Positions 1 to 64,000 of a DNA stretch of 64,000 nt are shown one piece after another; positions within the stretch are counted from its first letter, which is position 1, and every line of letters starts with the position of its first letter. The DNA comes from Candidatus Iainarchaeum sp. (lineage in GTDB: Archaea; Iainarchaeota; Iainarchaeia; Iainarchaeales; JAXPJC01): positions 26,747 through 90,746 of the forward strand of contig JACPJC010000006.1 in the NCBI GenBank assembly GCA_016187745.1. Direction: 5' to 3'. The notes beneath the pieces are model-generated. The model was not told the DNA's origin, did no database searches, and was given only the letters and a program-made list of their open reading frames with translations. A program made the position numbers and the translations under genes.

Positions 1-1741
1 GCTTGTGAATGAGCTGCAGCTTACGGAGCAGCAGATGCAGGAGCGCTTCATAAAAACAATAACGCAGGTAAATGCGCTGATAAAGAGAGGGGCAGCAGAT
101 GAGTTCAAGGAAAAATGGCAGGTTCGCGTTCAGGACGGAAGCGTAACATTCGGCTCCGCTTACAATAATTGGGCATTGAATTCTGACACGATTGCGGAAA
201 ACAAGATGGGCTTCAAGGAAGTCTATGAGTACTGCAAAAACGGCAAACAGAAGGAGCTTGCTCAGAAAACCAAGCTGCACTCCGCGGTTCTGGGAATGGT
301 TGTAAAGCACCTGCCTTCCCCTGTGCAGGCGCAGAAATACAGGATTCCAACAATCTGGACGGGGGATCCGGAAAGTGAAGAGGGCAAGGCAATGATGGGC
401 TGCGACCCCAACGGGCCTGTGGCAATGATGGTAAATGACGTTACTGTTGACCCGCACGCGGGGGATGTCGCAACAGGAAGGATTTATTCCGGAACCATAA
501 GGCGCGGAACCCTTGTAAAGCTTATAGGCATGCAGAAGGATGTAAGCGTGCAGCAGGTCTGCCTTTACATGGGCCCTGAAAGGATTACGGTTGATGAGAT
601 TCCCTCGGGGAATATCGCGGCTATTGTGGGAATAAGGGAAGTTTATGCGGGAGAAACAATCTCAACAGCGAAAATAAAGGAATTTGAAAGCTTCATGACT
701 ACTGTAGAGCCGGTAATGACTGTCAGCGTTGAGCCGAAATCAACAAAGGACCTTCCGAAACTTATTGAGGTTGTAAGGCAGATTTCAAAGGAAGACCCGA
801 ATGTCAAAGCTACACTAAACCAGGAGACGGGGGAGCATCTGCTTTCAGGCATGGGGGAACTGCATCTTGAAATCACTAAATACAGGATTGAGGTTGACCA
901 TAAGGTTCCCATTGAAGTTAGCACTCCGATTGTTGTTTACAAGGAAACAATTGCAAAGGGCTCCCCGACGCTCGAGGGAAAATCCCCGAACAAGCACAAC
1001 AAGTTCAAGCTGCGCGTTGAGCCCATGGAAGAGGAAATCAGGCTGAAGCTTATTGAGGCAAGGCTGCAGGGAAAAGTTAGGGAAAAGGACAAGGAGATTG
1101 TCCCGAAATTAATGGATATTGGATTTACAAGGGACGAGGCAAAGAGCGCATGGGCAATACACAACAACAACATAATTATTGATGAATCCCGCGGTGTGCA
1201 GTATTTGAATGAAGTAAAGGAGCTTGTGATTCAGGGCTTTACTGATGCGATGAATGAGGGGCCGCTGGCGAAGGAGCGCTGCATAGGGGTGAAGGTTTAC
1301 ATTGATGATGCCAATCTGCACGAGGACGCGATTCATCGCGGGCCGGCGCAGGTGCTTCCTGCGGTTACGCGCACAATATACGCGTGCATGCTTTCCGCGG
1401 ACGCATTGCTGCTTGAACCGAAGCAAATCCTTACAATAAATGTGCCGCAGGATTATATGGGCTCTGCAGCCAAGGAGCTGGGCGCTCGCAGGACGCAGAT
1501 AAATGAAATGCGCACCGAGGGGGACACTGCACTCATAATTGCAAAGGCGCCGGTTAAGGAGCTTATTGGATTTTCGGCCGCAATAAGAAGCGCAACGCAG
1601 GGGCGCGCCGTATGGACCGCGGAATATGCGGGCTATGAGAAATTGCCTCGCGAACTGCAGGCGCAGGTTGTAAGGGAAACAAGGCAGAGAAAGGGCATGG
1701 ACATTGAAGTTAAGCCCTACCAGTTCTTCCTGGAATCGTAA
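1..1741 (+). CDS. fusA: Elongation factor 2 (aEF-2), 5'-truncated at window edge
   Basis: 578-aa C-terminal portion with the diphthamide-region motif HEDAIHRGPAQV and EF-2 domain IV/V-like sequence. The ORF runs into the window start. Confidence 0.9.
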   Translation, partial: LVNELQLTEQQMQERFIKTITQVNALIKRGAADEFKEKWQVRVQDGSVTFGSAYNNWALNSDTIAENKMGFKEVYEYCKNGKQKELAQKTKLHSAVLGMVVKHLPSPVQAQKYRIPTIWTGDPESEEGKAMMGCDPNGPVAMMVNDVTVDPHAGDVATGRIYSGTIRRGTLVKLIGMQKDVSVQQVCLYMGPERITVDEIPSGNIAAIVGIREVYAGETISTAKIKEFESFMTTVEPVMTVSVEPKSTKDLPKLIEVVRQISKEDPNVKATLNQETGEHLLSGMGELHLEITKYRIEVDHKVPIEVSTPIVVYKETIAKGSPTLEGKSPNKHNKFKLRVEPMEEEIRLKLIEARLQGKVREKDKEIVPKLMDIGFTRDEAKSAWAIHNNNIIIDESRGVQYLNEVKELVIQGFTDAMNEGPLAKERCIGVKVYIDDANLHEDAIHRGPAQVLPAVTRTIYACMLSADALLLEPKQILTINVPQDYMGSAAKELGARRTQINEMRTEGDTALIIAKAPVKELIGFSAAIRSATQGRAVWTAEYAGYEKLPRELQAQVVRETRQRKGMDIEVKPYQFFLES

Positions 1742-1763
1742 AGAGCCCTGGCATAAATGCCAA

Positions 1764-1800
1764 GGCGCTTAACATTCAGCGCCAAGGTTCTTTGGTAAAA
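1764..1800 (+). terminator. Hairpin GGCGCT-N9-AGCGCC followed by a T-rich tract after aEF-2
   Basis: Perfect 6-bp stem directly 3' of the fusA stop, followed by ggttctttggtaaaaaa. Confidence 0.4.
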
Positions 1801-1863
1801 AACTGCGTAAAATAGAACGCTTTTTAAACCTTTTTGAATGAAAATAATAATATAGCAAACTCT

Positions 1864-1897
1864 AATTAACCTTCACTGGTTTATCATTAGGTTAATT
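1864..1897 (+). promoter_or_regulatory. 9-bp perfect inverted repeat AATTAACCT-N16-AGGTTAATT in the tuf leader
   Basis: Seen directly in the sequence, about 55 nt upstream of the EF-1alpha start. It follows an AT-rich TATA-like stretch (aataataatata). Confidence 0.35.
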
Positions 1898-1952
1898 GTG
1901 TTCAAATCCAGATTTAGGGAAACCTAATGCAATTGTTTCGGAGGATGAAATT

Positions 1953-3233
1953 ATGGCGGATAAACCACACGTAAATTTGGTTTTCATTGGCCATGTTGAC
2001 CATGGCAAATCCACACTCGTGGGAAGGCTTTTGTATGATACGGGCGCATTAAGCGAGCAGGATTACCGCAAGCTTAAGGCGGAAGCTGATGCCCAGGGAA
2101 AGGGCACATTTGTGTTTGCATATGTGATGGACACATTGAAAGAGGAAAGGGAGCGCGGAGTGACAATTGATGTTTCCTACAAGAAATTTGACGGGAAGAA
2201 AAACAACTTCACAATAATCGATGCTCCGGGGCACAGGGATTTTGTAAAGAACATGATTACAGGCACTTCGCAGGCCGATGCCGCGGTTCTTGTTGTTTCT
2301 GCAAAAGAGGGAGTGCAGCCCCAGACAAAGGAGCATGCGTTCCTTGCGCAGGTAATGGGCCTGAAGCAGCTAATAATTGCAGTAAACAAGATGGACGAGA
2401 TGAAATACGAGCAGAAGGCATTTGACACGCTTAAGGCTGACCTTTCAAAGCTCCTTTCTGCTGTCGGATATAAGATGGATACAATTCTTTTCGTTCCGGT
2501 ATCCGCATGGGTAGGGGACAATGTTGCAAAGGCAAGCAGCAATTTGGGATGGTACAAAGGCCCAACGCTTGTTGAGGCCCTTGACACCGTTGTTGCGCCG
2601 AAGCCACCGACAGACAAGCCATTGAGATTGCCAATACAGGATGTTTACAACATAAAAGGGGTAGGGACAGTCCCTGTTGGAAGGGTAGAAACAGGGATAA
2701 TGAAGCCAGGGGATTCTGTAATAGTAAATCCCCCGGGAGTGAGCGGCGAAGTGAAAACAATTGAGATGCACCACGAGCAGCTTACGCAGGCCGTTCCAGG
2801 GGACAATGTCGGCTTCAATGTAAGGGGCATAAACAAGGAAGACATAACACGCGGGGACGTTTTGGGCCACACAAGGGACCCCCCAACTGTTGTGAAGGAT
2901 TTCATAGCGCAGATTGTTGTGCTGAACCACCCAACAGCGATTCCTGTGAATTACACGCCTGTGTTCCACATACACACTGCGCAGCTTTCATGCGCATTGA
3001 CGGAACTGCAGAAGAAAATCGACCCAAAAACCGGAGCTACAGTCGAGGAAAATCCGAAATTCCTCAAGACAGGCGATGCCGCAATAGTGAAGATTGTTCC
3101 CACAAAGGCGGTTGTAATTGAGGAATACAAGAAATTCCCGCAATTGGGAAGGTTTGCCATAAGGGACATGGGGCAGACCGTTGCCGCAGGGATTGTAACT
3201 TCAGTAACGCTGAGGCCTCCGGGCGGAAAGTGA
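1953..3233 (+). CDS. tuf: Elongation factor 1-alpha
   Basis: [27 protein letters not shown] with G1-G4 GTPase motifs. A GGAGG ribosome-binding site lies 5 nt upstream of the ATG at 1953. Confidence 0.95.
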
Positions 3234-3275
3234 ATCTTTGTTTTTGATTTTTTATCAAAATATATTTTCTTTTTT

Positions 3276-3365
3276 CAAGGTTTTTTCTTTTTAGAAAGAA
3301 AAAAGCTGTTTTCTTTTTCCAGGTTTTTCTTTTTCGAAAAGAAAAAGCTGTTCAAGACTTTTTCG
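3276..3365 (+). terminator. Tandem pair of about 40-nt units, each a TTTCTTTTT-loop-AAAAAGAAA hairpin plus T-tract
   Basis: Two imperfect tandem copies (caaggttttttctttttagaaagaaaaaagctgtttt and ccaggtttttctttttcgaaaagaaaaagctgttc) directly after the tuf stop. Confidence 0.55.
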
Positions 3366-3398
3366 TTAAAAAAGTTTTGGGTGCAAAGGTGAGTCAAA

Positions 3399-3710
3399 AT
3401 GCAAAAAGCGCGCATAAAATTGAGCAGCCCTGATTATGGCACCTTGAACGGAATATGCACCCAGATAATTGATGTTGCCGAGCGCACAGGGGTTAAGCAC
3501 TCCGGCAGCATTCCATTGCCCACAAGGAAAATGGTAATCCCCACAAGGAAGAGCCCGTGCGGGGGGGGCACGCACACCTTTGACCACTGGGAAATGCGCG
3601 TGCACAAGCGCCTCATTGACATTGAGGCTGATGAGCGCACCTTGCGCAGGATTATGCGCGTTGAGATTCCCGAAAACGTTAAAGTGGAAATCGAGCTGAA
3701 GGAAGCCTGA
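3399..3710 (+). CDS. rps10: Ribosomal protein S10
   Basis: The 103-aa product matches the uS10 fold sequence (IRIKLSSPD...[18 protein letters not shown]). Confidence 0.9.
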
Positions 3711-4045
3711 TGGGAAATTTTAGGTTTATTGGAAGATTCAACTTTTTAGCAGGGATAAAACGCAGAAGAAAGGCAAATCCGCACTATTCAGGGATGCTTG
3801 AAATCGGGCAGCTTGCTGAAGTTGTTGAAAAAGACCCTGCAAAGCGCAAACTGTTTGAGGTTTGGGGCTATGCTTCCGAACTTTCGGAAAAGAGGCTTGT
3901 TGAGAAGGGGCTGGCTCCAGAAGCAATAAAATTCTTTGTTGGGGAAGGAATATTGATTAAGCTTCCTGTAACTTTTGGCGGGGCAAGATATTTTCTTAGC
4001 CAGGACAGGGGGATTTCGCTCCTTTCCAAATTCAAAAAGGAATAA
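3710..4045 (+). CDS. Hypothetical protein, start overlaps rps10 stop (TGATG)
   Basis: 111-aa ORF whose ATG overlaps the S10 stop codon. No family recognised. Confidence 0.45.
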   Translation: MGNFRFIGRFNFLAGIKRRRKANPHYSGMLEIGQLAEVVEKDPAKRKLFEVWGYASELSEKRLVEKGLAPEAIKFFVGEGILIKLPVTFGGARYFLSQDRGISLLSKFKKE

Positions 4046-4056
4046 TTATATGCAAA

Positions 4057-4398
4057 TCAGAGCATTTTTGCGCGCTTCTTCAGCATTGTAATAATATCTT
4101 CAACAACTTTCTTTTCCACAGCTTTATTCTCTGCAGCATTAAGGCGCCTTCCGAGTTCTGCGCTCCTTGCGCCCTTCAGGTGCATGGCCAGGATGTTTGC
4201 CCAATAGCCGAGCTCGGATTTTCTGCTGCGCCATGTGCCTTTCATTACAAGCCCGTTTATCATATGCCCTGCGGTTATGCCCCCGCCGTCAATATTCACC
4301 TCCCTGCCTGATTGCCTGATGCCCTGCATCATCGCGCGCCTGCATTCCAAAAGATTCCTTGCAGTATGCTCACCTGCTTTTTTAATTGCCTGCATCAA
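4057..4398 (-). CDS. Hypothetical protein
   Basis: 113-aa ORF that fills a 400-nt gap with no plus-strand ORF. No family recognised. Confidence 0.35.
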   Translation of the reverse strand: MMQAIKKAGEHTARNLLECRRAMMQGIRQSGREVNIDGGGITAGHMINGLVMKGTWRSRKSELGYWANILAMHLKGARSAELGRRLNAAENKAVEKKVVEDIITMLKKRAKML

Positions 4399-4451
4399 TT
4401 AAACACCATACGCGAATTGTTTATAAACAGAATTTTGCATTCTTATTTGTG

Positions 4452-4883
4452 ATGCAGGACTTCGAATATCTTGAGCACACCGCTGATGCGAAGTTCCGCG
4501 CTTTCGGAAGCACGCTTGCAGAGTGCTTTGGGAACAGCGCGAAAGCGATGGTAAATGTAGTGTGCGCGCTGGAGAAAATTGAAGCGAAGGAAGAAACTGA
4601 AATAAATGCGGAGGCCGAGAGTTCCGAGGACCTTCTGCACAAGTTCCTTGAAAACCTTCTATTTGAGATTGAAACGCGCGGGATGCTTTATTCTGAATTC
4701 AGGATTGAAATAGGCAATGACAGGACAAAATGGTTTTTGAAGTGCATTGCGCGCGGGGAAGAAATAAATCTGGAAAGGCATTCCATAAAGTCGGAAATAA
4801 AGGCCGTAACGTGGCACGAGTTTTTCCTGCGCAAGGATGCGGAAATTAACAAATGGGTTGCGCAGGTTATTGTGGATATTTGA
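4452..4883 (+). CDS. Archease (RtcB activator)
   Basis: N-terminal MQDFEYLEHTADAKFRAFG motif typical of archease. The likely true start is the internal ATG at 4452. Confidence 0.8.
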   Translation: MQDFEYLEHTADAKFRAFGSTLAECFGNSAKAMVNVVCALEKIEAKEETEINAEAESSEDLLHKFLENLLFEIETRGMLYSEFRIEIGNDRTKWFLKCIARGEEINLERHSIKSEIKAVTWHEFFLRKDAEINKWVAQVIVDI

Positions 4884-4892
4884 GGGATTTAC

Positions 4893-5642
4893 ATGAAGGG
4901 TTTGCTTTCAAAATTTGCTTTCTGGAAAAGAGCAAAAACACAGAAGTGGAAGGGGGAACTGAACCTAAAGGCTATTAAGAGAAAAAACTGGTTTTTGGCA
5001 TATTCGCCTGAGGCCCGGAGTTTCATTGCCAAAAATAAGAAAGTGCTGCGCAGCATTTATGAATTCGTTCACAACGAAGATAATATTAAAAGGTTGAAAA
5101 ATAGTGCAATCGGGATTGATGTTGGAGGCGGAATTCATATTGGCTACGATGCGACCGGCTTGCTTTACCGAGGCGAGCCATCCGTAACTTCAACCCTGAA
5201 GGTAAGTGTCGCAGGGAAGGTGTTTTTTGTAAAGATAAATAAAACAAATATGGAAAAGGCTGCAGATGTTCTGCATAGCACGCAAGTTATGGAAAAATAT
5301 CTCAGAAAGAGGCACTATAAGGTTGGGGAGTTTAATGTGCGCGTAATCAAGCCAATGCTGCTGTACGAGCCAACCGGGGGCAAGACCTATGTTGCAACAG
5401 AATTTTACAAGGAGGGGGATGTGATATTAATTTATGATATGGAATACCATAACTTCGCAGACTATCGCGGGATAAAAGGCGGTTTGAAATACGGAAGAGA
5501 CCTGAGATTCAGCGAGCTGAGAAAGACAATTCAGGCCATACGGATGGATGATGAAAACAAAGCGGGAGATGTGTTTACTCACAATGCATTTTATCAGCCT
5601 AAAACAAACACAATTTTGCTATTTGATTTGCGCAGGCACTAA
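4893..5642 (+). CDS. Hypothetical protein, possibly atypical kinase-like fold
   Basis: 249 aa. The pattern beta-strand Lys (VFFVKINK), hinge-like ATEFYKEGD, and HN...LLFDL resembles the Kdo/RIO/APH-like kinase arrangement. This assignment is weak. Confidence 0.4.
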   Translation: MKGLLSKFAFWKRAKTQKWKGELNLKAIKRKNWFLAYSPEARSFIAKNKKVLRSIYEFVHNEDNIKRLKNSAIGIDVGGGIHIGYDATGLLYRGEPSVTSTLKVSVAGKVFFVKINKTNMEKAADVLHSTQVMEKYLRKRHYKVGEFNVRVIKPMLLYEPTGGKTYVATEFYKEGDVILIYDMEYHNFADYRGIKGGLKYGRDLRFSELRKTIQAIRMDDENKAGDVFTHNAFYQPKTNTILLFDLRRH

Positions 5643-5648
5643 TGAGGG

Positions 5649-6104
5649 ATGGAAAAAATGAAACTCGCAATTGCTTCCGACCATGGCGGATTTGAATTGA
5701 AAAATTACATAATGGAATCTTTAGTAAAGGAGAAATACGATATTGAGGATTTCGGCTGCGACAGCGCGGAGAGCTGCGATTATCCTGATTATGCGCTGAA
5801 GGTCGCGGATGCGGTTGCTTGCGGAAACGCTGAATTCGGAATTCTTGTCTGCGGCACAGGAATCGGGATGTCAATGGCGGCAAACAAAGTGAGGGGAATC
5901 CGCGCCGCAGTTGCAAGCAGCGCGGAGCAGGCAAAACTTGCGAGGGAGCACAACAATGCGAATGTTCTCTGCATCGGGGGAAGGATTTTGCAGAAAGAGC
6001 AGGCGGAGCAAATAGTTAAAACCTTTCTCACTACATATTTTACAAATGAGGAAAGGCATTTGAGAAGGGTAAATAAAATAATGGAAATTGAAAAATTAAA
6101 ATAA
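5649..6104 (+). CDS. rpiB: Ribose-5-phosphate isomerase B (RpiB/LacAB family)
   Basis: MKLAIASDHGGFELK...CGTGIGMSMAANKVRGIRAA are canonical RpiB motifs. Confidence 0.85.
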   Translation: MEKMKLAIASDHGGFELKNYIMESLVKEKYDIEDFGCDSAESCDYPDYALKVADAVACGNAEFGILVCGTGIGMSMAANKVRGIRAAVASSAEQAKLAREHNNANVLCIGGRILQKEQAEQIVKTFLTTYFTNEERHLRRVNKIMEIEKLK

Positions 6105-6120
6105 AAAATGTGCTGCAAAG

Positions 6121-6284
6121 GTTCATTTCTGTTCACATCCCTGCTTATTAACCTGCTCATTCGGTGCATTCGGCCATAAAAAAGGTGTTTTTTGGACATT
6201 TGCCTTGTTCATTCCTGTTCAGCCCCCTGCTTATTAACAGTTCATGTGCATATCTGGCTATGGAAAAAGTGGTTTTTGGGCATT
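6121..6284 (+). repeat. Imperfect tandem duplication (about 80 bp x2) spanning the promoter and start of the surface-protein gene
   Basis: Copy A at 6121-6200 and copy B at 6207-6284 are about 75% identical. Copy B carries the ATG at 6260. Copy A has ATA in the equivalent position. Confidence 0.6.
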
Positions 6285-9031
6285 GGAAGACTGCAGCAAC
6301 CTTTTTGTTTGTGTTGCTGGCAATTAGCTTTGCTTATGCCATAGATTTCAATATTTTTTACATTGACGGCAATGCGGATAATGGCGGCTTGCCTGCTTTT
6401 TCATTTGTGAGAGACGGCAATCTTAGGATAGATTTGAATGTAAGGGACAATAACTATGGTATATTACTTTTGGATTTAAATTATTCAACATCAAGATATA
6501 CGTACGGAACGCCAATTGTTGATGATTTGAACCTCAACTCTTATGCAGGCTGCCAGGACAATAATTTCATTGATTCAACCCGATGCTCAGTGTATTTTGA
6601 TATAGGCGCAATTGCAGACGGAAACTATTTTATAAGCGGTGCGGCAAGGGACACTTTTGGGGGCGCAGGGTCTTTTGCCTATGATATTTCAGACAACAAC
6701 TTCATGGTTGACAATACTGTTCCAATAACAACAGATGACGCAAATGCCGGATGGCAGAATTTTAATGCAAATGTAAGAATAACCTGCAATGATGGAAACG
6801 GCTCAAGCTGTACAATATGGGGAAGTGCTCTTAATTATTATAGGAAAGATACTGATCTTTCAGCAGCGGTTTCATATGGGGCATGGCAAATATATAACTT
6901 ATCCCCCATACCATTCACCGCGGACGGAAACTGGGCTTTGGACTATTACACAATAGATAGGGCTGGAAATGCGGAAACAATAAAAACCACTTATGTGCTA
7001 ATAGACAAAACATCCCCGGATATAAATATTGTCCAGCCTGCCGGAAACAGCACTTCAAGCAATCTCCTGTGGTTTGAGGTAAGCAAAGGATATGGCTCTG
7101 ACATCAATGCAAATACAATAAAAGCAGACATAAATGGTGTAGCAAGCGACCTCAATTTCTCACAACATTGTGTAGAAACAGGCGAAGGATACAAATGCTC
7201 ATGGGCAGAATCAAGCCTTGCTTCGGGAAATGATTACAACTTGGCTGTTTTTGCAAAAGACAATGTTGAATGGAGAGCAACAGCACAAAGGGTATTTACA
7301 TATACAATTCCTGCGCCGGGCTCGTTGCCTGACATAAACATTAACTATATTGACGGCCATGCAGACAGTAATGCCTTGCCTACCTTCTCATATGCGAGAG
7401 ATGGCTTAATCACCATAGATTTCAATGTTGCAGATGTAACACCTGCCTCGTTTATTTTGGACATGAATTACTCCACTTCAAATGTAAATGGAACTGGCGC
7501 TGCAATAGCTGATGATTTGAACCTTGACTCCTATGCGGGATGCGATGACACAAACTTCTTGGATTCAACGCACTGCAGCATTGATTGGAATGCAATGGGC
7601 ATTGCTGACGGGAATTACTATATTCTTGTATCACTGAGAAGCAGCCCGGATACTGCAATTGAATCATCCGATAATAATTTCTTAATTGACAACACAAAAC
7701 CGGTTATTGCATTTACTTTGCCCGCGTCCGGAGAAATGATCACAAATACATTTACAGTTAAATTTGATATAAATGATTCTGGCGGAAGCGGAGTGGACGG
7801 CGATAATGTTTTCTTTGATACAAATGCCACAGATATAAATACTGCAATTGTGATTGGAAGCGGCTCATGGGATATGAATTATATTGCTACATATACGGTC
7901 TCAAATGTTCCGGATGGTGATTATAATGTAACAATACGTGCAGTGGATAAGGCTGGAAACCAGGCTGATCAGAACACTGCATTAATTCATTATGACACAA
8001 ATGCCCCAAGCGTAAGCATTGAGTCTGTTTCAACAAGTTCGGATTCTGCAACAATAACCTATTCGGGCTTTGATTCCGGCTCTGGAATCAAGGAGTACTG
8101 GATTAGGCTTGATTATGAAGAATCCCTAAGTGGAAGCTGGGAGAGTAATGGAACTGCAACAAGCAAAACCTATAGCGGCTTGAGCGCAGGCTCATACACC
8201 TTCTATTTAAAAGCAACTGATTATGCTGATTCAAACAGCCCTGATGCCAATACCAATTTCACTATAAGCGCCAGCAATGGAGGGAACCCCGGAGGGGGGC
8301 CTGGTGGAGGTCCAGGCGGAGGCCCCAGCCCGCCCACCCCGACTCTGCAGTGCACTGATACAGACAACAGCGATGATTTATTCGCTTTTGGATACGCCTA
8401 TGCAAAAAGAGGGAATTCGCCAATGACGCTTTTGCAGCTGGATAAGTGCTCGGACAAGGACAACCCAAATGAAATGAAATATGATATCATAGAGGCAATA
8501 TGCATACACGAGCAGCCGAAAGGCGCTCCAAGAAATTGCCCGGAGAATTATCATTGCGGAACATCCCCACAAACCATAAATGACACAGCATATCTGCTTG
8601 CTGCATGCGTGCCTGATGAAAATGCAGAAGAGGCAGGCGAAGAGGGGCCGTTTGAAAGCTTCAGCGAGCAGGTGGCTGAAAAACTTGCAGAACTGAGGGA
8701 AAATTTAAGTGAAAAACTGGCTGAATTTATGGAAGGCAATCCTATCATAAGCGGCCTGGTTTCGCTTGTTCTGGAAAAGAGGGCAATAGCCTCGGAAAGG
8801 GAGAGGGTAATAAGGAACTTTAATGTAAGTGATGCTGAGATAGTGGAGGGGGTTGAAGAAATTGCCTCGGAAGAAATCAATTTGGAGCAGTTTGAATCTG
8901 AGCTAAAGCTTTTCTCGGGGCACTTCAAAAAGCACCTTTATCTCGCGCTGAAGGACGGCTCAGAAGAAGAAAAAAAATTGCTTTACAAACAGATAAAAAG
9001 CTATCTAAGCGAGGTAGAAAGGGAGTCATGA
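6260..9031 (+). CDS. Large secreted cell-surface protein with duplicated N-terminal modules, Ig-like domains, Gly/Pro linker and Cys-rich C-terminal domain
   Basis: Signal peptide MEKVVFGHWKTAATFLFVLLAISFAYA. Two modules of about 130 aa (NIFYIDGNADNGGLPAFSFVRDG... and NINYIDGHADSNALPTFSYARDG...). Repeated D(K/N)T(S/K/A)P-type domain starts. GGNPGGGPGGGPGGGPSPPTPT linker. Many NxS/T sequons. Confidence 0.75.
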   Translation: MEKVVFGHWKTAATFLFVLLAISFAYAIDFNIFYIDGNADNGGLPAFSFVRDGNLRIDLNVRDNNYGILLLDLNYSTSRYTYGTPIVDDLNLNSYAGCQDNNFIDSTRCSVYFDIGAIADGNYFISGAARDTFGGAGSFAYDISDNNFMVDNTVPITTDDANAGWQNFNANVRITCNDGNGSSCTIWGSALNYYRKDTDLSAAVSYGAWQIYNLSPIPFTADGNWALDYYTIDRAGNAETIKTTYVLIDKTSPDINIVQPAGNSTSSNLLWFEVSKGYGSDINANTIKADINGVASDLNFSQHCVETGEGYKCSWAESSLASGNDYNLAVFAKDNVEWRATAQRVFTYTIPAPGSLPDININYIDGHADSNALPTFSYARDGLITIDFNVADVTPASFILDMNYSTSNVNGTGAAIADDLNLDSYAGCDDTNFLDSTHCSIDWNAMGIADGNYYILVSLRSSPDTAIESSDNNFLIDNTKPVIAFTLPASGEMITNTFTVKFDINDSGGSGVDGDNVFFDTNATDINTAIVIGSGSWDMNYIATYTVSNVPDGDYNVTIRAVDKAGNQADQNTALIHYDTNAPSVSIESVSTSSDSATITYSGFDSGSGIKEYWIRLDYEESLSGSWESNGTATSKTYSGLSAGSYTFYLKATDYADSNSPDANTNFTISASNGGNPGGGPGGGPGGGPSPPTPTLQCTDTDNSDDLFAFGYAYAKRGNSPMTLLQLDKCSDKDNPNEMKYDIIEAICIHEQPKGAPRNCPENYHCGTSPQTINDTAYLLAACVPDENAEEAGEEGPFESFSEQVAEKLAELRENLSEKLAEFMEGNPIISGLVSLVLEKRAIASERERVIRNFNVSDAEIVEGVEEIASEEINLEQFESELKLFSGHFKKHLYLALKDGSEEEKKLLYKQIKSYLSEVERES

Positions 9032-9110
9032 ATTAACTCTGTTCAATGAAAAAGTTTTTATAAACAACTTAAAGTAATAATATATGGCACATATGGGGTG
9101 AGGGAAAGAA

Positions 9111-9965
9111 ATGAATCTGGCTAAATGCTGTTCAATCCTGTTCATAGTATTATACATAATGGGAAGTGCACTTGCGGTTTCTGCAGATTATGATGTGAAA
9201 ATATCTGAAAATGGCAATTCTCTTGTTATAATTAATATTTCAGGAAAGGACTGCTTTGATCTGCCATTGCCATTGGATGTTGCCGAGCCGAATGTAACTG
9301 GCGCCTTGTATGTATATTCAGAAAAGGGAGTTGAAGTGTGCATTGGCTCTACTGAAAGCGCGATAATTGTTTACAGGTCTGCACTGCTTACAGAGAAGAC
9401 AGGGGGCTGGACATTCAAAATGGATTTGCCAGCTCTTGAAAAAGCATCTGCAAAGATCAATTTTCCGCAGAATGCCATTGTCACAAAAACAACCCCTTCT
9501 GCAAAAATTTGGCAGGCAGATGGCGCAAAATATGCAATTTACAATATCGGAAATGCAACTTCAATAGAGGCAAAATACAAATTTGGAACTGCTGAAACTC
9601 CCGCCGCTGCAACTACCGGGTTTTACTTCCTTGCTCAAAACTATGGGCTCTACGGCATCCTGCTGCTTGTTGTAATAGCTGCTGCCCTTTCATACTTCTT
9701 TTATTTCAGCAAGAAGCTGGCAAAAATAACTCCGGGGCAGGAAAATGTTGCCAAAACCCTTACAGAGAATGAGGCAAAGGTTGTCAAAATGCTTCTTGAG
9801 AATAAAGGCAGCATTAAAAGAAACCAGCTTGAAAGGAGTTCCGAGCTTGCAAAGTCAAGCCTTGCTGCTGTGCTCTACAACCTTGAGAACAAGAATATTG
9901 TCGGGGTTGACAAGAGCAATACCGTGCATCATGTAAAACTGAGCGATTGGTTCAAAGGGCTTTAA
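9111..9965 (+). CDS. Membrane-anchored winged-helix protein (signal peptide, extracellular domain, TM helix, C-terminal wHTH)
   Basis: N-terminal signal peptide. Single TM helix LYGILLLVVIAAALSYFFYF. The C-terminal 70 aa (TLTENEAKVVKMLLENKGSIKRNQLERSSELAKSSLAAVLYNLENKNIV) looks MarR/TrmB-like wHTH. Confidence 0.6.
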   Translation: MNLAKCCSILFIVLYIMGSALAVSADYDVKISENGNSLVIINISGKDCFDLPLPLDVAEPNVTGALYVYSEKGVEVCIGSTESAIIVYRSALLTEKTGGWTFKMDLPALEKASAKINFPQNAIVTKTTPSAKIWQADGAKYAIYNIGNATSIEAKYKFGTAETPAAATTGFYFLAQNYGLYGILLLVVIAAALSYFFYFSKKLAKITPGQENVAKTLTENEAKVVKMLLENKGSIKRNQLERSSELAKSSLAAVLYNLENKNIVGVDKSNTVHHVKLSDWFKGL

Positions 9966-9999
9966 ACTGCTTTTTAATTATTTTGTTCTATTTTATCTA

Positions 10000-11445
10000 T
10001 TGGTTTTTAGCATGCAAACCTATAATAAAATTTCAGAGGGGATTTATGAAATTCCCAAGGATGCAGGGATGAAACTTCCCGCGCGCATTTATGCTACAGA
10101 GAAGCTGCTGAATGCAATTGAGAATGGCGCAATTCAGCAGCTGAAGAATGTTGCCTCTCTCCCTGGAGTGCAGAAATATGCAATTGGGGAAGCGGACATG
10201 CACTGGGGCTATGGGTTTCCCATTGGCGGGGTGGCGGGGATGAGTGTTGATGGGGGAGTTGTAAGCCCTGGCGGAGTTGGTTTTGACGTAAACTGCGGCG
10301 TCAGGCTGATAAAAACAAACATGGTTCTTTCTGATGTTAAGGGAAAGCTGCGCGAACTGCTGGATGTGCTTTTCAGGGAGATTCCTTCAGGATTGGGAAG
10401 CAAGGGAAAGCTGCGCCTGCAATCCGGGGAGCTGCGCGAGGCAATTGAGCAGGGCGCAAAATGGGCCGTCGGGAAGGGCTATGGGGCTGAAAAAGATTTG
10501 CAGTGCATTGAGGAATACGGCTGCATGAAGCAGGCAGATTCGGCAAAAGTCAGCGCGAGCGCGCTGCAGAGGGGCATGCCCCAATTTGGAACGCTCGGGA
10601 GCGGAAATCACTTCCTTGAAATCCAGCTTGTGGACAAGATTTTTGATGCGGAAACCGCAAAGGCATTCGGGCTGTTTGAGGACCAAATTGTTGTGATGCT
10701 GCATACCGGGAGCAGGGGCTTCGGCCACCAGGTTGCAACGGATTATATTGCAGTAACGGACAGGGCAATGCAGAAATACGGAATTTCAGTTCCCGACAGG
10801 CAATTGGCTTGCGCGCCGATAAATTCGGATGAGGGGCAGGCCTACTTTGCGGCAATGTGCTGCGCAGTTAATTACGCGTTCTGCAACCGCCAGGTCATGA
10901 CCCATTGGATAAGGGAGAGCTTTGCAAAAGTTTTGGGAAATCCCTGGGAGGATTTGGGGATGGGGCTGCTTTATGACATCTGCCACAATGTTGCGAAACT
11001 GGAGGAGCATGAGGTTGAAGGGAAAATGAAGGAATTGCTGGTGCATAGGAAGGGCGCAACGCGCGCATTCCCTGCGGGGAGAAAGGAAAATCCTGAAATT
11101 TATGCAAAAACAGGCCATCCCGCAATAATTCCCGGGAGCATGGGAACAGCAAGCTATATCTGCGTTGGAACGCAGAAGGGATTGCAGGAAACTTTCGGAA
11201 GCGTTGCGCATGGCGCCGGGAGGGTGATGAGCAGGACTTCCGCAACAAGGCAGAGGCGGGGGGAAGAGGTGAAAAAGGCGCTTGAGGAAAAGGGCGAATT
11301 TGTAAGGGGCGCATCTGCCGAGGGATTGGCGGAGGAAGCGCCTGAGGCATACAAGGACATTGATGAGGTTGCGCTTTCAATTGAGCTGAGCGGAATCGGG
11401 AAGAAAGTCAGCAGGCATGTTCCGCTTGCGGTAATGAAGGGGTAG
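10000..11445 (+). CDS. rtcB: RNA-splicing ligase RtcB
   Basis: GGVAGMSVDGGVVSPGGVGFDVNCGVRL and GSRGFGHQ are RtcB signature motifs. The product is 481 aa. Confidence 0.92.
   Translation: MVFSMQTYNKISEGIYEIPKDAGMKLPARIYATEKLLNAIENGAIQQLKNVASLPGVQKYAIGEADMHWGYGFPIGGVAGMSVDGGVVSPGGVGFDVNCGVRLIKTNMVLSDVKGKLRELLDVLFREIPSGLGSKGKLRLQSGELREAIEQGAKWAVGKGYGAEKDLQCIEEYGCMKQADSAKVSASALQRGMPQFGTLGSGNHFLEIQLVDKIFDAETAKAFGLFEDQIVVMLHTGSRGFGHQVATDYIAVTDRAMQKYGISVPDRQLACAPINSDEGQAYFAAMCCAVNYAFCNRQVMTHWIRESFAKVLGNPWEDLGMGLLYDICHNVAKLEEHEVEGKMKELLVHRKGATRAFPAGRKENPEIYAKTGHPAIIPGSMGTASYICVGTQKGLQETFGSVAHGAGRVMSRTSATRQRRGEEVKKALEEKGEFVRGASAEGLAEEAPEAYKDIDEVALSIELSGIGKKVSRHVPLAVMKG
11401..11445 (+). repeat. Left copy of 42-bp direct repeat (rtcB 3' end)
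   Basis: aagaaagtcagcaggcatgttccgcttgcggtaatgaagggg recurs at 12026-12070 with 2 mismatches. Confidence 0.85.
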
Positions 11446-11504
11446 TTTTTTAATGTCTATTGTCTATAATATACTATAGGAAGTTATAGAATAGGAGGAT
11501 TATT

Positions 11505-11753
11505 ATGACTCATTTGACAACAATCCAATTGGACAAGTCTACAAAAAATCAGCTTGACAAGTTGAAGGAATACAAAAGAGAGACCTATGACGAGGTAGTG
11601 AAAAATCTGGTTGAGGTTGCTGAAATTCTAAAAAAAGAGCCCGAATTAAAAGAAGAAGTGTTGGAAGAAATTGCTGAAGCGAGAAAACATATCAGAATGG
11701 GCAAAGGACTGACAACTAAACAGCTAATTGCTGAGCTGGGCATAAAAATATGA
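11505..11753 (+). CDS. Putative antitoxin of RelE/ParE-type toxin-antitoxin pair
   Basis: 82-aa ORF with its own AT-rich promoter and an AGGAGG ribosome-binding site. It overlaps the downstream RelE-like gene by 4 nt (ATGA). Confidence 0.6.
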   Translation: MTHLTTIQLDKSTKNQLDKLKEYKRETYDEVVKNLVEVAEILKKEPELKEEVLEEIAEARKHIRMGKGLTTKQLIAELGIKI

Positions 11754-12013
11754 CATATTCTGTAATCTGGTCGCCCAAAAGCAAAGAGAAACTCGAGAAA
11801 TTTGAAAAGGATGTTGCAGCAAGAATAATCAGGAAGGTTTCAGACATTAGTGAAAATCCTGAGCCGTATCTTATAAAACTTACTAATTCTGATGCATTTC
11901 GCTTAAGAGTCGGGGATTATAGGGTGGTCGTTGACCTGCTGAAAGACAAAAAAGAACTGCATGTAATTACTCTCGGGCACAGAAGAAACATTTACAAAGA
12001 GTTTGGTAGATAG
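11750..12013 (+). CDS. RelE/ParE family toxin
   Basis: 87 aa. The C-terminal ...FRLRVGDYRVVVDLLKDKKELHVITLGHRRNIY... matches the RelE/ParE consensus. It is translationally coupled to the upstream small ORF. Confidence 0.75.
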   Translation: MTYSVIWSPKSKEKLEKFEKDVAARIIRKVSDISENPEPYLIKLTNSDAFRLRVGDYRVVVDLLKDKKELHVITLGHRRNIYKEFGR

Positions 12014-12025
12014 AGATTATAATTG

Positions 12026-12070
12026 CAAGAAGTCAGCAGGCATGTTCCGCTTGCTGTAATGAAGGGATAA
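12026..12070 (+). repeat. Right copy of 42-bp direct repeat; encodes an alternative in-frame RtcB C-terminus VSRHVPLAVMKG*
   Basis: Near-identical to 11401-11445. It translates to the same last 12 residues as rtcB, with one synonymous change and a TAA stop. Confidence 0.85.
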
Positions 12071-12071
12071 T

Positions 12072-12530
12072 GTGGATATAAAATATAAAGAAGTAGAAAT
12101 AATTAGTGAATTTATTGATGCAATTAGACTTCGGGTTGATGTATTTATCATAGAACAGGGTTTCAAGCCAGGATGGGAACCGGATGAAGATGATAAAATA
12201 TCCAGACATTTTATAGCAATGGCTGATGATAAGGTTGTTGCAACAGCCAGATTCAGGGAAATTGGAAAAAGTGAAATAAAAATTGAAAGGATGGTGACAA
12301 AGAAAGAATATCGTGGGAAGGGTATTAGCAGAGGACTTGTTAAATTCATGATTGAAGAGATAAAAAAACTTAAACCCAAGAAAATATGGCTGAGAAGCCA
12401 GGTGCAATCGCAGCCATTTTATGAAAAATGCGGATTTAAAGCTGTTTCTGGGCCGTTCGATATGTGGGGGGTGCAACATATTGATCTGGAGTATCAAAGC
12501 AACAATTCACTAATTCACTATAAACCCTAA
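12072..12530 (+). CDS. GNAT family N-acetyltransferase
   Basis: Motif A region RMVTKKEYRGKGISRGLVKFMIEE. Probable GTG start. AT-rich relative to the flanking genes. Confidence 0.75.
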   Translation: MDIKYKEVEIISEFIDAIRLRVDVFIIEQGFKPGWEPDEDDKISRHFIAMADDKVVATARFREIGKSEIKIERMVTKKEYRGKGISRGLVKFMIEEIKKLKPKKIWLRSQVQSQPFYEKCGFKAVSGPFDMWGVQHIDLEYQSNNSLIHYKP

Positions 12531-12571
12531 CATTTATATACACTAAGCGCTACAATCTATTATTAGATATA

Positions 12572-14458
12572 ATGGCAGGATTTGGGGGAGTCAGGAAGTT
12601 TGGGCAGTATGGCGTGATTCTGCTAGTTCTGGTTCTGTTTGGCACTTACGCAAGCGCAGAGCCTTTCTGCGGGGAAGTAAGTTTTTCAGTTTATCCCATA
12701 AGCATAACCTCAGGAACATCAATTGACAGGACGTTTGCGCTGCAGAACAATTCTGCCGAGGGGTTTTACATTGATGATTTCAATGCCTATGACATTGATG
12801 CCGATTTTAATGTGATTAAATTGAGCAATGACTCTTATGCCGGCCCGAATGCAACTGCAAGCTTATACATAAATATTTCCGCCTCTTCGGGGGTAAGCTC
12901 AAAAACCTCCAGCGCATATGCGAAAGTGAACGGGCATTTTGCCTCAGGGAAGGCTTGCGATTACAATGCGCTTGGGGAGAAGACCTTTGGAATTACAATT
13001 ACAGGGGGAATTGTCGCAGTGGATGCGGAATGCACGAAAGTGAAAATTAGCGCGCATGCGGTAGGCATGGGAGAAAATTCTTCCGTTGCCGAAACATTCA
13101 CCCTGCAGAACAATTCCTCGCAGAATTTCTATATTGATTCATTCATGGTTGATGAGAATTCAAATGATGTTTTTGCAATCGAGCAGGGATATGGGGATGT
13201 TGCAAATGCGAACGGGACAGCAGACCTGAGCCTGAAGGTTGAGTCCTATTCCACAAGCGAAAACAAGACCGCAACAGCGTATGCGAAAGTCGCGGGGCAT
13301 TTCACCTCCGGAACGCAGTGCAATTCAAATGCGATCGGGGAAACCGGCTTCAGCATTTATGTTGCGGGAAGCGCAAGCACAAACTGCAATGATTTCCTGC
13401 TGTCAGTCCCTTCAGAAAAAAGGATGCTGAATTCTGCGGAAATTGGGATTGCCGCTGAAAATCCTACTCAGAGCTCAGCCACAATAACAATTTCAGGAGG
13501 CAATATCGGGGTGAATCAGAGCACCGTAAGCGTGCCTGCGGGGGAAACAATAAGCAAAACGCTCACGCTCAGCAATCTTGAGGGGGATGAGGCATGGCTT
13601 GCTTATGATGTTATATTGGAGAACTGCAATATCCCTTCAGGAATCACGCACATAGTGAAGGGCGCGGATTACGTTGAAGTTGCACATTACAATTCCGCAG
13701 TTGAGATTGAGGATGAGGCTAATGTGAAAGTGGAACTGAAAAACAATTCCCCGGACGCAAAGCAGTTTGCGCTTGCAATAACAGGATTGCCCGCGGATTG
13801 GGAAGTGCAGTATCTGCAGGGCTCGCTGGAAGGGGAGGAAACGCGCGCAGTTGTTTTGGGGGTTAGGCAGAAGAATGCCGTTTTCGGGAATTCCTATGCC
13901 GCAAAGCTTGTCCTGAGCTATGATTCAGCGCAGGTTGAGAGGGATATTGAATTCAGCGCGATGCGCTCAGGGCAGATTGAGAATGCAAGCATACAGACAA
14001 GCGTTGTGCAGAAGGACGATGAAAAGGGCAGCTACGAGGTAAGTGTTGTAGTTGAAAATGGTTCAGCAAGCGGAATTTCAGGCGCAATAGAAATTGAAGT
14101 TCCGGGAAACTGGGAAGTGGAAGGCGCAAAGGAGATTGCTGTTCCCGCAGGAGGGGCCGCGCAGACAACACTGACTGTAATTCCTGACAAGGCGCAGAAG
14201 GCAGGGGAAATAGGAAGCGTCAGTTTTGTTGCGAGGGATGGGAGGAAACTTGAGGAATTTGTGAGCTTCACCCCAAAAGGGGTTGCGGCATCCGTAGCAT
14301 TTGCGGCATTTGCAACAAATGCTGTGTTTTTCGGCTTCATTGCAATCATTGTAGTTGCAATCATCTTCGTTCACAGGGGCAGGATTTCAGGAACAAGGAG
14401 GGAAAGCGTGGAATGGCCCTATAATTGGGGGAAAGAAGCCGGAGAAAAACCTTTTTAA
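12572..14458 (+). CDS. Secreted surface protein with internal duplication and C-terminal TM anchor
   Basis: Signal peptide. Two homologous modules (ALQNNSAEGFYIDDFN...AYAKVNGHFASGKACDYNALGE and TLQNNSSQNFYIDSFM...AYAKVAGHFTSGTQCNSNAIGE). Many sequons. C-terminal hydrophobic helix plus HRGR tail. Confidence 0.7.
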   Translation: MAGFGGVRKFGQYGVILLVLVLFGTYASAEPFCGEVSFSVYPISITSGTSIDRTFALQNNSAEGFYIDDFNAYDIDADFNVIKLSNDSYAGPNATASLYINISASSGVSSKTSSAYAKVNGHFASGKACDYNALGEKTFGITITGGIVAVDAECTKVKISAHAVGMGENSSVAETFTLQNNSSQNFYIDSFMVDENSNDVFAIEQGYGDVANANGTADLSLKVESYSTSENKTATAYAKVAGHFTSGTQCNSNAIGETGFSIYVAGSASTNCNDFLLSVPSEKRMLNSAEIGIAAENPTQSSATITISGGNIGVNQSTVSVPAGETISKTLTLSNLEGDEAWLAYDVILENCNIPSGITHIVKGADYVEVAHYNSAVEIEDEANVKVELKNNSPDAKQFALAITGLPADWEVQYLQGSLEGEETRAVVLGVRQKNAVFGNSYAAKLVLSYDSAQVERDIEFSAMRSGQIENASIQTSVVQKDDEKGSYEVSVVVENGSASGISGAIEIEVPGNWEVEGAKEIAVPAGGAAQTTLTVIPDKAQKAGEIGSVSFVARDGRKLEEFVSFTPKGVAASVAFAAFATNAVFFGFIAIIVVAIIFVHRGRISGTRRESVEWPYNWGKEAGEKPF

Positions 14459-14567
14459 ACCCTTTTCATCGCTTATATTATATAATATTATTGTAAACTG
14501 TATCCCTCGCGAACCGCACGGGATATAACTACAAAAAACACACGTTTTTTGTTTTTGAAAATGCAGC

Positions 14568-14599
14568 AGGGAAGGTATCGGAAACGCAGTTTCTGATTG
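14568..14599 (+). repeat. Type-1 30-nt palindromic element, copy a (leader of rpl3 operon)
   Basis: agggaaggtatcggaaacgcagtttctgattg. The core ATCGGAAAC-gca-GTTTCTGAT forms a 9-bp stem. It is flanked by aatgcag on both sides. Confidence 0.8.
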
Positions 14600-14641
14600 T
14601 GCTGTGCTGCAATGCAGTTTATATTAGCCTGGTGAATCTGA

Positions 14642-15760
14642 GTGACAAAGAAGCATAAGCCAAGAAGCGGAAGCTTGCAATTCTACCCCAGAGTGCGCTC
14701 TGCAAAGCCTGTCGCAAATTTCACAACATTCCCGAAAATAACGGATGGCGCATCAAAGCCCATGAGCTTTTTCGGATACAAGGCCGGAATGCTGCATGTG
14801 ATGGCGAAGGATTTGTATGACAAGTCCGCAACTTACGGGCATGAGCTGAGAATTCCCGCAACAATAGTTGAGGCGCCCCCCATGAAGGTTTTCGGAATCC
14901 GCGCATACGGGGATTCCTCAAAGGGAAAATATGCGCTTACTGAAATAATTGCCGAGAAATTTGACAAGCATCTGGGTAAGAGGATAAAAAACTTAAAGGG
15001 AAACGGCGATTTCGGGAAGATTGAAAAATTAAGGGACAGGGTTGTTGAAATAAGGCTTATTGCGCATGCGCAGCCGCACCTGACGGGAATAGGGAAAAAA
15101 ATGCCCGAGGTAATGGAAATTGCGCTTTCGGGGGATGTGAATGCGCAGACGGACTATGCTAAAAATATTCTGGGGAAAGAAATTTCAGCGAAGGATGTTT
15201 TTTCTGACAATGAGATTGTGGATGCGAGGGCCGTAACATTGGGAAAGGGATTCCAGGGCGTTGTGAAGCGCTTTGGTGTAAGAACATTGCGCAGAAAATC
15301 AAAGAAGGAAAGGATGGTTGGAAGCATAGGGCCATGGAACCCGAGCCTTGTGATGTGGACCGTTGCCCGCGCTGGACAAATGGGCTATCACGCAAGGGCG
15401 GAATACAACAAGCGCATACTTAAGATTTTTGAGAATCCCGCGGAGCTGAATCCGAGCTCGGGGCTTGAGGGCTATGGGACATTGAGGGGCACTGCAATTC
15501 TTGTCGCCGGCTCGCTGCCGGGGCACATAAAAAGGATTGTCGCGCTGCGCAAGGCGATAAGGAAGCCGCACATTGAAAGGAAATTGAGCGAAATTACATT
15601 CATATCAACAAGGCCTGAAATTGCAAAAACTTCTGAAGAGGAAGCCGCAGTGCATAAGGTAAGGGCTGAAAAGAAAGTTGAGAAGGAAGAGAAAAGCGTG
15701 AAGGATGAGATTGCAATGGCAGTAAAGGGGGAGAAGGAAAAGAAGGAAAAGGAGAAGTAA
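14642..15760 (+). CDS. rpl3: Ribosomal protein L3, with Lys/Glu-rich C-terminal tail
   Basis: uL3 homology across the ORF. GTG start. The C-terminal EKKVEKEEKSVKDE...KEKKEKEK extension is unusual. Confidence 0.9.
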   Translation: MTKKHKPRSGSLQFYPRVRSAKPVANFTTFPKITDGASKPMSFFGYKAGMLHVMAKDLYDKSATYGHELRIPATIVEAPPMKVFGIRAYGDSSKGKYALTEIIAEKFDKHLGKRIKNLKGNGDFGKIEKLRDRVVEIRLIAHAQPHLTGIGKKMPEVMEIALSGDVNAQTDYAKNILGKEISAKDVFSDNEIVDARAVTLGKGFQGVVKRFGVRTLRRKSKKERMVGSIGPWNPSLVMWTVARAGQMGYHARAEYNKRILKIFENPAELNPSSGLEGYGTLRGTAILVAGSLPGHIKRIVALRKAIRKPHIERKLSEITFISTRPEIAKTSEEEAAVHKVRAEKKVEKEEKSVKDEIAMAVKGEKEKKEKEK

Positions 15761-15769
15761 AAGCGGGAA

Positions 15770-16600
15770 ATGATTTTTATGAAAGAGGCTAACGTATTTT
15801 CAGTTTCTGGGGAAATGGCGCATTCCATAAAGCTGCCCGAGGTATTCAATGAGCCCTACCACCCTGAGCTTATAAAGCGCGCGGCGCTTTCCGCTATTTC
15901 AGCAAGATTCCAGCCCAAGGGGACATACCCCGATGCGGGAAGGGAAGTTGTTACTGAATACAGGAGTCTGCGCTCTCTCCCTGCAATGGAGCGCACTATG
16001 AATGTTGACAAGGCGCGCAAGCCCAGGACAAAACACAGGCGCGGGCTGCTTGCGGGAGATGTTGCAGCAATCCCGGGAGTTGTTGGAGGCCCAAAATCAC
16101 ACCCCCCTAAGGCGATTAAAACACTCCATGAGAGGATAAATGAGAAGGAGAGAAGGCTTGCAATAAAAAGCGCCATTGCCGCATCATGCGACAGGAAGCT
16201 TGTAATTGCGCACGGCCATAAGATTTCCGAAGGGATTGAGCTCCCGATAATTATTGAGAAGGGGATTGAGAAGCTGAAGAAAACAAATGAAGTGTGCAAA
16301 ATGCTCAAGGCGCTTAAATTATGGCAGGATGTGGAGCGCGCGAAAAAGAAGAAGCTGCGCTCAGGCAAGGCAAAAAGGCGCGGAAGGAAATACGCAAGAA
16401 GGAAAAGCGCGCTCATTGTTGTTTCTGGCAGCAGGGAAGGAATTTACAGGGCCGCAAGGAACATCCCTGGAATTGATGTGATTGAGCTGCGCAATTTGAA
16501 TGCGGAAGTTCTTGCTCCGGGCGCAAAGGCCGGAAGGCTTGTGATATGGTCCGAGAATGCAGTAAACGAACTTTCAGAAAAAGAAAAGGTAAGTGCTTAA
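15770..16600 (+). CDS. rpl4: Ribosomal protein L4
   Basis: uL4 homology. Conserved operon position. Confidence 0.9.
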   Translation: MIFMKEANVFSVSGEMAHSIKLPEVFNEPYHPELIKRAALSAISARFQPKGTYPDAGREVVTEYRSLRSLPAMERTMNVDKARKPRTKHRRGLLAGDVAAIPGVVGGPKSHPPKAIKTLHERINEKERRLAIKSAIAASCDRKLVIAHGHKISEGIELPIIIEKGIEKLKKTNEVCKMLKALKLWQDVERAKKKKLRSGKAKRRGRKYARRKSALIVVSGSREGIYRAARNIPGIDVIELRNLNAEVLAPGAKAGRLVIWSENAVNELSEKEKVSA

Positions 16601-17036
16601 AATGGCTGAAAAGAAAATCGCAAAGAAAGGGAAGGATGCTGAAAAGCAGAAGCCTGCGATTGCCAAGGCCGGGAAAAAGACAGCGGGGGAAAAGGCGGAA
16701 AAAAAAATTGAAAATGAAGCTGCGCAGAAGGAAAAGGCGCCGGAAAAACGCAGTTTTTCTGATATTGAGAAGGAGCTTAAGAATTTTGAAATAATTAAGT
16801 TCGCGCTCATAAGCGAGAAGGCAGTGAACATGATTGAAAGGGAAAACAAGCTGACATTCATAGTGAACCAGAGTGCGGACAAGCCCTCAATAAAAAGGGC
16901 GATTGAGGAGATGCACAAGGTGAAGGTAGATTCCGTGAAGGTAATAAGGGACAGGAAAGGCAGAAAGAAGGCGATTGTAAAAATAGGAAAGGGCTTCAAG
17001 GCAAGCGATGTTGCAACAAGGCTGGGTGTGATATAG
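16593..17036 (+). CDS. rpl23: Ribosomal protein L23, with K-rich N-terminal extension
   Basis: C-terminal uL23 domain (KFALISEKAVNMIERENKLTFIV...). Confidence 0.88.
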   Translation: MLKMAEKKIAKKGKDAEKQKPAIAKAGKKTAGEKAEKKIENEAAQKEKAPEKRSFSDIEKELKNFEIIKFALISEKAVNMIERENKLTFIVNQSADKPSIKRAIEEMHKVKVDSVKVIRDRKGRKKAIVKIGKGFKASDVATRLGVI

Positions 17037-17037
17037 C

Positions 17038-17757
17038 ATGGGAAAGAGACTTAAACAGCAGCGCAGGGGAAAGGGCAGCCCGATGTTCATAGCAAGGCAC
17101 GGCATTGCTGATGTCGAATATCTGCCAATAACTCCGGAACAGAATGAGGGAACGCTCAGGGGTAAGGTTGTTGATTTGGTTCCTGATAAAGTCAGGAGCG
17201 CTGTGCTTGCGGATATTTTGTTTGAGAACGGGCTGCGCTCATATATGATTGCGCCGGAAGGGATGTTTGTGGGGCAGGAACTTCATTACGGCAGGAAAGC
17301 GCCATTGGAAATAGGGAACGTACTGCCATTGAATGAGATTGCGGAGGGCTGCCCGATATTCAATATAGAAAAGCGCCCTGGAGATGGGGGGTGTTATATT
17401 AAAACTTCCGGTATTTATGGATATATTGTAACAAAGGAGCCTGGAAGGGTTTATGTAAAGCTGCCGAGCGGAAAAACGGTTGAGATTTCCCCGGAATCGC
17501 GCGCCACAATAGGGAATATTTCCGCGGGGGGAAGGACTGAAAAGCCCATGCTCAAGGCAGGAACGCATTATCATGCGATGCACGCAAAGGGCTACCATTA
17601 CCCCGGGGTAAGGGGCGTTGCAATGAATCCTGTTGACCATCCGTTTGGGGGCGCGCAGCACCATGCGGGAAAATCCAAGAGCGTTTCAAGGCATGCCGCT
17701 CCAGGGCAGAAGGTTGGGGCAATAGCAAGCAAGCGCACAGGGAGAACAAAGAGGTAG
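17038..17757 (+). CDS. rpl2: Ribosomal protein L2
   Basis: uL2 homology (GRNAGG..., HPFGGGQ-like region). Confidence 0.92.
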   Translation: MGKRLKQQRRGKGSPMFIARHGIADVEYLPITPEQNEGTLRGKVVDLVPDKVRSAVLADILFENGLRSYMIAPEGMFVGQELHYGRKAPLEIGNVLPLNEIAEGCPIFNIEKRPGDGGCYIKTSGIYGYIVTKEPGRVYVKLPSGKTVEISPESRATIGNISAGGRTEKPMLKAGTHYHAMHAKGYHYPGVRGVAMNPVDHPFGGAQHHAGKSKSVSRHAAPGQKVGAIASKRTGRTKR

Positions 17758-17763
17758 AGGCAA

Positions 17764-18171
17764 ATGGTAAAAAAGGATTTTGCATTCCGCGGGCATCCTA
17801 TTGAGGAACTGCTAAAGCTTTCTGACAAGGACTTTTCCAAGCTCATATGCTCAAGGTCCCGCAGGACTCTGTTGCGCAGCGGAATGGACAAGAAGATTGA
17901 GAAGAAAATCGAGAAGGCGCATGCGCTCTTGCAGCAGGGAAGGGAGGCAAAGCCCATCCGCACGCATCTGCGCAACATAATTGTTGTGCCGAGGATGGTC
18001 GGATTGAGGTTTGCAGTGCACAGGGGAAACACATTTGAGATTATAGGGATCATGCCGGAGATGCTCGGGCATTTCCTCGGGGAATTTGCGCTTACAAGGA
18101 AGAAGATGATGCACGGGAGAGCGGGAATCGGCGCGACAAAATCATCAACCGCGATAACCGCAAGAGGATAA
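17764..18171 (+). CDS. rps19: Ribosomal protein S19
   Basis: uS19 homology. Confidence 0.9.
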   Translation: MVKKDFAFRGHPIEELLKLSDKDFSKLICSRSRRTLLRSGMDKKIEKKIEKAHALLQQGREAKPIRTHLRNIIVVPRMVGLRFAVHRGNTFEIIGIMPEMLGHFLGEFALTRKKMMHGRAGIGATKSSTAITARG

Positions 18172-18183
18172 AGGGGAAGGAAA

Positions 18184-18660
18184 ATGGTAAAAAGGGATTA
18201 TAATTTTGATTTTTCCGCCGTAAATCCGAAAAGGAGCGCGAGGGCAATACTGGCAAACCAGCCGGTTTCGCTGAAATATTCCGTTGAGCTTTGCAGGGAA
18301 CTGAAGGGAAAAAGCACGAAGAACGCGGAGGCCTTCCTCAATGACCTGAAGGAAATGCGCGCGTTTTTGCCATTGAGGAAATACCGCAAGAAGGTTCCGC
18401 ATCGCGCCGGGGAGCCTAAAAGCAAGGCAAAGGCCGGGCGCTATCCCATAAAGGCTGCGGCGAAATTCCTGGATCTGCTGAAGCTTGTGAAGGCAAATGC
18501 GGATGTTAAAGGATTGGATGCGGGAAAGCTGCGAATAGTGCACCTGTTCGCTTCCCAGGGCTTTCACAGGAGAGGCATGCAGGCGCAGGGAAGAATCTCC
18601 GGAAAACAGCGCAAGAGAAAATCAACGCACCTTGAAATAGTCGTGCAAGAGGCGGGATAA
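18184..18660 (+). CDS. rpl22: Ribosomal protein L22
   Basis: uL22 homology. Confidence 0.88.
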   Translation: MVKRDYNFDFSAVNPKRSARAILANQPVSLKYSVELCRELKGKSTKNAEAFLNDLKEMRAFLPLRKYRKKVPHRAGEPKSKAKAGRYPIKAAAKFLDLLKLVKANADVKGLDAGKLRIVHLFASQGFHRRGMQAQGRISGKQRKRKSTHLEIVVQEAG

Positions 18661-19406
18661 TGATAGAAAAGGCATTCATCAGGCAGGGGATAAAGAATGT
18701 GCAGCTTGAGGATTACATGAGGAAGCAGCTTAAAAGCGCGGGATTCACGCGCCTTGAGATTGTCAAAACGCCTTTAGTAACGAGGATTGTTGTGAATGTG
18801 ACAAATCCCGGGCTTGCGATAGGGAAGGGCGGGCAGAACATAAGGACGCTTACAAAGGAGCTTGGGGAAAAATTCGGGATTGATAATCCGCAATTGGAAA
18901 TAAAGGAGATTGAAAAGCCGCAGCTTGACGCGCAGGCGATGTCGGATTTGCTTTCAAGCCTTATTGAAAGGGGATTCTCATGGAGGAGCGTTGCATTCAA
19001 GATTGTAAGGGATATAATGAACGCGGGCGCATTGGGAGTGGAAATAATAATTTCCGGAAAGCTCGGGGGGAAGGGCGCAAGGAAGAAAAAGCAGAGGATT
19101 GCGCTCGGATACATGAAGAAGGCGGGGGAGCAGACAAGGCTTGTTGATGCGGGAATGAAGACTTCTTACCCGAAGCAGGGCGCAATAGGAATAAAGGTAA
19201 AAATAATAAGGCCTGATGTGATGTTCCCGGATAAAATAAGGATAAGGGACGTAATAGCGAAGAAAAGGGCGGATGAGGAAAAGGAGAATGAGAGAATCGC
19301 AAAAAGCGCGGAAGACGCTGAAAAGGCGCAGGCAAAGGAAGCCCCTGTTGCTGAAGAGGCTGCTGTGAAGGGAGAGGCTGCAGTTAAAATAGAGGAAGGC
19401 AAGTGA
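18660..19406 (+). CDS. rps3: Ribosomal protein S3, with acidic/Lys-rich C-terminal tail
   Basis: KH domain and uS3 C-domain. Confidence 0.92.
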   Translation: MIEKAFIRQGIKNVQLEDYMRKQLKSAGFTRLEIVKTPLVTRIVVNVTNPGLAIGKGGQNIRTLTKELGEKFGIDNPQLEIKEIEKPQLDAQAMSDLLSSLIERGFSWRSVAFKIVRDIMNAGALGVEIIISGKLGGKGARKKKQRIALGYMKKAGEQTRLVDAGMKTSYPKQGAIGIKVKIIRPDVMFPDKIRIRDVIAKKRADEEKENERIAKSAEDAEKAQAKEAPVAEEAAVKGEAAVKIEEGK

Positions 19407-19407
19407 A

Positions 19408-19644
19408 ATGGCGCTTAAGATAAGGCAGATAAGGGAAATGGCGGTTCAGGAGGCAGAGGAGAAGCTGCTTGAGATGCGCGCTGACCTTGCGAAGGAGAAG
19501 GCGCTTGTGGCAAGCCACACGAAGCAGGAAAACCCGGGGAAGATAAGGGCGCTGCGCAGGGCCGTTGCAAAAATACTGACAATTGTCAATGAGAAGAAGA
19601 ATTCAGGCGATAAAAAAATAAAAAACAGGGGGAAAAGCGAATAA
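19408..19644 (+). CDS. rpl29: Ribosomal protein L29
   Basis: uL29 homology. Confidence 0.85.
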   Translation: MALKIRQIREMAVQEAEEKLLEMRADLAKEKALVASHTKQENPGKIRALRRAVAKILTIVNEKKNSGDKKIKNRGKSE

Positions 19645-19949
19645 TGGAAGAAGTCTGCCAGATATGCGGATTGCCTAAAAACATCTGCGTATGCACGCAA
19701 ATAACAAAGGAAGCGCAGAAAATCAAGGTAAGTGCGGTAAAGCGCGCATTCGGAAAGATAATAACGACAATATCCGGAATTGATGATGTGCAGACCGCAA
19801 AGGAGCTTGAAAAAATAATGAAAAGGAAGCTTGCGTGCGGCGGAACAACGAAGGGAAAGACAATAGAGCTTCAGGGGAATCATAAAAGGAAAATAAAGGA
19901 AATACTGGTGGAACAGGGATACAAGGGGGAATCAATAGATGACAATTAA
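19644..19949 (+). CDS. Translation initiation factor SUI1 (aSUI1/eIF1)
   Basis: SUI1 domain. Conserved L29-SUI1-Rpp29-S17 order. Confidence 0.85.
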   Translation: MEEVCQICGLPKNICVCTQITKEAQKIKVSAVKRAFGKIITTISGIDDVQTAKELEKIMKRKLACGGTTKGKTIELQGNHKRKIKEILVEQGYKGESIDDN

Positions 19950-20241
19950 ATATTTGATAAATGGGTCGAACCTTCCGGCGCACGAGCTCATAGGGCTGGA
20001 TGCGAAAGTGGTAAAAAGCGCGGATGTGAACAAGGTGGGGCTTTCAGGAAGGATTGTGGATGAGACAAGGAACATGTTTGAGATTGAGAAAAGGGGAAAA
20101 ACAATGAGGATTCCGAAGCGCGAGGTTGTTATTGAATTCAGGCTTTCGGGAAAAAGCCTTGGGAAAATTGAATGCAGCAGGATAATCTGCAGGCCCGAGG
20201 ACAGGATAAAGAATTATTTCAAAAAGGGCAGGGGCGCATAA
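19939..20241 (+). CDS. rnp1: RNase P protein subunit Rpp29 (Pop4)
   Basis: Rpp29 family sequence. Conserved position. Confidence 0.8.
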   Translation: MTIKYLINGSNLPAHELIGLDAKVVKSADVNKVGLSGRIVDETRNMFEIEKRGKTMRIPKREVVIEFRLSGKSLGKIECSRIICRPEDRIKNYFKKGRGA

Positions 20242-20243
20242 AA

Positions 20244-20570
20244 ATGGCTGAAGAGCAAAAAAAGGAAGTTATCGGAAACGCAGTTTCTGATTGCAAGGAT
20301 TTGAAATGCCCGGTTCACGGAAGCGTAAAAGTGAGGGGCAATATGTTTGAAGGAATTGCAATAAGGGCAAAGGCGCCGAAAACAGTGATTGTTGAGCGCT
20401 ATCTAATGCAGCATGTGAGGAAATACGAGAGATACAAGAAAGTTAGGTCGAGGATTACGGCGCACAAGCCGGACTGCATTCAGGTTGCTATCGGGGATAA
20501 AGTGAGGATTGGCGAAACGCGCAAGCTCAGCAAGACAAAGAGCTTTGTGGTTATGGAGGTGCTTAAGTAA
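20244..20570 (+). CDS. rps17: Ribosomal protein S17
   Basis: uS17 homology (MAEEQKKEVIGNAVSDCKDLKCPVHGSVKVRG...). The true start is the ATG at 20244 inside the longer listed ORF. Confidence 0.9.
   Translation: MAEEQKKEVIGNAVSDCKDLKCPVHGSVKVRGNMFEGIAIRAKAPKTVIVERYLMQHVRKYERYKKVRSRITAHKPDCIQVAIGDKVRIGETRKLSKTKSFVVMEVLK
20263..20293 (+). repeat. Type-1 30-nt element, copy b, lying inside the rps17 coding sequence (codons 7-16)
   Basis: aggaagttatcggaaacgcagtttctgattg encodes KEVIGNAVSDC. It is identical to the intergenic copies except for one base. Confidence 0.8.
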
Positions 20571-20968
20571 TGCGCGCAATAACAGCAAGAAGGGCGAAGA
20601 GCCTCCAGCACCGCTCAAACTGCTTTTGCACCGACAATTCGGGGGCAAAGGAAGTCAGGTTTGTCAGCGTAATAGGGCTGCACACGCGCAAGAAGATGTC
20701 CCCGAAGGCGGGAATAGCTGACATGATTACTGTTGTAATAACAAAGGGCAAGCCGGAAATGCGCAAGAAAGTTGAGCGCGCGATAATTGTAAGGACAAAG
20801 AAGGAATTCCGCAGGCCTGACGGGATGAGGGTAAAATTCGAGGACAATGCGGTTGTGCTCGTTGATGAGAAGGGATTGCCGAAGGCAAGCGAAATAAAGG
20901 GCGCAATAGCAAAGGAAGTCGGGGAGCGCTGGCCCAAGATTGCAGGAATTGCCGCGGCAGTAGTTTAA
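20570..20968 (+). CDS. rpl14: Ribosomal protein L14
   Basis: uL14 homology. Confidence 0.92.
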   Translation: MRAITARRAKSLQHRSNCFCTDNSGAKEVRFVSVIGLHTRKKMSPKAGIADMITVVITKGKPEMRKKVERAIIVRTKKEFRRPDGMRVKFEDNAVVLVDEKGLPKASEIKGAIAKEVGERWPKIAGIAAAVV

Positions 20969-20987
20969 ATGATTTAAGTGTGATAAA

Positions 20988-21350
20988 ATGGAAAAAACAA
21001 CAAAGCCCGGAAAGCAGAGAAAAAGGGCATATGGCGCGCCACTGCATGAGCTGCAGGGCTTCATGCATGCCGCGCTCAGCAGGCAGCTGAGGAAGGAATT
21101 GGGGAGAAGGAGCCTCGGGCTGAGAAAGGGCGACAAGGTGAAAATTACAAGCGGGGCGCACAAAAAAACAGAGGGAAAAATAATTGCGGTTGACAGGAAG
21201 AAGGGGCGGATTTTCATTGATTCGCTTAAAAGAAAAAAAGTTTCGGGAAAGGAGATTTCAATTCCAATAAGGGCGGGAAATGCTATGCTGATTGAGCTTG
21301 AAAAGGGCGATGAGAGAAGGCTGCACGCGAAAAAAAAGGAGAAGAAGTAA
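20988..21350 (+). CDS. rpl24: Ribosomal protein L24 (KOW)
   Basis: uL24 homology. Confidence 0.88.
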   Translation: MEKTTKPGKQRKRAYGAPLHELQGFMHAALSRQLRKELGRRSLGLRKGDKVKITSGAHKKTEGKIIAVDRKKGRIFIDSLKRKKVSGKEISIPIRAGNAMLIELEKGDERRLHAKKKEKK

Positions 21351-21351
21351 A

Positions 21352-22074
21352 ATGGCGAGAAAGGGCGCAAATAGGAAGCAGAAAAGGCTTTCCGCAAGCA
21401 GGGCGTTGTTTGCGATGAGAAAGACCAGCAAGTGGATAATGTCCACAAAGCCCGGGGCGCATCCGAAAGGGAATTCCGTCCCGCTCGGGTTTGCACTGAG
21501 GGAGCTCCTGAATTATGCCGGAAACGCGAAAGAAATTAAGATGCTGCTGAATTCAGGGAAGGTGCTTGTTGACGGGAAAGTAAGGAAGGGGCGCAACATG
21601 CCGCTGGGGATATTTGATGTTGTGGAGCTTCCGGAAATTGAAAAGCGCTACAGGGTCTTGTTTGATTCGAAGGGAAGGACAATGCTCAAGGAAATTCCTG
21701 CAAAGGGAAAGCTGCAGAAGCTCTGCACTGTTGTGGGAAAGCATGCGACAAAGGGAAACAAGATGCAGATTGCAACAAATGACGGGAGGAGCATTGCTGC
21801 CTCAGGGGCTGATGGGATTTCAGTGCATGATTCGCTGCTTATAGAGCTCCCAAGCCAGAAGATTGCCGCGAAATTCAGGATGGAAAAGAATTCCCTTGTT
21901 TACATAATTTCTGGAAAGCACGTTAATGAGCATGCGAGAATCCTCGATGTTGGGGAATCAACAATGAAGAGGCCGAAGCTTGTAATGCTTGAGAATGAGA
22001 GCGGGGACAAATTCAGCACGCTGGCTGAGAACATATTTGTAATAGGGGCGGAAAAGCCCGCAATTGAAATGTGA
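21352..22074 (+). CDS. rps4e: Ribosomal protein S4e
   Basis: eS4 homology. The true start is the ATG at 21352. Confidence 0.88.
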   Translation: MARKGANRKQKRLSASRALFAMRKTSKWIMSTKPGAHPKGNSVPLGFALRELLNYAGNAKEIKMLLNSGKVLVDGKVRKGRNMPLGIFDVVELPEIEKRYRVLFDSKGRTMLKEIPAKGKLQKLCTVVGKHATKGNKMQIATNDGRSIAASGADGISVHDSLLIELPSQKIAAKFRMEKNSLVYIISGKHVNEHARILDVGESTMKRPKLVMLENESGDKFSTLAENIFVIGAEKPAIEM

Positions 22075-22592
22075 TTGAAATGGCAGAGAACAATATGCGC
22101 AGTATAAGGGTTGCGAAAATAGTCGTCAACATGGGCGTCGGGCAGACAGGGGAGGAACTGAAAAAGGCAATGACAATACTTGAGAAAATAACAAATTCGA
22201 AGCCGGTTCAGACGCTCTGCAAGATAAAGCAGCCAACATGGAACATAAGGGAAGGGCTGCCTATTGGGACAAAGGTTACGCTGCGCGGGGAAAAGGCGAT
22301 TGAGTTTTTGAAAACCGCATTTCTTGCGAAGGAGAAGGCGCTTGAAGCAGGGAATTTCGATGAAAGGGGCAATTTCGGCTTCGGGATTGCGGAGCACATT
22401 GACATGCCGAATGCAAAGTATGACCCGAAACTCGGAATCAGGGGATTTGATGTCCTTGTCGCGCTGGAGAGGGCGGGTTACAGGATAAAGAGGAGAAAGC
22501 GCGGAAAGCACAGGGTAACAAAAAACCACATCATAGCAAAAAACGAGGCGATTGAATTCATAAAAAATAATTTCGGGGTTGAGATTAAATGA
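22071..22592 (+). CDS. rpl5: Ribosomal protein L5
   Basis: uL5 homology. Confidence 0.9.
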   Translation: MIEMAENNMRSIRVAKIVVNMGVGQTGEELKKAMTILEKITNSKPVQTLCKIKQPTWNIREGLPIGTKVTLRGEKAIEFLKTAFLAKEKALEAGNFDERGNFGFGIAEHIDMPNAKYDPKLGIRGFDVLVALERAGYRIKRRKRGKHRVTKNHIIAKNEAIEFIKNNFGVEIK

Positions 22593-22741
22593 CTGAAAGA
22601 ATCAGCATCGGGAAGAAAAACAAGAGGACCTGCAAAATCTGCGGGAATGACAAGGGCCTGATGCAGAAATATGATATTGGGATATGCAGGCGCTGCTTCA
22701 AGGAGCGCGCTGATAAGATGGGTTTCAGGAAATACACTTAA
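22589..22741 (+). CDS. rps14: Ribosomal protein S14 (zinc-binding type)
   Basis: 50-aa ORF below the ORF-track cut-off: MTERISIGKKNKRTCKICGNDKGLMQKYDIGICRRCFKERADKMGFRKYT (C4 zinc ribbon). Confidence 0.85.
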   Translation: MTERISIGKKNKRTCKICGNDKGLMQKYDIGICRRCFKERADKMGFRKYT

Positions 22742-22752
22742 GAGGGGAAAAA

Positions 22753-23142
22753 ATGACTTCGGACCAACTGATGAATGCTCTGATAAGCATAAAGAACCAT
22801 GACGCAAAGGCGAAGAGGGAATGCATTGTAAGGCCCGCGAGCAGGCTGCTCGGGGAAGTCCTGCGCCTTCTGCAGAAAAACTCGTACATAGAGGGCTATG
22901 AGTTTGTTGATGATGGAAGGAGCGGGGTTTACAGGATTTCGCTGCTCGGAAAAATAAACGAGTGCAAGGCTATAAAGCCGAGATATGCGGTAAAAAGGGA
23001 CGGGTTTGAGAAATATGAGAAGCGCTATCTCCCCGCAAGGGACGTTGGATTGATATTTGTTTCAGCGCCTTCAGGGGTAATAACGCACACAGAGGCGAAA
23101 AAGCGCGAAACCGGGGGAAGGCTGCTGGCATATGTTTATTGA
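22753..23142 (+). CDS. rps8: Ribosomal protein S8
   Basis: uS8 homology. Confidence 0.9.
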   Translation: MTSDQLMNALISIKNHDAKAKRECIVRPASRLLGEVLRLLQKNSYIEGYEFVDDGRSGVYRISLLGKINECKAIKPRYAVKRDGFEKYEKRYLPARDVGLIFVSAPSGVITHTEAKKRETGGRLLAYVY

Positions 23143-23160
23143 AGTCATTGAAGTGAAAAC

Positions 23161-23691
23161 ATGAAAAAATTCGAGAAAATAATTGAACTGCCGGGGGATG
23201 TCTCCGCGCAGCTGCAGGGGAAGAGCCTTTCGCTCAAATGCAATAATGCGGAGAACAGCAAAAAATTCAAGGCGGCAGGAATAGGGCTTTCGCTCGATGG
23301 GAACAGGATCATAATTTCCTCGGACAAGGCCGGAAAGAAAACAGATGCGGTTGCAAACACGCTTGAGAAGCATATAAAAAACATGATTCAGGGATTAAAG
23401 GAAGATTATGAATACAGGCTTTCTGTTGTTTATTCGCATTTCCCGATAAGCGTTGCGGTGAAGCAGGGCATTGTGGAAGTGAATAACTTCCTCGGGGAGA
23501 AGAAGCCGCGCAGGGCAAGGATATTGGGGAAAACAAGGGTTGAAATGAAGGGCGCGGAAATAACGGTAAGGGGAAACTCCAAGGAAGATGCCGGGCAGAC
23601 AGCAGCAAACCTCGAGCAGGCAACAAGGGTTTCAGCGCGGGACAGGAGAGTTTTCCAGGATGGGGTATACATAATCAAAAAGCCGGAATGA
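23161..23691 (+). CDS. rpl6: Ribosomal protein L6
   Basis: uL6 homology. Confidence 0.9.
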   Translation: MKKFEKIIELPGDVSAQLQGKSLSLKCNNAENSKKFKAAGIGLSLDGNRIIISSDKAGKKTDAVANTLEKHIKNMIQGLKEDYEYRLSVVYSHFPISVAVKQGIVEVNNFLGEKKPRRARILGKTRVEMKGAEITVRGNSKEDAGQTAANLEQATRVSARDRRVFQDGVYIIKKPE

Positions 23692-23695
23692 AAAC

Positions 23696-24088
23696 ATGAA
23701 AGAAAATGAAGGAAAAAAGAAAAGGAAGGCGCTTAAGAGGCTGATGAAGGGCAAGTGCAGGCTCCTGTTCAAGGGAAGGTTCGGAAAGCGCGATGTGAGA
23801 AGGAAGAAAAACAAGAAATGGCAGCGCTGGAGAAAGCTGCAGGGAACTGACATGATGAAGGAGCAGGAAGACGGGAGAATTCCGGGAACAGGCTACAGGA
23901 CGCGGAAGGAAATAAGGTTCATGCACCCTTCGGGATTTTATGAGAAAATGATTCTGAACCTTGCGGACCTGAAGGGAATAAATGCCGAAAATACTGCTGC
24001 GAGAATCTCCTCGAAAATCGGGAAGAAAAAGCGCATTGCAATAATTAATGAGGCGAAAAAGCTCGGCATAAAGCTGCTGAACGCATAA
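23696..24088 (+). CDS. rpl32e: Ribosomal protein L32e
   Basis: eL32 homology. Confidence 0.88.
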   Translation: MKENEGKKKRKALKRLMKGKCRLLFKGRFGKRDVRRKKNKKWQRWRKLQGTDMMKEQEDGRIPGTGYRTRKEIRFMHPSGFYEKMILNLADLKGINAENTAARISSKIGKKKRIAIINEAKKLGIKLLNA

Positions 24089-24110
24089 GGATGCATAAGG
24101 GGAATTCAAA

Positions 24111-24539
24111 ATGGACATAAGGAAAATAAGGAAAATTGCTTCCGAGCTTCTCGGAAGCGGGGAAACCCGCGTGTGGATTGACCCCGAGAAAACAGCTGAA
24201 ATTTCAAAATGCATTACCAAGGATGACATAAGGGCGAAAATAAAGGAGGGCGCAATAAGGAAAAGGGAGTCCGCATATGCGAGCAGGGGCAGGGCAAGGG
24301 CAAGGCACAAGAAGAAAAAATTGGGGAGAAAGCGCGGCTTCGGAAAGAGGAAGGGCGGAAGGAATGCGCGCTCGGGGCAGAGGAAGTCCTGGATAAGCAA
24401 CGTCAGGGCGCAGAGGAAAAAAATAAGGGAGCTTAGGGAAAAGGGCGCAATAGACCAGAAGAAATACTCAAAGCTCTACAAGATGGTGAAGGGAAATTAC
24501 TTCAAGGGGAAGAAATACATTGAGGCATTCATAAAATAA
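24111..24539 (+). CDS. rpl19e: Ribosomal protein L19e
   Basis: eL19 homology. Confidence 0.88.
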   Translation: MDIRKIRKIASELLGSGETRVWIDPEKTAEISKCITKDDIRAKIKEGAIRKRESAYASRGRARARHKKKKLGRKRGFGKRKGGRNARSGQRKSWISNVRAQRKKIRELREKGAIDQKKYSKLYKMVKGNYFKGKKYIEAFIK

Positions 24540-24550
24540 GGCGGGAAAAA

Positions 24551-25135
24551 ATGACAAAGCAATCTATGTTTGAGGGCAAGTTCAGAAGGCGCAGGGAATG
24601 CAAGACTGATTACAGGAAAAGGCTTGCGATGGTCAAATCGGGGAAACCCAGGCTCATTGCGAGGAAGACCGACCGCTACATAATGGCGCAGGTTGTAAAT
24701 TACGCTCCAAAGGGGGATGTTGTTGCGGCAGGCGCAAATTCAAGGGAGCTTGAGAAATTCGGCTGGCCGTTCGGGAAGAAGAATTTGAGCGCGGCCTATC
24801 TTACAGGAATGCTTGTTGCGCAGAGGGCGAAGGAAAAGGGCATTTCCGAGGCAATATTCGACCTCGGCCTGCAGGCCAATGCCCATGGGGCGAGGATTTT
24901 TGCAGTCCTCAAGGGGGCGCTTGACGCGGGAATGAAAATTCCGCATGATGCTGAAGTGATTCCGAAGGCCGAAAGGATAGGCGGGAAGCACGTAGGGGAT
25001 TATGCGAAAGCACATCCAAACAGCAAGCAGCAGTTTTCGGAGTATGCGAAAAAGAAGATTTCTGCAGAGAATATTCCTGCTGCATTTGAGAATGCCAAAA
25101 AGAGAATTACTGGGAATGGCGGGGAACAAAAATGA
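24551..25135 (+). CDS. rpl18: Ribosomal protein L18
   Basis: uL18 homology. Confidence 0.9.
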   Translation: MTKQSMFEGKFRRRRECKTDYRKRLAMVKSGKPRLIARKTDRYIMAQVVNYAPKGDVVAAGANSRELEKFGWPFGKKNLSAAYLTGMLVAQRAKEKGISEAIFDLGLQANAHGARIFAVLKGALDAGMKIPHDAEVIPKAERIGGKHVGDYAKAHPNSKQQFSEYAKKKISAENIPAAFENAKKRITGNGGEQK

Positions 25136-25848
25136 GTGCGAAAAAGTTATCAGTTGAAGAGCCGGAGCTTTCTGCATCCGAAAGGCTGCTGAGGCAGAAT
25201 GAAGAGGAGCTTCAGAAGAAGCTTGCGGCATGGGCGCCGAAGACCGAGTTGGGAAGGATGGTGCAGCGCTCCGAAATTACCGAAATGGACCAGATTTTCG
25301 AAAACAATTACAAGATACTTGAGCCGGAAATAATTGACTTCATGCTGCCTAACCTTGAGGAAAAGATTGTTGAATCGACAAAAACAACAAGGGTTAGAAG
25401 GGCCGGAAGGCAGTTCTCGTTCAGGACGGCCGTCCTTGTGGGGGACAGGAACGGCCATATCGGCCTTGGAATCGGAACTGACAGGGAGAGGCTTCCTGCG
25501 GTGCAGAAGGCAACGGAGAATGCGAAAATGCATCTGATGAGGATTAACAGGGGCTGCGGAAGCTGGGAGTGCAGGTGCAGCATGCAGCATTCTGTGCCTT
25601 ATAAAATAGAGGGGCGATGCGCTTCCGTAAGGATTGTTCTGATGCCCGCGCCAAAAGGAACCGGGCTTGTTGTGGGGGAAGAAACAAAGGAAGTCCTGGA
25701 AACCGCGGGAATAACAGACGTGTGGAGCAGGACAAAGGGAAGCACGGCAACAAAGCTTAATTTTGTGAAGGCGACAATAAATGCGCTTGCAAACATATCC
25801 AAGGTGCATATTTCTGAAAACATGTCAAGAAAGCTGGAAGTGAAATGA
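25132..25848 (+). CDS. rps5: Ribosomal protein S5
   Basis: uS5 homology. Confidence 0.92.
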   Translation: MSAKKLSVEEPELSASERLLRQNEEELQKKLAAWAPKTELGRMVQRSEITEMDQIFENNYKILEPEIIDFMLPNLEEKIVESTKTTRVRRAGRQFSFRTAVLVGDRNGHIGLGIGTDRERLPAVQKATENAKMHLMRINRGCGSWECRCSMQHSVPYKIEGRCASVRIVLMPAPKGTGLVVGEETKEVLETAGITDVWSRTKGSTATKLNFVKATINALANISKVHISENMSRKLEVK

Positions 25849-26312
25849 AAATGTACGCCGCAATAATGGTAAGGGGATTGATAGGCGCGAAAAAGGACGC
25901 AAAAATGGCGATGAGGCTTATGCGCCTGAACAAGCAGAACCACCTTGTGCTGCTGCCTGAAAATGATAGCAACAAGGGAACGCTCGAGAAGGTCCAGAGC
26001 TATGTTACCTATGGAAAGATTGCGAATGATGTGCTTGCAGGGCTTGTTGAAAAATGGGCAAGGCTCATTGGAAATAAGAAAATTGATGCGGAGTTCCTGA
26101 AGAAAAACAAGTTCGGGAATTTCAATGAGCTTGCAAATGCTCTTATCGATGGGAAAACTTCGCTTGCGGAGCTGCAGATAAAGCCGGTGTTCAGGCTGCA
26201 TGCGCCGAGCAAGGGGTATGAGAGAAAGGGCACAAAAAAGCCTTTTTCACTAGGGGGCGCGCTTGGCCCGAGGGAGAATGAAATAAACAAATTGATTATG
26301 AGGATGATTTAG
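25845..26312 (+). CDS. rpl30: Ribosomal protein L30
   Basis: uL30 homology. Confidence 0.88.
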   Translation: MKMYAAIMVRGLIGAKKDAKMAMRLMRLNKQNHLVLLPENDSNKGTLEKVQSYVTYGKIANDVLAGLVEKWARLIGNKKIDAEFLKKNKFGNFNELANALIDGKTSLAELQIKPVFRLHAPSKGYERKGTKKPFSLGGALGPRENEINKLIMRMI

Positions 26313-26397
26313 AATGAAGGAAGGGAATCAGGATTAACCTAAAACTGAAGGGAAACCTTGGTTTCCCTGCGGTTTGGATGAGGATGATTTAGAATGA
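26298..26397 (+). repeat. 20-bp direct repeat (atgaggatgatttagaatga) flanking a 60-bp insert between rpl30 and rpl15
   Basis: Exact copies at 26298-26317 and 26378-26397. The repeat spans the rpl30 stop codon and the rpl15 start codon. Confidence 0.85.
26318..26377 (+). repeat. Type-2 about 60-nt element, copy A (contains hairpin GGGAAACC-ttgg-TTTCCC)
   Basis: aggaagggaatcaggattaacctaaaactgaagggaaaccttggtttccctgcggtttgg. It has a homolog at 32323-32384. Confidence 0.75.
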
Positions 26398-26843
26398 CTG
26401 TGCGAAAAAGGAAAAGGAAAAACAAGCTGCGCGGTTCGCGCACTTTCGGAACCGGAAATACCAAGCATAAGCGCGGCTCAGGATGCAGGGGCGGAAAGGG
26501 AAGGGCCGGAAGCCACAAGCACAAGTATTCCAAATATTACGATACGTTTGGAGTAACGCTGAGGCTGAAGCCAAGGAAACTCAAGGGGAATGAAATGAAC
26601 CTCTGGCAGGTTGATGAAAACATCGAAGGCTGGCTTTCCGGAAAAATGATTGAGAAGAGCGGCGACGCTTACGTAATTGACTGCAAAAAGCTCGGAATAA
26701 GGAAAATACTTTCAAAGGGGAATCTTGCAAGGAAAGTTATCCTGAGGAATGCGCAGCTAAGCGAAAAGGCAAGGGAAAAAATAATCGCATCAAAGGGAAT
26801 CATTGAGGAAGCAGGGGAGAAAAAGGAGAAGGGTGAAAAATGA
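26394..26843 (+). CDS. rpl15: Ribosomal protein L15
   Basis: uL15 homology. Confidence 0.9.
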   Translation: MTVRKRKRKNKLRGSRTFGTGNTKHKRGSGCRGGKGRAGSHKHKYSKYYDTFGVTLRLKPRKLKGNEMNLWQVDENIEGWLSGKMIEKSGDAYVIDCKKLGIRKILSKGNLARKVILRNAQLSEKAREKIIASKGIIEEAGEKKEKGEK

Positions 26844-28210
26844 GCATCCTTGATGTTTTTGAGCCAATTTACAAGCTGCTTCCTGAGGTGAAGAGCCCGG
26901 AAGTAAAGCCGGCGCTTAAGCGCAGGCTCATGTGGAGTGCGCTGGCGCTCCTGCTGTTTTTCATAATGGGCAATATTACTGTCTATGGGATTGACCTTTC
27001 AAGAAGCCTGGGGGGCAATCTCGCGGCATTTGAGCTCATACTTGCAAGCAAGATTGGAAGCCTTATAACTGTGGGAATAGGCCCGATAGTGCTCGCATCA
27101 ATCATACTGCAGATGCTTGTGGGGGGCAAAATAATAAACATAGACCTTTCAAACCCAAAGGACAGGGCGCGCTTCACGAGCATGCAGAAGCTGTTTGGGA
27201 TCGTGCTTTGCTTCTTCGAGGCATTTGTATATTCCGCATTCGGGTTTTTGGTTCCAGATTCGGGAATGCTTCTGCCTGTAATCCTGCAGATAGCATTCGG
27301 CGCAATAATCCTGATATATCTGGATGAAGTTGTTTCAAAGTATGGAATAGGCTCTGGAATCGGATTGTTTATTGCAGGCGGAGTCGCAGGCTCAATAGGA
27401 TGGCGCATTTTCGCCCCTTACCTTGTCACAAACGTTGGAATAGTTGAGGGCCTGCTGCTGCAGATTGTTGGGGAGGCGGTGAAGGGAAGCCTGCTCAATG
27501 CGTTTGTCCTGTCGGTTCCGATAATATTTGTGATTGTGATTTTTCTCGTGGTTGTTTTTGCGGAGGGAATGCACGTAAATATCCCGATTACCGTAGGGAG
27601 GAGCGGGGCGACATCGCGCTTCCCCGTGAAATTCCTCTATGTGAGCAACCTTCCAGTTATACTTGCAATGGCGCTGTATGCGAACCTGCAGATGTGGGCG
27701 ATAGCGGGCGCAAATATCCCAATACTCGGAACAATGCTCGGCGCAGTAAGCTATGCAACTGCAATCCCGAGGGTCGGGGGAACAGCGCTCTTTGAGGCGA
27801 TTTTCCTGCAGGGGCTTTCGGGAATTGTGATTGCTGAAATCCTGCATGCGGTGCTTTATATTGCGGTCTTTGTTGTCATTTGCGTTGTTTTCGGAAAATT
27901 CTGGGTGGAGATGGCAGGGCAGGGGCCTGCGGCAATTTCAGAGCAATTGCAGAAAGCCGGAATGTCTATTCCTGGATTCAGGAAGGACCCGCGCATCATA
28001 AGGCAGATTTTGGATAGGTACATTCCGCCAATTACAATCCTTGGGAGCGCATTTGTTGCGCTGCTTGCGGGGCTTGCGGATTTGACCGGAGCACTTGGGA
28101 GCGGGACGGGAATACTTCTGACTGTTGGAATTGTTTACAGGCTTTATGAGGAACTTGCAAGGGAGCAGCTCATGGAAATGCACCCGTTGCTTGGGAGACT
28201 TTTCAAATGA
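26840..28210 (+). CDS. secY: Preprotein translocase SecY
   Basis: 10-TM SecY/Sec61alpha homology. Confidence 0.95.
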   Translation: MSILDVFEPIYKLLPEVKSPEVKPALKRRLMWSALALLLFFIMGNITVYGIDLSRSLGGNLAAFELILASKIGSLITVGIGPIVLASIILQMLVGGKIINIDLSNPKDRARFTSMQKLFGIVLCFFEAFVYSAFGFLVPDSGMLLPVILQIAFGAIILIYLDEVVSKYGIGSGIGLFIAGGVAGSIGWRIFAPYLVTNVGIVEGLLLQIVGEAVKGSLLNAFVLSVPIIFVIVIFLVVVFAEGMHVNIPITVGRSGATSRFPVKFLYVSNLPVILAMALYANLQMWAIAGANIPILGTMLGAVSYATAIPRVGGTALFEAIFLQGLSGIVIAEILHAVLYIAVFVVICVVFGKFWVEMAGQGPAAISEQLQKAGMSIPGFRKDPRIIRQILDRYIPPITILGSAFVALLAGLADLTGALGSGTGILLTVGIVYRLYEELAREQLMEMHPLLGRLFK

Positions 28211-28244
28211 CTAAGTGGAAGTTTGAGGAAACGGAGGGTTTCTG

Positions 28245-28739
28245 ATGTGGCAACTGATAAATCCTACAATTGATATTCTGCTGATTTCAATAGGCATAGC
28301 TGCGGTATCGCAGCTGTTCCAGATGAAATTTACAGACAGGAAAAAAATGCGAGCAATGCAGAAGGAAATGAAGGACAAGCAGAAGAGAATGCGCGAGCTT
28401 GCGGGAAAAACCGATGCTAACGCGCTTGCGGAAATCAAGAAACTCGAGCAGGAGATGATGCATGCGCTCAATGAGAGCATGAAGCACAGCATGGGCAGCA
28501 TGATAAAGCTTATGCCGCTTACAGTAATTTTCCTGTTTGTTTACTGGCTGCTTGGCAGCGCCTATGGGAGCAGCGCGGTGCCAACGCTTTTCCCAATAAG
28601 CATAGTCAAGCCCGCAATGGGCTGGATATGGTGGTATGTGATATGCGTATTTATAGCAAGCATTGTAATAAGCGCATTAACGAATGCTGTTGAGAACAGG
28701 ATGGAATCAAAAGCGCAGGGAGTTGCAAAAAATGGTTGA
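28245..28739 (+). CDS. DUF106-family membrane protein (archaeal YidC/Oxa1-like insertase homolog)
   Basis: 3-TM protein with a coiled-coil cytoplasmic loop in the conserved post-secY slot. No adk lies between them. Confidence 0.6.
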   Translation: MWQLINPTIDILLISIGIAAVSQLFQMKFTDRKKMRAMQKEMKDKQKRMRELAGKTDANALAEIKKLEQEMMHALNESMKHSMGSMIKLMPLTVIFLFVYWLLGSAYGSSAVPTLFPISIVKPAMGWIWWYVICVFIASIVISALTNAVENRMESKAQGVAKNG

Positions 28740-29073
28740 ACCTAAGAAAAGGAATATGAAAAGGCGCTATGTGAGGACCTCGGGCGGAGTGGTAAGGCTG
28801 CATTTCGGAAAGCGCAAGTCCTCAAAGCACGAATGCGCGCTTTGCGGAAGGACAATGCACGGGATGCTCCACGGCTCGGGAATAAGCGAGGCGCATGATG
28901 CGGCAAAGACGGAAAAAAGGCCAAGCGCACTGCTCGCAGGCGCATTATGCAACAAATGCAGGGCAGTGGCAACAGAAGAGGCGATAAAAGTAAAGCACGG
29001 AATAAAGCCGATTGATGAGGTTGATCTGGGCTTCAGGAAATACGCTGAAATGATAATGAAGAGGATTGAGTGA
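28732..29073 (+). CDS. rpl34e: Ribosomal protein L34e
   Basis: eL34 homology with a C4 zinc ribbon (CALCG...CNKC). Confidence 0.8.
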   Translation: MVEPKKRNMKRRYVRTSGGVVRLHFGKRKSSKHECALCGRTMHGMLHGSGISEAHDAAKTEKRPSALLAGALCNKCRAVATEEAIKVKHGIKPIDEVDLGFRKYAEMIMKRIE

Positions 29074-29552
29074 ATATGATAGTAACAATATCGGGCCTGC
29101 CGGGAACGGATGCAAGGGAGATCTGCAAGCAGATAGCGCTTGAATTCAACCTGCAGTATGTTTCCCTTGAGCAGATAGGAAAGGGGATTGCGCTTCCGGG
29201 CAATGCCGCAAGGATTTCAGAAATGCTCAAGGCGGCAGTGCGCAGGAAAAACTGCATAGTGGAGCATGCGCTCGCGGGAATAATGCTCAGCAATGCGGAT
29301 GCGAAGGTCTTCCTGCTTTCATTCAGGCTCAACAGGGCGAGGATGCTTTCCAAGCGCGAAAAAATAGAATTCGATGCCGCGCTCGGAAAAATCGAGGGCG
29401 AAGAGGAAATCCTGGGGAAAATCGCATCAGACGAACTTGGGATTGGAATGGACAGCCTTAATCCCTATGACCTTGTGCTTAACTCTGACAAAATCGGCAG
29501 CAATGATGCGGCGGAGCTAATAAAGAATTACATAAAGAGGGCCGTTGCATAA
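29070..29552 (+). CDS. cmk: Cytidylate kinase (archaeal type)
   Basis: P-loop TISGLPGTD. Conserved L34e-cmk-L14e order. Confidence 0.75.
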   Translation: MNMIVTISGLPGTDAREICKQIALEFNLQYVSLEQIGKGIALPGNAARISEMLKAAVRRKNCIVEHALAGIMLSNADAKVFLLSFRLNRARMLSKREKIEFDAALGKIEGEEEILGKIASDELGIGMDSLNPYDLVLNSDKIGSNDAAELIKNYIKRAVA

Positions 29553-29571
29553 ATTTTAGGGAGGGAAAAAA

Positions 29572-29793
29572 ATGCCTGCGCTTGAAGTTGGAAGAATCTG
29601 CGTGAAAACGCGCGGAAGGAATGCCGGAAAGAGGGTAGCAATAGTGGAAATGCAGAAGAATTTTGCGGTAATTGACGCGCCGAACATGAAGAGGAAGCGC
29701 TGCAACATCCTGCACCTGATTCCGCTTGAGGAGAAGATTGATGTGAACAAGGGCACAAGCCATGAGGAAATTGCAAAAATTATGAAAAAATAG
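29572..29793 (+). CDS. rpl14e: Ribosomal protein L14e
   Basis: eL14 KOW domain. Confidence 0.82.
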   Translation: MPALEVGRICVKTRGRNAGKRVAIVEMQKNFAVIDAPNMKRKRCNILHLIPLEEKIDVNKGTSHEEIAKIMKK

Positions 29794-29823
29794 TGGAAAA
29801 TAGTTTGTGTTTTTAAATAGAAT

Positions 29824-30387
29824 ATGGGGAAAATTAATATGGTTGAAGGAAAAATTGCAGAAAATCCGGATGAAATCCGCTATATTGTCAGGATTGTCGG
29901 AAAGGACCTTAACGGCCTTTCCCCAATATGGCATGCGCTTCTTGGAATAAAGGGGATAGGGCAGAGAATGGCAATAATGATGGCAAGGGCATTTGAAAGC
30001 AGGACAGGAATCGGATATGATGCTAAGCTCGGGGAGATTCCAGAGGACAAGCACAAGGTGCTTGAGGATATTGTGATGCACCCGGGGAATTATGGCATTC
30101 CCTCCTGGGCATTCAACAGGGGGAAGGATATTGAGAGCGGGAAAGACATGCATCTCGTAATGTCGGAGCTTGATTTTTCATTGCGCAATGACTTGCAGAG
30201 GCTGAGGGAAATAAAGACCTACAGGGGGATGAGGCACACCTGGGGGCTTCCGGTAAGGGGCGGAAAAACAAGGACAAGGGCAAGGAAGCGCGGCGTTTCC
30301 GTCGGAGTGGAGAAGAAGGCTGCAAAGGCCGCAATGGCCCCGAAGGCCGGGGAAAAGGCAGAGGCAAAAGAGGAAAAAAAGAAGTGA
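29824..30387 (+). CDS. rps13: Ribosomal protein S13
   Basis: uS13 homology. Confidence 0.9.
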   Translation: MGKINMVEGKIAENPDEIRYIVRIVGKDLNGLSPIWHALLGIKGIGQRMAIMMARAFESRTGIGYDAKLGEIPEDKHKVLEDIVMHPGNYGIPSWAFNRGKDIESGKDMHLVMSELDFSLRNDLQRLREIKTYRGMRHTWGLPVRGGKTRTRARKRGVSVGVEKKAAKAAMAPKAGEKAEAKEEKKK

Positions 30388-30393
30388 TGAACA

Positions 30394-31002
30394 ATGGGCG
30401 ATCCTAAAAGGGCCGAAAGGCAGTATGAAATTCCCAGGAAGCACTGGGATCTTGCCATAATAGAGAATGAGCGCAAGACCATGGAGACCTATGGCCTGAA
30501 AAACAAGCGCGAGCTGCACCACCTGCAGGCGATTGTAAAGACCAAAAGGCACAATGCGAGAAGTTTGCTTGCGCTTTCCGCGGAACAGCGCGTGAAAAGG
30601 CAGTCCGAACTTCTTAAAAGCCTTGAGAGAATAGGATTGCTGCCGGAGCATGCTACGCTTGATGATGTTTTGGTTCTTTCAATTGAGGAATTGCTCGAAA
30701 GGCGCCTCCAAACTGTAGTGTGGAGGAAAGGGCTTGCAAATACGATAGGGCAGGCAAGGCAGTTCATAGTGCACGGGCATATTGCGGTTAACGGCAGAAA
30801 AATTGACCGGCCGGGCTACATAGTTTCAAAAGGCGAGGAAGAAAAGGTCGCATATTATGGGAAGCAAATGCAGCTTGCGGCAAAGGAAAAGGTTGAGGAA
30901 ATTAAAAAAGGGCAGGATGCGGAGGCGCAGGGAACTGAGGAAGCGGAAGCCGCATCGGGGGAAACTGCCGAAGAGGCAATAAATATGGAAGAGGCGTCTT
31001 AA
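30394..31002 (+). CDS. rps4: Ribosomal protein S4, with acidic C-terminal tail
   Basis: uS4 homology. Confidence 0.9.
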
Positions 31003-31003
31003 A

Positions 31004-31396
31004 ATGAGCGATGAGGAAAAGCGCGGGATTCTGCACATATATGCGAGCCATAACAACACGATTCTCCTGCTTACTGATGTGAGCGGCGCGGAAACAATTG
31101 CAAAATGCTCCGGGGGAATAGTTGTAAAGGCGCAGCACAAGGAGGCTTCTCCGTATGCGGCAATGAAGGTTGCGGAGGTTGTTGCGGAGAAGGCAAGGGA
31201 GCGCGGAATCAGGTTCATTGATGTCAAGGTGAGGGCATCCGGAGGCACAAAGCTAAAATCCCCGGGTCCGGGGGCTGAAGCCGCAATCCGCTCGCTGACA
31301 AGGCAGGGGCTTATAATAAGGAACATTGAGAATGTAACTCCGATGCCGCATGACGGGACAAGAAGGAAAAGGAAATACAGGAGCAAAAAAAAGTAA
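31004..31396 (+). CDS. rps11: Ribosomal protein S11
   Basis: uS11 homology. Confidence 0.92.
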
Positions 31397-31450
31397 ATAT
31401 TAATTTTTCCTGAAAGAAGGGAAATTAATAAGAAACCGGAGGTTTCTTAT

Positions 31451-32200
31451 ATGGATGTAAAAAAAATTGCACAGAAGGAAAATACCCTTAAATTCCTTGT
31501 AAGGGGGGTAAATTCCGAATTTGCGAATTCCCTGCGCAGGGCAATAATGGCTGATGTGCCCATACTTGCGATAGAGGATGTTTCAGTATATGAAAATTCC
31601 TCAATATTATATGATGAGTTCCTTACCCAGAGGCTTGCATTGATTCCATTGACAACAGATTTGAAAACATACAAGAAGGGTGAATCCGCTAAAATGAGCA
31701 TCGATAAGGAAGGGCCCTGCACGGTCTATTCAAAGGACATAAAATGCAGCGATCCGAAAATTGAGGTAGCGGACAAGCGCATTCCGATTGTCAAATTGCT
31801 GAAGGACCAGAAATTAAAGCTTGAGATGAAGGCAGTAATGGGCTTCGGGAAGGAGCATGCGAAATGGCAGCCTGCGGTTGTTTCCTACAGGCAGCTTGCA
31901 ACAATAAGCATTGGGAAGGACTGCGACCTGTGCGGGAAATGCATTGAGAACTGCGCAAAGAAGCTTCTGGAGGCAAAGGCAAAGAAGATTGTCCTGGAAA
32001 CGCCGATTGAATGCGATTTGTGCGGAAAATGCAGGGATGTGTGCAACCTGCAGCAGCTTGCGATAGAATACAGCAAGGATGATTTTTTGTTCACTGTGGA
32101 AAGCCACGGGGCCCTTGAGGCCTCTGAAATAGTGGAAAAGGCTGCGGAAATCCTGAAAGACAGGAATTCGGACTTCAGGAAGGAGATTAAAAAATTATAA
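31451..32200 (+). CDS. rpoD: DNA-directed RNA polymerase subunit D (with ferredoxin-like Cys domain)
   Basis: Rpb3/RpoD homology. CDLCGKCIENC...CDLCGKCRDVC cluster. Confidence 0.9.
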   Translation: MDVKKIAQKENTLKFLVRGVNSEFANSLRRAIMADVPILAIEDVSVYENSSILYDEFLTQRLALIPLTTDLKTYKKGESAKMSIDKEGPCTVYSKDIKCSDPKIEVADKRIPIVKLLKDQKLKLEMKAVMGFGKEHAKWQPAVVSYRQLATISIGKDCDLCGKCIENCAKKLLEAKAKKIVLETPIECDLCGKCRDVCNLQQLAIEYSKDDFLFTVESHGALEASEIVEKAAEILKDRNSDFRKEIKKL

Positions 32201-32288
32201 CATTACAATCAGAAACTGCGTTTCCGATACCTTCCTTTGTTTCAAGGGAAACTCGGACGAGGAGATTAATAAATTATAACATTACAAT
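32184..32288 (+). repeat. About 27-bp direct repeat (gagattaa[a/t]aaattataacattacaat) flanking a 52-bp insert at the rpoD 3' end
   Basis: Copies at 32184-32209 and 32262-32288 have 1 mismatch. Each spans the last 5 codons and the stop of rpoD. Confidence 0.8.
32206..32236 (-). repeat. Type-1 30-nt element, copy c (opposite orientation)
   Basis: The reverse complement is ggaaggtatcggaaacgcagtttctgattg. Confidence 0.8.
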
Positions 32289-32322
32289 TATTATGGGAAA
32301 GCCCGGTGGAATCCTGAACCTT

Positions 32323-32384
32323 AAGGGAAAGGGTCAGGATTAGCCTAAAACTGGGGAAAACCGTAGGTTTTCCGCGGTTTGGAT
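32323..32384 (+). repeat. Type-2 element, copy B, ending exactly at tRNA 5' end
   Basis: aagggaaagggtcaggattagcctaaaactggggaaaaccgtaggttttccgcggtttggat is about 80% identical to 26318-26377. Confidence 0.75.
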
Positions 32385-32526
32385 GCAGGGGTACCCAAGC
32401 GGCCAAAGGGGCAGGTGAGTTTTGATTTGAAAAAAACAAAATTCTGCCAAACTTAAGGTCTCTTGAAAAAAGGATGGGAAATCCTGTGGCTTAGTGCCTT
32501 CAAGGGTTCAAATCCCTTCCCCTGCA
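32385..32526 (+). tRNA. Type II tRNA (Leu-like; A73, long variable arm) with intron(s); anticodon tentatively UAA
   Basis: Acceptor GCAGGGG/CCCCTGC. 3-bp D-stem CCC/GGG with an 11-nt loop. T-arm AAGGG-TTCAAAT-CCCTT. Variable arm GGC-TTAGT-GCC. The precursor is 142 nt. The only good anticodon loop is CTTAAGG at 32452-32458, which would require two introns (32417-32451 and 32459-32481). Confidence 0.7.
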
Positions 32527-32535
32527 CACCAATCC

Positions 32536-32558
32536 CTTTTCTTTTAGGAAAAGAAAAG
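32536..32558 (+). terminator. Hairpin CTTTTCTTTT-agg-AAAAGAAAAG after tRNA
   Basis: Perfect 10-bp stem of the same sequence family as the hairpins at 3276-3365. Confidence 0.5.
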
Positions 32559-32651
32559 ATCTGGGTTTTACCCCAAAAGAAAATAAAAAATAAAATTCAG
32601 GGAAAGAGAAAATAATTTTCGGAAAAAAAATAAAAAATCGGGAATGAGAAA

Positions 32652-33020
32652 ATGAAAGTTACAGGGCCTACGGAACTCGGAACTCAGGTTCTTATAAGAA
32701 GGCTTGAGAAGCTCGGAAAAAGCAGCGGGCAGGCCATGTGGCTTGACCTTGCGGAAAGGCTGGGAAAGCCGCGCAGGATAAGGCCTTCGGTTAATTTGTG
32801 GAAGCTCGGGAAAATGGCAAAGAAATTCCCGGGAAAAACATTGCTTGTTCCGGGGAAGGTGCTTGGCTCGGGCTCGCTGGATTCCGCGCTTTCAATATGC
32901 GCGCTTGAATTTTCCGCTGGCGCAATGAAAAAAATCTCCGGGCACAAGGGAAAGGCGCTGACGCTGGATGAATTCGTAGGAAAGCCCGCAGATGCGAAGG
33001 ACATTGCAATAATAAAGTGA
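32652..33020 (+). CDS. rpl18e: Ribosomal protein L18e
   Basis: eL18 homology. Confidence 0.85.
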   Translation: MKVTGPTELGTQVLIRRLEKLGKSSGQAMWLDLAERLGKPRRIRPSVNLWKLGKMAKKFPGKTLLVPGKVLGSGSLDSALSICALEFSAGAMKKISGHKGKALTLDEFVGKPADAKDIAIIK

Positions 33021-33451
33021 TTTTTATGACAACAATAAATGCAGAAAACCTGATTCTGGGAAAGCTTGCGACAAATGTTGCAAAGCGCCTTATTTCAGGG
33101 GAAACCATAGCCATTGCAAACGCGGAAAAATCCGTAATGCTCGGGACAAAAGAGGCAAAGGCATACAAGTTCAAGGTGAGGCTGGGAATCGCGTACAAGG
33201 GGATGCCTGAGCGCGGGCCGAAATACTCGAACAGGCCTGAAACCATAATGAGATATGCAATAAGGGGCATGCTGCCAATGGAAAGGGCCTCGGGGAGGGA
33301 TGCATTCAGAAGGCTGAAGGTTTATTCAGGCCTGCCAATGGAGCTTAAGGACAGGAATTTAAAAACAGTTCCTGATGCAAAGTGTAAAAGCGACAGGTTT
33401 GTTTATCTGGAAGAGGTTTGCAAGCATCTGGGATATGAGGCGAAAGCATGA
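33017..33451 (+). CDS. rpl13: Ribosomal protein L13
   Basis: uL13 homology. Confidence 0.9.
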   Translation: MIFMTTINAENLILGKLATNVAKRLISGETIAIANAEKSVMLGTKEAKAYKFKVRLGIAYKGMPERGPKYSNRPETIMRYAIRGMLPMERASGRDAFRRLKVYSGLPMELKDRNLKTVPDAKCKSDRFVYLEEVCKHLGYEAKA

Positions 33452-33882
33452 GCGCGGAGCAGAAGGCATCAAAAAAGGCAAGGCGCAAGGGCGTTGTAAC
33501 AAAGGCAAGGCGCAAGACCGCAATAGCGCACGCCATTCTCAGAAAGGGCACCGGGAAAATAAGGGTGAACAGGATGCTCCTTGGAATTGTGCAGCCAAGG
33601 TATGTGCAATTGCTCATAAAGGAGCCTATAACACTTGCGGGGGAGCTTGCAAATGACATTGATGTTGATGTAAGCGTAAAGGGCTCGGGGCAGATGGCGC
33701 AGGCGGTTGCCGCGCGCGGAGCAATAGCAAAGGCGCTGGTCGCATACACCAATAGCCCTAAGCTTAAAAAGGAATTCCTGGATTACAACAGGATGCTTAT
33801 TGTTGATGACATAAGGCAGACCGAGCCCAAGAAGCCTTTGGGAAAAGGCGCAAGGGCAAAGAAGCAGAAATCAAAGAGATGA
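33448..33882 (+). CDS. rps9: Ribosomal protein S9
   Basis: uS9 homology with a basic C-terminus. Confidence 0.9.
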   Translation: MSAEQKASKKARRKGVVTKARRKTAIAHAILRKGTGKIRVNRMLLGIVQPRYVQLLIKEPITLAGELANDIDVDVSVKGSGQMAQAVAARGAIAKALVAYTNSPKLKKEFLDYNRMLIVDDIRQTEPKKPLGKGARAKKQKSKR

Positions 33883-33895
33883 CAAACATGGGGTT

Positions 33896-33917
33896 AATAA
33901 GGGCATTATGCCATTAT
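33896..33917 (+). promoter_or_regulatory. Palindromic motif AATAAGGGCATTATGCCATTAT upstream of rpoN
   Basis: Near-perfect inverted repeat. The same motif occurs at 40678-40700. Confidence 0.5.
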
Positions 33918-33954
33918 AGCAGAAATCAAAGAGGTAAAATTCAGAGGTGAAAAA

Positions 33955-34152
33955 ATGATTGTTCCGGTAAGATGCTTTTCATGCGGGAAGGTTCTCGCTG
34001 GCATGTATGACGAGTATCTGCAGCGCATAAGAAAGGGGGAAAGCGCGCAGAAGGTCATGGATGCTTTGGGAATAGAAAGATACTGCTGCAGGCGCACTAT
34101 TTTCGCGCATGTTGATTTGATGGATGAGATGCTTAAATTCCCAAGGCAGTAG
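33955..34152 (+). CDS. rpoN: DNA-directed RNA polymerase subunit N (Rpb10)
   Basis: MIVPVRCFSCGKV...RYCCRR zinc-bundle motif. Confidence 0.88.
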   Translation: MIVPVRCFSCGKVLAGMYDEYLQRIRKGESAQKVMDALGIERYCCRRTIFAHVDLMDEMLKFPRQ

Positions 34153-34166
34153 ATGGAGTTGCAATA

Positions 34167-34985
34167 ATGAGCGAAGAAAAAAAGCACACTGAAAAGGCGG
34201 AAGCAGTGAAAACTCCGCAGAATGGGGATAAGCCGATTCCATCCCCGCAGAACGTTTACGGGAATGAGGAGTTCCAGATTTCAGGGAAAACGCTTGTTCC
34301 TGCCGACGTTTACCTCAAGGCGGGCGTGCACATTGGCACAAAATTCAAGTCCGGGGACATGTCGCGCTACATTTACAAGCAGAGAAGGGACGGCCTGAAG
34401 GTTATGGACATTGCGACATTTGATGAGCACCTGAGAATTGCTGCTAATTTCATCGCGCAGTTTGCCCCTGAAAGGGTTGCGATTGTCTCGCGCAAGCTTT
34501 ACGGCCAGAAGCCAGTGCAGGAATTCGCTGAATCCATAGGCGCGCGCGCATTTGTTGCTAGGTTTGTGCCGGGAACCTTCACAAACCCCGAGGGGAAGGA
34601 GTTTGTCGAGCCGCAGCTTGTAATTGCAAATGACCCCGGGGCGGATGCGCAGGCAATATCGGAAGCAACAGTAATGAAAAGACCTGTAATCGCATTCTGC
34701 AATACCGACAGTTCGCTGAAAAATATTGACTTGGCAATCCCGATGAACAACAAGGGAAGGAAAAGCCTTGCGCTTGCGTACTGGATACTCACAAGGGAAG
34801 TCCTGCTCCTGCTCAACAAGATAAAGAGCCCTGCGGAATTCACAAAAAAGGTTGAGGATTTTGAATATGTGCTGAAGGAAGGGGCCTCTGAATCCGATGA
34901 GGGGGAAGAGGGCGGCAGGAAAAAAAGCTATGGAAGGGACAGGGAGCGCACTGAAAGAAGGGGATTCAGAAGGCGCGAATACTGA
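34167..34985 (+). CDS. rps2: Ribosomal protein S2
   Basis: uS2 homology with a charged C-terminal tail. Confidence 0.88.
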   Translation: MSEEKKHTEKAEAVKTPQNGDKPIPSPQNVYGNEEFQISGKTLVPADVYLKAGVHIGTKFKSGDMSRYIYKQRRDGLKVMDIATFDEHLRIAANFIAQFAPERVAIVSRKLYGQKPVQEFAESIGARAFVARFVPGTFTNPEGKEFVEPQLVIANDPGADAQAISEATVMKRPVIAFCNTDSSLKNIDLAIPMNNKGRKSLALAYWILTREVLLLLNKIKSPAEFTKKVEDFEYVLKEGASESDEGEEGGRKKSYGRDRERTERRGFRRREY

Positions 34986-35004
34986 TTCTCCAGAATGAAA
35001 AAAC

Positions 35005-35817
35005 ATGGATTCAAGGAAGTGCGCGGTCTCGGGCTCTTTTTACCCTTCAAACGCTGAAGAATTGAAATACGCTGTTTCTGGATTTTTCGCAAATGTTAAG
35101 CTGATGCATAAGAACAAAACTTCCGTAATTGTCGCTCCGCACGCGGGATACGGATATTCGGGGCAAACGGCGGCATACGCCTACTCTGTTTTGAATTCCG
35201 CTGAAACATTTGTAATCCTTTGCCCTAATCACACAGGGCTGGGAAGCGCGGTTTCAATCTCCTCAAGTGCGCAATGGGAAACCCCTCTGGGAAATCTGCA
35301 GGTTGATGCGCAATTTGCTGATGCGCTTGCTGATGCTCTCAGAATTGAACGTGATGATTTAGCGCATTTGCAAGAGCATGCAATTGAAGTGCAGCTCCCC
35401 TTCATAATCCGCAAATTCGGGAACAAAGTGAAAATCGTTCCGATTTGTTTAGCAATTGATGATTTTAATTCCTTAATAAAAGTTGGGCAGGCGATAAGTG
35501 AAATTCAGGCTAAAACAAAAACAAAAATCTGCGTCATTGCAAGCTCTGATTTCTCGCATTTCATCCCTTTGGAAAGCGCGAAGGAGAAGGATTCTGAGGC
35601 GATAGAAGAAATCAAAAAACTGGATGTCTCCGCTTTCTACAAATTGGTGCATTCCAGGCGCCTAAGCATCTGCGGATACGGGGCGATAATTGCGGCAGTT
35701 AAGTATGCGAAGGAAAAGGGGATGGAGCGCGCTGAGTTCCTGCGTTACTCAACAAGCGCCGATGCAACGCGCGACAGGAGCAGTGTTGTGGGCTATGCCG
35801 CATTGGCATTTTACTAG
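35005..35817 (+). CDS. Memo1-family protein (AmmeMemoRadiSam system protein B-like)
   Basis: Memo-like motifs (APHAGYGYSG, HAIEVQLPF, SDFSHF). Confidence 0.75.
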   Translation: MDSRKCAVSGSFYPSNAEELKYAVSGFFANVKLMHKNKTSVIVAPHAGYGYSGQTAAYAYSVLNSAETFVILCPNHTGLGSAVSISSSAQWETPLGNLQVDAQFADALADALRIERDDLAHLQEHAIEVQLPFIIRKFGNKVKIVPICLAIDDFNSLIKVGQAISEIQAKTKTKICVIASSDFSHFIPLESAKEKDSEAIEEIKKLDVSAFYKLVHSRRLSICGYGAIIAAVKYAKEKGMERAEFLRYSTSADATRDRSSVVGYAALAFY

Positions 35818-35828
35818 TTAGATTTAAA

Positions 35829-36482
35829 TTGAACATGAACGTTAGATTATCTATGAAACTGAACTTTAAGGATCCAACAGTCATTTCCCTTGTTCTGGCA
35901 AACCTGATTACAATTGTCATAGCGGTCTGGTTCAGCTGGAACCTGCTTGATTTGCTCTGGGTTTACTGGTGGCAGAGTATAATAATCGGGTTTTTCACCT
36001 TTTTTAAAATATTGTCGCTTAAGGATTTTTCTACAAAGAACTTTACCATACACGTTAGTGGCATAATTGCTGGCACAACCAAAGGGCAGCCAAAGCCGGT
36101 AAAAGTTGGCAAGGAGGGTGCTGCCCTCTTTTTCGCATTCCACTACGGCTTTTTTCATTTGGGGTATGCTGTTTTTTTGATGACTCTGCCATTCGGAACT
36201 TCCGCTAATTTCGGATATGTGGCGCTTGCTGCAGCAGCCTTTTTAATAAATCATCTTTTTTCCTTTTTGTATTACAGGGGCCGGCAAAAGAAAAAGCAGA
36301 ACCTTGGGGCAATAATGCTTTCCCCCTACAAGAGGATAGTTCCCATGCACTTCACAATGATTGCAGGCGGGTTTTTAGCAGCCGGCGCCATATTGCTTGT
36401 TATATTCCTCCTTCTTAAAACAGCCGTTGATGTCATAATGCACGCTATAGAGCACGAGGGGCGGCAGCCGGATAAGCTGTAA
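35829..36482 (+). CDS. Hypothetical polytopic membrane protein
   Basis: Multiple predicted TM helices. No family recognised. Confidence 0.5.
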   Translation: MNMNVRLSMKLNFKDPTVISLVLANLITIVIAVWFSWNLLDLLWVYWWQSIIIGFFTFFKILSLKDFSTKNFTIHVSGIIAGTTKGQPKPVKVGKEGAALFFAFHYGFFHLGYAVFLMTLPFGTSANFGYVALAAAAFLINHLFSFLYYRGRQKKKQNLGAIMLSPYKRIVPMHFTMIAGGFLAAGAILLVIFLLLKTAVDVIMHAIEHEGRQPDKL

Positions 36483-36599
36483 TTTTCTGTCAAGCCGCCC
36501 GTTATCTCTTTTTGGCTAAAAACGAAAAAAGCAAAACAGCGCTGTTTAAATACTTCAGAGTCTTGTTATAGTTAAATTCAACGCAAAGGAGGTGCACAA

Positions 36600-37073
36600 A
36601 TGGCTGATATCGGGAAGTTGTTGAGCGCAACAAAATTGCAGCTTGCAATAGTGATTGTGCTGGGAATAATCTCAGCGGCAATAACCTACATGGCATATTC
36701 GGGGATTAGCACTGTGGAAGATATGCTCGCGCTTGCGGCAAGCCCAGTAATGCTGGTTTCAAGCGTTTTGGGGCTGGTCGGCCTTATGGTAATAATATGG
36801 GCAGGCTATGTCGCGGCAAAGGCAGTCAGGGGCGGAGCTGTTGATGGCGGGCTTGCAGGGGCATTGATCGGAGTCATTTCAGGCGTAATCGGCGGAATAA
36901 TAAGCCTTGCAACAATAATGCCGTTAATGGCAAAGCTGTATGCTGCGGTTCCCATGATGTCCGGCGCATTAGCGGGCGCTGGTGCAGTTAGCCTTGTAAT
37001 CGGCGTAATAGTCGCTGCAATAATCGGCTTCATTCTGGGGGCAATAGGCGGATTCATCGGAAGGAAAAAATAG
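36600..37073 (+). CDS. Gly/Ala-rich small membrane protein
   Basis: Four hydrophobic GxxxG-rich helices. AAGGAGG ribosome-binding site. Confidence 0.55.
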   Translation: MADIGKLLSATKLQLAIVIVLGIISAAITYMAYSGISTVEDMLALAASPVMLVSSVLGLVGLMVIIWAGYVAAKAVRGGAVDGGLAGALIGVISGVIGGIISLATIMPLMAKLYAAVPMMSGALAGAGAVSLVIGVIVAAIIGFILGAIGGFIGRKK

Positions 37074-37227
37074 GCGGGCTTTCAATCCGCTTTTCCTTCT
37101 TTTTCTTGTTTTTTTGCTGTTTGCCTATGGGCAGAAAGCCTACCAAAAGCCTTTTATTCACTGAAAGCAGTAAATATTATATATACTAAAGGTACTATAG
37201 TATAAGCAAGGCATTTTGGGTTAGAAC

Positions 37228-37989
37228 ATGGACTTGGAAGCTGTAAATGGGTTTTTGCAGAGGCTTGGGCTTACTGAATATGAGGCAAGGACTCTTTCCT
37301 CATTGTTCAGGCTGCGCGAGGCCGAAGCTCCGGAAATAAGCAGGAGCGCCCAGGTTCCGAAAACGCGCGTTTATGATGTTCTGGAAAGGCTTATGAAGCG
37401 CAAGCTTGTTATTGAAACATACGGCAGGCCAAAAAAATACAGGGTATTGGAAAGCGAGGCTGTTTTTAAGGAACTTCTGAACGGAAAGAAAAATGAGATT
37501 TCAGATTTGGAAAGGGAAGCGGGCGCAATAAGAAGCGTGATTTCCGACTCGGGCGCAATTGCAAAATCCGAGGGCGAGAGGGTAATGAAGGTGAAGGACC
37601 GCAATGACTTCATAAAAATACTTTCCCAGGAATTGGGAAGCGCAAAAAGCGATGTGATTGCATTTACGAATTTCTCAAAGCACCATTATCCGGAGTTTGC
37701 GGACGCGATAAAGAAGGCAAGCTCTAAAAGGGTCAAGGTCAGGGTGCTTGCAAAATTGCCGAATGAAGTTGCGCATCTTTCCAAGGAATTCGCAAAATCG
37801 GGGGTTTCACACAGGGATGCGGAGCACGGGATGCACGCGTATGTTGTTGATGGAAGGAAAGTAATACTTGCAATAAGCGATTTCACTGAGGAAAGGCCGG
37901 AATACCATTTCACAATCTGGCCGAACAACAAGGGAATGGCCTCAGCGCTTTCAGGCTATTTTGAGGAAGTCTGGAAGAAGGGGAAATAA
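37228..37989 (+). CDS. TrmB-family transcriptional regulator
   Basis: N-terminal wHTH (LTEYEARTLSSLFRLREAEAPEISRSAQVPKTRVYDVLERLMKRKLV) plus a C-terminal TrmB-like domain. Confidence 0.75.
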   Translation: MDLEAVNGFLQRLGLTEYEARTLSSLFRLREAEAPEISRSAQVPKTRVYDVLERLMKRKLVIETYGRPKKYRVLESEAVFKELLNGKKNEISDLEREAGAIRSVISDSGAIAKSEGERVMKVKDRNDFIKILSQELGSAKSDVIAFTNFSKHHYPEFADAIKKASSKRVKVRVLAKLPNEVAHLSKEFAKSGVSHRDAEHGMHAYVVDGRKVILAISDFTEERPEYHFTIWPNNKGMASALSGYFEEVWKKGK

Positions 37990-38042
37990 GCCGGAATGGA
38001 AGCATACTCTGAAAATTTTAAACTATATAAGAGGAAAACAAA

Positions 38043-38324
38043 ATGAGATTCAATCCCCTTAGAAGGCTTAAAAGAGGGGTATATTCCAGAAATGAAGGCT
38101 GGAGATGGGGAAAAGAAGACGAACATGTTTGGAAACATGGAGGCGGGGGAGGGGATAAACCTACTTTTGAAGACCTCAAGAATTTTATAAGAGGCCAGAT
38201 TAGAGTGGATGCACCTCTGAAAGAGGTGAATGATGCCCTGAATAGCATGAAACAACATTTTTCAGAGGAGCAGATATTGGCTGCACAAAGGGCTGTTGAA
38301 GAAGAGCGCAAGGTAAAGAAATAA
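38043..38324 (+). CDS. Hypothetical protein
   Basis: 93-aa ORF in an AT-rich segment. Confidence 0.35.
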   Translation: MRFNPLRRLKRGVYSRNEGWRWGKEDEHVWKHGGGGGDKPTFEDLKNFIRGQIRVDAPLKEVNDALNSMKQHFSEEQILAAQRAVEEERKVKK

Positions 38325-38355
38325 TTTGTGGCAAGCAGATAAAGGGGGATAAATC

Positions 38356-38553
38356 ATGAAGCCAGGCGGTGCAATTAGAAAAGCTAACATTGCGAGAGTT
38401 AAGAATTTCATTATAAAAGGAAAGGGCGGAAATGAATTGTCTGGAAAGGAAAAAAGTTTGCTTAATAGGTATATAGGAATAAAGGGAAAAACTCCGAAAG
38501 TAAAGCGCCTGAATGCGCCAAGGGTGCGCAGGTTTTTGAAAAATGCAGGGTAA
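38356..38553 (+). CDS. Hypothetical basic protein
   Basis: 65-aa ORF. Confidence 0.3.
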   Translation: MKPGGAIRKANIARVKNFIIKGKGGNELSGKEKSLLNRYIGIKGKTPKVKRLNAPRVRRFLKNAG

Positions 38554-38811
38554 GTGAAAAAAGTGCCAGTATTCCGTGGAAAACCAGAGAGATACCCGCG
38601 CCCACTTCGTAAAGGCGAAGAAATAAATCTTAAATCTGACTTGATGCGATTCACTGACTTTAAGATAAATATTGACCTGAACAAATTAAATTATGAAGAA
38701 TTAGAGATGCTTAAACCAATTGTAGACGATATAAAAAGGGGAAATAAAATGGATAAAAAACGCCTAAACCTATACGACACATTGATGAAAAAGCTTACCC
38801 GTGAAACCTAA
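38554..38811 (+). CDS. Hypothetical protein
   Basis: 85-aa ORF. Confidence 0.3.
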   Translation: MKKVPVFRGKPERYPRPLRKGEEINLKSDLMRFTDFKINIDLNKLNYEELEMLKPIVDDIKRGNKMDKKRLNLYDTLMKKLTRET

Positions 38812-38847
38812 TTTTATATACCCTTGCGGCATAATATTACTGGTTGA

Positions 38848-40570
38848 AATGGCTGAGGAAAGCGCGGATCTTGAAGGGCTTATTTACAAGTATGCCATCA
38901 AAAATGCATTCCTTCACAGCGGGAAGGCCGATGTTGGCGCGGTTGTGGGGAAGGTTATTGCGCTGCAGAAGGAAGCGGAAGTTGACTTGAAGAAAATAGT
39001 TCCCAAAATCCAGGGGATTGTGAAGGGAATAAATTCAATGCCTTTTGCTGAGATTGAAGAGGAGTATAAGAAATTTGAGGAAGCGGGATATGAGCTGAAG
39101 CCGAAGGAGAAAAAGATTGGATTGCCGGATTTGGAGTGGATGCAATCCGGAAAGGAAAGTGTTGTTGCAAGGTTTGCGCCGAATCCGAATGGCCCAATGC
39201 ATTTCGGGCATGCGCGCGCCTGCTATATGAGCTATGCGTTTGCGGAGAAATATGCTGGCAAGTTTATTTTGAGGTTTGATGATACCGACCCGAAAATCAA
39301 GAAGCCTGTTGCGGAAGCTTATAAGGCATTTGAGAGGGATGTGGAATGGCTCAATGGAAGTGCGCCAAATGAAATCATTTACGCTTCGGACAGGCTGGAT
39401 TTGTATTATGATTATATGCGCAGGCTGATTGAAAAGGACGGCGCGTACATATGCAACTGCGCTTCAGAGAAATGGCGCGGGCTCATAAGAAAGGGAAAGG
39501 GCTGCAAGTGCAGGGCTGAAAACAAAAAAGAACAGATGAAGAAATTCAAGAAGATGCTGGCGCATGAGTCCAGGGAAGGGGAAGCCGTAATCCGCATCAA
39601 GACCGATTTGGCGCACAAGGACCCGAGCACAAGGGACTGGTGGATTGCAAAAATCGTTGACAAGCCGGAGCATCCGAGAGTTTCGGGAAAGTACCTGTGG
39701 CCAAGCTATAATTTCGCGAGCGCAATAGATGACCATGAGCTTGGAATTACATTAATAATAAGGGGGCAGCAGCACGCGCAGAATGAGACGAAGCAGAAAT
39801 TCCTCTATGAGTATTTCAAGTGGAAATACCCCCATGCAATTACATATGGGCTGCTGAAACTGAGTGAAACAGTACTGAGCAAGAGCAAGATAAAGGCGAA
39901 GATTGAGGAGGGGGAATTCTCAGGGTTTGATGACCCCAGAGTCGGAACGCTTGAGAACCTCCGCAGGAGGGGCATAACTGCAGAAGCAATAAGGGAAATC
40001 CTGATTGATATCGGGGTTAAGCCGAATGACATTACAGTGAGCGAGGATGCGCTTTATGATGCGAACCGCAATGTAATTGATGCTAATGCGGACAGGATAA
40101 TTTTCATTTCGGAGCCGGTGCTGATTGATGTGCAGTTCGCGCAGGGGATTGACGCGAAACTGCCAAGGCACCCTGATGCTTCGGAGCGCGGGGAGAAGGT
40201 TTATCATTTGAATGAGGGCATGCAGCGCTTCATAATTGAGAAGGGCGATGCCGAGAAATTGAAAACAGGGGAAACAATAAGGCTTAAGCATGCATACAAT
40301 GTGAGGATTGTAAAAAAGGATTCCATGCAGATTTTTGCTGAATTCGTGAGCGCTTCAAAAATTGATGCGCCGCTGATTCCCTGGCTTTTGGAAGAGGAGA
40401 GCATTGGGATTGAGGTGCTGATGCCTGATGCAAAAATTGTTTACGGGAGCGCGGAAGCGGAACTGCTCAAATATGATGTTGGAAGCATCCTGCAGCTGGA
40501 AAGATTGGGATATGCAAGGCTTGATGCAAGGGAAGGGAATTCCGCCAGGCTCTGGTTTGCGCATAAATGA
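38848..40570 (+). CDS. gltX: Glutamyl-tRNA synthetase (archaeal GluRS)
   Basis: HIGH motif (PNPNGPMHFGHAR). Class I Glu/GlnRS catalytic and anticodon-binding domains. Confidence 0.88.
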
Positions 40571-40677
40571 GCGGATTAGTTTGATTTAAAAACCTTAAGG
40601 CGCAGGGTATATTATACGTTTTGATTCTGGGTTGCATCTTTTTTTGATAAAACCTGTGATAAAACGATGAACCCCGC

Positions 40678-40700
40678 AATAAGGGCATAATGCCCTTATG
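40678..40700 (+). promoter_or_regulatory. Palindromic motif AATAAGGGCATAATGCCCTTAT flanked by GAACCCC direct repeats, upstream of rpl7ae
   Basis: Perfect 10-bp inverted repeat. GAACCCC at 40669-40675 and 40700-40706. Confidence 0.5.
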
Positions 40701-40753
40701 AACCCCAAGCAGGAAAATTGTTTGGGCAGGGGCGAGAAAAGGAGGTTTCTGAT

Positions 40754-41107
40754 ATGGCTGAGAAGAAAGCTGAAAAGGCCGAGGCAAAGGAAGTCAGTGT
40801 GCAGAATCCGCTTGCGCTTGTCGAGAAAGTGAAGAAGACAGGCAAGCTGAAAATAGGCATAAATGAGGTTACAAAGGCTGTTGAGAGGGGAGTCGCAAAG
40901 GCGGTTGTTGTTGCGGAGGACGTTAACCCCAAGGAAATAGTGATGCATCTGCCTGCGCTTTGCAAGGAAAAGAACATCCCGTTGCTGAATGCTCCGAGCA
41001 AAAAAGAGCTTGGTGAGAAGGCAGGGATTGTTGTCGGAACTGCGGCAGTTGCCGTTCTTGAAGAGGGCGATGCGAAGAAGGATATTGACGCGCTGCACAA
41101 GAAATGA
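40754..41107 (+). CDS. rpl7ae: Ribosomal protein L7Ae
   Basis: L7Ae/L30e fold sequence (KLKIGINEVTKAVERGVAKAVVVAEDVNP). Confidence 0.88.
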   Translation: MAEKKAEKAEAKEVSVQNPLALVEKVKKTGKLKIGINEVTKAVERGVAKAVVVAEDVNPKEIVMHLPALCKEKNIPLLNAPSKKELGEKAGIVVGTAAVAVLEEGDAKKDIDALHKK

Positions 41108-41125
41108 ATTTAAGGGGAAATTAAA

Positions 41126-41347
41126 ATGGCTGAATACAGGGAAAGGGGCACTCCGGCAGAGGTTGTTGAAGTTGTGAAGCGCACGGGCGTGTATGGGGAA
41201 ATCAAGCAGGTGCTGTGCAAAATACTGGAAGGGCCGGAAGTTGGAAGGGTAAAGCGCAGGAATGTGAAGGGAAATCTCAAGAAAGGGGACATTGTTGTGC
41301 TGTTGAGCACAGAGCGCGAGGCAAAAGAAATCAAGGCGAGGGGTTGA
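41126..41347 (+). CDS. rps28e: Ribosomal protein S28e
   Basis: eS28 homology. Confidence 0.85.
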
Positions 41348-41349
41348 AT

Positions 41350-41550
41350 ATGCCAAAGTGCAGTTTTTGCGGGGACAATCTGCTCCGCGGCTCGGGGCTC
41401 ATGTATGTCAAGAAGGACACTACAGTTTATTATTTCTGCAGCCGCAAGTGCGAGAAGAATCTCCTGAATTTGCGCAGAAACCCGAGAAAGGCGGAATGGA
41501 CCGCAACGCATAAGAAGTGGAAAGGCGCGGGCTCAAAGGAAGGCGGCTAA
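41350..41550 (+). CDS. rpl24e: Ribosomal protein L24e
   Basis: MPKCSFCGDNLLRGSGLMYVKKDTTVYYFCSRKCEKN is the eL24 zinc ribbon. Confidence 0.85.
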   Translation: MPKCSFCGDNLLRGSGLMYVKKDTTVYYFCSRKCEKNLLNLRRNPRKAEWTATHKKWKGAGSKEGG

Positions 41551-41551
41551 A

Positions 41552-42031
41552 ATGGTGAATGAGCGCACCCTGATAATAGTAAAGCCCGATGCATTGAATA
41601 GGGATTTGGCGGGGGAGGCTATTTCAAGGTTCGAGAGAAAGGGCCTCAAAATTGTTGCAATGAAGATGGAGCATCTTCCTGTTTATAAACTGAAGGAGCA
41701 TTATGCGCACCTTGCGGAAAAGGCATTTTTCGAAGAGTTAATAAAATACATGTCAAGCATACCCTCAATCCTGATGGTTTTGGAGGGAAAGGAAGCGTGC
41801 AAGGTTGCAAGAAAGCTTATCGGGGGGACTTACGGAAGGGAGGCTGAGCCTGGAACTTTAAGGGGAGACTACAGCGTCAGCAACCAGATGAACCTTGTGC
41901 ATGCGTCCGAAACCCCTGAAATAGCCGAGAAGGAAATAAAGAACTTCTTTGCAGAAAAGGAAATTTTTGAATACAACAAGACAAACTTTGACTGGATTTA
42001 TGCAAGGGATTCCAAAGGCGAAATTGTGTAG
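41552..42031 (+). CDS. ndk: Nucleoside diphosphate kinase
   Basis: NDK homology (ERTLIIVKPDA..., NLVHASE). Confidence 0.88.
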   Translation: MVNERTLIIVKPDALNRDLAGEAISRFERKGLKIVAMKMEHLPVYKLKEHYAHLAEKAFFEELIKYMSSIPSILMVLEGKEACKVARKLIGGTYGREAEPGTLRGDYSVSNQMNLVHASETPEIAEKEIKNFFAEKEIFEYNKTNFDWIYARDSKGEIV

Positions 42032-42033
42032 GG

Positions 42034-43773
42034 CTATTTCTTTTCCCTTAATTCTGAGTCCTGCGCATATTCAAGATTGCGCTTCAGCGCGAATTCGGCT
42101 TTCTGGAGCTCCGCGCCCAAATAGAGCGCGTGGGAAGTGTTTATCTGCGCCTTAAATGCAAGCTGCTCATAAATCTCGCGCGCGCTTGCGCCGCAGATTT
42201 TCTCAATCTCGCGGTTTGTTTCGGGATGCAGGAGCGCAATTGAGATTTTCCCATCCTCAATTGCAATGACATAATTGCCCCTTGGGTCGGAATAATCTAT
42301 TTTGGGTTTGCGGAACTTTGAGAGCATCTCCTCAACTTGCTTGTAGTAATGCGCATAAATCTGGGCGCTGCCAGAGATTATTGTAATTATCCCTGTTGGC
42401 AATCCGATTGCGTCTGCGATTGTTTTCTGTATTGCCGCGCATCCGTAAGCGTTTTCAGGCCAGCCCTGCACCATGTCATGAGACCTGAAATAAACCATCA
42501 GATTCAGCCTTTCATCCTGCACTATCGGGTGCAGCAGAACAAGGCAGGGGCTGCTCTTGTGCTTGCGCATAAGCTCATCGGAAACATGCCATGTGATTGC
42601 AACGCCTGCCTTTGAGTAGGGGTCGCGCTTCAGCGCATCTATAATATCTGCAATCTGGTCAATTTCACAGCCCTTTTCCAGGTATTTCACATTTGCATCA
42701 AGGTGCGCGCCCTTTCCGAACTCAAAATCCTTGTAGGCAGGGCTGTTTGCAAGCTCCTTGACAACGCCTGCGTCTTCAACCAAATATGCGCGCAGCTTGT
42801 TGCCGTAAGTGTAGGCCTTTCCCTCGGGAAGAAGCGGGGACAAGACCTCTTTTTGGTATGCAAGGATTTTTTCATTTGTAAGAGGGACAAGGAATGGATT
42901 CAGGGACAAACCGCCATTCTGCGGGCTGTGGATTACCGCAACCAAATTGTTTATTTCCTTTACCCGGCGGTCAGTGTTTGCGTTCATCAGATTCCTTTTT
43001 CCATAGCGGGAGATCGCGTGCATTATTTCAATCCAGGTTTCGGGGATTGAATTTCCTGAAACAAGAAGCGCGCTTCCCTCATGGGGGAATTCCTCGGCGC
43101 TCGGTTCATAGGGAAAAATTTGTGGCGTGTCTGAAAACGGCTGCTTCCTTTCAGCTTCCTTCATTATCCTGTTGGCTTCGGCAATCTTCTCCTCAAGGGA
43201 TGCCCTTGGCATTCTTGAATTCAGATCAATTAATTCCACAGAAGCCATTATTCCGTTTATTGCTTCCGAGGGAATATTCCTGTCGAAATAAACCGCGCTT
43301 TCAAATCCCTGAAGCTTGCGCCCGGAATTTATGCCCTTCTCGAAAAATGCCCTTATTGAGTTTGCGCTTGTCTGCTGGACTGGCGAATTTGGTGAAAGGG
43401 TTTTCTGCTGCTCCGCGGCGGAATACTCGCTTCCAAGAACTATCATGTAGCGTATGAAGGGGTTTGCAAGGATGTTGCGCGCCATTCCTTCAAGCCCCGC
43501 GGGAGTGTAAAAATTGCTCGCAATCGCAAGCCTTTCCTTTTCCAGTTTTGGCAGAATCGCATCGCGCATTGTCCAGAGGAAGGTAACTGCAAAATCCGCA
43601 TTTGTAATGCGCGTTTCGTTCCTTTCGGGAAATGCTATCCTGTCCCTAACGCTAACGGGCCAGCCCTTTGCGCCCGAGCTGCCAACAAGCCCGCGCATAG
43701 CATTTAGAATCTGTTCATCAGAAGGCATAGCCAGCTCCCAATAAGAATAATCCGAATAACCCTTAAAAAGCAT
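42034..43773 (-). CDS. Thymidylate synthase (ThyA) family protein with about 230-aa N-terminal extension of unknown function
   Basis: The C-terminal 330 aa carry ThyA motifs (NDRR-like region, SSPC nucleophile Cys, RSHDMVQGWPENAYGCAAIQ...GLPTGIITIISGSAQIYAHY). The N-terminal approx. 230 aa match no known family. Confidence 0.7.
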   Translation of the reverse strand: MLFKGYSDYSYWELAMPSDEQILNAMRGLVGSSGAKGWPVSVRDRIAFPERNETRITNADFAVTFLWTMRDAILPKLEKERLAIASNFYTPAGLEGMARNILANPFIRYMIVLGSEYSAAEQQKTLSPNSPVQQTSANSIRAFFEKGINSGRKLQGFESAVYFDRNIPSEAINGIMASVELIDLNSRMPRASLEEKIAEANRIMKEAERKQPFSDTPQIFPYEPSAEEFPHEGSALLVSGNSIPETWIEIMHAISRYGKRNLMNANTDRRVKEINNLVAVIHSPQNGGLSLNPFLVPLTNEKILAYQKEVLSPLLPEGKAYTYGNKLRAYLVEDAGVVKELANSPAYKDFEFGKGAHLDANVKYLEKGCEIDQIADIIDALKRDPYSKAGVAITWHVSDELMRKHKSSPCLVLLHPIVQDERLNLMVYFRSHDMVQGWPENAYGCAAIQKTIADAIGLPTGIITIISGSAQIYAHYYKQVEEMLSKFRKPKIDYSDPRGNYVIAIEDGKISIALLHPETNREIEKICGASAREIYEQLAFKAQINTSHALYLGAELQKAEFALKRNLEYAQDSELREKK

Positions 43774-43874
43774 TCCCTACAATAGTTATTACAGAATAGC
43801 GCTCTTCTTTTTGGCTTTGCATATTGTTCTGAGTTGCTTGTTCGAAATTGAAAGTTTTAAACTGGTGAGCTGAA

Positions 43875-45635
43875 ATGAATGCAATAAGGCAGCCCATAAT
43901 TGTTGTTATGGGGCATGTGGACGCTGGAAAGACAAGCCTGCTTGACCGCATTAGGGGCACAACTGTTGCGGCGCGCGAGGCGGGCGCAATAACCCAGCAT
44001 ATTGGCGCTACGGAAGTCCCTGTAGAAATAATAAGCAGAATTTCCGGCGCGCTGCTCGGGAAATACGGCTTCAAATTGAACATTCCAGGGCTGCTGTTCA
44101 TTGACACGCCTGGGCATGAGGCATTTACGCATTTGCGCGAGAGGGGGGGGAGCATTGCGGATTTGTGCGTGCTTGTAGTGGATGCAATAAAGGGATTGCA
44201 GGAGCAGAGCTTTGAGGCGCTGAATATTTTAAGGACATTCAAGACCCCGTTCATTGTTGCAATGAACAAAATAGACAATATTGCGGGATGGAAGACCGCG
44301 GATGCGAGCTTCACTGCAAATCTTGCGCAGCAGAACGCATATGCGCTTGAGGCGCTTGACAAGAAGTTATATGAAGTTGTGGGGCAGCTGCACGCAAGGG
44401 GATTCAATTCCGAGAGGTTTGACCGCTGCGAGAATTTTACGCAGCAGATTCCGATAATCCCGGTGTGCTCGAAATCGGGGGAAGGGATTGCCGAAGTGCT
44501 TGTGTTTTTGTCGGGATTGAGCCAGAAATTCCTGGAAAGCGAGCTGGCGCTGCATGTGAAGGGCGCGGCGCGCGGGAGCGTGCTTGAGGTAAATGAGGAG
44601 CGGGGATTGGGGACAACGATTGACATTATTTTATACGATGGAACTCTGCACGCAAAGGAGGAAATTGCGGTTCTCGGAAGGGCGGGGGTCATAACAACGA
44701 AAGTGCGCGCAATATTGAAGCCCAGGGCGCTTGAGCAGATGGGAACAGGGGAAAAATTCTTCAATGTGCTGGAAGCGCATGCGGCTTCGGGAATAAAAAT
44801 TTCCGCGCCCCTTCTTGAGAATGCAATTGCGGGCTCCCCGTTCATTGCGGTAAGCTCGGAAAAGGACATTGAGGAACTTAAAAAAGAATCAAGGGAAATA
44901 AAAATCGAAAGCGATGTTGCAGGGGTTGTAATAAAGGCGGATACGCTTGGAAGCTTGGAAGCCATGGTCAAGCTGCTGCAGAATGCGGGGCTTAAAATAA
45001 GGTTTGCGGATCTTGGCGCAATAAGCAGGAATGATGTGATGTGCGCCCTTGCGGTAAGGGAGAATGATGCGGAAAAGGCGGTAATATTCGCATTCAATGT
45101 GCCTGCCCTTCCGGAAGCGCTGCAGGAGGCCGAAAAGAAGGGAATAAAAATATTCTCTGGGAACGTTATATACAGGCTTATTGAGGATTACACTCAATGG
45201 ATTGAGCTTTTCAAGGAGCAGGCAAGGAAGCAGAAGGAAGCGGAGCTCATTTACCCCTTTGCCTTCAAAATACTTCCAGGCATGGTCTTCAGGAACAGCA
45301 AGCCGGCTGTTGCGGGAATCCATGTGACAAGCGGAAAAATAAAGCCCGGAGTGGAAATTATGAACGAGAATGGAGAAATTGTTGGGAAGGTGGAATCGCT
45401 GCAGTCGGAGGGAAAAACGCTTCATGAGGCCGGGAAGGGGGATGAAGTCGCAATCGCGATTTCCGGAGCGACAATAGGGAGGCAGATAAGCGAGAATGAG
45501 ACCCTGTATTCTGCAATAACCCAGAAGGGGCTTGCAAAAATCCTGCAGAACGCGGACATGTTCAGTTCTGAGGAAATTGAGCTTGCGAAAAAATTGTTTG
45601 AAAAACTAAAAAGCACTGAAGAAGAGGGCAATTGA
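43875..45635 (+). CDS. infB: Translation initiation factor aIF5B (IF2 homolog)
   Basis: GHVDAGKTSLLD GTPase plus IF2 domains. No intein. Confidence 0.92.
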   Translation: MNAIRQPIIVVMGHVDAGKTSLLDRIRGTTVAAREAGAITQHIGATEVPVEIISRISGALLGKYGFKLNIPGLLFIDTPGHEAFTHLRERGGSIADLCVLVVDAIKGLQEQSFEALNILRTFKTPFIVAMNKIDNIAGWKTADASFTANLAQQNAYALEALDKKLYEVVGQLHARGFNSERFDRCENFTQQIPIIPVCSKSGEGIAEVLVFLSGLSQKFLESELALHVKGAARGSVLEVNEERGLGTTIDIILYDGTLHAKEEIAVLGRAGVITTKVRAILKPRALEQMGTGEKFFNVLEAHAASGIKISAPLLENAIAGSPFIAVSSEKDIEELKKESREIKIESDVAGVVIKADTLGSLEAMVKLLQNAGLKIRFADLGAISRNDVMCALAVRENDAEKAVIFAFNVPALPEALQEAEKKGIKIFSGNVIYRLIEDYTQWIELFKEQARKQKEAELIYPFAFKILPGMVFRNSKPAVAGIHVTSGKIKPGVEIMNENGEIVGKVESLQSEGKTLHEAGKGDEVAIAISGATIGRQISENETLYSAITQKGLAKILQNADMFSSEEIELAKKLFEKLKSTEEEGN

Positions 45636-45690
45636 GAAATAAAATAAGAAAAATAAGAATAATTTCAACAAATCAAACGGAGGAGAAAAA

Positions 45691-46182
45691 ATGCAATTAT
45701 CAATTTCAGATCCGAAAAGCGGAAAAGCATATTCAAAAAAAATAGAGGAAGCGGGAATATTCCTCAACAAAAAGCTCGGGGACACTGTCGAGCTTTCTGC
45801 AATAGGGATGCAGGGATACAGGGCGAAAATTGCGGGAGGCTCGGACAAGTGCGGATTTCCCATGCACCCCGGGGTTTCAGGGCTTGCGAGAAAAAGGCTT
45901 TTCATTGCGGAGGGAACAGGCTTCAATGCGGAGAAGCGCGGGGAAAGGAAGCGCAAGAACGTAAGGGGAAATGTAATCGGCGCTGACATAAATCAGCTGA
46001 ACTTAAGGGTTTCCGAATATGGAAGTGTTCCCTTGAGCGAGCTGTTTGCGGGGGAAATTGCAAAGCCGAAGGAAGAGAAGAAGTCAGCAAAGGAAGCGCT
46101 GGTTGAGCAGAGCCTTGAGCAGGTTGGAAAGGTAGAAATTGCCGGCGACTCAAGCAAAATAAAGGGGAAGGCGAAGGGTTAG
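45691..46182 (+). CDS. rps6e: Ribosomal protein S6e
   Basis: eS6 homology. Confidence 0.85.
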   Translation: MQLSISDPKSGKAYSKKIEEAGIFLNKKLGDTVELSAIGMQGYRAKIAGGSDKCGFPMHPGVSGLARKRLFIAEGTGFNAEKRGERKRKNVRGNVIGADINQLNLRVSEYGSVPLSELFAGEIAKPKEEKKSAKEALVEQSLEQVGKVEIAGDSSKIKGKAKG

Positions 46183-46185
46183 TGA

Positions 46186-47403
46186 ATGCGTACAGCTGAA
46201 AACCAGTCAAATGAGCCGTTGCAGGCTGAGGTCAATATAGGCATGGTGGGGCACGTTGACCATGGGAAAACAAGCCTTACTAAGGCAATAACCGGAAAGT
46301 GGACTGACACGCATTCCGAGGAGCTGAAGCGCGGAATTTCCATAAGGCTTGGGTATGCGGATGCGGTCTTCTACAAGTGCGAAAAATGCTCTGGCGCAGG
46401 GGCATACGCAACAAAGCCGAAATGCGGAAAGTGCTCGGGAAATGCGAAGCTCCTTAGGAAAGTGAGCTTTGTTGATGCGCCCGGGCATGAAACACTTATG
46501 ACCACAATGCTTTCAGGAGCCGCGCTAATGAACGGCGCGATTCTTGTAATTGCTGCAAATGAGCCCTGCCCGCAGCCGAGGACTGCGGAGCACTTGACTG
46601 CACTGAAGATGTCGGGGATAAACAGCATTGTTGTTGCGCAGAACAAGATAGACCTTGTATCAAGGGAAAAGGCGCTGGAATCCTTCAGGGAAATAAGGGA
46701 ATTCCTGAAGGAATATGATGCGGAGGATGCGCAGATAATCCCTGTTGCGGCGCACTTCAATGCGAACATTGACGCGCTTGTTGAGGCGCTGGAAAAGGCA
46801 ATTCCCTCCCCAAAATTCGAATCCGGGAAGCCGCTGAGGATGTTTATTGCAAGAAGCTTTGACATAAACAGGCCCGGAAGCAAGGCAGAGGAGCTAAAGG
46901 GCGGGGCGCTCGGGGGCTCAATAACGCTTGGCTTTGCAAAGGTCGGGGATGAAATTGAAATAGCCCCGGGAATTGACGGGAAGAAATTGAAAACAAAAAT
47001 CTCAAGCCTGAGCACAGCAAATTACGAATTGAAGGAGGCAAAGCCCGGGGGGCTTATAGCAATAGGGACAACTCTTGACCCTTCAATCACAAAAAACGAC
47101 CAGATGCGCGGGCAGGTTGTGGGGGCGCTCAACACGCTTCCGGAGCCGGTTTCAAGGGTGAAGCTCGAGGTGCATGAGATGAAAAGGCTGCTTGAGGAGA
47201 TAGGGAAAATAAAGGTGAATGAAACTGTCGTGCTTACTGTTGGAACTGCAAGCATTGCTGCGAGCGTTGCAAAAATGGCAGGGAGCAACAAATTCGAATT
47301 CCTGCTCAAATCGCCTGTTGTTGTAGAGCCCAAACAGAAGGTTGCAATAAGCAAGCTGGTAAAATCGGCATGGCGCCTTGCGGCGTATGGTGTTGTTTCA
47401 TGA
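46186..47403 (+). CDS. eif2g: Translation initiation factor aIF2 gamma
   Basis: GHVDHGKTSL, zinc knuckle CEKCSG...CGKCSG, and EF-Tu-like domains. Confidence 0.92.
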   Translation: MRTAENQSNEPLQAEVNIGMVGHVDHGKTSLTKAITGKWTDTHSEELKRGISIRLGYADAVFYKCEKCSGAGAYATKPKCGKCSGNAKLLRKVSFVDAPGHETLMTTMLSGAALMNGAILVIAANEPCPQPRTAEHLTALKMSGINSIVVAQNKIDLVSREKALESFREIREFLKEYDAEDAQIIPVAAHFNANIDALVEALEKAIPSPKFESGKPLRMFIARSFDINRPGSKAEELKGGALGGSITLGFAKVGDEIEIAPGIDGKKLKTKISSLSTANYELKEAKPGGLIAIGTTLDPSITKNDQMRGQVVGALNTLPEPVSRVKLEVHEMKRLLEEIGKIKVNETVVLTVGTASIAASVAKMAGSNKFEFLLKSPVVVEPKQKVAISKLVKSAWRLAAYGVVS

Positions 47404-47792
47404 GGATAGCAATTGACGCGAATATGCTGCTTGCAATCGCAAATGAGAAGATTGACGTTTTCGGGCAGATAAGGGATGAGTTCGGAAAAACTGCTGAAAT
47501 CATAATTCCGAGGCAGGTAATTGATGAGCTGAAAATCCTTTCGAAGCGGAACAAAAAAAATGAAAATGCGGTGAAAATTGCAATGCAGGAAATTGAAAAG
47601 AATGATGCGCGCATTCGGGAAGTAAATGCAAAAAATGCCGATGAGGCGCTGATTGCGCTTGCAAGGGAAGGAACTGCTGTTGCAACAAATGATTCCGCGC
47701 TCAAGAAAGAGGTTAAAAAACTTAACGCTGGGATAATATTTACAAGAAAAGGGCGATTTTTGGCATTTTCTTCTATGAATCTTCTGTTTTAA
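47400..47792 (+). CDS. PIN-domain protein (conserved eif2g-rpoE neighbour)
   Basis: N-terminal RIAIDANML acidic PIN motif. Start overlaps the eif2g stop. Confidence 0.7.
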   Translation: MRIAIDANMLLAIANEKIDVFGQIRDEFGKTAEIIIPRQVIDELKILSKRNKKNENAVKIAMQEIEKNDARIREVNAKNADEALIALAREGTAVATNDSALKKEVKKLNAGIIFTRKGRFLAFSSMNLLF

Positions 47793-47817
47793 TGGATTTA
47801 AATGGAGTTAGAGAAAA

Positions 47818-48438
47818 ATGTATGCACTTTGTGAAATCCGGGATACAATACGCGTGCCCCCTGACAAGTTTGAAAGCAACCTGGAGAAGGCGATGCTGAA
47901 AATAATCCAGGAGGAGTATGAGGGGCTGGTGGATGAGGACCTTGGGGTTATTGTTGCGGTCAATGATGTGAAGAACATCGGCGAGGGAAAAGTAATTCCG
48001 GGGGAGGGCGCGGCGTATTACTCCGCCGACTTTGAATTGCTTGTTTACAAGCCAGAGGTTCAGGAAGTTGTGGAGGGATTTGTTTCCGAGGTTGCGGAAT
48101 TCGGGGCTTTCCTGCGCACGGGCCCTGTGGAAGGCCTTATACACGTTTCGCAGATAATGGATGATTACATAAATTATGACGGGAAACTGCCGGGGTTTGT
48201 GGGAAAATCCTCAAAGAAGAAGCTGGTTGTAAATGATGAGGTAATTGCAAGGGTAATTTCAGTGAGCCTGAAGGGAAGCATTGCGGAATCAAAGATAGGA
48301 CTGACAATGAGGCAGCCCTTCCTTGGAAAAGAGGAATGGCAGAAGATTGATGAGAAGCTCAAGCTCAGGGAAAAGCCGAAGCCGCAGGAAAAGAAGCAGG
48401 TGAAGCAGGCGCCGGACAGAAGGCCTGAGAAAAAGTAA
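47818..48438 (+). CDS. rpoE: RNA polymerase subunit E' (Rpb7)
   Basis: Rpb7 N-domain plus S1 domain. Basic C-terminal tail. Confidence 0.88.
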   Translation: MYALCEIRDTIRVPPDKFESNLEKAMLKIIQEEYEGLVDEDLGVIVAVNDVKNIGEGKVIPGEGAAYYSADFELLVYKPEVQEVVEGFVSEVAEFGAFLRTGPVEGLIHVSQIMDDYINYDGKLPGFVGKSSKKKLVVNDEVIARVISVSLKGSIAESKIGLTMRQPFLGKEEWQKIDEKLKLREKPKPQEKKQVKQAPDRRPEKK

Positions 48439-48459
48439 GGGAAGCTAATAATGAAAATG

Positions 48460-48490
48460 AGGAAGGTATCGGAAACGTAGTTTCTGATGA
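48460..48490 (+). repeat. Type-1 30-nt element, copy d (between rpoE and spt4)
   Basis: aggaaggtatcggaaacgtagtttctgatga has one C-to-T change relative to the other copies. It is flanked by atgaaa on both sides. Confidence 0.75.
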
Positions 48491-48500
48491 AAGGTGTCTT

Positions 48501-48722
48501 ATGCAAAAAGGGAAGGCATGCAGGAGCTGCAGGAAAATAATTGAGGAAAGCAACACAGACAAATGCCCGAACTGCGGGAACAATGCGTTTACAACCTTCT
48601 GGAGAGGGTATGTTGTTGTAATCAATCCGGAAAACTCTGAGCTTGCAAAAAAAATGGGAATTTCCGCGGCGGGGAAATATGCGCTGCATATCAGCAGATG
48701 GATGAGGTTGAGGTTTCCGTGA
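48501..48722 (+). CDS. spt4: Transcription elongation factor Spt4 (RpoE'')
   Basis: CRSCRKIIEE...CPNCG zinc ribbon plus the ...AKKMGISAAGKYALHI NGN-binding domain. The 3' end overlaps rps24e by 25 nt. Confidence 0.8.
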   Translation: MQKGKACRSCRKIIEESNTDKCPNCGNNAFTTFWRGYVVVINPENSELAKKMGISAAGKYALHISRWMRLRFP

Positions 48723-49000
48723 AGGATTTGGAAAAAACCCCCTCAAGGCTTGAGCTCAAGAAGGAAATCGCGCACAAGCTTAATGCGCCCGAGGACTGCA
48801 TTGCGCTTGGGAGCATAAGCCAGCAATTCGGGTTTAAGGGGGCGGAATGCTCAGCGCATGTTTATGAGAGCAGGGAGAAATTGCAGAAAACAGAGCTGCA
48901 GCACAGGGCCGACAAGAGTTTTGGAATAAGCCGCTCAAAGGGAGCAAAGCAGGCCGCGAGCTCTGCAAAGGCCGAAGCTCCTGCGGAAGAAAAAAAGTGA
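48698..49000 (+). CDS. rps24e: Ribosomal protein S24e
   Basis: eS24 homology. Confidence 0.82.
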   Translation: MDEVEVSVKDLEKTPSRLELKKEIAHKLNAPEDCIALGSISQQFGFKGAECSAHVYESREKLQKTELQHRADKSFGISRSKGAKQAASSAKAEAPAEEKK

Positions 49001-49017
49001 AAAGGGAGTGACTGAAA

Positions 49018-49245
49018 ATGCCTGAAGCGCTTGAAGCAGAAGAGAAATCCAAAAAGCCAAAGAAGGAAGGGAAGCGCACAAAAAAGGCGCATAAGAAAAT
49101 GAAAAAAGGCTCTTATTATTCGGTTTCTTCTGAGAAGCTTGAGAGGAAAAAGCGCTTCTGCCCGAAATGCGGCCCCGGAACCTTCATGGCCGAGCACAAG
49201 AACAGGTTCGCATGCGGAAAGTGCGCATACACTGAATTCAAATGA
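49018..49245 (+). CDS. rps27ae: Ribosomal protein S27ae
   Basis: C4 zinc finger CPKCGPG...CGKC. Confidence 0.85.
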
Positions 49246-49264
49246 AAGGGGATGAGCAGCCATA

Positions 49265-49810
49265 TTGAGGACATTGCTCTTGAACCTCCTGATTGATGCC
49301 ATATTAATTGGAATTCCCGCATTTTACTTCTATAAGTTCGGGAAGGCAAAAACCCTTAAAAAAATCCTTAAGGAATTCGGGCTGTTTTTCCGCTCAGGGA
49401 GGAAGGATGCTATTTCCTCGGCGCTGATTTTCATTGAGCTGTTTGCCGCCTCAATTGCAATTTCGCTTGCGCTTTCGGCATTCGGGCTTAATGACCTTGG
49501 AAATGTAACAAATGCAATTGAAACGGTAAAGAAAACAGCCCCTTTGCTGCTTATTTATATCTTTTTGGTGAGAATTCCGGCAGAAGAGCTGTTTTTCCGC
49601 TCATTTTTGACAAAAAGGCTTGGAATATGGCTTTCTTCGGCAATATTCGCCCTTGCGCATGTTTCTTACTATTCAACAGGGGAAGTGATTGGCGCTTTTA
49701 TCCTGGGGGCCATACTTGCCCATAATTTCAGGGCGAACAGGACAATAGTGCCTAATATTATAGCCCATATATTATATAATTTTATAATCATTATACTGGT
49801 ATTGGTGTAA
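49265..49810 (+). CDS. CPBP-family intramembrane metalloprotease (CAAX protease/Abi)
   Basis: EELFFRSF and FALAH motifs. Confidence 0.75.
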   Translation: MRTLLLNLLIDAILIGIPAFYFYKFGKAKTLKKILKEFGLFFRSGRKDAISSALIFIELFAASIAISLALSAFGLNDLGNVTNAIETVKKTAPLLLIYIFLVRIPAEELFFRSFLTKRLGIWLSSAIFALAHVSYYSTGEVIGAFILGAILAHNFRANRTIVPNIIAHILYNFIIIILVLV

Positions 49811-49812
49811 TT

Positions 49813-50448
49813 ATGTGCCTTATACTGCATATTTCCGGCAGGAAACAGCCCATGCTCATAAGGCTGGCTGCCTCGGCGCTTGATGAGGGGGCAATAGCAA
49901 TATTCCCAACAGAAACCTGCTATGGGATTGGGTGCGATGCGACTGATGAAACTGCAGTAAGGCGCATTTTTGAAATAAAAAAGCGCAATAAGAAAAAGGC
50001 GCTCCCTGTAATTGTAAATGACATCCAAACCGCGGAGCGATACTGCTACATAACACCAACTGCTGAACTCCTTGCAAAGAAGTTTATGCCCGGCCCTTTA
50101 ACCCTTGTTGTAAAGGCAAGGGGAAATCTGCCAAAAGCGCTTACCGCAAGTTCAGGGAAAATCGCTTTCCGCATTTCAAGCAACAAAATTGCGAATGCGC
50201 TTGCCAAGGAATTGGGAAAGCCGCTTGTTGCAACAAGCGCAAACCCCGGGGGAAAGGGGGAAATTTACTCGGGAAAGGAGGCAATTGAGAAATTCGCGCA
50301 GTGCGTTGACATAATAATTGATGCGGGCGCGCTCAAAAAAAGAAAGCCCAGCACAATCTATGACACGCTCAGCAATAAAATCCTTCGCGCGGGGGAAATC
50401 AGCGGCGGGCGCATAAACAAGGCGCTTAAAACAGCAACTAATAAATAG
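49813..50448 (+). CDS. Threonylcarbamoyl-AMP synthase (Sua5/YrdC/TsaC)
   Basis: YrdC domain (AIFPTETCYGIGCDA, KPLVATSAN). Confidence 0.85.
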   Translation: MCLILHISGRKQPMLIRLAASALDEGAIAIFPTETCYGIGCDATDETAVRRIFEIKKRNKKKALPVIVNDIQTAERYCYITPTAELLAKKFMPGPLTLVVKARGNLPKALTASSGKIAFRISSNKIANALAKELGKPLVATSANPGGKGEIYSGKEAIEKFAQCVDIIIDAGALKKRKPSTIYDTLSNKILRAGEISGGRINKALKTATNK

Positions 50449-50480
50449 TGCTTTGGGAGTAATTCTATTGGCGTGGAAAC

Positions 50481-50810
50481 ATGGGCGGATTGAAAATCAG
50501 CAAGCGGGGCAATGTTGTGGGCCTGAATCCATTATTGAAAAATCAGCCGAAGGCCGTGCAGCGAAGCATATTGAAAGCCGCCCTGGATGACCTTGTTGCG
50601 GAGCGCGCAAAAATCAGCCGCCAGATAATAAAAAACAAAAATGCCAAAATTGTTGTCAGAAGCCCGAATATGGTTTTTGAGGAAAGCAGCAGGGTAATTA
50701 AGGGGAATAAAAGAACCATTAAAACCCCCATGTTTGTTGAAGGGCGGCTTACCGGGAAGCTGCATGTCAGTACGGCAATAAACAACCTCAGGAAGCAAAT
50801 CAAGAAATAG
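50481..50810 (+). CDS. Hypothetical protein
   Basis: 109-aa basic ORF. Confidence 0.35.
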   Translation: MGGLKISKRGNVVGLNPLLKNQPKAVQRSILKAALDDLVAERAKISRQIIKNKNAKIVVRSPNMVFEESSRVIKGNKRTIKTPMFVEGRLTGKLHVSTAINNLRKQIKK

Positions 50811-50830
50811 CCCTTTGCGCCGATTATGCT

Positions 50831-51016
50831 ATGAAACTTAATTTTATAAGGGAGTTCAGGGGCTTTTTGCGGAAGCGCAGGCAGGAAAAGCAGATGCTTG
50901 CGTGGAGAGCGCAGCAGAAGGCTATTGAAGATTCCTTGAGAAAAGAAATGCAAAAGCCGAATTCGCCTGAGCGCAACAAAAGGATAGCTGAACTCAGACA
51001 AAGACTTCTTCAGTGA
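50831..51016 (+). CDS. Hypothetical small protein
   Basis: 61-aa helical/basic ORF. Confidence 0.25.
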   Translation: MKLNFIREFRGFLRKRRQEKQMLAWRAQQKAIEDSLRKEMQKPNSPERNKRIAELRQRLLQ

Positions 51017-51067
51017 TTTTTCATTCTTGTTTTTAATCTATTTGACTCCCAATTATTCTGTGGTTGC

Positions 51068-52060
51068 ATGATTGCCCTTGGGATTGAAAGCACTGCGCAT
51101 ACGTTCGGCTGCGGGATTGTTTCTGATTCCGGCGGAAAATGCAATATCCTCGCAAACGAGAAGTCCGCCTACACTACACAATCCGGGGGAATACATCCGA
51201 AGGAAGCGATGGAGCACCATCTGAAAAATGCAAAAAGCGTAATTGAAAATGCATTGCGCACTGCAAAAACTGATTGGAATGGAATTGATTTAATTTCCTT
51301 TTCCCAGGGTCCGGGCCTTGGACCCTGCCTGCGAGTTGGCGCAATTGCCGCGCGCGCTCTTGCGCTCAGATACAAAAAGCCCTTGCTGGGAGTTAATCAC
51401 TGCATTGCGCATATTGAAATAGGAAAGGCGCTTACGCAGGCAAAAAACCCGATAATCGTTTATGTTTCGGGCGCAAACACACAAATTACTGGCTATGAAT
51501 CAGGGTGCTACAGGATTTATGGGGAAACCCTTGACATTGGCGTTGGGAACCTTCTTGATGTTTTTGGAAGGGCGCTTGGGATTGGATTTCCTGCAGGCCC
51601 GCAATTGGATAAGATGTATTTTGAATCTCAGAACTATATTGCGTTTCCATACACGGTAAAGGGGATGGATTTGACTTTTTCAGGGCTGCTTACGGCTGCT
51701 GAAAATAAGGCAAAATCAAAGCAGTATGGAAATGCGGATCTTGCTTATTCCCTGCTGCACACTGCTTTTGCAATGGTAACAGAAGTGGCTGAAAGGGCGC
51801 TTGCGCATACTGAGAAAAATGAAATTCTTCTTACAGGGGGAGTTGCTGCAAGCCGCGCGCTTCAGCAAATGATGCAGAAGATGTGCGATGCGAGGAATGC
51901 AAAAATGTTTGTTCCGCCTGCATCAGTGGCAACGGACAATGCAGCAATGATTGCATGGCTTGGCTTGATTGAGCATAAGGCAGGCATCAAACAAAAAATT
52001 GGGGATACAAAAATCCTCCCTATGCAGCGCACGGACCAGGTGGAAGTGAAGTGGGCCTGA
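51068..52060 (+). CDS. kae1: tRNA N6-adenosine threonylcarbamoyltransferase Kae1
   Basis: MIALGIESTAHTFGCGIV with HxxH metal motifs. ASKHA fold. Confidence 0.9.
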   Translation: MIALGIESTAHTFGCGIVSDSGGKCNILANEKSAYTTQSGGIHPKEAMEHHLKNAKSVIENALRTAKTDWNGIDLISFSQGPGLGPCLRVGAIAARALALRYKKPLLGVNHCIAHIEIGKALTQAKNPIIVYVSGANTQITGYESGCYRIYGETLDIGVGNLLDVFGRALGIGFPAGPQLDKMYFESQNYIAFPYTVKGMDLTFSGLLTAAENKAKSKQYGNADLAYSLLHTAFAMVTEVAERALAHTEKNEILLTGGVAASRALQQMMQKMCDARNAKMFVPPASVATDNAAMIAWLGLIEHKAGIKQKIGDTKILPMQRTDQVEVKWA

Positions 52061-52061
52061 A

Positions 52062-52553
52062 TCATTCCCTGAATTTCTTCTTCAGCGCAAGTGCCACATT
52101 CTTCGGCACTAAATTGCCGAATTTCCCGCGCAGGTGCGCCAGTTCCTTTATGAGCGTGGAATTTAAATAGAAGTATTCCGGGGAGGTCATTATGAAAACT
52201 GTTTCAATCCCGTTGTTTGCTAATTTGCGGTTCACAATCGCCTGCTGGAACTCATATTCAAAATCCGAAATGGCGCGCAGCCCCCTGATTATGATTTTCG
52301 CGTTTTTCCTTTTTAAGTAATCCACAAGCAGCCCGGAAAATGAATCCACTTCGGCATTGCTTATTTTTCCCGTGGCATCCTTCGCCATTTTCAGCCTTTC
52401 ATCCTTCGAGAAGAAGCAGTGCTTTTTTTGGGGGTTGTCTACGACTGCAATTATTACCTTGTCAAAAAGCGCAAGCGAACGCTTAATCACGTCCATATGG
52501 CCCAGCGTTATTGGGTCAAATGTTCCGGGATAGACCGCAATCCTTTCCTTCAT
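52062..52553 (-). CDS. coaD: Phosphopantetheine adenylyltransferase, bacterial type (CoaD)
   Basis: VYPGTFDPITLGHMDVI and ISDFEYE motifs. Confidence 0.85.
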   Translation of the reverse strand: MKERIAVYPGTFDPITLGHMDVIKRSLALFDKVIIAVVDNPQKKHCFFSKDERLKMAKDATGKISNAEVDSFSGLLVDYLKRKNAKIIIRGLRAISDFEYEFQQAIVNRKLANNGIETVFIMTSPEYFYLNSTLIKELAHLRGKFGNLVPKNVALALKKKFRE

Positions 52554-53140
52554 TTCATTCCCCCTATGATTGCCGCCAGTGCCTTTGCCTGTTCTTTTGT
52601 TCTTTCCAGGGCCCCATCATTATCTATTACACAATCAGCCATTTTAATCTTTTCATTAAGCGGCATTTGCGAGGAAATGCGCGCAAGCGCTTCTTTCCTG
52701 CTAAAGCCCTTGCGCATCAGCCTTTTTATTTGGGTTTCCCTGCCTGCATTCACTACAACAACCAAATCGCACAAATCCTGCAATTTTGCTTCCAAGAGAA
52801 GCGGGGCATCAATAATTGCAATTTCTGATTTTGAATTTTTTATCCGCTTTTTGATTTCCGCAATTACAAAGGGATGCACTGCGGAATTTAATTTTTTAAG
52901 CGCAGTTTTATTTTTGAAAACAATCGCTGAAAGTTTTTGGCTGTTAATGGCCTTGTTTTTGTTCAGGATTTCTGCGCCGAATATCCTTGCGATCTTCTTA
53001 TATGCCGGCTTGCCGATGCGCATTTCCCCTTTTGCAATTTTATCAGCATCCAAAATTGCCGCATGCGCATATTTGGACAGCATTCTTGCAACAGTTGTCT
53101 TGCCGCAGGCGATTCCGGAGGTCAGGCCGATGACAAGCAT
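52550..53140 (-). CDS. coaE: Dephospho-CoA kinase, bacterial type (CoaE)
   Basis: P-loop GLTSGIACGKTT. Start overlaps the coaD stop. Confidence 0.82.
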   Translation of the reverse strand: MLVIGLTSGIACGKTTVARMLSKYAHAAILDADKIAKGEMRIGKPAYKKIARIFGAEILNKNKAINSQKLSAIVFKNKTALKKLNSAVHPFVIAEIKKRIKNSKSEIAIIDAPLLLEAKLQDLCDLVVVVNAGRETQIKRLMRKGFSRKEALARISSQMPLNEKIKMADCVIDNDGALERTKEQAKALAAIIGGMK

Positions 53141-53146
53141 TTGCGC

Positions 53147-54289
53147 TCAGCGCCCGTAGGTCTTTTTCTTATAGCTCCACTTGCTCTTTCCGAGCGCTTC
53201 CTTTTCAAGCTTTCTCATTGCACCTTGAACAGCAGAAAGCAGATTCCAGTCCGCATCTGTCGCAACAAGCGTGAGCCCGGGGGCGGAGAAATGCGCATGC
53301 ACCTCGTATTTTGTCCTGCCGAACTGCGCTGAATATTCCTTGAACTGGATGTTCAATGAAAGGATGCTCTGCACAACCCTCTGCAGCTTGTCATAGGCTT
53401 CATTCACTGAATTGTTGAGCGTGTGCATATCTATCTCGTCAATTTTTGGCATGCTTATGAATTGAATATTGCGCTTTTCCTGCTTCTGCGCAGCGGCCTG
53501 CTTGAGCAAATCCCTTATTGTTATTATCCCGACGGGCCTGTCATTTTCAACAAGCACAATATCGGGCAGGGAATGCTGCTCCATGAGCTGCATTATCCTT
53601 GAGAGGCTGTCCTTTTTTCCTGCTGTAACGACAACATCGGACATTTCGCCAGCAATCGGCAGGTCAAGCATGCTTGCGTGCTCCGGGGAAAAGCTTGAGG
53701 AAGCCGACCTTCCCCTTGAAACTGAAGCGCCCTTCCTGTTGACGGGCTTAAGGAGATATTTTTCCACAATATCGCGGAAGCTTAAAATTCCGGAAAGCCT
53801 GCCTTTTGTGCTCATTGCCTTCGCAATTGTGTCCCTTTCATTAAGCAGAATCGGATTCAGCGTTGCAATCTGCTGCGCCTGCATATTCGCAATTTCATTC
53901 ACTGCGCGCAATTCATTAATTACATCAAGCGCATGCACCACCCCTATTACTCTGCCATCCTTCGCAACAGGAAGCATGCGCGTTTCAGAAGTGAGCATCA
54001 GCTTTACAATCCTTTCAATGCCATCGCTTTCAGAAAGCGCAGGGCATTTTTCTATTACTTTCTGTATTTTCATTTTTGCAACATCAATTTTTGTCTTAAA
54101 AAGCCTGCGCTTTGTGACTATCCCGCAGTAGGTTCCATCAGATACAACAGCGCCTTCGGCTTTGCTCTCCTTCATTTTTCCTATGAGCTTTGAAATCGGC
54201 GCATCCTCCGAAAGGTTTATGAAATCGTTTTTCATCAGATTTGCGGCAGTAATATTATTAAACGCCATTCTCCCACCTCCCAACTCCAT
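53147..54289 (-). CDS. CBS-domain (x4) protein with C-terminal HPF/RaiA-like domain
   Basis: Four CBS repeats. The C-terminal approx. 95 aa (...KYEVHAHFSAPGLTLVATDADWNLLSAVQGAMRKLEKEALGK) resemble the ribosome hibernation factor fold. Confidence 0.55.
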   Translation of the reverse strand: MELGGGRMAFNNITAANLMKNDFINLSEDAPISKLIGKMKESKAEGAVVSDGTYCGIVTKRRLFKTKIDVAKMKIQKVIEKCPALSESDGIERIVKLMLTSETRMLPVAKDGRVIGVVHALDVINELRAVNEIANMQAQQIATLNPILLNERDTIAKAMSTKGRLSGILSFRDIVEKYLLKPVNRKGASVSRGRSASSSFSPEHASMLDLPIAGEMSDVVVTAGKKDSLSRIMQLMEQHSLPDIVLVENDRPVGIITIRDLLKQAAAQKQEKRNIQFISMPKIDEIDMHTLNNSVNEAYDKLQRVVQSILSLNIQFKEYSAQFGRTKYEVHAHFSAPGLTLVATDADWNLLSAVQGAMRKLEKEALGKSKWSYKKKTYGR

Positions 54290-54356
54290 TGCACTCCATA
54301 TAATAGAAAAGAATGTAATTTAAGGTTTTGGTTCAACAATTGTTTTAAGAACTTAT

Positions 54357-54932
54357 ATGCAGATAAAAGCAGCAAACAAGCCTATTGCAAGGCATTTAAT
54401 AACGCATGCAGCGGATTGGGCAAAAGGAGATATGTATAATCGCGGCCGCCTGCAAAGGCTGAAAAAAATAATGAAGTTCGGAAAGCCCTACATAAACAGC
54501 TTCCCTGAGAGAGAAATCAAGAATCTCAAAATGGGCATAGTCAGGGGCGGCGCTGAATCGCCTGTTGGAATAGGGATTTCTTATCCTTCCGGCAGATTTA
54601 TCGCAAAATTGCTTATGGGCTTTGGAAAAGAAACCTTCACTATATATGCTGTTAAAGGAGAGCAAAATGCAGAGGAAATGCGCGCTGCTGTCGGAACGCT
54701 GGGAAAGCCATGGGGGGAACTCTTAATGGAAGAAGCATTAAAACATGCGAAGGCATTGGGACTTAAAAGGGCAGAACTTCTTGACCCCCTGCACAACCCC
54801 GAAATACATTGGAGCTGGCTGGATAAAAAACAGAAAGATGCACTAATAAACTTTTACAGCAAATTGAGGGATAAGTTTGATTTCAAAGAGGCAAAGGGTT
54901 CACCGTACTGGACCAAATCATTGGCTGATTGA
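54357..54932 (+). CDS. Hypothetical protein
   Basis: 191-aa ORF with no recognised family. Confidence 0.4.
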   Translation: MQIKAANKPIARHLITHAADWAKGDMYNRGRLQRLKKIMKFGKPYINSFPEREIKNLKMGIVRGGAESPVGIGISYPSGRFIAKLLMGFGKETFTIYAVKGEQNAEEMRAAVGTLGKPWGELLMEEALKHAKALGLKRAELLDPLHNPEIHWSWLDKKQKDALINFYSKLRDKFDFKEAKGSPYWTKSLAD

Positions 54933-55580
54933 TTATTGCCCAGGCTTGTAAGCGGCCTTTTTGCACACGGCATTGAACCTGCACGCAGCGCACTTCCATT
55001 TCTCATCCGCCGCGGAGAAATCAGCATTTCCCGAGAAGAGCGCATGCATGCGCGAAATAAGCCCCTCAGCTGCAAGCTTTGCGTCCTCATTGAACCGCTC
55101 CGCGAAAACGAATTTCTGAGATTCTGAATTCTGGACCGCATTGCAGATTTCCCCTTCCCATCTGTAGGCATCGGAAAAGCACAGGCAATATGCGCGCAGC
55201 TGGTTTATGTCTGCAGCCTTTGCGCTCAGGGAGGGCTTGTTGTCTATTATGAGGGCGCGCTCCCTGAACAGCTGGATTTCATCAATTTTTCCGGTTAGCC
55301 TGTATTTTTCGGATTTTAGTGAAAACTCGCGCATGCTGAAGGGCTCAATTTCCCCGCGGAGCAACTTATTTATGTGAGTTTCAATAGGCTCCTCTATCGG
55401 GGCTGCCTTTTCCCTGAAAGCCTGCTCAAGCTCCGCGTGCTTCTGCAGGCCTGAAAGCATTTCTTTTGTCGCCGGCAATTTTATGCGCAGGACATGCTGA
55501 AGGTAAAGCTGATACTCGCAGAAATCCTGCGTGTGAAGCCAGCTTATGGGGATTAAATCGCGCTTTATGAGCTCAAACAT
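54933..55580 (-). CDS. Cas4-like/DUF83 PD-(D/E)XK nuclease with Fe-S Cys cluster (stand-alone)
   Basis: N-terminal Cys in WLHTQDFCEYQLYL (as in Cas4 YCPR-type motifs). The C-terminal CAACRFNAVC gives the C...CxxCxxxxxC pattern. Central D/E-x-K region. Confidence 0.6.
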   Translation of the reverse strand: MFELIKRDLIPISWLHTQDFCEYQLYLQHVLRIKLPATKEMLSGLQKHAELEQAFREKAAPIEEPIETHINKLLRGEIEPFSMREFSLKSEKYRLTGKIDEIQLFRERALIIDNKPSLSAKAADINQLRAYCLCFSDAYRWEGEICNAVQNSESQKFVFAERFNEDAKLAAEGLISRMHALFSGNADFSAADEKWKCAACRFNAVCKKAAYKPGQ

Positions 55581-55635
55581 GTAAGAATTGGGGAAAATCC
55601 GTTTATATTGATTTGGATAGCAGACCGCCGCTGAA

Positions 55636-56967
55636 TTATCTGTTAATTATCCTATAAATCGGATATCCAAGCGCAACGACAACCAGCCCGAAAATTATTA
55701 TCGGGATGTCATAGCCCAATATGTGCACAACCTCAATGAACTGGAAGAGCATGAAGAAGCAGAAGAGCGCTCCCAAAAAGGAAAGCACTGGGAATTTTCC
55801 AATGCTGATTGGCGCTTTAAAGGTGCGCTTTGCATTGGGCTTGGAATAGCGGAGCAGGACAACTGCTGCATTCACCGCAAGGAATACCACAAAAACCCCG
55901 AAATCAGTAATGGAGGCGACAACGCCGATTTTCCCAAGGAGCGTGAAAAGCATTGCAAAAACAGCGCTCAGCGCAATAGCAATATGCGGAGTCTTTCTCC
56001 CGTCATGGACTTTTGCAAGCCATTTTGGAAGGGAACTTTCGGAAGCCATCCCATAGAGCATGCGGCTAGTTACAATAAGCAGAATCAGCACCGTGTTTGC
56101 TGTTGCAAACAATGCCATTACCGCAAGCAGGAAGTAGGCGGAACCCCCGAATGATTTTTCAGCAACCGTTGCTAAGGGGGCATTACTCTGGGAAAGCTCA
56201 TTCCAGGGAACAGCGCTTACTGCGGCAATGGAAACAAGGATGTAAATTACAGTGCTTATTGCAAGCGCAATCAGCAGGGCTTTGGGAATTGTTTTCTTTG
56301 CGTTTTTGGTTTCCTCGGACATGTTTGCCATTTCCTCGAAGCCGAGGTATGCGAAAAATATTATTGCAGTTGCGGCAAGGATTGTGGAGAAGAACTCAAG
56401 GCTGAAGGGAAGCGCGTTTCCCGGAACCTCAAGATAATTCACATTTCCGAAGAATGAAACCCCCAGTGCAATTATTATCAGCAGGCCTAGCATCTCAACT
56501 GCTGTTGCAACAATGTTGAATCTTGCTGATTCCTTTATTCCCCAGAAATTCAGGAGGGAAAGAACGGCAATAAGTGCAAGCGCATTCAGTATTTGGGGAG
56601 TTCCAAAAATAGCCTGGAAGTAGCCCCCGAAGCCCAGCGCAACCGTGGAAACCGAAACAATTCCCGTAACAATTCCGACCCAACCGATAATGAATGCGAG
56701 GGACTTTTTCCTTGTGGCCTCCTTCACATAAACAAATTCTGCCGCCTCCTTTGAAAACATTCCTGAAAGCTCGGCATAGCTGAAGGCCGTAAAGCTGGCA
56801 ATTATTGCTGCAACTACAAAAGAAAGCCAGATTGCATTGCCCGCAATCCCTGCTGCGTGCCCTATGAGCGCATAAATCCCTGCGCCCAGAATAATGCCTA
56901 CCCCATAAGCAGTAGCCTCAAACAGGCCCAATGCCTTCTTCAGCTTTACTTCCTTTTTGAGCTTCAT
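55636..56967 (-). CDS. Amino acid/polyamine APC-family permease
   Basis: 12-TM APC transporter homology. Confidence 0.8.
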   Translation of the reverse strand: MKLKKEVKLKKALGLFEATAYGVGIILGAGIYALIGHAAGIAGNAIWLSFVVAAIIASFTAFSYAELSGMFSKEAAEFVYVKEATRKKSLAFIIGWVGIVTGIVSVSTVALGFGGYFQAIFGTPQILNALALIAVLSLLNFWGIKESARFNIVATAVEMLGLLIIIALGVSFFGNVNYLEVPGNALPFSLEFFSTILAATAIIFFAYLGFEEMANMSEETKNAKKTIPKALLIALAISTVIYILVSIAAVSAVPWNELSQSNAPLATVAEKSFGGSAYFLLAVMALFATANTVLILLIVTSRMLYGMASESSLPKWLAKVHDGRKTPHIAIALSAVFAMLFTLLGKIGVVASITDFGVFVVFLAVNAAVVLLRYSKPNAKRTFKAPISIGKFPVLSFLGALFCFFMLFQFIEVVHILGYDIPIIIFGLVVVALGYPIYRIINR

Positions 56968-56972
56968 TCAAA

Positions 56973-57335
56973 TCAGCGCTTTTTCTTTTTTCTGCTCTTT
57001 TTAACCGCGCCTTTTATTCCGGAGCGCTTCTGCTTGAGGAGCTCAGTGAAATGCGCTATGCGGTTGTATGTGTAGATTATTGCAACAACAAGCACGGCAA
57101 AGCCTGCATATTCAAGGATGCTTGGAATTCCCTTCGGGAGAAGGTTTATTTCAGGGTCAAAATAGACTATTATTGCCGCAACAAGCACAAAAACAAGCGC
57201 GAGTTCAACAGCAGCAAGAAGCACAACGCTCTTGTCCTCTTTCACATGGCGCAGCTTTGATTTCGCGCCTTCAATCGCATATTCGGTTCCCTTTCCGCCC
57301 AGGGATTCCTTAAGCGCCCTTAATTTCCTTCCCAT
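56973..57335 (-). CDS. Small membrane protein with basic C-terminal tail
   Basis: Two TM helices. KKSRKKKKR tail. Confidence 0.45.
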   Translation of the reverse strand: MGRKLRALKESLGGKGTEYAIEGAKSKLRHVKEDKSVVLLAAVELALVFVLVAAIIVYFDPEINLLPKGIPSILEYAGFAVLVVAIIYTYNRIAHFTELLKQKRSGIKGAVKKSRKKKKR

Positions 57336-57531
57336 GATCTAAATAAATCAACTAACTTATAAATAAGGATTTTGGTGGGATTTGGCTTATTTTTGAGCTT
57401 TGTACTATTTAGAATTTGTACCAAAATCGCTTTATAAAGCCTCAAATGCTGTTTAATATAATAACTTCCCAAACACAAGGCCTGGGCGCATGCTCAGGTT
57501 TTGTGCACCCTCACAAAAGAATGATGTTTGA

Positions 57532-57573
57532 GAAGAAAGGCCCCGAAGCCTTTCTTCCATCCTATTTTTTTAA
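57532..57573 (+). terminator. Strong hairpin GAAGAAAGGC-cccgaa-GCCTTTCTTC plus T7 tract inside a 274-nt non-coding region
   Basis: Perfect 10-bp stem followed by catcctattttttt. Confidence 0.5.
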
Positions 57574-57609
57574 CATTTCGGTTCAGATAGTTAGCAAGGT
57601 GATGAAACA

Positions 57610-57912
57610 ATGGCTCCGTGGGACCCTCTGAAAATGCTGATTGGAAGCGCTGAAACCCTTTCCGCGCCGATAATATGGATTGTACTAATACTCTCAATTG
57701 CGCTTTTTGCAATATCCTTTTTGGCATACAACAAAAATAAAACCAAAAAGCTCCTTTTCGTGTGCATTGCATTTTTCCTTTTTGCTGTGAAGTTCGTCCT
57801 GATGGCGCTTGATTTGTATGTGAGCCCGGGAAAGTTCTTTTCAGTTCCCATAGGGAATGTCTTTGACCTTGCAATAATGCTACTTCTGTTTGCTGCAATA
57901 TTCAGGAAGTAG
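57610..57912 (+). CDS. Small membrane protein
   Basis: Three hydrophobic helices. Confidence 0.45.
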   Translation: MAPWDPLKMLIGSAETLSAPIIWIVLILSIALFAISFLAYNKNKTKKLLFVCIAFFLFAVKFVLMALDLYVSPGKFFSVPIGNVFDLAIMLLLFAAIFRK

Positions 57913-57923
57913 GTGCATCCGGA

Positions 57924-58538
57924 ATGCAACCTATGCAGCCCGAGGCGCAGGAAATTCCTTATTTTGATGAGGCAAAGGAGGCGCTTGCGCTGGGCGTAAG
58001 GAATAAAATATACAAGGTTGTCGAGGGTGCCCCTGGATTGCATTTCCGCGAAATCCAGAGGCGCACAAACCTTGCAATCGGAAGCCTGCAGTACCATCTG
58101 GAGTACCTGCAGAAAAAGCATTTATTGCGCGCAGAGCGCGAGGGGAAATTCGTAAGATACTATGCAATACGCGCGCCGGATTTGGGCGCCGACACGCAGC
58201 TAATGAACCTGCTCAGGCAGCAGAGCATAAGGAGGATTGCACTTTTTTTATTAACGCGCAAGCGCGCGAGCAATGCGGCGATTGCCGCTGCAATAGGCGT
58301 TTCGCCTTCAACAGCCTCATGGCACATTGATAAGCTCATAAAGACTAATATTGTCGCAAAAAAGCGCAGGGGGAGAAAATGCTCCTTTTATTTGGTTGAG
58401 CCTGACAGAGTAAGGAATCTCATCCTGAATTACAGGAAGAGCTTTTTGGATGAGCTTGTGGACGGCTTTGCGGAAATCTGGGACCAGATGGAAGTCGCGA
58501 ATGCCGCAAAGGAAAGCGCAAGGGCGAGGAAGAAATAA
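57924..58538 (+). CDS. Winged-helix transcriptional regulator (two ArsR/TrmB-like wHTH domains)
   Basis: Two wHTH-like segments (LHFREIQRRTNLAIGSLQYHLEYLQKKHLL and NAAIAAAIGVSPSTASWHIDKLIKTNIV). Confidence 0.6.
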   Translation: MQPMQPEAQEIPYFDEAKEALALGVRNKIYKVVEGAPGLHFREIQRRTNLAIGSLQYHLEYLQKKHLLRAEREGKFVRYYAIRAPDLGADTQLMNLLRQQSIRRIALFLLTRKRASNAAIAAAIGVSPSTASWHIDKLIKTNIVAKKRRGRKCSFYLVEPDRVRNLILNYRKSFLDELVDGFAEIWDQMEVANAAKESARARKK

Positions 58539-58574
58539 ATAGTGTTTTATGCCTTAATGCCGGAAACCGCAAAT

Positions 58575-60436
58575 TTACTTGACGCATGCACCGTCTTCGC
58601 AGCTGCCTGCGCACGCAACTAGATCTCCGCCGGTTTTTCCCTCAGAGGTGCAGTAAAACTCCATAACATTGCTCTTGTCTGGACAATAATCATCCTGGCT
58701 TCTATAGCCATCATCAAATGTCCCCGTAACAGTTCCTTTAATCGTAGTTTCTATTCCGCCATCTGTGTCTGTGCATGCTTCTTTTAGGCATGCACCATCA
58801 TTGCAGCCGTTTGCGCAGGGCACCCATGATTCATAAACCGGCGTGCTGTCTTCGCAATATCCCTCATTCAGGTAACAATTGCTTCCTGAGCAGCTATCTA
58901 CAAGATAATCCTTTTTTGTAATGTCCAAGCATGTGTCATCGGCGAAAGTCTCCAGCCCATTGACTATCCCCTTAGCAACCCCTTGTACATAATAGTCCTT
59001 TCCGCCGTCGGAGTCTGTGCATGTTGCTTCTGTTACTTTCAGCATTTTTATTTTAACTGAGGTTGTTTTGTTTGCAGAAACTGACACTTTTTGCCTGGCT
59101 TCCAAATAACCCTTCTTTTTTACTGAAACTTCATATGAGCCTGTGGCTAAAGATTTGATAGTAACTGGTGTTTTGCCTAGGCTTTCCCATTCGCCAATAC
59201 CTGAGCTCCTTATATAAGCATCCGCCTTGCTCGGTGTTGAAGTGATTTTCAATTTGCCAGTGGTAACTGTTTCTTTTTTGAGTTTTGCATGCACCTTTGT
59301 AGTCTTATTTGCGGATATTTTTATTGTTTTAATATAGGAAATATAACCTCCCAGCTCAACTGCAATCTTGTAAGTGCCTACATCAACTTCCATTTCCAGC
59401 GGAGTTTTCCCGGGGCTGTTTGTTACATTGAGCCCAACATTAGTTAGCCAGACAGTTGCACCACTTGGATCAGAAGTTATTTGCAATTTGCCAAATGCTG
59501 TAGGCACTGTAGCTGCGCCTGTTGTTTTTGCTGATTTGCCCTTTGTTTTCTTTGTTGTGGTTGCCTTTGTCAGCTTTGCATGCATGGGGGTTGTTCTGTT
59601 TGCCTTAACCACAACGCTCTTGCTGTAATCCTTGTAGCCTTTCTTTTTGACCAGAACCTTGTGAGTTCCTGTTGTTTGGTCCTTAACCGTCAAGGGGGTC
59701 ATGCCGGCGTATCTCTCATCAACATAAACATCCGCCTTGCTGGGGCTGGAGGTCACTTTTATTTTGCCGTATTCCTGCTTTTTGCAAGCGCCATCATCAC
59801 ATCCGCTGGAGCACACATAATGCACAGAAGAAGTAAAACTTGTGTTGGAGGGGCAGAAATATTCGCGCAAAGCATCTTCTACAAATTTGCCATCAATTAT
59901 TGCATCAACACAAGCATCATTAACCTGTGTTGTGTCTACTAATGCCCTGTTGCTGTCGCTGCCTGCATTTACATCATATTTACTAGTTGTAGTCGTGCCT
60001 TTTGCATAGTAATCCTGCCCACCATCGCTTTCCGAGCATTCATAGGCAGTTGACCTGTTTGAGTCTGAAGTGTTTGAATCTGCATTTGCATCTGATTTTT
60101 GCAGTTCTGCTTTCAGCAAGCTAGTGTTATACGGTATGAAATAATCCGCCGCATATTCGCTTTCATAATCCTTATAGCCAGACATCTTTAATACTAATTT
60201 AAATTCAGTTGGGGCTGATGAAATGCCTATTGGCGTTTTTCCATATAGTAGAATTCCTTATTTATGCCGAGATTTGTAAAATACACATCTGCCCCGCTTG
60301 GATTTGATGTTATATACATATATCCGTTTTCATCGCCATACATCCAGCCATTGCCGGTATCAAGTGCCTTTGCGTTAGCAGTGGATAAAAACAGGATAAG
60401 AAGCGCAAATGCAAAAATAATTTTTGTGGAATTCAT
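58575..60436 (-). pseudogene. PEGA-domain, Cys-rich surface protein gene interrupted within the first PEGA domain (69-aa signal-peptide ORF + 536-aa ORF in a different frame)
   Basis: ORF 60227-60436 encodes the signal peptide and the start of a PEGA domain (ITSNPSGADVYF...). ORF 58575-60185 begins MSGYKDY, which is the PEGA K-GY-DY end motif. The two are 41 nt apart and in different frames. Downstream are about 5 PEGA repeats and three CxxGCxDGAC motifs. Confidence 0.5.
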
Positions 60437-60513
60437 TCTATCTAATGAATTAATGCTTATTCCATATATATATCTTTCTGTTTTGTTAGTTGATTTGGAT
60501 GTTCGGCAAATGC

Positions 60514-61128
60514 CTATTGCGTGGAGAGCGCCTTTGCAATTCCCATCAGTATTGCATCAATCAGCGAGAAAAGCGCGGTAATTATGCCTGGATTGTAGGC
60601 TGAGAGCAGGACAAATGCAAGCCATATTATGCGGAAGGCAAAGGCGTAATTGAAAAGGAGCATCAGGCCAAGCAGGAGCACAAGCGGAATAAATACAAAG
60701 GGGAATGTAATCAGCCAGAAGATGCGCATTGATGCCTTTTTTCCGCGCAATATTGCCTTTGAATAGAAATTTATGAGCGTGCTGAAGGAGTTTTTCGCAT
60801 CCTGCACGCTTGGGAAGGAATAGAGGATAAGCGCGAAGGCGAACCAGTAGTAAATAATTACAATAATATTGAATTCCGAAAGCATTGCATTTGCGGCATT
60901 GAGGAGCAATATGGCGAAGAAATTCCCCAATACGAACGGCGCAAGCGTAATTACTATTGATTGCCAGACATTCGGCTGCTCGTGCGCTACATATGCTTCC
61001 TCGGTTCCGAAGAATTTTACTTTCCGGACTTTAACTCCGCAGAAAATGCAGGCGATGTAGTGCGAGAGCTCGTGGAATATCATTCCCGGAAAAAATACGT
61101 AATGCCAGAATAATTGCCTTGAAGCCAT
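60514..61128 (-). CDS. Membrane protein with HExxH motif (putative zinc metalloprotease)
   Basis: FHELSHYIA within a polytopic membrane protein. Confidence 0.5.
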   Translation of the reverse strand: MASRQLFWHYVFFPGMIFHELSHYIACIFCGVKVRKVKFFGTEEAYVAHEQPNVWQSIVITLAPFVLGNFFAILLLNAANAMLSEFNIIVIIYYWFAFALILYSFPSVQDAKNSFSTLINFYSKAILRGKKASMRIFWLITFPFVFIPLVLLLGLMLLFNYAFAFRIIWLAFVLLSAYNPGIITALFSLIDAILMGIAKALSTQ

Positions 61129-61164
61129 AATTTAAATTGGGCATTCAAATTTAAAATGCAGACG

Positions 61165-61380
61165 CTATATTGGGAGTTCGGGGGGCGCATCAGAGCTTGC
61201 TGCCGTTTCGCTTCCCGGAGTTGGCGGATTTGAAATCTTGCAGTCATTTGCGCAATTTTCAACATTCTCGCCCTTGTCGCATGTGCTGTTGTTGTTGCAT
61301 GCCTGCTCAACGCAGCCGCTGAGCAACAATAGCAAAACCAGCGCAACCCCGAAAATTAAAATCGTTTTTTTCATTTTCAT
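61165..61380 (-). CDS. Small secreted Cys-rich protein (lipobox-like LSGC)
   Basis: Signal peptide. Six Cys. Pro/Thr/Ser tail. Confidence 0.5.
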   Translation of the reverse strand: MKMKKTILIFGVALVLLLLLSGCVEQACNNNSTCDKGENVENCANDCKISNPPTPGSETAASSDAPPELPI

Positions 61381-63956
61381 TATCCCTCTTTGTTGGTACG
61401 TTCAAGTACGCATATGCTTGCCTGGCATTTTGGCTCAGGAGCAAAACAGGTCCAGTCGTCTGATATTACTGTTGGGCAAAGAGTGTTCCTGCATTTTTCT
61501 GATAATAATTCATCCCAATACTCAGAGTATTTTTTATTTATTGCAATATTGCTTCCCCCTGAGCTGCAGCCGCAGCAGCCACCCTGAACTGAAATGCAGT
61601 CGTCATTCTCTTCGCAGGCATAAACATTGGGCTCGGGCTCAGGGTTTTCAGGCTCTTCGGGCTCATCAGGCATTGGGGGCTCAATCTCTCCTTCCCCGAG
61701 AATGCAGGATTCCTCAGCATAAACTGCCATTCCCTTGCCCAGATCGCTTTCGCTTATTTCCCTTGTAAGCGCCTTTTCCCATTTCCTGCTGTTCGCATTG
61801 TAGAAATATGCCGCCTTGAATTCGCAGTTCTCAAAGTCCGTTATTTTCTTTTTCAGCATATCTGCAAACACAGGGATGAAATTCCAGCCCTTTTCAAGGG
61901 GGGCTATAAACTCCAATGGGAATGATTTCCTGACAGTGCCTTCCGGAGAGCAGCCCTTTCCGGGATTGTAAAGCCAGATTGCCCTTGTAAATGAAGGCTG
62001 TGTTACCGGCTCAAACTTGTTTTCGGCAGTGTTGTATTCAAATATGCGCCAGTCGCTTACCTCGCAGTCAAATGCGCTCTCTCCGTCTATTTCCCCTGGC
62101 AAAGAAATGAGGTTCCAGCCCTTGTATATTTCAAGCTTTATCCTCAGGTCCGTGTTTTTCTCCGTAACAATGAATTCCGCGCTGCTGCCGCCCACTGCAA
62201 TAACCTTTATCGTGAAATCCCCCACATCAACGCTTTCGCCTGCACCCAATCTGTAGGTTTCAAATGGCATTGGCGGCATTGAAATTACCTGCATTGCCGC
62301 GTGGCCTGTAATGGCTACTGATGTTGCCGCAACTTGGGTTTTCTTTACAGTTGTTTCGTAAGTTTCCTGCTCAAGGCGCTTTCCTGTTTCTTTTGCGCTT
62401 AGGAGGTAATTGCTGACGCTGAATTCAACCTGCGAGTTTGAGGAATTTATCTGCAGGATATCAATGCGCAAATTCGCTTCCAGGACATTTGCAGCCTGCT
62501 GCCCGGAAAGCTTGAAGGGCTCGTTTGTATGGACATTGATTACCGCTTCGGAGCCTTTTGTAACCAGGAATGCCGCCGCATTCCCTGATGCCTTTGTCAG
62601 CTTTATTTCAAGGCCGTAAAGGCTGAGGGTTTCGCCCTCTGTTATTGTGTAAATTGCAACAGGCGGCCGGGATGCTGTTGCGCTTTCGGCATCCGATGCG
62701 GGCTGCGCAATTGTTTCATATTTCCAGACGCTTATTTTCGCACTGCCTGTCTTGACAGCGTGCAGCTTTATGTTCAGCCCTTCCTCAACAACATATGCTG
62801 TTTGCTCCACTTTCAAATCAAACTGCTCATTCAGATGAGCAGTTATAATTTCTTCCCCGCCACTTTTCTTTACAATAAAAACAGCATTCCCGCTTCCTAT
62901 GTCAAGAAGCCTTATGGAATAATTCCCAAGGGCGCGCTCCTCTCCCTCCCTCAAGGAAATATACTGCGGCAGCGCCTGAACGCACATCGCATTTTTAGGG
63001 CACGAGGGAACCAGCTGAACCATAATCCTTGCAACAGGCCTTGAGTCGCATCTGACCATTTCCTTGGATTTGCCTTTTTCTGCTTTTTCTGTTGCGCATA
63101 AAATTTCTTCAAGCCCCTGCAGTGTAATATTCATTGCTATGTTCAGCGCTCTCGCTTCCTGCATCTGCCCATCATAAACATTTGCTGTCTGGTTCACAAA
63201 CAGGGAGAATTTGTCGTTCAGATATGCTGTTACTTCCTTGCGCTCTTTCCCCCTCCTTACAATCAGGCTTGCGGAGTCCCTGCCAACATTTGTAAGCGTT
63301 ATTTCATGGCCGAAAATTTCCTGGACATTCAGCCCCTTCCTCTGGGTATTTAATTTTATATAATCTGTTTGTCCATTGGCTTGAGAAACTGAGAATGCTG
63401 CAGTTCCACTCTCGGCATCAAGGCCTTCAAGAGTTATTTTTAATTCAGTTTCCTTTACAAGCGCGGTCTGGTGCAGCTGCAAATTAAATCCGGAATTAAG
63501 GCTTACTGTAATCAAATCGGGCTTTTCCGCTTTTTCAACCATAATGCCTGAGAAATGCCTTCCCTCAACCGTTGTCCAAAGGCCGGAAAGCGTGATTTTG
63601 TAATTTTCAACATATTCATAGCCGCTGAGCTTAATCCTTATTACATGCACACTTCCTGAGGCAATGCTCACTGTGAGCTGGGCGTATTCTGCCGCTTCAC
63701 AAGGTGCTTTCACGCAGACAACATCCCCATAAACTACAATGTCATCAACCGTAACTTTCATTAATTCCTCCCCGGATTCGCTGAAAACCCTTGCTGTCTG
63801 CTTTTCCTCAAGTGTGATATGCTCCCCAAGCCTTGCCTTTACTTCTTCCGGGGTTGTTTCCTTTGTTATTACAAAGCTCGCCCAATTGTCAGCAGAAATT
63901 GCCGTATTTTTTATTTCAACCCCGAAAACATTTGCAGTGCCACCTACACTGAGCAT
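61380..63956 (-). CDS. Giant surface protein with tandem approx. 60-aa repeats and Cys-rich C-terminal domain (N-terminus may extend beyond window)
   Basis: At least 6 repeats of the type ...L-[x]-IGSGNAVFIVKKSGGEEIITAHLNEQFDLKVEQTAYV.... The C-terminal segment contains CISVQGGCCGCSSGG...C...C...C. Confidence 0.65.
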   Translation of the reverse strand: MLSVGGTANVFGVEIKNTAISADNWASFVITKETTPEEVKARLGEHITLEEKQTARVFSESGEELMKVTVDDIVVYGDVVCVKAPCEAAEYAQLTVSIASGSVHVIRIKLSGYEYVENYKITLSGLWTTVEGRHFSGIMVEKAEKPDLITVSLNSGFNLQLHQTALVKETELKITLEGLDAESGTAAFSVSQANGQTDYIKLNTQRKGLNVQEIFGHEITLTNVGRDSASLIVRRGKERKEVTAYLNDKFSLFVNQTANVYDGQMQEARALNIAMNITLQGLEEILCATEKAEKGKSKEMVRCDSRPVARIMVQLVPSCPKNAMCVQALPQYISLREGEERALGNYSIRLLDIGSGNAVFIVKKSGGEEIITAHLNEQFDLKVEQTAYVVEEGLNIKLHAVKTGSAKISVWKYETIAQPASDAESATASRPPVAIYTITEGETLSLYGLEIKLTKASGNAAAFLVTKGSEAVINVHTNEPFKLSGQQAANVLEANLRIDILQINSSNSQVEFSVSNYLLSAKETGKRLEQETYETTVKKTQVAATSVAITGHAAMQVISMPPMPFETYRLGAGESVDVGDFTIKVIAVGGSSAEFIVTEKNTDLRIKLEIYKGWNLISLPGEIDGESAFDCEVSDWRIFEYNTAENKFEPVTQPSFTRAIWLYNPGKGCSPEGTVRKSFPLEFIAPLEKGWNFIPVFADMLKKKITDFENCEFKAAYFYNANSRKWEKALTREISESDLGKGMAVYAEESCILGEGEIEPPMPDEPEEPENPEPEPNVYACEENDDCISVQGGCCGCSSGGSNIAINKKYSEYWDELLSEKCRNTLCPTVISDDWTCFAPEPKCQASICVLERTNKEG

Positions 63957-64000
63957 AGTGCTTGTCCCTATGCTCCCCTGGGTTATTGAAATCTGCGCTT

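Follow-up and report, generated by a model that had tools for sequence, protein, structure and literature searches.

Several kinds of short repeat resemble the elements described here. The REP/BIME sequences of bacteria, which are mobilised by RAYT, are imperfect palindromes of 20-40 nt that occur in many copies between the genes of operons, carry a mismatch that tells the two strands apart, are non-autonomous and can affect mRNA stability. REPs are extragenic and species-specific, have a 5' GTAG and a RAYT gene, and make no target duplication. Rickettsia palindromic elements (RPEs), of 100-150 bp and confined to Rickettsia, are palindromes of a reduced genome that lie in frame in protein-coding genes and are translated. 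MITEs (Correia elements, archaeal MITEs/PATEs) are small and non-autonomous, show insertion polymorphism and are occasionally co-opted for expression signals; some DPANN genomes carry them densely (PMC11602168). SINE-type and tRNA-targeting retroelements (Ty3, Dictyostelium TRE) have a fixed 3' end, a variable 5' side and variable duplications. We know of no SINE-type retroposons or tRNA-targeting retroelements in archaea. Archaeal tRNA introns have spread by 'transposition' in Thermoproteales (PMC4090602).

We analysed a window of 64 kb from the MAG of a Candidatus Diapherotrites species, a DPANN archaeon, in which a 30-nt palindromic repeat is dispersed. Judged by alignment with relatives, this element and a ~62-nt relative of it have clearly been inserted repeatedly and recently at operon junctions, in leaders, at a tRNA flank and at the 5' coding end of rps17.

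Results

Eight related elements in the window

Four near-identical dispersed copies had been described in a sequence-only reading of this DNA, and a motif search with shuffled controls confirmed them. None of 100 shuffles gave a match, so the four copies are beyond chance. Copies c1 (14570-14599, plus strand) and c3 (32206-32235, minus strand) are exact, c2 (20264-20293, plus strand) has one mismatch and c4 (48461-48490, plus strand) has three, one of them in the 21-nt core, in the loop. All four sites are real, but their positions had been placed 1-2 nt off. The likeness extends past 30 nt (40 nt at 93% for c2 and c3; 36 nt at 94% for c1 and c3). The rps17 copy is also recovered in independent Logan assemblies of eight further runs, one Logan contig ends exactly at c1, and assembly contigs break at element repeats. 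The list of four members was incomplete: a covariance model and manual comparison added four more, giving at least eight related elements in the window, six short-type and two long-type (~62 nt). Seven of the eight lie within the 20-kb r-protein cluster, and translation or transcription operons house seven. No rRNA genes were found within the window.

The short-type c1 (14561..14599, plus strand; 51.6 bits with the covariance model) precedes the L3 GTG start (14642) by 43 nt within the rpl3 operon's 5' leader and is set inside a longer stem (14562-14611; -24 kcal/mol, z -3.3). The short-type c2 (20253..20291, plus strand) lies inside rps17 (20244-20570). Long-type element 1 (26318..26379, plus strand) is located between L30 (stop codon 26310-26312) and L15 (ATG 26394). 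The diverged short-type c5 (28217..28246, plus strand; 13.3 bits) fills the SecY-EMC3 spacer as GGAAGTTTGAGGAAAC-GGAGG-GTTTCTGAT; GGAGG, which resembles a Shine-Dalgarno sequence, forms its loop, and the following gene has its ATG (28245) at the hairpin foot. Similarly, c6 (31411..31450, plus strand; diverged short-type; 16.6 bits, fold z -3.3) occupies the S11-rpoD spacer with a compensatory lower stem (UAAG/CUUA), GGAGG in the loop and the rpoD ATG (31451) at the hairpin foot. At the 3' end of rpoD, the short-type c3 (32181..32288 with its duplications, minus strand) is a 50-nt insert at 32210-32259. Long-type element 2 (32323..32384, plus strand) ends at the first base of a tRNA gene. It is preceded by the TATA-like AATTATTAT (32286-32294), and from the spacing we infer that it spans about the distance from the predicted transcription start to the first tRNA base. 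This intron-containing tRNA gene with a long variable arm (32385..32529, plus strand) was read from the sequence and has a tRNA-clan match; it was missed by ARAGORN and is conserved in an 89%-identical relative (L103). The short-type c4 (48446..48503, plus strand) lies between rpoE' and spt4 and supplies spt4 with a start codon (ATG) and a Shine-Dalgarno sequence (AAAGGTG) that are both new.

Structure of the unit

The short-type unit consists of an A-rich tract, a GGAAGG box and then UAUCGGAAAC-loop-GUUUCUGAU, a hairpin of 9-10 bp with a fixed G·U pair that is backed by compensatory changes. When the four copies were folded in their forward-strand contexts, the minimum-energy prediction was each time the hairpin noticed earlier, with its 3-nt loop and 9-bp stem (one G·U). 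The stem is near-palindromic, with G·U in one orientation and A·C at the same position in the other, and both orientations therefore yield almost the same RNA hairpin. G·U and A·C pairs are isosteric once A is protonated. The forward orientation has one open frame and no T-run, and would therefore be tolerated in operons and even translated. The reverse orientation combines the hairpin with CCUUCC and a U-rich stretch and is found mainly after the last gene or after tRNAs. An intrinsic terminator was rejected, as no terminator-like site was called at c3 and the reverse-strand hairpin is not the predicted fold there. A box C/D sRNA was also rejected: only a D-like CUGA is present, and Rfam snoRNA matches (E = 1.3-3) stay far under the gathering score. 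To our knowledge, CPR bacteria have no box C/D system.

Empty sites in relatives

Two relatives, sp.A and sp.B, were aligned over ~13 kb of the r-protein cluster at 91% and 79% identity, and nearly all indels of at least 24 nt in this alignment are these elements. Seven of the eight elements have an empty orthologous site in a close relative (c2, c3, c4, c5, c6 and both long-type elements). The site of long-type element 1 is empty in sp.A (L096) and sp.B (L098). The diverged c5 is present in sp.A, and the sp.B site is empty with a spacer of 10 nt. At c6, L103 has a 20-nt spacer without the element, and the ~55-nt segment is found in opposite orientation in L102 and L104. L103 further has a single uninterrupted site at c3, where L104 carries a forward long-type element instead, and a different subfamily at the place of long-type element 2. 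In the window, c4 replaces a 9-nt GGAAACGTG segment of relatives with a net gain of 49 nt; the rpoE'-spt4 spacer is 13 nt with a GTG start in L109 and L110, and L111 is similar. Only c1 is without an empty-site comparison. It has an ortholog in sp.A in which 5 of the 8 nt of GGTATCGG are changed between almost identical flanks, a pattern suggestive of copies having exchanged sequence. Conversely, insertions that the window does not have are found at S13-S4, L3-L4 and the L3 leader in sp.A, and at L5-S14 and L6-L32e in sp.B.

In rps17, the element is a clean in-frame insertion of 39 nt (20253..20291) corresponding to residues 4-16, EQKKEVIGNAVSD. The 30-mer does encode EVIGNAVSDC, as had been noted, but counted from the ATG at 20244 it spans codons 8-17 together with the final base of codon 7, not codons 7-16. 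The empty site in L105 reads ATGGCTGAA|TGC, and sp.B rps17 contains a nested 51-nt palindrome. In sp.A the loop is 3 nt longer and the peptide is therefore changed (GIGNEGFLIC) with the nucleotides kept; by this comparison the rps17 element is constrained as nucleotides and not as peptide. Most Diapherotrites S17 proteins begin MAEC.D..CP, without the extension. Whether rps17 of relatives shares the nucleotide sequence had been suggested as a check, and the outcome was divided: sp.A keeps the element nucleotides, whereas L105 is empty and most S17 proteins are without the segment. Read from these orthologs, the element within rps17 is an intruder and not the model. In-frame N-terminal insertions in the same frame were seen in unrelated genes (L141, L157), and the element occurs in another frame in pilin-like genes (L023, L053). 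In-frame copies of the presumably translated type comprise rps17, ferredoxin-like and other N-termini, and pilin-like signal peptides.

Target duplications and junctions

Some insertions duplicate 18-30 nt of their target. A 29-nt duplication of the rpoD 3' end flanks c3 (32181-32209 and 32260-32288; one mismatch), its first copy including the rpoD stop codon (32198-32200), and long-type element 1 lies within a perfect 18-nt duplication, GAGGATGATTTAGAATGA (26300-26317 and 26380-26397). Apart from these, at most CTGA is visible at rps17; the short flank repeats aatgcag and atgaaa proposed earlier could not be upheld as target duplications. Further duplications measure 15, ~22 and ~30 nt, and in L122 a tRNA-Pro 3' end is duplicated over 22 nt. 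Lengths across insertions are 0-5 nt (rps17), 6, 15, 18, ~22 and 29-30 nt. Long duplications were found only at recent insertions of the window's lineage, and exact flanking repeats of at least 10 nt were found in few short-type copies overall (3 of 95). Through the duplications, the stop codon upstream and the Shine-Dalgarno sequence and start codon downstream remain intact, so the host genes survive. Microhomologies are present at the junctions (GGATGA at 26376-26385, ATTG at c3, GGAAAC at c4). A CRISPR mini-array or off-target spacer was rejected: what could pass for a 29-nt repeat at c3 is the rpoD 3' end in duplicate, present only once in L103, and no cas genes were found in the window. 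Two other insertions were noticed: the toxin-antitoxin cassette that follows rtcB is accompanied by 40 nt of duplication, and a cassette of one gene in sp.A by 13 nt.

The core in other DPANN archaea, Bathyarchaeia and CPR bacteria

Almost letter for letter, the 30-nt core is also found in other DPANN archaea, Bathyarchaeia and CPR bacteria. In other DPANN archaea it abuts tRNA 5' ends or sits in tRNA introns. Its CUGAU 3' end abuts the mature tRNA 5' end (L016, L056, L067, L075, L084, L088) or the tRNA 3' exon (L025, L032, L067, L089). One intron inspected manually (L067 tRNA-Ile) showed no canonical bulge-helix-bulge motif. Every copy seen in Bathyarchaeia is inverted, 1-24 nt after a tRNA 3' end. 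Bathyarchaeal copies carry CCTTCC and a T-run behind the tRNA. In CPR bacteria the core is the centre of a dispersed 125-nt imperfect palindrome, one copy of which disrupts an ABC-ATPase reading frame.

Discussion

The repeats are probably a small non-autonomous, hairpin-forming insertion element of which older copies were co-opted as intercistronic spacers. A tiny mobile palindromic unit and recent copying had been suggested before, and this is supported by the empty sites (c2, c3, c4 and the four added elements) and the target duplications. The near-identity of the copies would be due to their youth and to sequence exchange among them. The older c5 and c6 may have been taken over as spacers that expose GGAGG in their loop and set the start codon at the foot of the hairpin. 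Copying would act in trans. Duplications that vary from 6 to 40 nt, microhomologies at the junctions and the diversity of cargo in this lineage suggest copy-in by template switching or target priming, more than the action of a classical DDE transposase. Neither a transposase nor a reverse transcriptase was found within the 64-kb window, and no protein family recurs beside the element. Several points count against an insertion element. The analysis found no mobilising enzyme, no terminal inverted repeats and no autonomous partner. For c1 there is no empty-site comparison, and long duplications were found only at recent insertions of this lineage. The position of the Bathyarchaeal copies, after tRNAs, looks like extreme targeting or a fixed functional feature, and not like random hopping. 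Across archaeal phyla and CPR bacteria, near-identity of a non-coding core of 30 nt is atypical; a census of prokaryotic MITEs reports taxon specificity (PMC11602168). The location of seven of eight elements in translation or transcription operons could reflect function and not insertion bias.

It is possible, if clearly less probable than an insertion element, that the hairpin is a conserved RNA module serving the translation apparatus in cis. A conserved RNA-binding protein or nuclease would recognise the wobble hairpin, which would mark processing or stability sites by tRNAs (leader, trailer, intron border) and before cistrons, and its spread in r-protein operons would be selected, not selfish. 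The CUGAU apposition to tRNA 5' ends and 3' exons, the tRNA-trailing position of all Bathyarchaeal copies, the nearly single hairpin of both orientations, the exact placing of the c5 and c6 start codons at the foot of the hairpin, the enrichment in r-protein operons and the sequence identity across phyla all agree with such a module. However, close relatives do not conserve the positions, distances to promoters and start codons vary, one copy is presumably translated within rps17, the CPR form is a dispersed palindrome that in one case breaks a reading frame, and the reverse hairpin at c3 is not the predicted fold.

It is rather doubtful that no dedicated mobile element is involved and that hairpins are favoured donors in error-prone replication restart, in which microhomology-mediated template switching pastes ectopic sequence and duplicates the local target. 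The range of duplications, the junction microhomologies, the same signature on unrelated cargo (the two cassettes above) and different element types at one site fit this explanation, but it does not account for one 30-nt sequence kept across phyla, for the exact apposition to tRNA ends or for the rps17 insertion without a long duplication.

Antisense control is improbable. The reverse copy in the rpoD 3' UTR would pair with the leaders of rpl3 and spt4 and with the 5' coding region of rps17 and so couple the expression of RNA polymerase and ribosome genes. The plus strand at 32206-32244 is indeed complementary to the other copies, near-perfectly over 30-40 nt, and on the sense strand of rpoD c3 directly follows the stop codon. 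But c3 is absent in L103, which makes a built-in circuit unlikely, L104 has the forward long-type element there, and every partner is itself a recent insertion. Least probable of all, and largely refuted by the empty sites, is an r-protein autoregulatory leader in which an r-protein such as S17 or L7Ae binds the hairpin of its own mRNA as well as those upstream of spt4 and in the rpl3 leader, as the idea of a leader hairpin mimicked by rps17 mRNA had implied: c1 and c4 do lie in 5' leaders, c2 at the rps17 5' end, and the extended c1 stem is stable, but positions are unconserved at 79-91% nucleotide identity, relatives lack c2 and c4, the lower stem of c1 is gone in sp.A, the segment is missing from most S17 orthologs, no internal loop of the kink-turn type interrupts the hairpin, no Rfam match to the element was found, and the same motif is tRNA-linked in other phyla.

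If the insertion-element reading is true, one tiny element makes most of the structural change in the most conserved gene cluster of reduced genomes, a universal ribosomal protein gains residues, Shine-Dalgarno and start signals are rewritten, and archaeal tRNA genes have a concrete route to acquire introns and leaders. A nearly unchanged non-coding core in DPANN, Bathyarchaeia and CPR points either to a shared, very specific interacting enzyme or to frequent genetic exchange among co-resident ultrasmall microbes. In a tentative extension, which we regard as unlikely at present, this would be a previously undescribed cross-domain tRNA-linked mobile RNA/DNA element of these three groups: a ~30-nt wobble stem read by a conserved enzyme, released from pre-tRNA leaders, trailers or introns at processing sites, and copied back (SINE-like or by template switching) beside tRNAs, into anticodon loops, making introns, and into highly expressed operons. 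In practice, such repeats break short-read assemblies and mislead gene callers (N-terminal extensions, split genes, missed tRNAs).

Comparison with known systems

With REP/BIME sequences the elements share the short imperfect palindrome, the high copy number, with copies between operon genes, the strand-marking mismatch and the non-autonomous nature. Unlike REPs, they also lie in coding sequence and tRNA introns, share their core across domains and make some 18-30 nt duplications; no HUH or RAYT (Y1 HUH) gene was found in the 64-kb window. As with RPEs, palindromes of a reduced genome lie in frame in protein-coding genes, here with putative translation, but the unit is ~40 nt, tRNA-linked and present in archaea and CPR bacteria. 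MITE-like presence/absence polymorphism is seen at multiple copies. In contrast to MITEs, no terminal inverted repeats surround the body (the central hairpin is the sole inverted repeat, with no inverted partner copy nearby), duplications are not short and fixed but vary in length and are undetectable at most copies elsewhere, taxon specificity is lacking, and no related autonomous IS was found in the 64-kb window. The fixed 3' end, variable 5' side and variable duplications recall tRNA-targeting retroelements, as do copies 0-4 nt from tRNA 5' ends and the extent of long-type element 2, approximately from the predicted transcription start to the pre-tRNA RNase P site; SINE-type elements have an RNA intermediate, a reverse transcriptase and an A-tail, and no reverse transcriptase was found in the 64-kb window. 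As in archaeal tRNA intron spread, related sequences are common to introns of different tRNAs and to tRNA leaders, but the module described here is also found in mRNAs, at operon junctions and in bacterial genomes, and it inserts with target duplications.

Copies of the repeat in the window

The 30-mer GGAAGGTATCGGAAACGCAGTTTCTGATTG occurs at four sites in the window, and 100 shuffles gave no match. Two copies are exact, one in the rpl3 leader (c1, 14570-14599, plus strand) and one behind rpoD (c3, 32206-32235, minus strand). The copy in rps17 (c2, 20264-20293, plus strand) has one mismatch, and that between rpoE' and spt4 (c4, 48461-48490, plus strand) has three, one of them in the loop of the 21-nt core. 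c2 and c3 are alike over 40 nt at 93%, c1 and c3 over 36 nt at 94%. The stem AUCGGAAAC/GUUUCUGAU has 9 bp including one G·U pair, encloses a 3-nt loop and is predicted to fold in all forward contexts. The four-copy repeat and the hairpin described in the sequence-only reading were both confirmed, and the repeat was extended to eight elements. The stretch assigned there to rps17 codons 7-16 corresponds to residues 8-17, since rps17 starts at 20244. The rps17 copy is present in eight independent Logan assemblies. One Logan contig terminates precisely at c1, an expected break because a 31-mer is repeated there. Short-read contig ends in the lineage (L102, L103, L104, L003) tend to fall inside or beside elements, which leaves the r-protein operons fragmented in assemblies of its genomes.

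Run on the window, a covariance model of 40 family members scored c1-c4 at 51-55 bits. It also found two diverged copies, c5 in the SecY-EMC3 spacer (28217-28246) and c6 in the S11-rpoD spacer (31411-31450). Both carry GGAGG in or adjoining the loop, with the ATG of the downstream gene at the stem foot, and the c6 stem is kept by compensatory changes (UAAG/CUUA). c5 and c6 look like co-opted copies. A related long type of ~62 nt has the layout AAGGGAAAGG - small hairpin - AAACUG-GGGAAACC-loop-GGUUUCCC-GCGGUU; across four copies, two pairs show compensatory change. It is found at 26318-26379, between L30 and L15 (long-type 1), and at 32323-32384, abutting an intron-containing tRNA (long-type 2).

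The 20-kb r-protein cluster holds seven of the eight elements, and the eighth lies in the rpoE'-spt4-S24e cluster. The S17 protein shows full identity to one from a Candidatus Diapherotrites MAG, which places the source among the DPANN archaea. Gene order is archaeal, L3...L15-SecY...S13-S4-S11-RpoD followed by the tRNA and L18e/L13/S9; eIF2-gamma, a PIN protein, RpoE', Spt4, S24e and S27ae lie farther along. c1 ends 43 nt upstream of the L3 start (GTG 14642), c3 starts 6 nt past the rpoD stop codon, and c4 sits after the rpoE' stop codon (48436-48438) and ahead of the spt4 ATG (48501). The tRNA (32385-32529, plus strand) contains an intron, has a long variable arm and is conserved in the relative L103; it was missed by ARAGORN and at Rfam gathering thresholds, giving only a weak tRNA/tmRNA-clan match. 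The rpl3 leader also contains a separate hairpin, GTATCCCTCGCGAACCGCACGGGATA (14500-14528), just downstream of a TATA-like box (14473-14490) and conserved in sp.A, a close relative. Another palindrome, AATAAGGGCATTATGCCCTTAT-like, occurs in differing orientations at 33889-33920 (between S9 and rpoN), 40676-40707 and 43327-43357.

Empty sites in related genomes

Relatives were retrieved via S17, RpoD and RpoE' homologs. In L105 the rps17 site is empty and reads ATGGCTGAA directly followed by TGCAGC. At this point the window carries 39 extra nt in frame, predicted to add 13 residues to S17; MAEC.D..CP is the start of most Diapherotrites S17 proteins. In sp.A the rps17 element has a loop 3 nt longer, and the peptide is altered (GIGNEGFLIC) with the nucleotides kept. 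The rps17 element of sp.B, a second close relative, has a 51-nt palindrome nested inside. At the c3 site, L103 has a single uninterrupted AGGAGATTAAAAAGTTATAACATTACAAT; in the window this 29-mer is present twice (32181-32209 and 32260-32288), flanking the 50-nt c3 insert. A forward long-type element occupies the same site in L104, and L102 has another. The rpoE'-spt4 spacer of L109 and L110 is 13 nt with a GTG start, and c4 adds 49 nt that bring a new Shine-Dalgarno sequence and an ATG. sp.B lacks c5; L103 lacks c6, which L102 and L104 carry in inverted orientation. Long-type 1 is flanked by a perfect 18-nt duplication, and its site is empty in sp.A and sp.B.

Conversely, sp.A carries insertions between S13 and S4 and between L3 and L4, its L3 leader contains one more copy, of composite type, and sp.B carries insertions between L5 and S14 and between L6 and L32e. 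Duplications of 6, ~30, 15 and ~22 nt were found at these insertions absent from the window. Over ~13 kb of full alignment (sp.A 91%, sp.B 79% identity), nearly all indels of at least 24 nt are these elements. For c1 the comparison was with the sp.A ortholog, a filled site with almost identical flanks. There, five of the eight bases of GGTATCGG are replaced by the c5-like GCTTGAGG, which suggests that element copies exchange sequence with one another. A second kind of insert consists of 51-52-nt AT-rich palindromes nested within short-type copies, all at one relative position, behind the GGAAGG box and ahead of the hairpin (L098 1455-1505; L095 about 2450-2500; the S11-rpoD spacer of L104); one is in frame within sp.B rps17.

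The proposal of a tiny mobile palindromic unit is supported by the empty sites (c2-c6 and long-type 1) and the target duplications. A small non-autonomous mobile hairpin element is the best explanation of the repeats.

The family outside the lineage

The pattern TATCGGAAAC-N3-6-GTTTCTGAT was scanned against one genome per GTDB species and gave 85 stretches, compared with ~17 expected by chance (our own arithmetic, assuming equal base frequencies). About 38 distinct matches have the GGAAGG box upstream. When the box was made part of the pattern, JGI metagenomes gave 65 stretches. Carriers of the core include the pacearchaeotal genome CP061211.1 and the 742-kb contig Ga0315282_10000005. In DPANN lineages, including Micrarchaeota/Burarchaeum, Woesearchaeota and Pacearchaeota, the element lies 0-4 nt 5' of mature tRNAs or within tRNA introns, where it occupies the 3' end or, in inverted orientation, the 5' end. 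In Bathyarchaeia it is always inverted, 1-24 nt past tRNA 3' ends (Pro, Ser, Ala, Glu, Gly, Leu, Phe, Thr and Arg). In every case its CUGAU end faces the tRNA or exon. L122 has it within the 3' end of a tRNA-Pro gene, with a 22-nt duplication. A scan of viral contigs gave a single match, a bathyarchaeal-type tRNA-Ser flank.

The element also encodes in-frame protein N-termini (MKAAAKEGIGNAVSDYEKCSEC in L141, MMGKEGIGNVVSD in L157), is read in another frame in pilin-like genes, and at gene junctions lies a few bases upstream of the Shine-Dalgarno sequence. In CPR bacteria (Staskawiczbacteria and a Parcubacteria group bacterium) it occupies the middle of an imperfect palindrome of ~125 nt, TTAATCGCGAAGCG...GAGCTTCATT, a dispersed repeat arranged around the short-type core (L015, L028, L035, L043, L052, L063, L066, L083, L086, L087, L092). 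An ABC-ATPase gene is split by the L035 copy (4324-4446), whose length is 2 mod 3. Pairing is supported by UAUC/GAUA becoming UACC/GGUA, by replacement of G·U with A-U, and by changes at the stem top that go with loop length. G·U and A·C pairs are isosteric when the A is protonated, a matter of established RNA chemistry. As the stem is a near-perfect palindrome, the RNA hairpin is almost identical in either orientation, one position being G·U or A·C.

Mode of insertion

An all-against-all ORF comparison around 45 copies revealed no protein family recurrent beside the element. Among the proteins of the 64-kb window, which include the tRNA ligase RtcB, there is no transposase, integrase, reverse transcriptase or Cas protein. 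Neither terminal inverted repeats nor a nearby inverted partner was found for the element. Target duplications differ in length; recent events have long ones, and at most copies elsewhere none is detectable. The insertion junctions show microhomology, and the duplication signature also surrounds unrelated cargo, namely two gene cassettes. Taken together, these sequence features would fit better with copy-in by template switching or target-primed synthesis than with a classical transposase. Long-type 2 covers the interval bounded roughly by the predicted transcription start on one side and by the tRNA's RNase P site on the other. This extent is compatible with an origin from a processed leader RNA or with insertion targeted to the tRNA 5' end.

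The first cassette lies beside rtcB, whose last 40 nt (11405-11444) are duplicated at 12030-12069 with 95% identity. The 585-nt insert between them encodes an RHH-type antitoxin (11505-11753) and a RelE/ParE-like toxin (11750-12013), and the 11405-12069 region represents an inserted cassette whose target was duplicated over a long stretch. The second, in sp.A (L095 2017-2379), spans 350 nt with a single gene (85-aa ORF), lies upstream of the L3 promoter and has the 13-nt flanking repeat AAAACCTTTTTAA; its site is empty in the window (about 14445-14460). Both open with a GGAAG(G/T)..AT box (11481-11491; L095 2030-2042) resembling GGAAGGTAT of the element, which may be a common 5' signal in the genome or chance.

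Alternative readings and relation to known elements

Among functional readings, a generic role as structured spacer, processing or stability signal, or terminator-like trailer after tRNAs is possible; the strict placement in Bathyarchaeia and the identity across phyla speak for it. The antisense relation proposed for c3 holds as sequence complementarity to the other copies, but c3 itself was inserted recently and is variable. A dedicated r-protein regulator, also proposed, is unsupported: the copies are insertions absent in relatives, and elsewhere the element is tRNA-linked. Treating the long type as a complete pre-tRNA leader is true for the window and L103 only; in other lineages, short-type leaders differ in their distance to the promoter. 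A role as promoter was rejected as the distance from the TATA-like box to the motif varies. IS200/IS605-type ends do not fit, since the insertions have target duplications and a second end is absent. A CRISPR mini-array at c3 was dismissed because the empty site identifies the 'repeat' as the rpoD 3' end. Judged by eye, hammerhead and other ribozyme cores, kink-turns, C/D boxes, 16S helix 45 and 23S mimicry misfit in motif order or structure. The 23S resemblance is to a segment of the E. coli sequence and is not known to extend to that of B. subtilis. Rfam searches gave nothing meaningful (whole window at gathering score; c3/tRNA and one CPR copy at E-value thresholds). A literature search with the literal sequence returned unrelated primers only, and keyword and sequence searches of the searchable literature gave no description of the element.

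The proposed mobile hairpin element behaves like REP, RPE or MITE elements. Three of its traits are unusual: a 30-nt core shared across domains, the association with tRNA ends and introns, and long target duplications of variable length. MITEs are normally taxon-specific (PMC11602168).

Follow-up and report, generated by a model that had tools for sequence, protein, structure and literature searches.

A 60-nt insert with duplicated flanks between rpl30 and rpl15 represents a candidate mobile element family of DPANN archaea

The insertion between rpl30 and rpl15

The analysed stretch of DNA (64,000 nt, referred to as the window) contains the ribosomal protein genes rpl30 (uL30) and rpl15 (uL15) in the same orientation, separated by a 60-nt insert (26318-26377) that is framed by two copies of the 20-mer ATGAGGATGATTTAGAATGA (Table 1). 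The two copies are 100% identical with a start-to-start spacing of 80, and the exact flank duplication described in the first-pass annotation was recovered at the same coordinates. Allowing for up to three mismatches, the 20-mer yielded two matches only in the whole window, against a chance expectation of 0.02, and two matches were reached in 0 of 100 shuffles. The L30 reading frame ends inside the first repeat copy (...MRMI*; ATG AGG ATG ATT TAG), which also contains an orphan duplicate of the Shine-Dalgarno-like GAGGA and the ATG of L15. This orphan ATG starts a 7-codon reading frame (26314-26337, MKEGNQD*). The functional Shine-Dalgarno-like sequence and the ATG of rpl15 come from the second repeat copy. 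Because the duplicated target includes both the L30 stop codon and the ribosome binding site and start of L15, both genes stay intact, and the insertion was tolerated since each gene retained a complete copy of its terminus.

Table 1. Features of the rpl30-rpl15 junction and of the second element locus in the window
Feature	Position	Strand	Basis
rpl30 (uL30) gene	25845..26312	+	ORF, translation; Pfam Ribosomal_L30 on the identical gene of assembly L001
Direct repeat copy 1 (upstream target-site duplication)	26298..26317	+	Exact repeat match
Purine run AGGAAGGGAA	26318..26327	+	Family-wide mirror covariation; covariance model match 26316-26377
Conserved core TCAGGATTAACCTAAAACTG	26328..26347	+	Invariant columns of alignment A1; RNAalifold consensus
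Variable hairpin, upper P2, AGGGAAAC-CTTG-GTTTCCCT	26349..26368	+	Covariation; MFE fold
Exact 3' end GCGGTTTGG	26369..26377	+	Family alignment, repeat boundaries
Direct repeat copy 2 (downstream copy)	26378..26397	+	Exact repeat match
rpl15 (uL15) gene, intact	26394..26843	+	ORF; Pfam Ribosomal_L27A on the identical gene of assembly L001
Second element copy	32322..32382	+	Covariance model R1, 68.2 bits, E=3e-16
Intron-containing class II (Leu/Ser-type) tRNA gene, between rpoD and rpl18e	32385..32526	+	Read from sequence

Four further sequencing runs (L001, L002, L003 and L005), all of which represent the Ca. Diapherotrites population of the window, show an identical 81-nt gap between L30 and L15 in their Logan assemblies. 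L005 is a diverged strain in which the upstream repeat copy is altered at its 5' end, leaving a shared repeat of 17 nt, and in which an otherwise invariant core base of the inserted element is substituted. The latter change argues that there is no selection on the element at this locus. In the closest relative that was found (SecY 85% identical; six assemblies, L006-L011), the junction reads ...GAGAGGATGATTTAGgATGACTG with a gap of 1 nt and no insert, in line with the expectation of the first-pass annotation that the two genes adjoin in relatives. The same relative carries the element at the L5/S14 and L6/L32e junctions with flank repeats of 15-23 nt, and both of these junctions are empty in the window. 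The arrangement is thus neither peculiar to one assembly nor common to all relatives, and the empty site supports the reading of the locus as a genuine insertion with a duplicated flank. The insert is lineage-specific, and the insertion probably postdates the split of the Diapherotrites lineage of the window from the 85%-SecY relative.

A second copy of the element is located 6 kb from the first, 2 nt upstream of the 5' end of a tRNA gene. Its score with covariance model R1 is close to that of the L30/L15 copy (67.9 bits), while its hairpin arms (GGAAAACC/GGTTTTCC) and its purine run differ. The core pattern matches solely at 26328 and 32334, so that the window holds two copies in total; a donor with exactly the sequence of the L30/L15 copy was not recovered. 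The tRNA was recognized by its acceptor stem (GCAGGGG...CCCCTGC-A) and T arm (AAGGG-TTCAAAT-CCCTT); it scored 23.3 bits (E=0.26) against the Rfam tRNA model, which is below the gathering threshold, and ARAGORN called no tRNA. The other insertion with a duplicated gene terminus that had been announced for the window was located at the rpoD stop codon, where 29-nt repeats (32181-32209 and 32260-32288, 97% identical) surround a 50-nt insert, but it carries unrelated sequence. This insert (32210-32259) carries, in antisense, a copied 27-nt motif that is found at the start of the S17 gene, and its membership in the element family was ruled out by the covariance model.

Structure and distribution of the element family

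The family consensus consists of a purine run, the invariant core TCAGGA..A.CCT.AAACTG, a covarying hairpin and the 3' end GCGGTTYGG, with a total length of ~60-65 nt, an exact 3' end and a 5' extension that varies. In the L30/L15 copy, the core holds the mini-hairpin P1 (26330-26332 with 26338-26340) and ends in AACTG (26343-26347), which builds the lower P2 helix as its 5' strand by pairing with CGGTT (26370-26374) and leaves the last 3 nt of the element unpaired. Above an A·G mismatch (26348/26369), the hairpin noted in the first pass was confirmed as the upper part of P2, with arms AGGGAAAC and GTTTCCCT and, across the family, seven to eight pairs with compensatory changes. P1 and P2 were independently predicted by RNAalifold from the family alignment. 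Two-sided changes were counted in 151 cells of the alignment compared to 53.5 in shuffles, with the observed value reached in 0 of 500, and the predicted partners pair in 91.8% of the cells versus at most 60% when the partners are slid.

The purine run is a mirror image of the 5' arm of the hairpin, in the L30/L15 copy at seven of seven positions (AAGGGAA). Across the family, a single register stands out with a mirror identity of 0.81, the others reaching 0.62 at most, and the A/G phi coefficient is 0.82 for the mirror register versus at most 0.28 elsewhere. Among 29 distinct 7-mers of the arm, 21 are matched by the mirrored purine run at six or more of seven positions. G opposite G was counted 653 times; opposite A, the run has A 163 times, G 27 times, T 18 times and C never, and 18 of the 27 T residues in the run are found opposite A. 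As judged from covariation, the run would lie antiparallel to the arm with G at G-C and A or T at A-T pairs. Watson-Crick pairing of the run with the 3' arm of the hairpin was considered and rejected; the apparent antiparallel register (0.835) reflects G runs that meet C runs and fits a single subtype only, and the relation that all subtypes have in common runs parallel to the 3' arm, in other words as the mirror of the 5' arm. The mirror pattern agrees with the geometry of purine-type reverse-Hoogsteen triples described in PMC13541005. The purine run would fit the proposed role of a third strand in a triple helix composed of G·G-C and A·A-T base triples. Semerad and Maher are said to have found in 1994 that purine-motif triplexes, well documented for DNA, are doubtful for all-RNA strands, and the fold may therefore point to single-stranded DNA.

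Neither copy corresponds to a catalogued RNA. There was no match at the gathering threshold of Rfam in the window, and in a search of 26000-33500 neither copy was matched even at E<=10; the element family is absent from Rfam 15. C/D box and H/ACA sRNAs were dismissed by inspection, as neither a RUGAUGA/CUGA pairing pattern nor an ACA box is present, in addition to the lack of an Rfam match. Self-cleaving ribozymes (hammerhead, HDV-like, twister, pistol, hatchet) likewise gave no Rfam match and have an unsuitable order of helices by inspection. A promoter or terminator was likewise rejected, as inspection revealed neither a TATA-like box suitably spaced from the tRNA nor an oligo-T run on the + strand; the signal scan, which covers bacterial-type signals only, returned nothing relevant. 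The element lacks terminal inverted repeats, its 5' purine run and 3' GCGGTTYGG not being reverse complements. No description of the element was found in the literature searched, including queries with sequence motifs, and the paper on ARMAN tRNA introns is silent on it.

A pattern scan of GTDB genomes detected at least 119 stretches with the element, nearly all in DPANN archaea (metagenome-assembled genomes) and often several per genome, and metagenomes contributed seven further stretches. The element is non-autonomous: no enzyme or other protein family is enriched within ~8 kb of ~125 copies, and IMG/VR viral contigs contained no match. Direct repeats of at least 13 nt (13-62 nt) flank 38 of 117 copies and none of 231 mismatched controls, and local alignment of the flanks, which includes decayed repeats, placed 43 of 117 copies above the 99th percentile of the null; two thirds of the copies show no detectable flank repeat. 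The duplicated sequence differs from locus to locus and derives from ribosomal protein junctions, 3' parts of tRNAs and other genes. Most of the copies with flank repeats have their downstream repeat 0-1 nt past GCGGTTYGG. On the other side, 6 to 117 nt separate the upstream repeat from the core, with a 5' extension of 0 to ~100 nt. The extensions are mutually unrelated sequences instead of nested truncations of one longer sequence, which argues against classical 5' truncation. No microhomology between the tail and the target was seen (mean of 2.6 matches in 8 compared to 2.1 in the null). Strict co-orientation with host genes can be discarded, as only a modest bias was seen: between neighbouring genes, same/same orientation occurs 24 times versus 6 times for opposite/opposite, and ten repeat-flanked copies at gene boundaries are sense versus five antisense. 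Arrays of compound and stuttered form were seen in L136, and a (CGGTT)5 tail in L013.

Many family members end canonical tRNA introns or are located behind tRNAs, and others directly precede the 5' ends of tRNAs. T-arm motifs adjoin 17% of the copies compared to a background of 1-2%, and in several DPANN genomes the element forms the 3' end of introns at the canonical position 37/38. In L030, the last CGG of the element plus one G can pair with the anticodon loop to give a 4-bp central helix (CUCG/CGGG). Among the tRNA-intron members, L030 is the only one with the central helix of a canonical bulge-helix-bulge (BHB) motif; L026 and L085 are without it. Direct repeats of tRNA 3' parts flank the copies in L080 (36 nt), L116 (26 nt) and L047 and L125 (21-27 nt). 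A residual duplicate of the 3' exon, in decayed form, was recognized in L122 only, the corresponding sequences in six other tRNA-intron copies being indistinguishable from shuffles. Excision of the L30/L15 copy via a BHB motif was rejected by inspection since GATT at the upstream and TTGG at the downstream cut cannot pair; a symmetric BHB within the element itself is precluded by three intervening nucleotides (GCG). The L30/L15 copy also needs no excision, as it is located between the L30 stop and the L15 start with both genes intact, and it lies outside the tRNA, rRNA or mRNA body in which a BHB intron would be sought.

Mode of spread and alternative explanations

On balance, the insert is best explained as a copy of a non-autonomous, multi-copy structured mobile element of DPANN archaea, ~60-65 nt in length, that spreads in a copy-and-paste manner from a single-stranded intermediate. 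This intermediate is probably RNA, the mechanism being read from the anatomy of the insertions. The event at L30/L15 would have duplicated 18-20 bp of the target. The G-rich strand is predicted to fold, when single-stranded, into two helices with the 5' purine run placed antiparallel along the purine arm of the hairpin in G·G-C, A·A-U/T and T·A-T triples. The 3' end of the intermediate would be fixed at GCGGUUYGG, and its likeliest form would be an RNA that tRNA processing sets free, be it the 3' end of an intron after its excision or a 5' leader removed by RNase P. Such an RNA could be copied into DNA from its fixed 3' end at staggered breaks, in a process resembling target-primed or template-switching reverse transcription, which would result in a variable 5' extent and in target duplications of variable length. 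At L30/L15 the element is probably without host function.

Several of these features would also suit a DNA transposon derivative of the MITE type that is moved in trans by an unlinked transposase or integrase with widely staggered cuts. The enzyme might be a casposase, a Cas1-type enzyme or another one, and the folded strand would be the structure that it recognises in single-stranded DNA. In favour are the small size of the element, its multiple copies, its lack of autonomy and its flank duplications. Its orientation bias relative to genes is weak, and its purine-motif covariation is chemically better suited to DNA than to RNA. We regard this explanation as rather unlikely given the absence of terminal inverted repeats, duplications of 13-62 nt in place of a fixed length, the variable 5' boundary, the lack of an enriched transposase-like family near ~125 copies and the lack of copies on viral contigs. 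Variable duplication lengths and filler-like 5' sequence are also features of templated insertion by template switching during replication or repair (FoSTeS/MMBIR-like), which would operate without dedicated mobility machinery; structured DNA would stall forks, and nascent strands would copy the element and return to their original template a few tens of bases behind. The arrays in L136 and the tail in L013 are compatible with this explanation, and the rpoD insert, an unrelated sequence with a 29-nt duplication, suggests that a host process inserts short sequences and leaves long duplications. Template switching is nevertheless improbable as the source of the family. Dozens of independent insertions agree to the nucleotide in their 3' boundary, without target microhomology, and therefore a molecule with a defined end, not random switching, is indicated. 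Conservation of sequence and structure across phyla with compensatory changes likewise points to selection on the propagation of the element itself.

The presence of the element at three ribosomal protein junctions in two relatives, all in sense orientation, and the coincidence of its 3' end with an RNA processing site in tRNA genes could suggest a domesticated operon module that is kept by selection, whether as an RNA processing site between the L30 and L15 cistrons, as a structure with a stabilising effect or to regulate the translation of L15. This is very unlikely, as presence and absence vary between close relatives at all three junctions and in one strain an invariant core base of the L30/L15 copy is substituted. 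Furthermore, there is no BHB at the boundaries and no + strand oligo-T (the signal scan being of the bacterial type only), and the flank duplication alone accounts for the insertion being tolerated. An assembly artefact or simple local tandem duplication has a negligible chance of being correct. A repeat of 20 nt equals k-1 at k=21 and the window stems from a metagenome-assembled genome; yet the arrangement recurs in the assemblies of four other runs, the diverged strain included, and the 60 nt are homologous to more than 100 loci elsewhere, which is impossible for a local duplication.

Within the preferred copy-and-paste explanation, a bolder and tentative proposal is that the element is a selfish, nuclease-resistant RNA built around a purine-motif triple helix, which is freed by tRNA-processing enzymes and copied back into the genome as an archaeal retroposon that seeds tRNA introns. 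Landing at a tRNA gene would duplicate its 3' half; the upstream tRNA duplicate would then decay, and duplicate and element together would become a new intron, as may be illustrated by L122. The intron of L122 with its decayed 3' exon copy would offer a concrete route for the birth and spread of archaeal tRNA introns, whose origin is a long-standing question. If true, an archaeal retroposon would allow the mechanism by which tRNA introns and disrupted tRNA genes arise to be observed directly. The element would also account for a puzzling class of small insertions that duplicate gene ends in archaeal genomes of very compact organisation. Tightly packed operons are able to take up such insertions since the duplicated stretch includes both the stop of the first gene and the start of the following one. 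In practical terms, copies of the element break assemblies, mislead scaffolders and conceal tRNA genes from standard finders.

Comparison with known systems

RNA triple-helix elements (ENE/MALAT1-type, riboswitches, group II and spliceosomal RNAs; reviewed in PMC13541005) would share with the element an intramolecular third strand on a hairpin helix. The proposed third strand of the element is supported by three-way covariation. The well-known natural RNA triplexes are stacks of the pyrimidine type (U·A-U and C+·G-C), unlike the element, in which a third strand rich in purines would run antiparallel to the purine arm for 7-10 positions in a row (G·G-C, A·A-U/T, T·A-T). To our knowledge, a long triple helix of the purine type is rare or not known among cellular RNAs. 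The element family is a natural candidate for such a helix, with unusually clear three-way covariation.

MITEs and the REP/BIME, ERIC and Correia repeats resemble the element in being short, hairpin-bearing and multi-copy, in their intergenic or junction location and in their polymorphism between relatives. The element differs by the absence of terminal inverted repeats, by sequence conservation across phyla and by duplications that greatly exceed the 2-10 bp usual for MITEs moved by a transposase and that vary more in length. Long duplications and repeats of tRNA 3' parts are shared with integrative elements and casposons, which duplicate tRNA 3' ends or 14-15 bp of the target. Unlike the att sites of integrases, the duplicated sequence of the element differs at every site and is therefore derived from the target, and its length is not fixed; moreover, the element comprises 60-150 nt without an integrase or Cas1 gene.

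With archaeal BHB tRNA introns, the element has in common its location at the 3' end of introns and the occurrence of related sequences in different tRNAs. Mobility of such introns was proposed before for the 'transposing' tRNA introns of Thermoproteales, as cited in PMC3239211, and a model for tRNA gene disruption is given in PMC3293823. The L30/L15 copy differs from BHB introns by its position between protein genes and by boundaries at which no BHB was seen, and the long target duplications at copies outside tRNAs have no counterpart in known archaeal introns. A conserved 60-nt fold was not described for any archaeal intron in the literature searched.

A close parallel in anatomy is found in the SINEs and non-LTR retroposons of eukaryotes, which move by target-primed reverse transcription. 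The element is likewise small and non-autonomous with an exact 3' end and a variable 5' extent, and it shares the variable target-site duplications (13-62 nt), the absence of terminal inverted repeats and the link to tRNA genes and their processing. At the level of sequence, the combination of an exact 3' end, variable duplications, no inverted repeats and no enzyme gene is a signature of retroposition. We know of no SINE-like retroposons in archaea. Unlike SINEs, the element has no poly(A) or LINE-derived tail; its 5' extensions are unrelated to each other, and it would carry a compact tertiary fold instead of a tRNA-derived promoter module, in an archaeal host.

Insertion at the L30/L15 junction

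The window locus is an archaeal ribosomal-protein gene cluster (spc-type operon) with the gene order L19e, L18, S5, L30, L15 and SecY; below, L with three digits denotes a database contig and L with one or two digits a ribosomal protein. The 20-mer ATGAGGATGATTTAGAATGA occurs exactly twice in the window and the two copies are separated by 60 nt with a perfect hairpin, so that the first-pass annotation, which described a 20-bp flank duplication around a 60-bp hairpin insert, was exact at both positions. A search of the window allowing up to three mismatches returned no third match (0.02 expected by chance). L30 and L15 are both intact, the sequence upstream of L15 is retained, and a 7-codon ORF between the two genes is a by-product of the start duplication. 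No oligo-T run was seen on inspection of the + strand of the insert (the signal scan covers bacterial-type signals only).

The SecY of the window matches, at 100% identity, a protein whose annotation assigns it to a Candidatus Diapherotrites (DPANN) MAG, and the identical protein is encoded on contigs from independent assemblies of other sequencing runs. All four independent-run contigs that span the junction contain the 81-nt L30-L15 gap, which disposes of the assembly artefact considered in the first-pass annotation; the comparison with relatives that it had proposed revealed a varying arrangement. The closest relative found (85% SecY identity; six assemblies from ENA and JGI) has an uninterrupted junction with 1 nt between the L30 stop and the L15 start (...GAGAGGATGATTTAGgATGACTG). 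The independent assemblies and this empty site show that the insertion is genuine and specific to the lineage, with 18-20 nt of the target duplicated. One of the four junction-spanning contigs (L005) comes from a diverged strain, in which L30 ends in LIERMI*, the upstream repeat copy reads ...GAAAGGATGATTTAGAATGA, the repeat common to both flanks is 17 nt and the element has an A-to-G substitution at a family-invariant base. Presence/absence polymorphism and this mutated base argue that the L30/L15 copy is neutral baggage.

Conversely, the 85% relative carries the element at L5/S14, with GGAAGTGAAATGAGC on both flanks, and at L6/L32e, with flanks GGGATGA.AA.ATGAAGGAAGA, and both junctions lack an insert in the window strain. 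Such reciprocal filled and empty sites between close relatives show that the element is mobile. In one assembly of the relative (L008), an N-run scaffold joins the L6/L32e copy to another copy adjoining a tRNA, a case in which the family causes a scaffolding chimera.

Positions of the features in the window and in database contigs
Feature	Sequence	Position	Remarks
L30 gene	window	25845-26312
ATGAGGATGATTTAGAATGA, copy 1	window	26298-26317	final L30 codons and stop
7-codon ORF	window	26314-26337
Element copy, L30/L15 insert	window	26318-26377
ATGAGGATGATTTAGAATGA, copy 2	window	26378-26397	L15 start and preceding GAGGA
L15 gene	window	26394-26843
SecY gene	window	26840-28210
rpoD-end insertion	window	32181-32288	29-nt repeats AGGAGATTAA(A/T)AAATTATAACATTACAAT, rpoD stop inside, around 50-nt insert (32210-32259)
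Second element copy	window	32322-32382	core TCAGGATTARCCTAAAACTG recurs at 32334; ends 2 nt upstream of tRNA
Class II tRNA gene	window	32385-32526	at least one long intron; flanked by rpoD and rpl18e
tRNA-adjoining motifs	window	32530-32600
27-nt motif GGAAGGTATCGGAAACGCAGTTTCTGA	window	14571-14597, 20261-20291, 48460-48488	+ strand
32-nt direct repeats	window	6121-6238	88% identical, 86 nt apart
Similar gene starts	window	17743-17779, 18163-18199	420 nt apart, ribosomal cluster
S17 in-frame insertion	L006	1452-1502	51 nt
Scaffolded element copies	L008	1480-1640
Compound element	L136	1700-1830	+ strand
Arrayed units	L136	430-520	- strand
Expanded tail	L013	~6400

The element family and its predicted fold

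A degenerate pattern running from core to tail was searched across the GTDB species-representative genomes and retrieved at least 119 family stretches. Among the listed matches, all but one lie in archaeal MAGs; the exception, on a Chitinophagaceae contig, lacks the G-rich hairpin and is probably a chance match. The listed MAGs are mostly labelled Micrarchaeota, with further labels of Iainarchaeota/Diapherotrites, Altiarchaeota, Anstonellales, Norongarragalinales and one Nanoarchaeia, and a few labelled only 'archaeon' or Euryarchaeota/Methanobacteriota. Multiple copies in one genome are common. A narrower pattern identified 7 JGI metagenome stretches, one sample being the home of the 85% relative, and IMG/VR contained no match. 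Neither window copy matched anything in Rfam 15, even with the cutoff at E<=10; a covariance model trained on 65 copies returned exactly two matches in the window, both of them the known copies (68 bits, E about 1e-16).

Every copy follows a common plan of an 8-12-nt purine run, the core TCAGGA..A.CCT.AAACTG, a variable hairpin and the tail GCGGTTYGG. RNAalifold predicted two helices: a mini-hairpin of 3 bp (AGG/CCT) and a long one, in which AACUG/CGGUU is joined to the variable stem across a purine·G mismatch. Compensatory changes abound in this stem: two-sided changes amounted to 151 cells versus 53.5 in shuffles (0/500 shuffles), and 91.8% of cells were paired versus at most 60% with slid partners. 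Mutual information uncovered a second signal, in which the purine run has the bases of the hairpin 5' arm in reverse reading direction. Mirror identity reached 0.81 at this register but no more than 0.62 at any of ten others, the A/G phi between run and arm was 0.82 against at most 0.28 elsewhere, and the mirrored run matched at least six of seven positions for 21 of the 29 distinct arm 7-mers. Run bases facing an A-T pair were A (163), G (27) and T (18), never C. The L30/L15 copy obeys this fold (run AAGGGAA, arm AAGGGAA).

Watson-Crick pairing is impossible for a mirror repeat. The mirror is what a purine-type triple helix requires, in which the third strand is antiparallel to the purine strand and the triples are G·G-C, A·A-U/T and T·A-T (for the geometry, PMC13541005). 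Three more positions covary in base-triple-like sets (G/C/C, T/A/T, G/G/C); these are the only three combinations and may stem from common ancestry. A triple helix might prolong the life of the molecule or be the feature that is recognised.

Some copies are rearranged. In L136, one element has taken the place of another's hairpin and is followed by two tails (GCGGTTTGG-T-GCGGTTCGG), and elsewhere on this contig three purine-run-plus-core units are arrayed before a single hairpin and tail. The tail in L013 is expanded to GCGGTT(CGGTT)x5 by slippage at the 3' end motif.

Flank duplications and tRNA genes

Direct flank repeats of at least 13 nt (up to one mismatch; 13-62 nt long) were detected at 38 of the 117 copies with enough flank, versus 0 of 231 mismatched controls. 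Local alignment placed the flanks of 43 of the 117 above the null 99th percentile, including clearly decayed repeats, and the insertions therefore form an age series. The downstream repeat mostly starts 0-1 nt past GCGGTTYGG, while 6-117 nt separate the upstream repeat from the core; the spacers of different copies are unrelated, and empty sites lack them. No microhomology between tail and target, no terminal inverted repeats in the element and no enriched protein family near its copies were found. Start codons or gene junctions often lie inside the repeats, which is read as survivorship: in a compact genome an insertion persists only if its duplication leaves both gene ends whole. A gene that we take, from our own reading of its sequence, to encode an RtcB-type RNA ligase lies within a few kb of the element at 3 of about 125 loci (L045 and two others), and ABCE1 (8 loci) and EF-2 (5 loci) also recur; these are probably conserved housekeeping-gene neighbourhoods.

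Pieces of tRNA adjoin 17% of copies versus a 1-2% background (strict T-arm test). Reading of the sequence contexts revealed three kinds of position. The element makes up the 3' end of introns at the canonical 37/38 site in tRNA genes for Thr-CGU (L085, L030), Thr-UGU (L026), Lys-CUU (L069) and Ser (L052, L091, L122); it lies between a complete tRNA and a repeat of the tRNA 3' part (36 nt in L080, 26 nt in L116, 21-27 nt in L047 and L125; L094 is arranged likewise); or it immediately precedes a tRNA (L058, L121 and the second window copy). The tRNA gene in the window was missed by ARAGORN and scored 23.3 bits with Rfam, under the gathering threshold. In L030, the anticodon loop can pair with CGG of the tail and one further G, giving a canonical central helix (CUCG/CGGG) that the tails in L026 and L085 are unable to form. 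The 5' part of the L122 intron is a decayed copy of the 3' half of the same tRNA (z=3.7; 4/500 shuffles), suggesting that a new intron can arise when an insertion duplicates its target and the upstream duplicate then decays; no trace of a residual duplicate was found in the six other intron copies.

Further repeats accompany these tRNA sites. In four contigs from Micrarchaeota MAG085 and a relative (L034, L065, L072, L119), identical 51-nt tandem repeats (…GTCTGTATCAACCCCAAAAAGAAAAACAGATGTTGATAGTAATACAACAAG…) lie directly 5' of the element and tRNA 3' fragments starting in the T loop come next, where the contigs end; possible explanations are split tRNA genes or long introns in the T loop. Two motifs adjoin tRNAs in several DPANN lineages, a hairpin CTTTTCTTTT-loop-AAAAGAAAAG with GGGTT(T/C)A..AAAAGAAAA after it, and ACCCCAAAAGAAAA, which many element copies also have 20-40 nt upstream. 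The motifs were located in the window, in the same four contigs and in L094, L091, L069, L136 and L090/L102/L116, and may signal termination or promotion of transcription, or else make up another repeat family.

Possible routes of insertion

The exact 3' end, variable 5' side, variable duplications, missing inverted repeats and lack of a linked enzyme point away from a cut-and-paste transposase and towards a copy-and-paste route in which the copied molecule is single-stranded and its 3' end is defined. This end coincides with tRNA processing sites, either the 3' splice site of an intron or, for an element within a leader, the RNase P site. Most economically, tRNA processing would therefore release the element RNA, to be copied into DNA from its own 3' end at staggered breaks. 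A single-stranded DNA intermediate is possible instead, since far more is documented on purine-type triplexes of DNA than on those of RNA. The orientation bias of the element is modest.

A host process may also contribute. The second insertion with a duplicated gene terminus, likewise reported by the first-pass annotation, was found at the rpoD end; its insert was rejected as a family member for want of a covariance-model match. The first 26-29 nt of this insert are antisense to a 27-nt S17-gene-start motif present three times elsewhere in the window, and a further 21 nt complete it. As this unrelated insert also has a long duplication, it hints at a host process inserting short sequences with long duplications, which the element would exploit. 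The 27-nt motif (hairpin CGGAAAC-GCA-GTTTCTG; copies 96-100% identical) is found in the S17 N-terminal coding region, upstream of rpl3 and between rpoE' and spt4, each time shortly after an ATG, and could be a regulatory operator or gene-fragment copies. In the 85% relative, an in-frame insertion splits it within the S17 gene (125 aa versus 108 aa in the window strain). The 32-nt direct repeats at 6121-6238 are not an insertion; they belong to a promoter and gene-start region that was duplicated in tandem and has diverged, and homology continues past each copy. Two gene starts also share a similar 37-nt region (…GGCAAATGGTAAAAAAGGATT, 76% identity), with MVKKDF.. encoded by the first and MVKRDY.. 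by the second.

The boldest reading, an archaeal retroposon that seeds tRNA introns, is put forward tentatively and is rather unlikely. A literature search, including sequence motifs and the ARMAN tRNA-intron paper, found no published description of this family, which is rated as a non-autonomous mobile element.

Follow-up and report, generated by a model that had tools for sequence, protein, structure and literature searches.

A probable mobile-element insertion footprint, with proposed polar copy-in of short hairpin modules, between rpoD and a tRNA gene in a Diapherotrites archaeon

In a 64-kb stretch of DNA from a Diapherotrites (DPANN) archaeon, which was analysed as a whole and is called the window here, the rpoD gene is followed by a second copy of its own 3' end and then by an intron-containing tRNA gene (Table 1). 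Homologues of the encoded protein carry PF01000/PF01193 and several are named Diapherotrites RpoD; the C-terminus, ...DFRKEIKKL*, agrees with theirs, and RpoD is 89-95% identical within the clade. The direct repeat, AGGAGATTAA[A/T]AAATTATAACATTACAAT, is 29 nt long with one mismatch, and its two copies start 79 nt apart. The rpoD stop codon (TAA, 32198-32200) lies inside copy 1, which is the functional end of the gene. When the flanks of 55 distinct type-1 contexts were scored, the repeat at rpoD reached 24.5 and none of 300 shuffles did as well. The sequence-only reading had described this site as a 52-bp insert bearing an inverted type-1 element and bounded by a duplication of the rpoD end, stop codon included. 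The duplication is real, and a relative, L003, retains the empty site, with a single copy of the rpoD end and a gene order that matches the window; the inverted orientation was likewise confirmed, the element being a 31-nt module on the minus strand. The length of 52 nt holds for a 27-nt version of the repeat, which starts at 32183 and not, as had been given, at 32184; the full repeat is 29 nt and encloses 50 nt.

Table 1. Features of the rpoD/tRNA locus and of other insertions and modules in the window
Feature	Position	Strand	Evidence
rpoD, archaeal RNA polymerase subunit D, 249 aa	31451..32200	+	ORF list, translation, homologues
Direct repeat copy 1: final 6 rpoD codons, stop and 9 nt beyond	32181..32209	+	
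50-nt insert, missing in relative L003	32210..32259	+	
31-nt type-1 module AAAGGAAGGT-ATCGGAAAC-GCA-GTTTCTGAT, inverted relative to rpoD	32208..32238	-	
Second small hairpin CUUCCUUUG-UUU-CAAGGGAA	32233..32249	+	fold prediction
Direct repeat copy 2: relic rpoD end, A-to-T variant	32260..32288	+	
Type-2 hairpin module, ending exactly at tRNA gene position +1	32318..32384	+	88.9 bits
tRNA gene with ~60-nt intron	32385..32527	+	ARAGORN, introns allowed
rtcB 3' end, 585-nt cassette with 40-nt repeat (11405-11444, 12030-12069; 95% identical)	11405..12069	+	
Type-1 module in L3 operon 5' UTR, enclosed by outer stem	14567..14597	+	
39-nt in-frame insertion EQKKEVIGNAVSD carrying type-1 in S17 gene	20253..20291	+	empty site in L078
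L30/L15 junction, 60-nt type-2 insert with 20-nt perfect repeat (26298-26317, 26378-26397)	26298..26397	+	
S9 3' end, 39-nt insert with 16-nt perfect repeat (33863-33878, 33918-33933)	33863..33933	+	
Type-1 module 12 nt upstream of spt4 ATG (48501)	48458..48488	+	

The ORF list holds no ORF in the 50 nt between the repeats. The type-1 palindrome of the insert, ATCGGAAACGCAGTTTCTGAT, lies at 32208-32228 on the minus strand, and the CTGAT end of the module abuts repeat copy 1 with an overlap of 2-4 nt; the second small hairpin pairs the purine-rich flank of the module with the extra 20 nt of the insert. On the plus strand the stem contains an A-C mismatch and has the tail CCUUCCUUUGUUU, and a scan for intrinsic terminators (a G+C-rich stem and then a T run) found no terminator-like site at 32208-32250. 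A local alignment of the 3' tail of the insert with type-2, as a decayed copy, was not significant (179 of 2000 shuffles were as good). The tRNA gene downstream was detected by ARAGORN solely with introns allowed and was missed by default ARAGORN and at the Rfam gathering thresholds. The type-2 module in front of it is kept in L003 and in L001, whose contig ends inside the module, and the contig of L002 ends after the module's first bases; a decayed duplicate of the tRNA 5' end flanking this type-2 copy was sought, and the match was not significant.

In the related strain L002, an identical copy 2 is present together with its downstream sequence, but the cargo is a type-2 module and the repeat is ~20 nt long. 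Over copy 2 and the next 48 nt, identity to L002 is 97.4%, compared to 77% at rpoD third codon positions; this conservation is far above the neutral level, and the sequence is under purifying selection. Copy 2, which is probably retained as the tRNA gene's promoter-proximal region, still gives that gene its original upstream context, and its A-rich stretch and TTATAA make it a probable candidate for a tRNA promoter that overlaps the last rpoD codons. Because L002 has copy 2, including the T variant, and yet holds a type-2 module, the duplication is probably older than the present type-1 cargo. The history would then comprise a single duplication in the ancestor that L002 shares with the window lineage and cargo turnover afterwards, which would have left type-2 in L002 and the inverted 31-nt type-1 module with the second small hairpin in the window.

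An assembly artefact, i.e., a false duplication or a chimeric join at a multi-copy repeat, is extremely improbable as the source of this structure. Assemblies with k=31 break inside type-1, the 31-mer GGAAGGTATCGGAAACGCAGTTTCTGATTGT is common to the copy in the L3 UTR, and the right half of the insert (32235-32259) is present in one assembly only; however, contigs from three other sequencing runs reproduce the left junction, rpoD-stop/CATTACAAT/type-1, before they break inside the multi-copy module, copy 2 and its right-hand context recur in the independent relative L002, the sequence past the module is unlike that of all three other window copies, and the gene order agrees with L003. Furthermore, the analogous insert at L30/L15 is reproduced at 100% in two independent assemblies, L085 and L086. 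It should be noted that the L18e-anchored contigs begin after the tRNA, so the right junction of the rpoD insert lies outside their coverage.

The modules themselves have defined properties. The type-1 palindrome occurs in four copies in the window against 0.00 expected; a G-U wobble in its stem is confined to the forward strand, and a variant copy in L013 carries a compensatory U-A to C-G change. Type-1 is palindromic and multi-copy, yet copies also lie inside coding sequences. Its 3' boundary is the same nucleotide in every copy (41 distinct contexts), and complete type-2 copies also share one common 3' end, with 5' starts that vary by up to ~20 nt. The downstream copy of the repeat directly follows these 3' ends (...CTGAT for type-1, ...GGTTTGGAK for type-2), and 2-5 nt of microhomology are common at the join; the two type-1 copies that have flanking repeats show 0 nt between CTGAT and the downstream repeat, and there are 0 or 20 extra 5' nt. 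The two ends of type-2 (AAGGGAAAGGG... and ...CGGTTTGGAT) are not mutual inverted copies, and the same is true of type-1 (AAAGGAAGGT... and ...CTGAT). All type-2 copies are co-oriented with transcription. Type-2 abuts tRNA position +1 in the window and L003, and type-1 does so in L017 and L013; the idea that all tRNA genes of these organisms have such a leader proved false in L013, where other tRNA genes are without one. By-hand inspection and folds of the S17, L3 and spt4 copies revealed no bulge-helix-bulge (two 3-nt bulges, 4-bp helix), so these are not recognisable as introns of that kind. As a lead only, inverted type-1 resembles the 3' end of a 16S rRNA reference that is not the organism's own, significantly so in shuffle tests (0 of 3000 as good, and p = 0.005), and the 3' half of type-2 resembles that reference more weakly.

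At least ten such insertions are present at gene junctions in this lineage. The repeat at L30/L15 takes in both the stop codon of L30 and the ATG of L15, and the site is empty in L079 and L080. The insert at the S9 end holds a third palindrome family, TAAGGGCATTATGCC, and the rtcB cassette is a toxin-antitoxin pair, with a DUF7557 antitoxin-like gene (11505-11753) and a ParE toxin gene (11750-12013); L083 has different cargo at the same rtcB site. Type-2 insertions are found in L079 at L5/S14 (15-nt repeat) and L6/L32e (22-nt repeat), both sites being empty in the window, and in L078 at L14/L24, where an upstream repeat copy is visible and the contig end cuts off the rest. L026, an unrelated metagenome contig, carries type-1 with a 22-nt repeat and 0 nt between the upstream copy and the module; ISMELRK* is still encoded by its copy 1, and all differences between the two copies are at synonymous positions. 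The S17 insertion adds 13 codons, which L078 and most S17 proteins of Diapherotrites lack, and it has 8 extra 5' nt and no target duplication. Across these sites the target duplications measure 0, 14-16, 15, 20, 22, 22 and 29 nt. A close direct repeat at 19401/19431 was ruled out as an insertion, being ordinary L29 coding sequence.

From the rpoD, rtcB and L30/L15 cases the sequence-only reading had proposed a shared mechanism that duplicates the upstream gene's 3' end. The L30/L15 case is indeed a derived insertion, and a common insertion process is well supported; the rtcB toxin-antitoxin case, however, may be different and of integrase type. The description of the duplicated part was partly right, as the duplication takes in the whole junction, including downstream start or promoter signals. 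The proposal was to be abandoned if no further examples existed, and further ones were found at S9 in the window, at L5/S14, L6/L32e and L14/L24 in relatives and in L026, from another organism. The recommended search for a responsible enzyme, run on the window's 20 large non-ribosomal ORFs, yielded no integrase, transposase, reverse transcriptase or Cas1, and the mechanism is therefore one that we infer.

We regard it as probable, with moderate confidence, that the rpoD/tRNA structure is the footprint of a mobile-element insertion in which modules are copied in with a fixed polarity. The insertion placed a short non-coding hairpin module a few bases past the rpoD stop and duplicated ~29 bp of the target. 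The modules would be moved in trans by an enzyme encoded elsewhere, in a polar, target-primed 'copy-in' in which a molecule whose 3' end is fixed would be copied across nicks with a wide stagger; the precise 3' ends, the ragged 5' ends and the duplications of 14 to 29 nt suggest such copying. The pre-tRNA 5' leader freed by RNase P is a candidate donor, since type-1 and type-2 each have copies whose end falls exactly at tRNA position +1, and this leader RNA would end, as an RNase P product, at ...GGUUUGGAU or ...CUGAU. In packed operons an insertion would survive only if its duplication gave both neighbours back their overlapping signals, and it would be retained because each neighbouring gene is served by one of the repeat copies.

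Target-primed retroposition of SINEs and LINEs is similar in its variable duplications, in a precise 3' end that meets the downstream duplication through microhomology, in 5'-truncated or ragged copies, in occasional duplication-free insertions and in a possible tRNA-linked small-RNA donor; variable-length duplication, a precise 3' end and 5' truncation were all found here. In contrast to SINEs and LINEs, the modules have no A-tail and type-2 is always co-oriented with transcription, a uniformity that random retroposition does not predict. To our knowledge, retroposition of the SINE/LINE type is not known in archaea. Against polar copying stand the S17 type-1 insertion, which came without a duplication, and the detection of flanking repeats in just 2 of the 55 distinct type-1 contexts. 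Against a tRNA-leader donor, the type-2 copy of the pre-tRNA may have arrived by insertion too, and type-1 in Bathyarchaeia is tied to integrase att sites and not to tRNA leaders.

The microhomology at the junctions (ATTG/CAAT at rpoD, GGATG or GGAG at type-2 junctions) also fits templated repair, in which a junction break or stalled fork would be resolved by microhomology-directed copying from elsewhere and upstream re-priming. The missing terminal inverted repeats and the varying duplication lengths agree with template switching of this kind, and the fold-back hairpin beside type-1 at rpoD resembles snap-back synthesis. However, random switching would make both ends variable, whereas the 3' boundary is fixed in type-1 (41 contexts) and in complete type-2 copies, and an identical 31-nt module in three phyla is beyond the reach of local repair; we therefore consider templated repair quite improbable.

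The three phyla are Diapherotrites, Bathyarchaeia and Micrarchaeota, in which the 31-nt type-1 module is identical. At more than 40 loci, from Bathyarchaeia and from an IMG/VR provirus, a partitioned integrase gene contains type-1 within its N-terminal fragment, and the CTGAT end of the module is 1-24 nt from the att core, which is a tRNA gene 3' end. At L011 both integrase fragments are present with 44-nt att repeats, and the reconstituted protein combines a CcdA-like ribbon-helix-helix domain with a weak match to PF16795 (archaeal phage integrase; 20.8 bits against the Pfam cut-off of 27); a single-protein search gave no relatives of this integrase in IMG/VR. In L010 the module lies across att in inverted orientation, and CTGAT again faces the core. 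This cross-phylum module beside an att core was not found in Rfam (neither type-1 nor type-2 has a match at gathering thresholds, and E-values up to 10 gave noise only), in INPHARED phages and PLSDB plasmids (one chance-level match) or, as a text string, in the literature searched; type-2 likewise went unmatched in the phage and plasmid records and the literature, and had 0 matches in IMG/VR.

These loci are evidence for the main rival, which we hold to be unlikely: a provirus or plasmid with an SSV-type tyrosine integrase would have used the rpoD 3' end as its att site, the repeats would be attL and attR, nearly the whole body would have been deleted later, and type-1 would be an att-proximal accessory site, e.g., an operator for the ribbon-helix-helix N-domain of the integrase. 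SSV-type integration duplicates gene 3' ends as attL/attR (PMC8371274, PMC7253208), and the rpoD locus is like it in that a gene 3' end is duplicated, the target is intact and the repeats fall within 20-50 nt. The geometry of type-1, repeat and an intact target gene convergent with the module is the same at rpoD as in the Bathyarchaeia loci and L010, archaeal att cores are compatible with repeats 22-51 nt long, relatives hold different cargos (the window and L002 at rpoD, the window and L083 at rtcB), and the toxin-antitoxin pair at rtcB is a typical mobile-element passenger. However, the rpoD repeats enclose no integrase or element body, no Int(N) or Int(C) fragments lie beside them and no integrase is among the 20 screened ORFs; the target is a protein-coding gene and not a tRNA gene. 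Inserts of 30-75 nt would need repeated deletions that end exactly at the module boundary, with L026 leaving 0 nt, and type-2, which sits in close relatives at five or six junctions with a different repeat at each, would need a new attP every time. The S17 insertion has no repeat, a palindrome whose spacer is 3 nt does not in itself constitute a tyrosine-recombinase core, and the identity of copy 2 between the window and L002 is explained equally well by promoter selection.

The reading based on polar copying and the integrase loci can be joined in one tentative proposal. The modules would be undescribed archaeal hairpin modules of 31-75 nt, spread by polar, target-primed copying of small RNAs with fixed 3' ends, with the RNase P-released tRNA 5' leader as donor candidate, and producing both 14-29-nt duplications and in-frame insertions; type-1 would be in addition a portable recognition site that sets CTGAT against the att core of SSV-type integrases. 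All of these parts holding jointly is doubtful. If true, the type-1 reading would mechanistically link provirus integration and mini-insertions.

A 31-nt module with duplications of 22-29 nt is of a suggestive size for off-target integration of the CRISPR or casposase (Cas1) type, in which a spacer-sized piece would enter by staggered attack at both edges of a repeat-sized target and, with that target duplicated, form a one-spacer 'neo-CRISPR', and a gene for a Cas4-like PD-(D/E)XK nuclease lies at 54933-55580. Casposons target gene 3' ends and make 14-15-bp duplications. However, the cargo is a repeated family and not a unique spacer, inserts of 30 to 585 nt with duplications of 14 to 40 nt argue against a molecular ruler, no cas1 or cas2 gene or CRISPR array was seen in the window, and S17 lacks a duplication. 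Cas1-type integration is thus very improbable.

Several known repeat families share traits with the modules. REP/BIME and SPRITE sequences are likewise imperfect palindromes of 20-40 nt that recur many times, in either orientation, at gene ends or between cistrons, and REP-type repeats and the modules alike can resemble terminators and break short-read assemblies; contig L087 breaks at the L3-UTR type-1 copy. Unlike REP/BIME, the modules have target duplications of 14-29 nt and in-frame copies inside genes; REPs are known as species-specific, whereas type-1 is identical across phyla, and no RAYT/HUH transposase was matched among the 20 large non-ribosomal ORFs. The target duplications of MITEs are usually 2-10 bp and fixed in length; those of the modules are longer and variable, and the modules differ further in having no terminal inverted repeats and one ragged end. 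MITEs are small non-autonomous insertions with target duplications, mostly intergenic and able to form stem-loops (PMC10969869). Rickettsia palindromic elements (RPEs), which are bacterial and ~150 bp long, resemble the modules as palindromes that lie in frame in essential genes of a reduced genome and are translated as an extra peptide (PMC10969869). In-frame module copies are found in S17, L042 and L058, the S17 copy being an in-frame insertion of the RPE kind. The modules are distinguished from RPEs by their length (31-39 nt), by being archaeal, and by lying also in UTRs, in integrase genes and beside tRNAs; type-2 at many junctions likewise separates them from SSV-type integration.

DPANN archaea have tiny, tightly packed genomes in which active mobile DNA is usually considered scarce. 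Within a shallow clade, the cell's most conserved operon has received short hairpin modules time and again, and no gene was broken because the stop, start and promoter signals that overlap there are restored by the duplicated target; the result is a compact natural case of insertion tolerance in streamlined genomes. For annotation and assembly these modules are a warning, as they bring contig breaks, 13 added codons in S17 and short phantom ORFs. Finally, the identity of the 31 nt across phyla, together with the fixed position against the att core, offers a testable handle on site recognition by archaeal integrases or on a new mobilisation mechanism.

The window covers the archaeal ribosomal-protein supercluster, in the order EF-2, EF-1alpha, rtcB, the L3 operon through S17, L30, L15, SecY, S13, S4, S11, rpoD, a tRNA gene, L18e, L13 and S9. 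Among named sequences, the nearest homologues of RpoD and of S17 belong to 'Candidatus Diapherotrites' MAGs, and one NCBI MAG protein matches S17 at 100% identity. The sequence-only reading had described an insert flanked by a duplicated gene end at the 3' end of rpoD; this structure was confirmed, with its coordinates off by one base, and the plus strand of the insert forms two hairpins side by side. An identical rpoD and an identical junction of rpoD stop, CATTACAAT and type-1 (a 31-nt hairpin module) were present in contigs of three other sequencing runs; these contigs stop inside type-1 because a 31-mer is common to the rpoD and L3 5' UTR copies. Three close relatives, with RpoD 89-95% identical, were recovered for comparison, and the C-terminus DFRKEIKKL is the same in relatives. 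In relative L003 the site is empty, with a single copy of the repeat (...AGGAGATTAAAAAGTTATAACATTACAAT joined to TATTATGGGAAAGCC...); in L002, rpoD is followed by a 57-nt type-2 module (a longer hairpin module), copy 2 and then downstream sequence as in the window; and in L001 the stop is followed at once by a type-2 module and the contig end. Because L003 is empty, L002 and L001 carry type-2, and the junction recurs in three other runs, these data show that the duplication and insertion at rpoD are real and derived, and that the site is polymorphic among relatives; an assembly artefact is less likely.

Repeat, insert and gene features of the window
Feature	Position	Strand	Details
rpoD-end repeat, copy 1	32181-32209		AGGAGATTAA[A/T]AAATTATAACATTACAAT; 29 nt, one mismatch between copies
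rpoD-end repeat, copy 2	32260-32288
rpoD stop TAA	32198-32200		within copy 1
Palindrome ATCGGAAACGCAGTTTCTGAT	32208-32228	-	within the 50 nt separating copies 1 and 2
tRNA gene	32385-32527		~60-nt intron; ARAGORN with introns allowed; kept in L003
S9 3' end	33863-33933		16-nt perfect repeat around 39-nt insert of a third palindrome family (TAAGGGCATWATGCC)
Third palindrome family, second copy	40676-40707		opposite orientation; flanking 9-nt repeat ATGAACCCC; downstream of Glu/Gln-tRNA synthetase gene
L30/L15			20-nt perfect repeat across L30 stop and L15 ATG, around 60-nt type-2 insert
rtcB			40-nt repeat around 585-nt cassette (DUF7557 antitoxin-like protein, ParE toxin)
Type-1, four copies			L3-operon 5' UTR; S17; 12 nt upstream of spt4 ATG; rpoD (inverted)
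Solitary PD-(D/E)XK / Cas4-like nuclease gene	54933-55580	-	other cas genes: 0 matches among 20 ORFs screened
A/T-rich tandem direct repeats, 40-43 nt	3257-3343		spacer after EF-1alpha
A/T-rich tandem direct repeats, 40-43 nt	32585-32653		spacer before L18e
Direct repeat of 32 nt (88% identity, copies 86 nt apart)	6121-6238		overlaps the start of Ig-like surface protein gene (955 aa) and the sequence immediately before it

Copy 2 of the window and of L002 are identical over 29/29 nt, T variant included. Together with the 48 nt that follow, copy 2 is 97.4% identical between the two, compared with 77% at rpoD third codon positions and an unalignable S11-rpoD spacer; it is therefore under selection. 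The most economical reading is that copy 2 carries the tRNA gene's promoter-proximal region (an A-rich stretch plus TTATAA), which would ancestrally have overlapped the last rpoD codons. This tRNA gene was missed by default ARAGORN and by Rfam gathering thresholds, and its ARAGORN assignment with introns allowed, Phe(GAA), is doubtful; its intron differs in L003, and tRNA introns of contig L013 measure 55-103 nt. A perfect hairpin (CTTTTCTTTT-AGG-AAAAGAAAAG) lies 3' of the window tRNA, and similar hairpins follow tRNA T-loops in contigs L017 and L034. The rpoD duplication appears to have arisen once, in an ancestor shared by L002 and the window lineage but not by L003, and a type-2 insertion was probably its source, as at the other junctions; the window lineage would later have swapped this cargo for an inverted type-1 module and a fold-back hairpin. 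A statistical test for a surviving type-2 remnant in the window insert gave no confirmation.

A lack of further examples would have counted against the sequence-only reading; cases were found at S9 in the window, at L5/S14, L6/L32e and L14/L24 in relatives, and in L026/L055, so this objection clearly fails. The L30/L15 site is empty in L079 and L080 and filled in L085 and L086, contigs of other runs, the former matching the window at 100% over 14,867 nt. At S9, the present stop codon is supplied by the insert. L079 carries inserts at L5/S14 (15-nt repeat) and L6/L32e (22-nt repeat), both sites being empty in the window, and L078 carries one at L14/L24, its module cut by the contig end. In L026/L055, an unrelated metagenome contig, a 22-nt repeat surrounds a type-1 module; copy 1 encodes a gene's final seven codons, and the two copies differ at synonymous positions only. 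The rtcB site holds other cargo in L083/L084 (1-273, upstream of a GNAT gene), where 51 nt copied from the rtcB 3' end close an ORF of unknown function in the same frame (...IGKKVSRHVPLAVMKG, then stop), which suggests that the rtcB 3' end is an integration hot spot. The window contains 18 such close direct repeats, where shuffles give ~1.5; some of the 18 involve no insertion.

Type-2 modules (~60-75 nt) contain two hairpins, the smaller AGG-N5-CCU and the longer AAACUG..GGRAAACC-loop-GGUUUYCC..CGGUUU, and one compensatory pair is seen across seven sequences; a covariance model found two copies in the window and no others. All complete copies end ...GGTT[T/C]GG(A/T)(K), abutting the downstream repeat or tRNA position +1, and their 5' starts vary by up to ~20 nt. 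Type-1 is a 31-nt unit with sharp limits (AAAGGAAGGT-ATCGGAAAC-GYA-GTTTCTGAT); although the search did not demand its 10-nt flank, this is kept in 40/41 distinct contexts. Only on the forward strand does the stem contain a G-U wobble, and a variant copy in L013 shows a compensatory change. The S17 copy is a 39-nt in-frame insertion (MAE-EQKKEVIGNAVSD-CKD) with no target duplication, and is missing from L078 and most Diapherotrites S17 proteins. Inside it, the L079 clade carries a further in-frame 51-nt palindrome (aaaaaatcggc...gccgatttttta; S17 gene at L079 1426-1803 and L081 3280-3657), one more hairpin element nested inside the first. Inverted type-1 and the type-2 3' half resemble the 16S rRNA 3' terminus (helix 45 plus the anti-Shine-Dalgarno tail), and 0/3000 shuffles matched as well as type-1, the reference in both cases being a 16S sequence other than the organism's own.

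The 21-nt type-1 core has exact matches in 13 GTDB genomes, 55 metagenome contigs and one IMG/VR contig, mostly from Bathyarchaeia; Rfam, INPHARED and PLSDB gave no match above chance level, the paper library searched as a text string gave none, and a review of archaeal tyrosine recombinases makes no mention of a type-1-like site. In Bathyarchaeia, a partitioned integrase gene has type-1 as the C-terminal part (KEGIGNVVSD) of its N-terminal fragment. The module ends 1-24 nt before an att core formed by the 3' end of a tRNA gene, with at least 11 different tRNA genes serving in this way. In the verified case, L011, Int(C) begins and Int(N) finishes within 44-nt att repeats; once reconstituted, the protein shows a CcdA-like ribbon-helix-helix N-terminus and matches PF16795 (archaeal phage integrase) weakly, at 20.8 bits against Pfam's cut-off of 27. 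In L010, type-1 is inverted on the Int(C) side, with CTGAT again toward the core. On DPANN-like contigs, type-1 occupies 5' UTRs, N-termini in frame (L042, L058) and positions after stop codons, and in L017 and L013 it lies directly upstream of tRNA +1. The main rival explanation is an SSV-type integrase footprint, which agrees with how type-1 is placed relative to att, with the lengths of the repeats and with the differing cargo at one site (rpoD and rtcB). It disagrees with tiny inserts whose ends coincide exactly with module boundaries, with the many distinct targets of type-2 and with the S17 insertion without a repeat.

Across gene junctions the target duplications are long and variable, some insertions lacking one, and the inserts meet the downstream copy at a precise 3' end, with 2-5 nt of microhomology there, whereas their 5' ends are ragged; terminal inverted repeats are absent. 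These features point to a polar, target-primed copy-in process like that of SINEs and LINEs; template switching and Cas1-type integration are less likely. Since type-1 and type-2 are both found with their ends exactly at the expected RNase P cut position of a pre-tRNA, a 5' leader freed from pre-tRNA by RNase P is a plausible donor. Selection accounts for the fact that every survivor has a duplication covering overlapping stop, Shine-Dalgarno, ATG or promoter signals. Screening the 20 large non-ribosomal ORFs of the window turned up no integrase, transposase, reverse transcriptase or Cas1.

Altogether, the proposal of a shared insertion mechanism is supported in substance by the recurring signature. 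The inserts are best filed among short interspersed palindromic elements, among which they are unusual in their long, variable target duplications and in a 31-nt module that they share with provirus integrase att regions across phyla.
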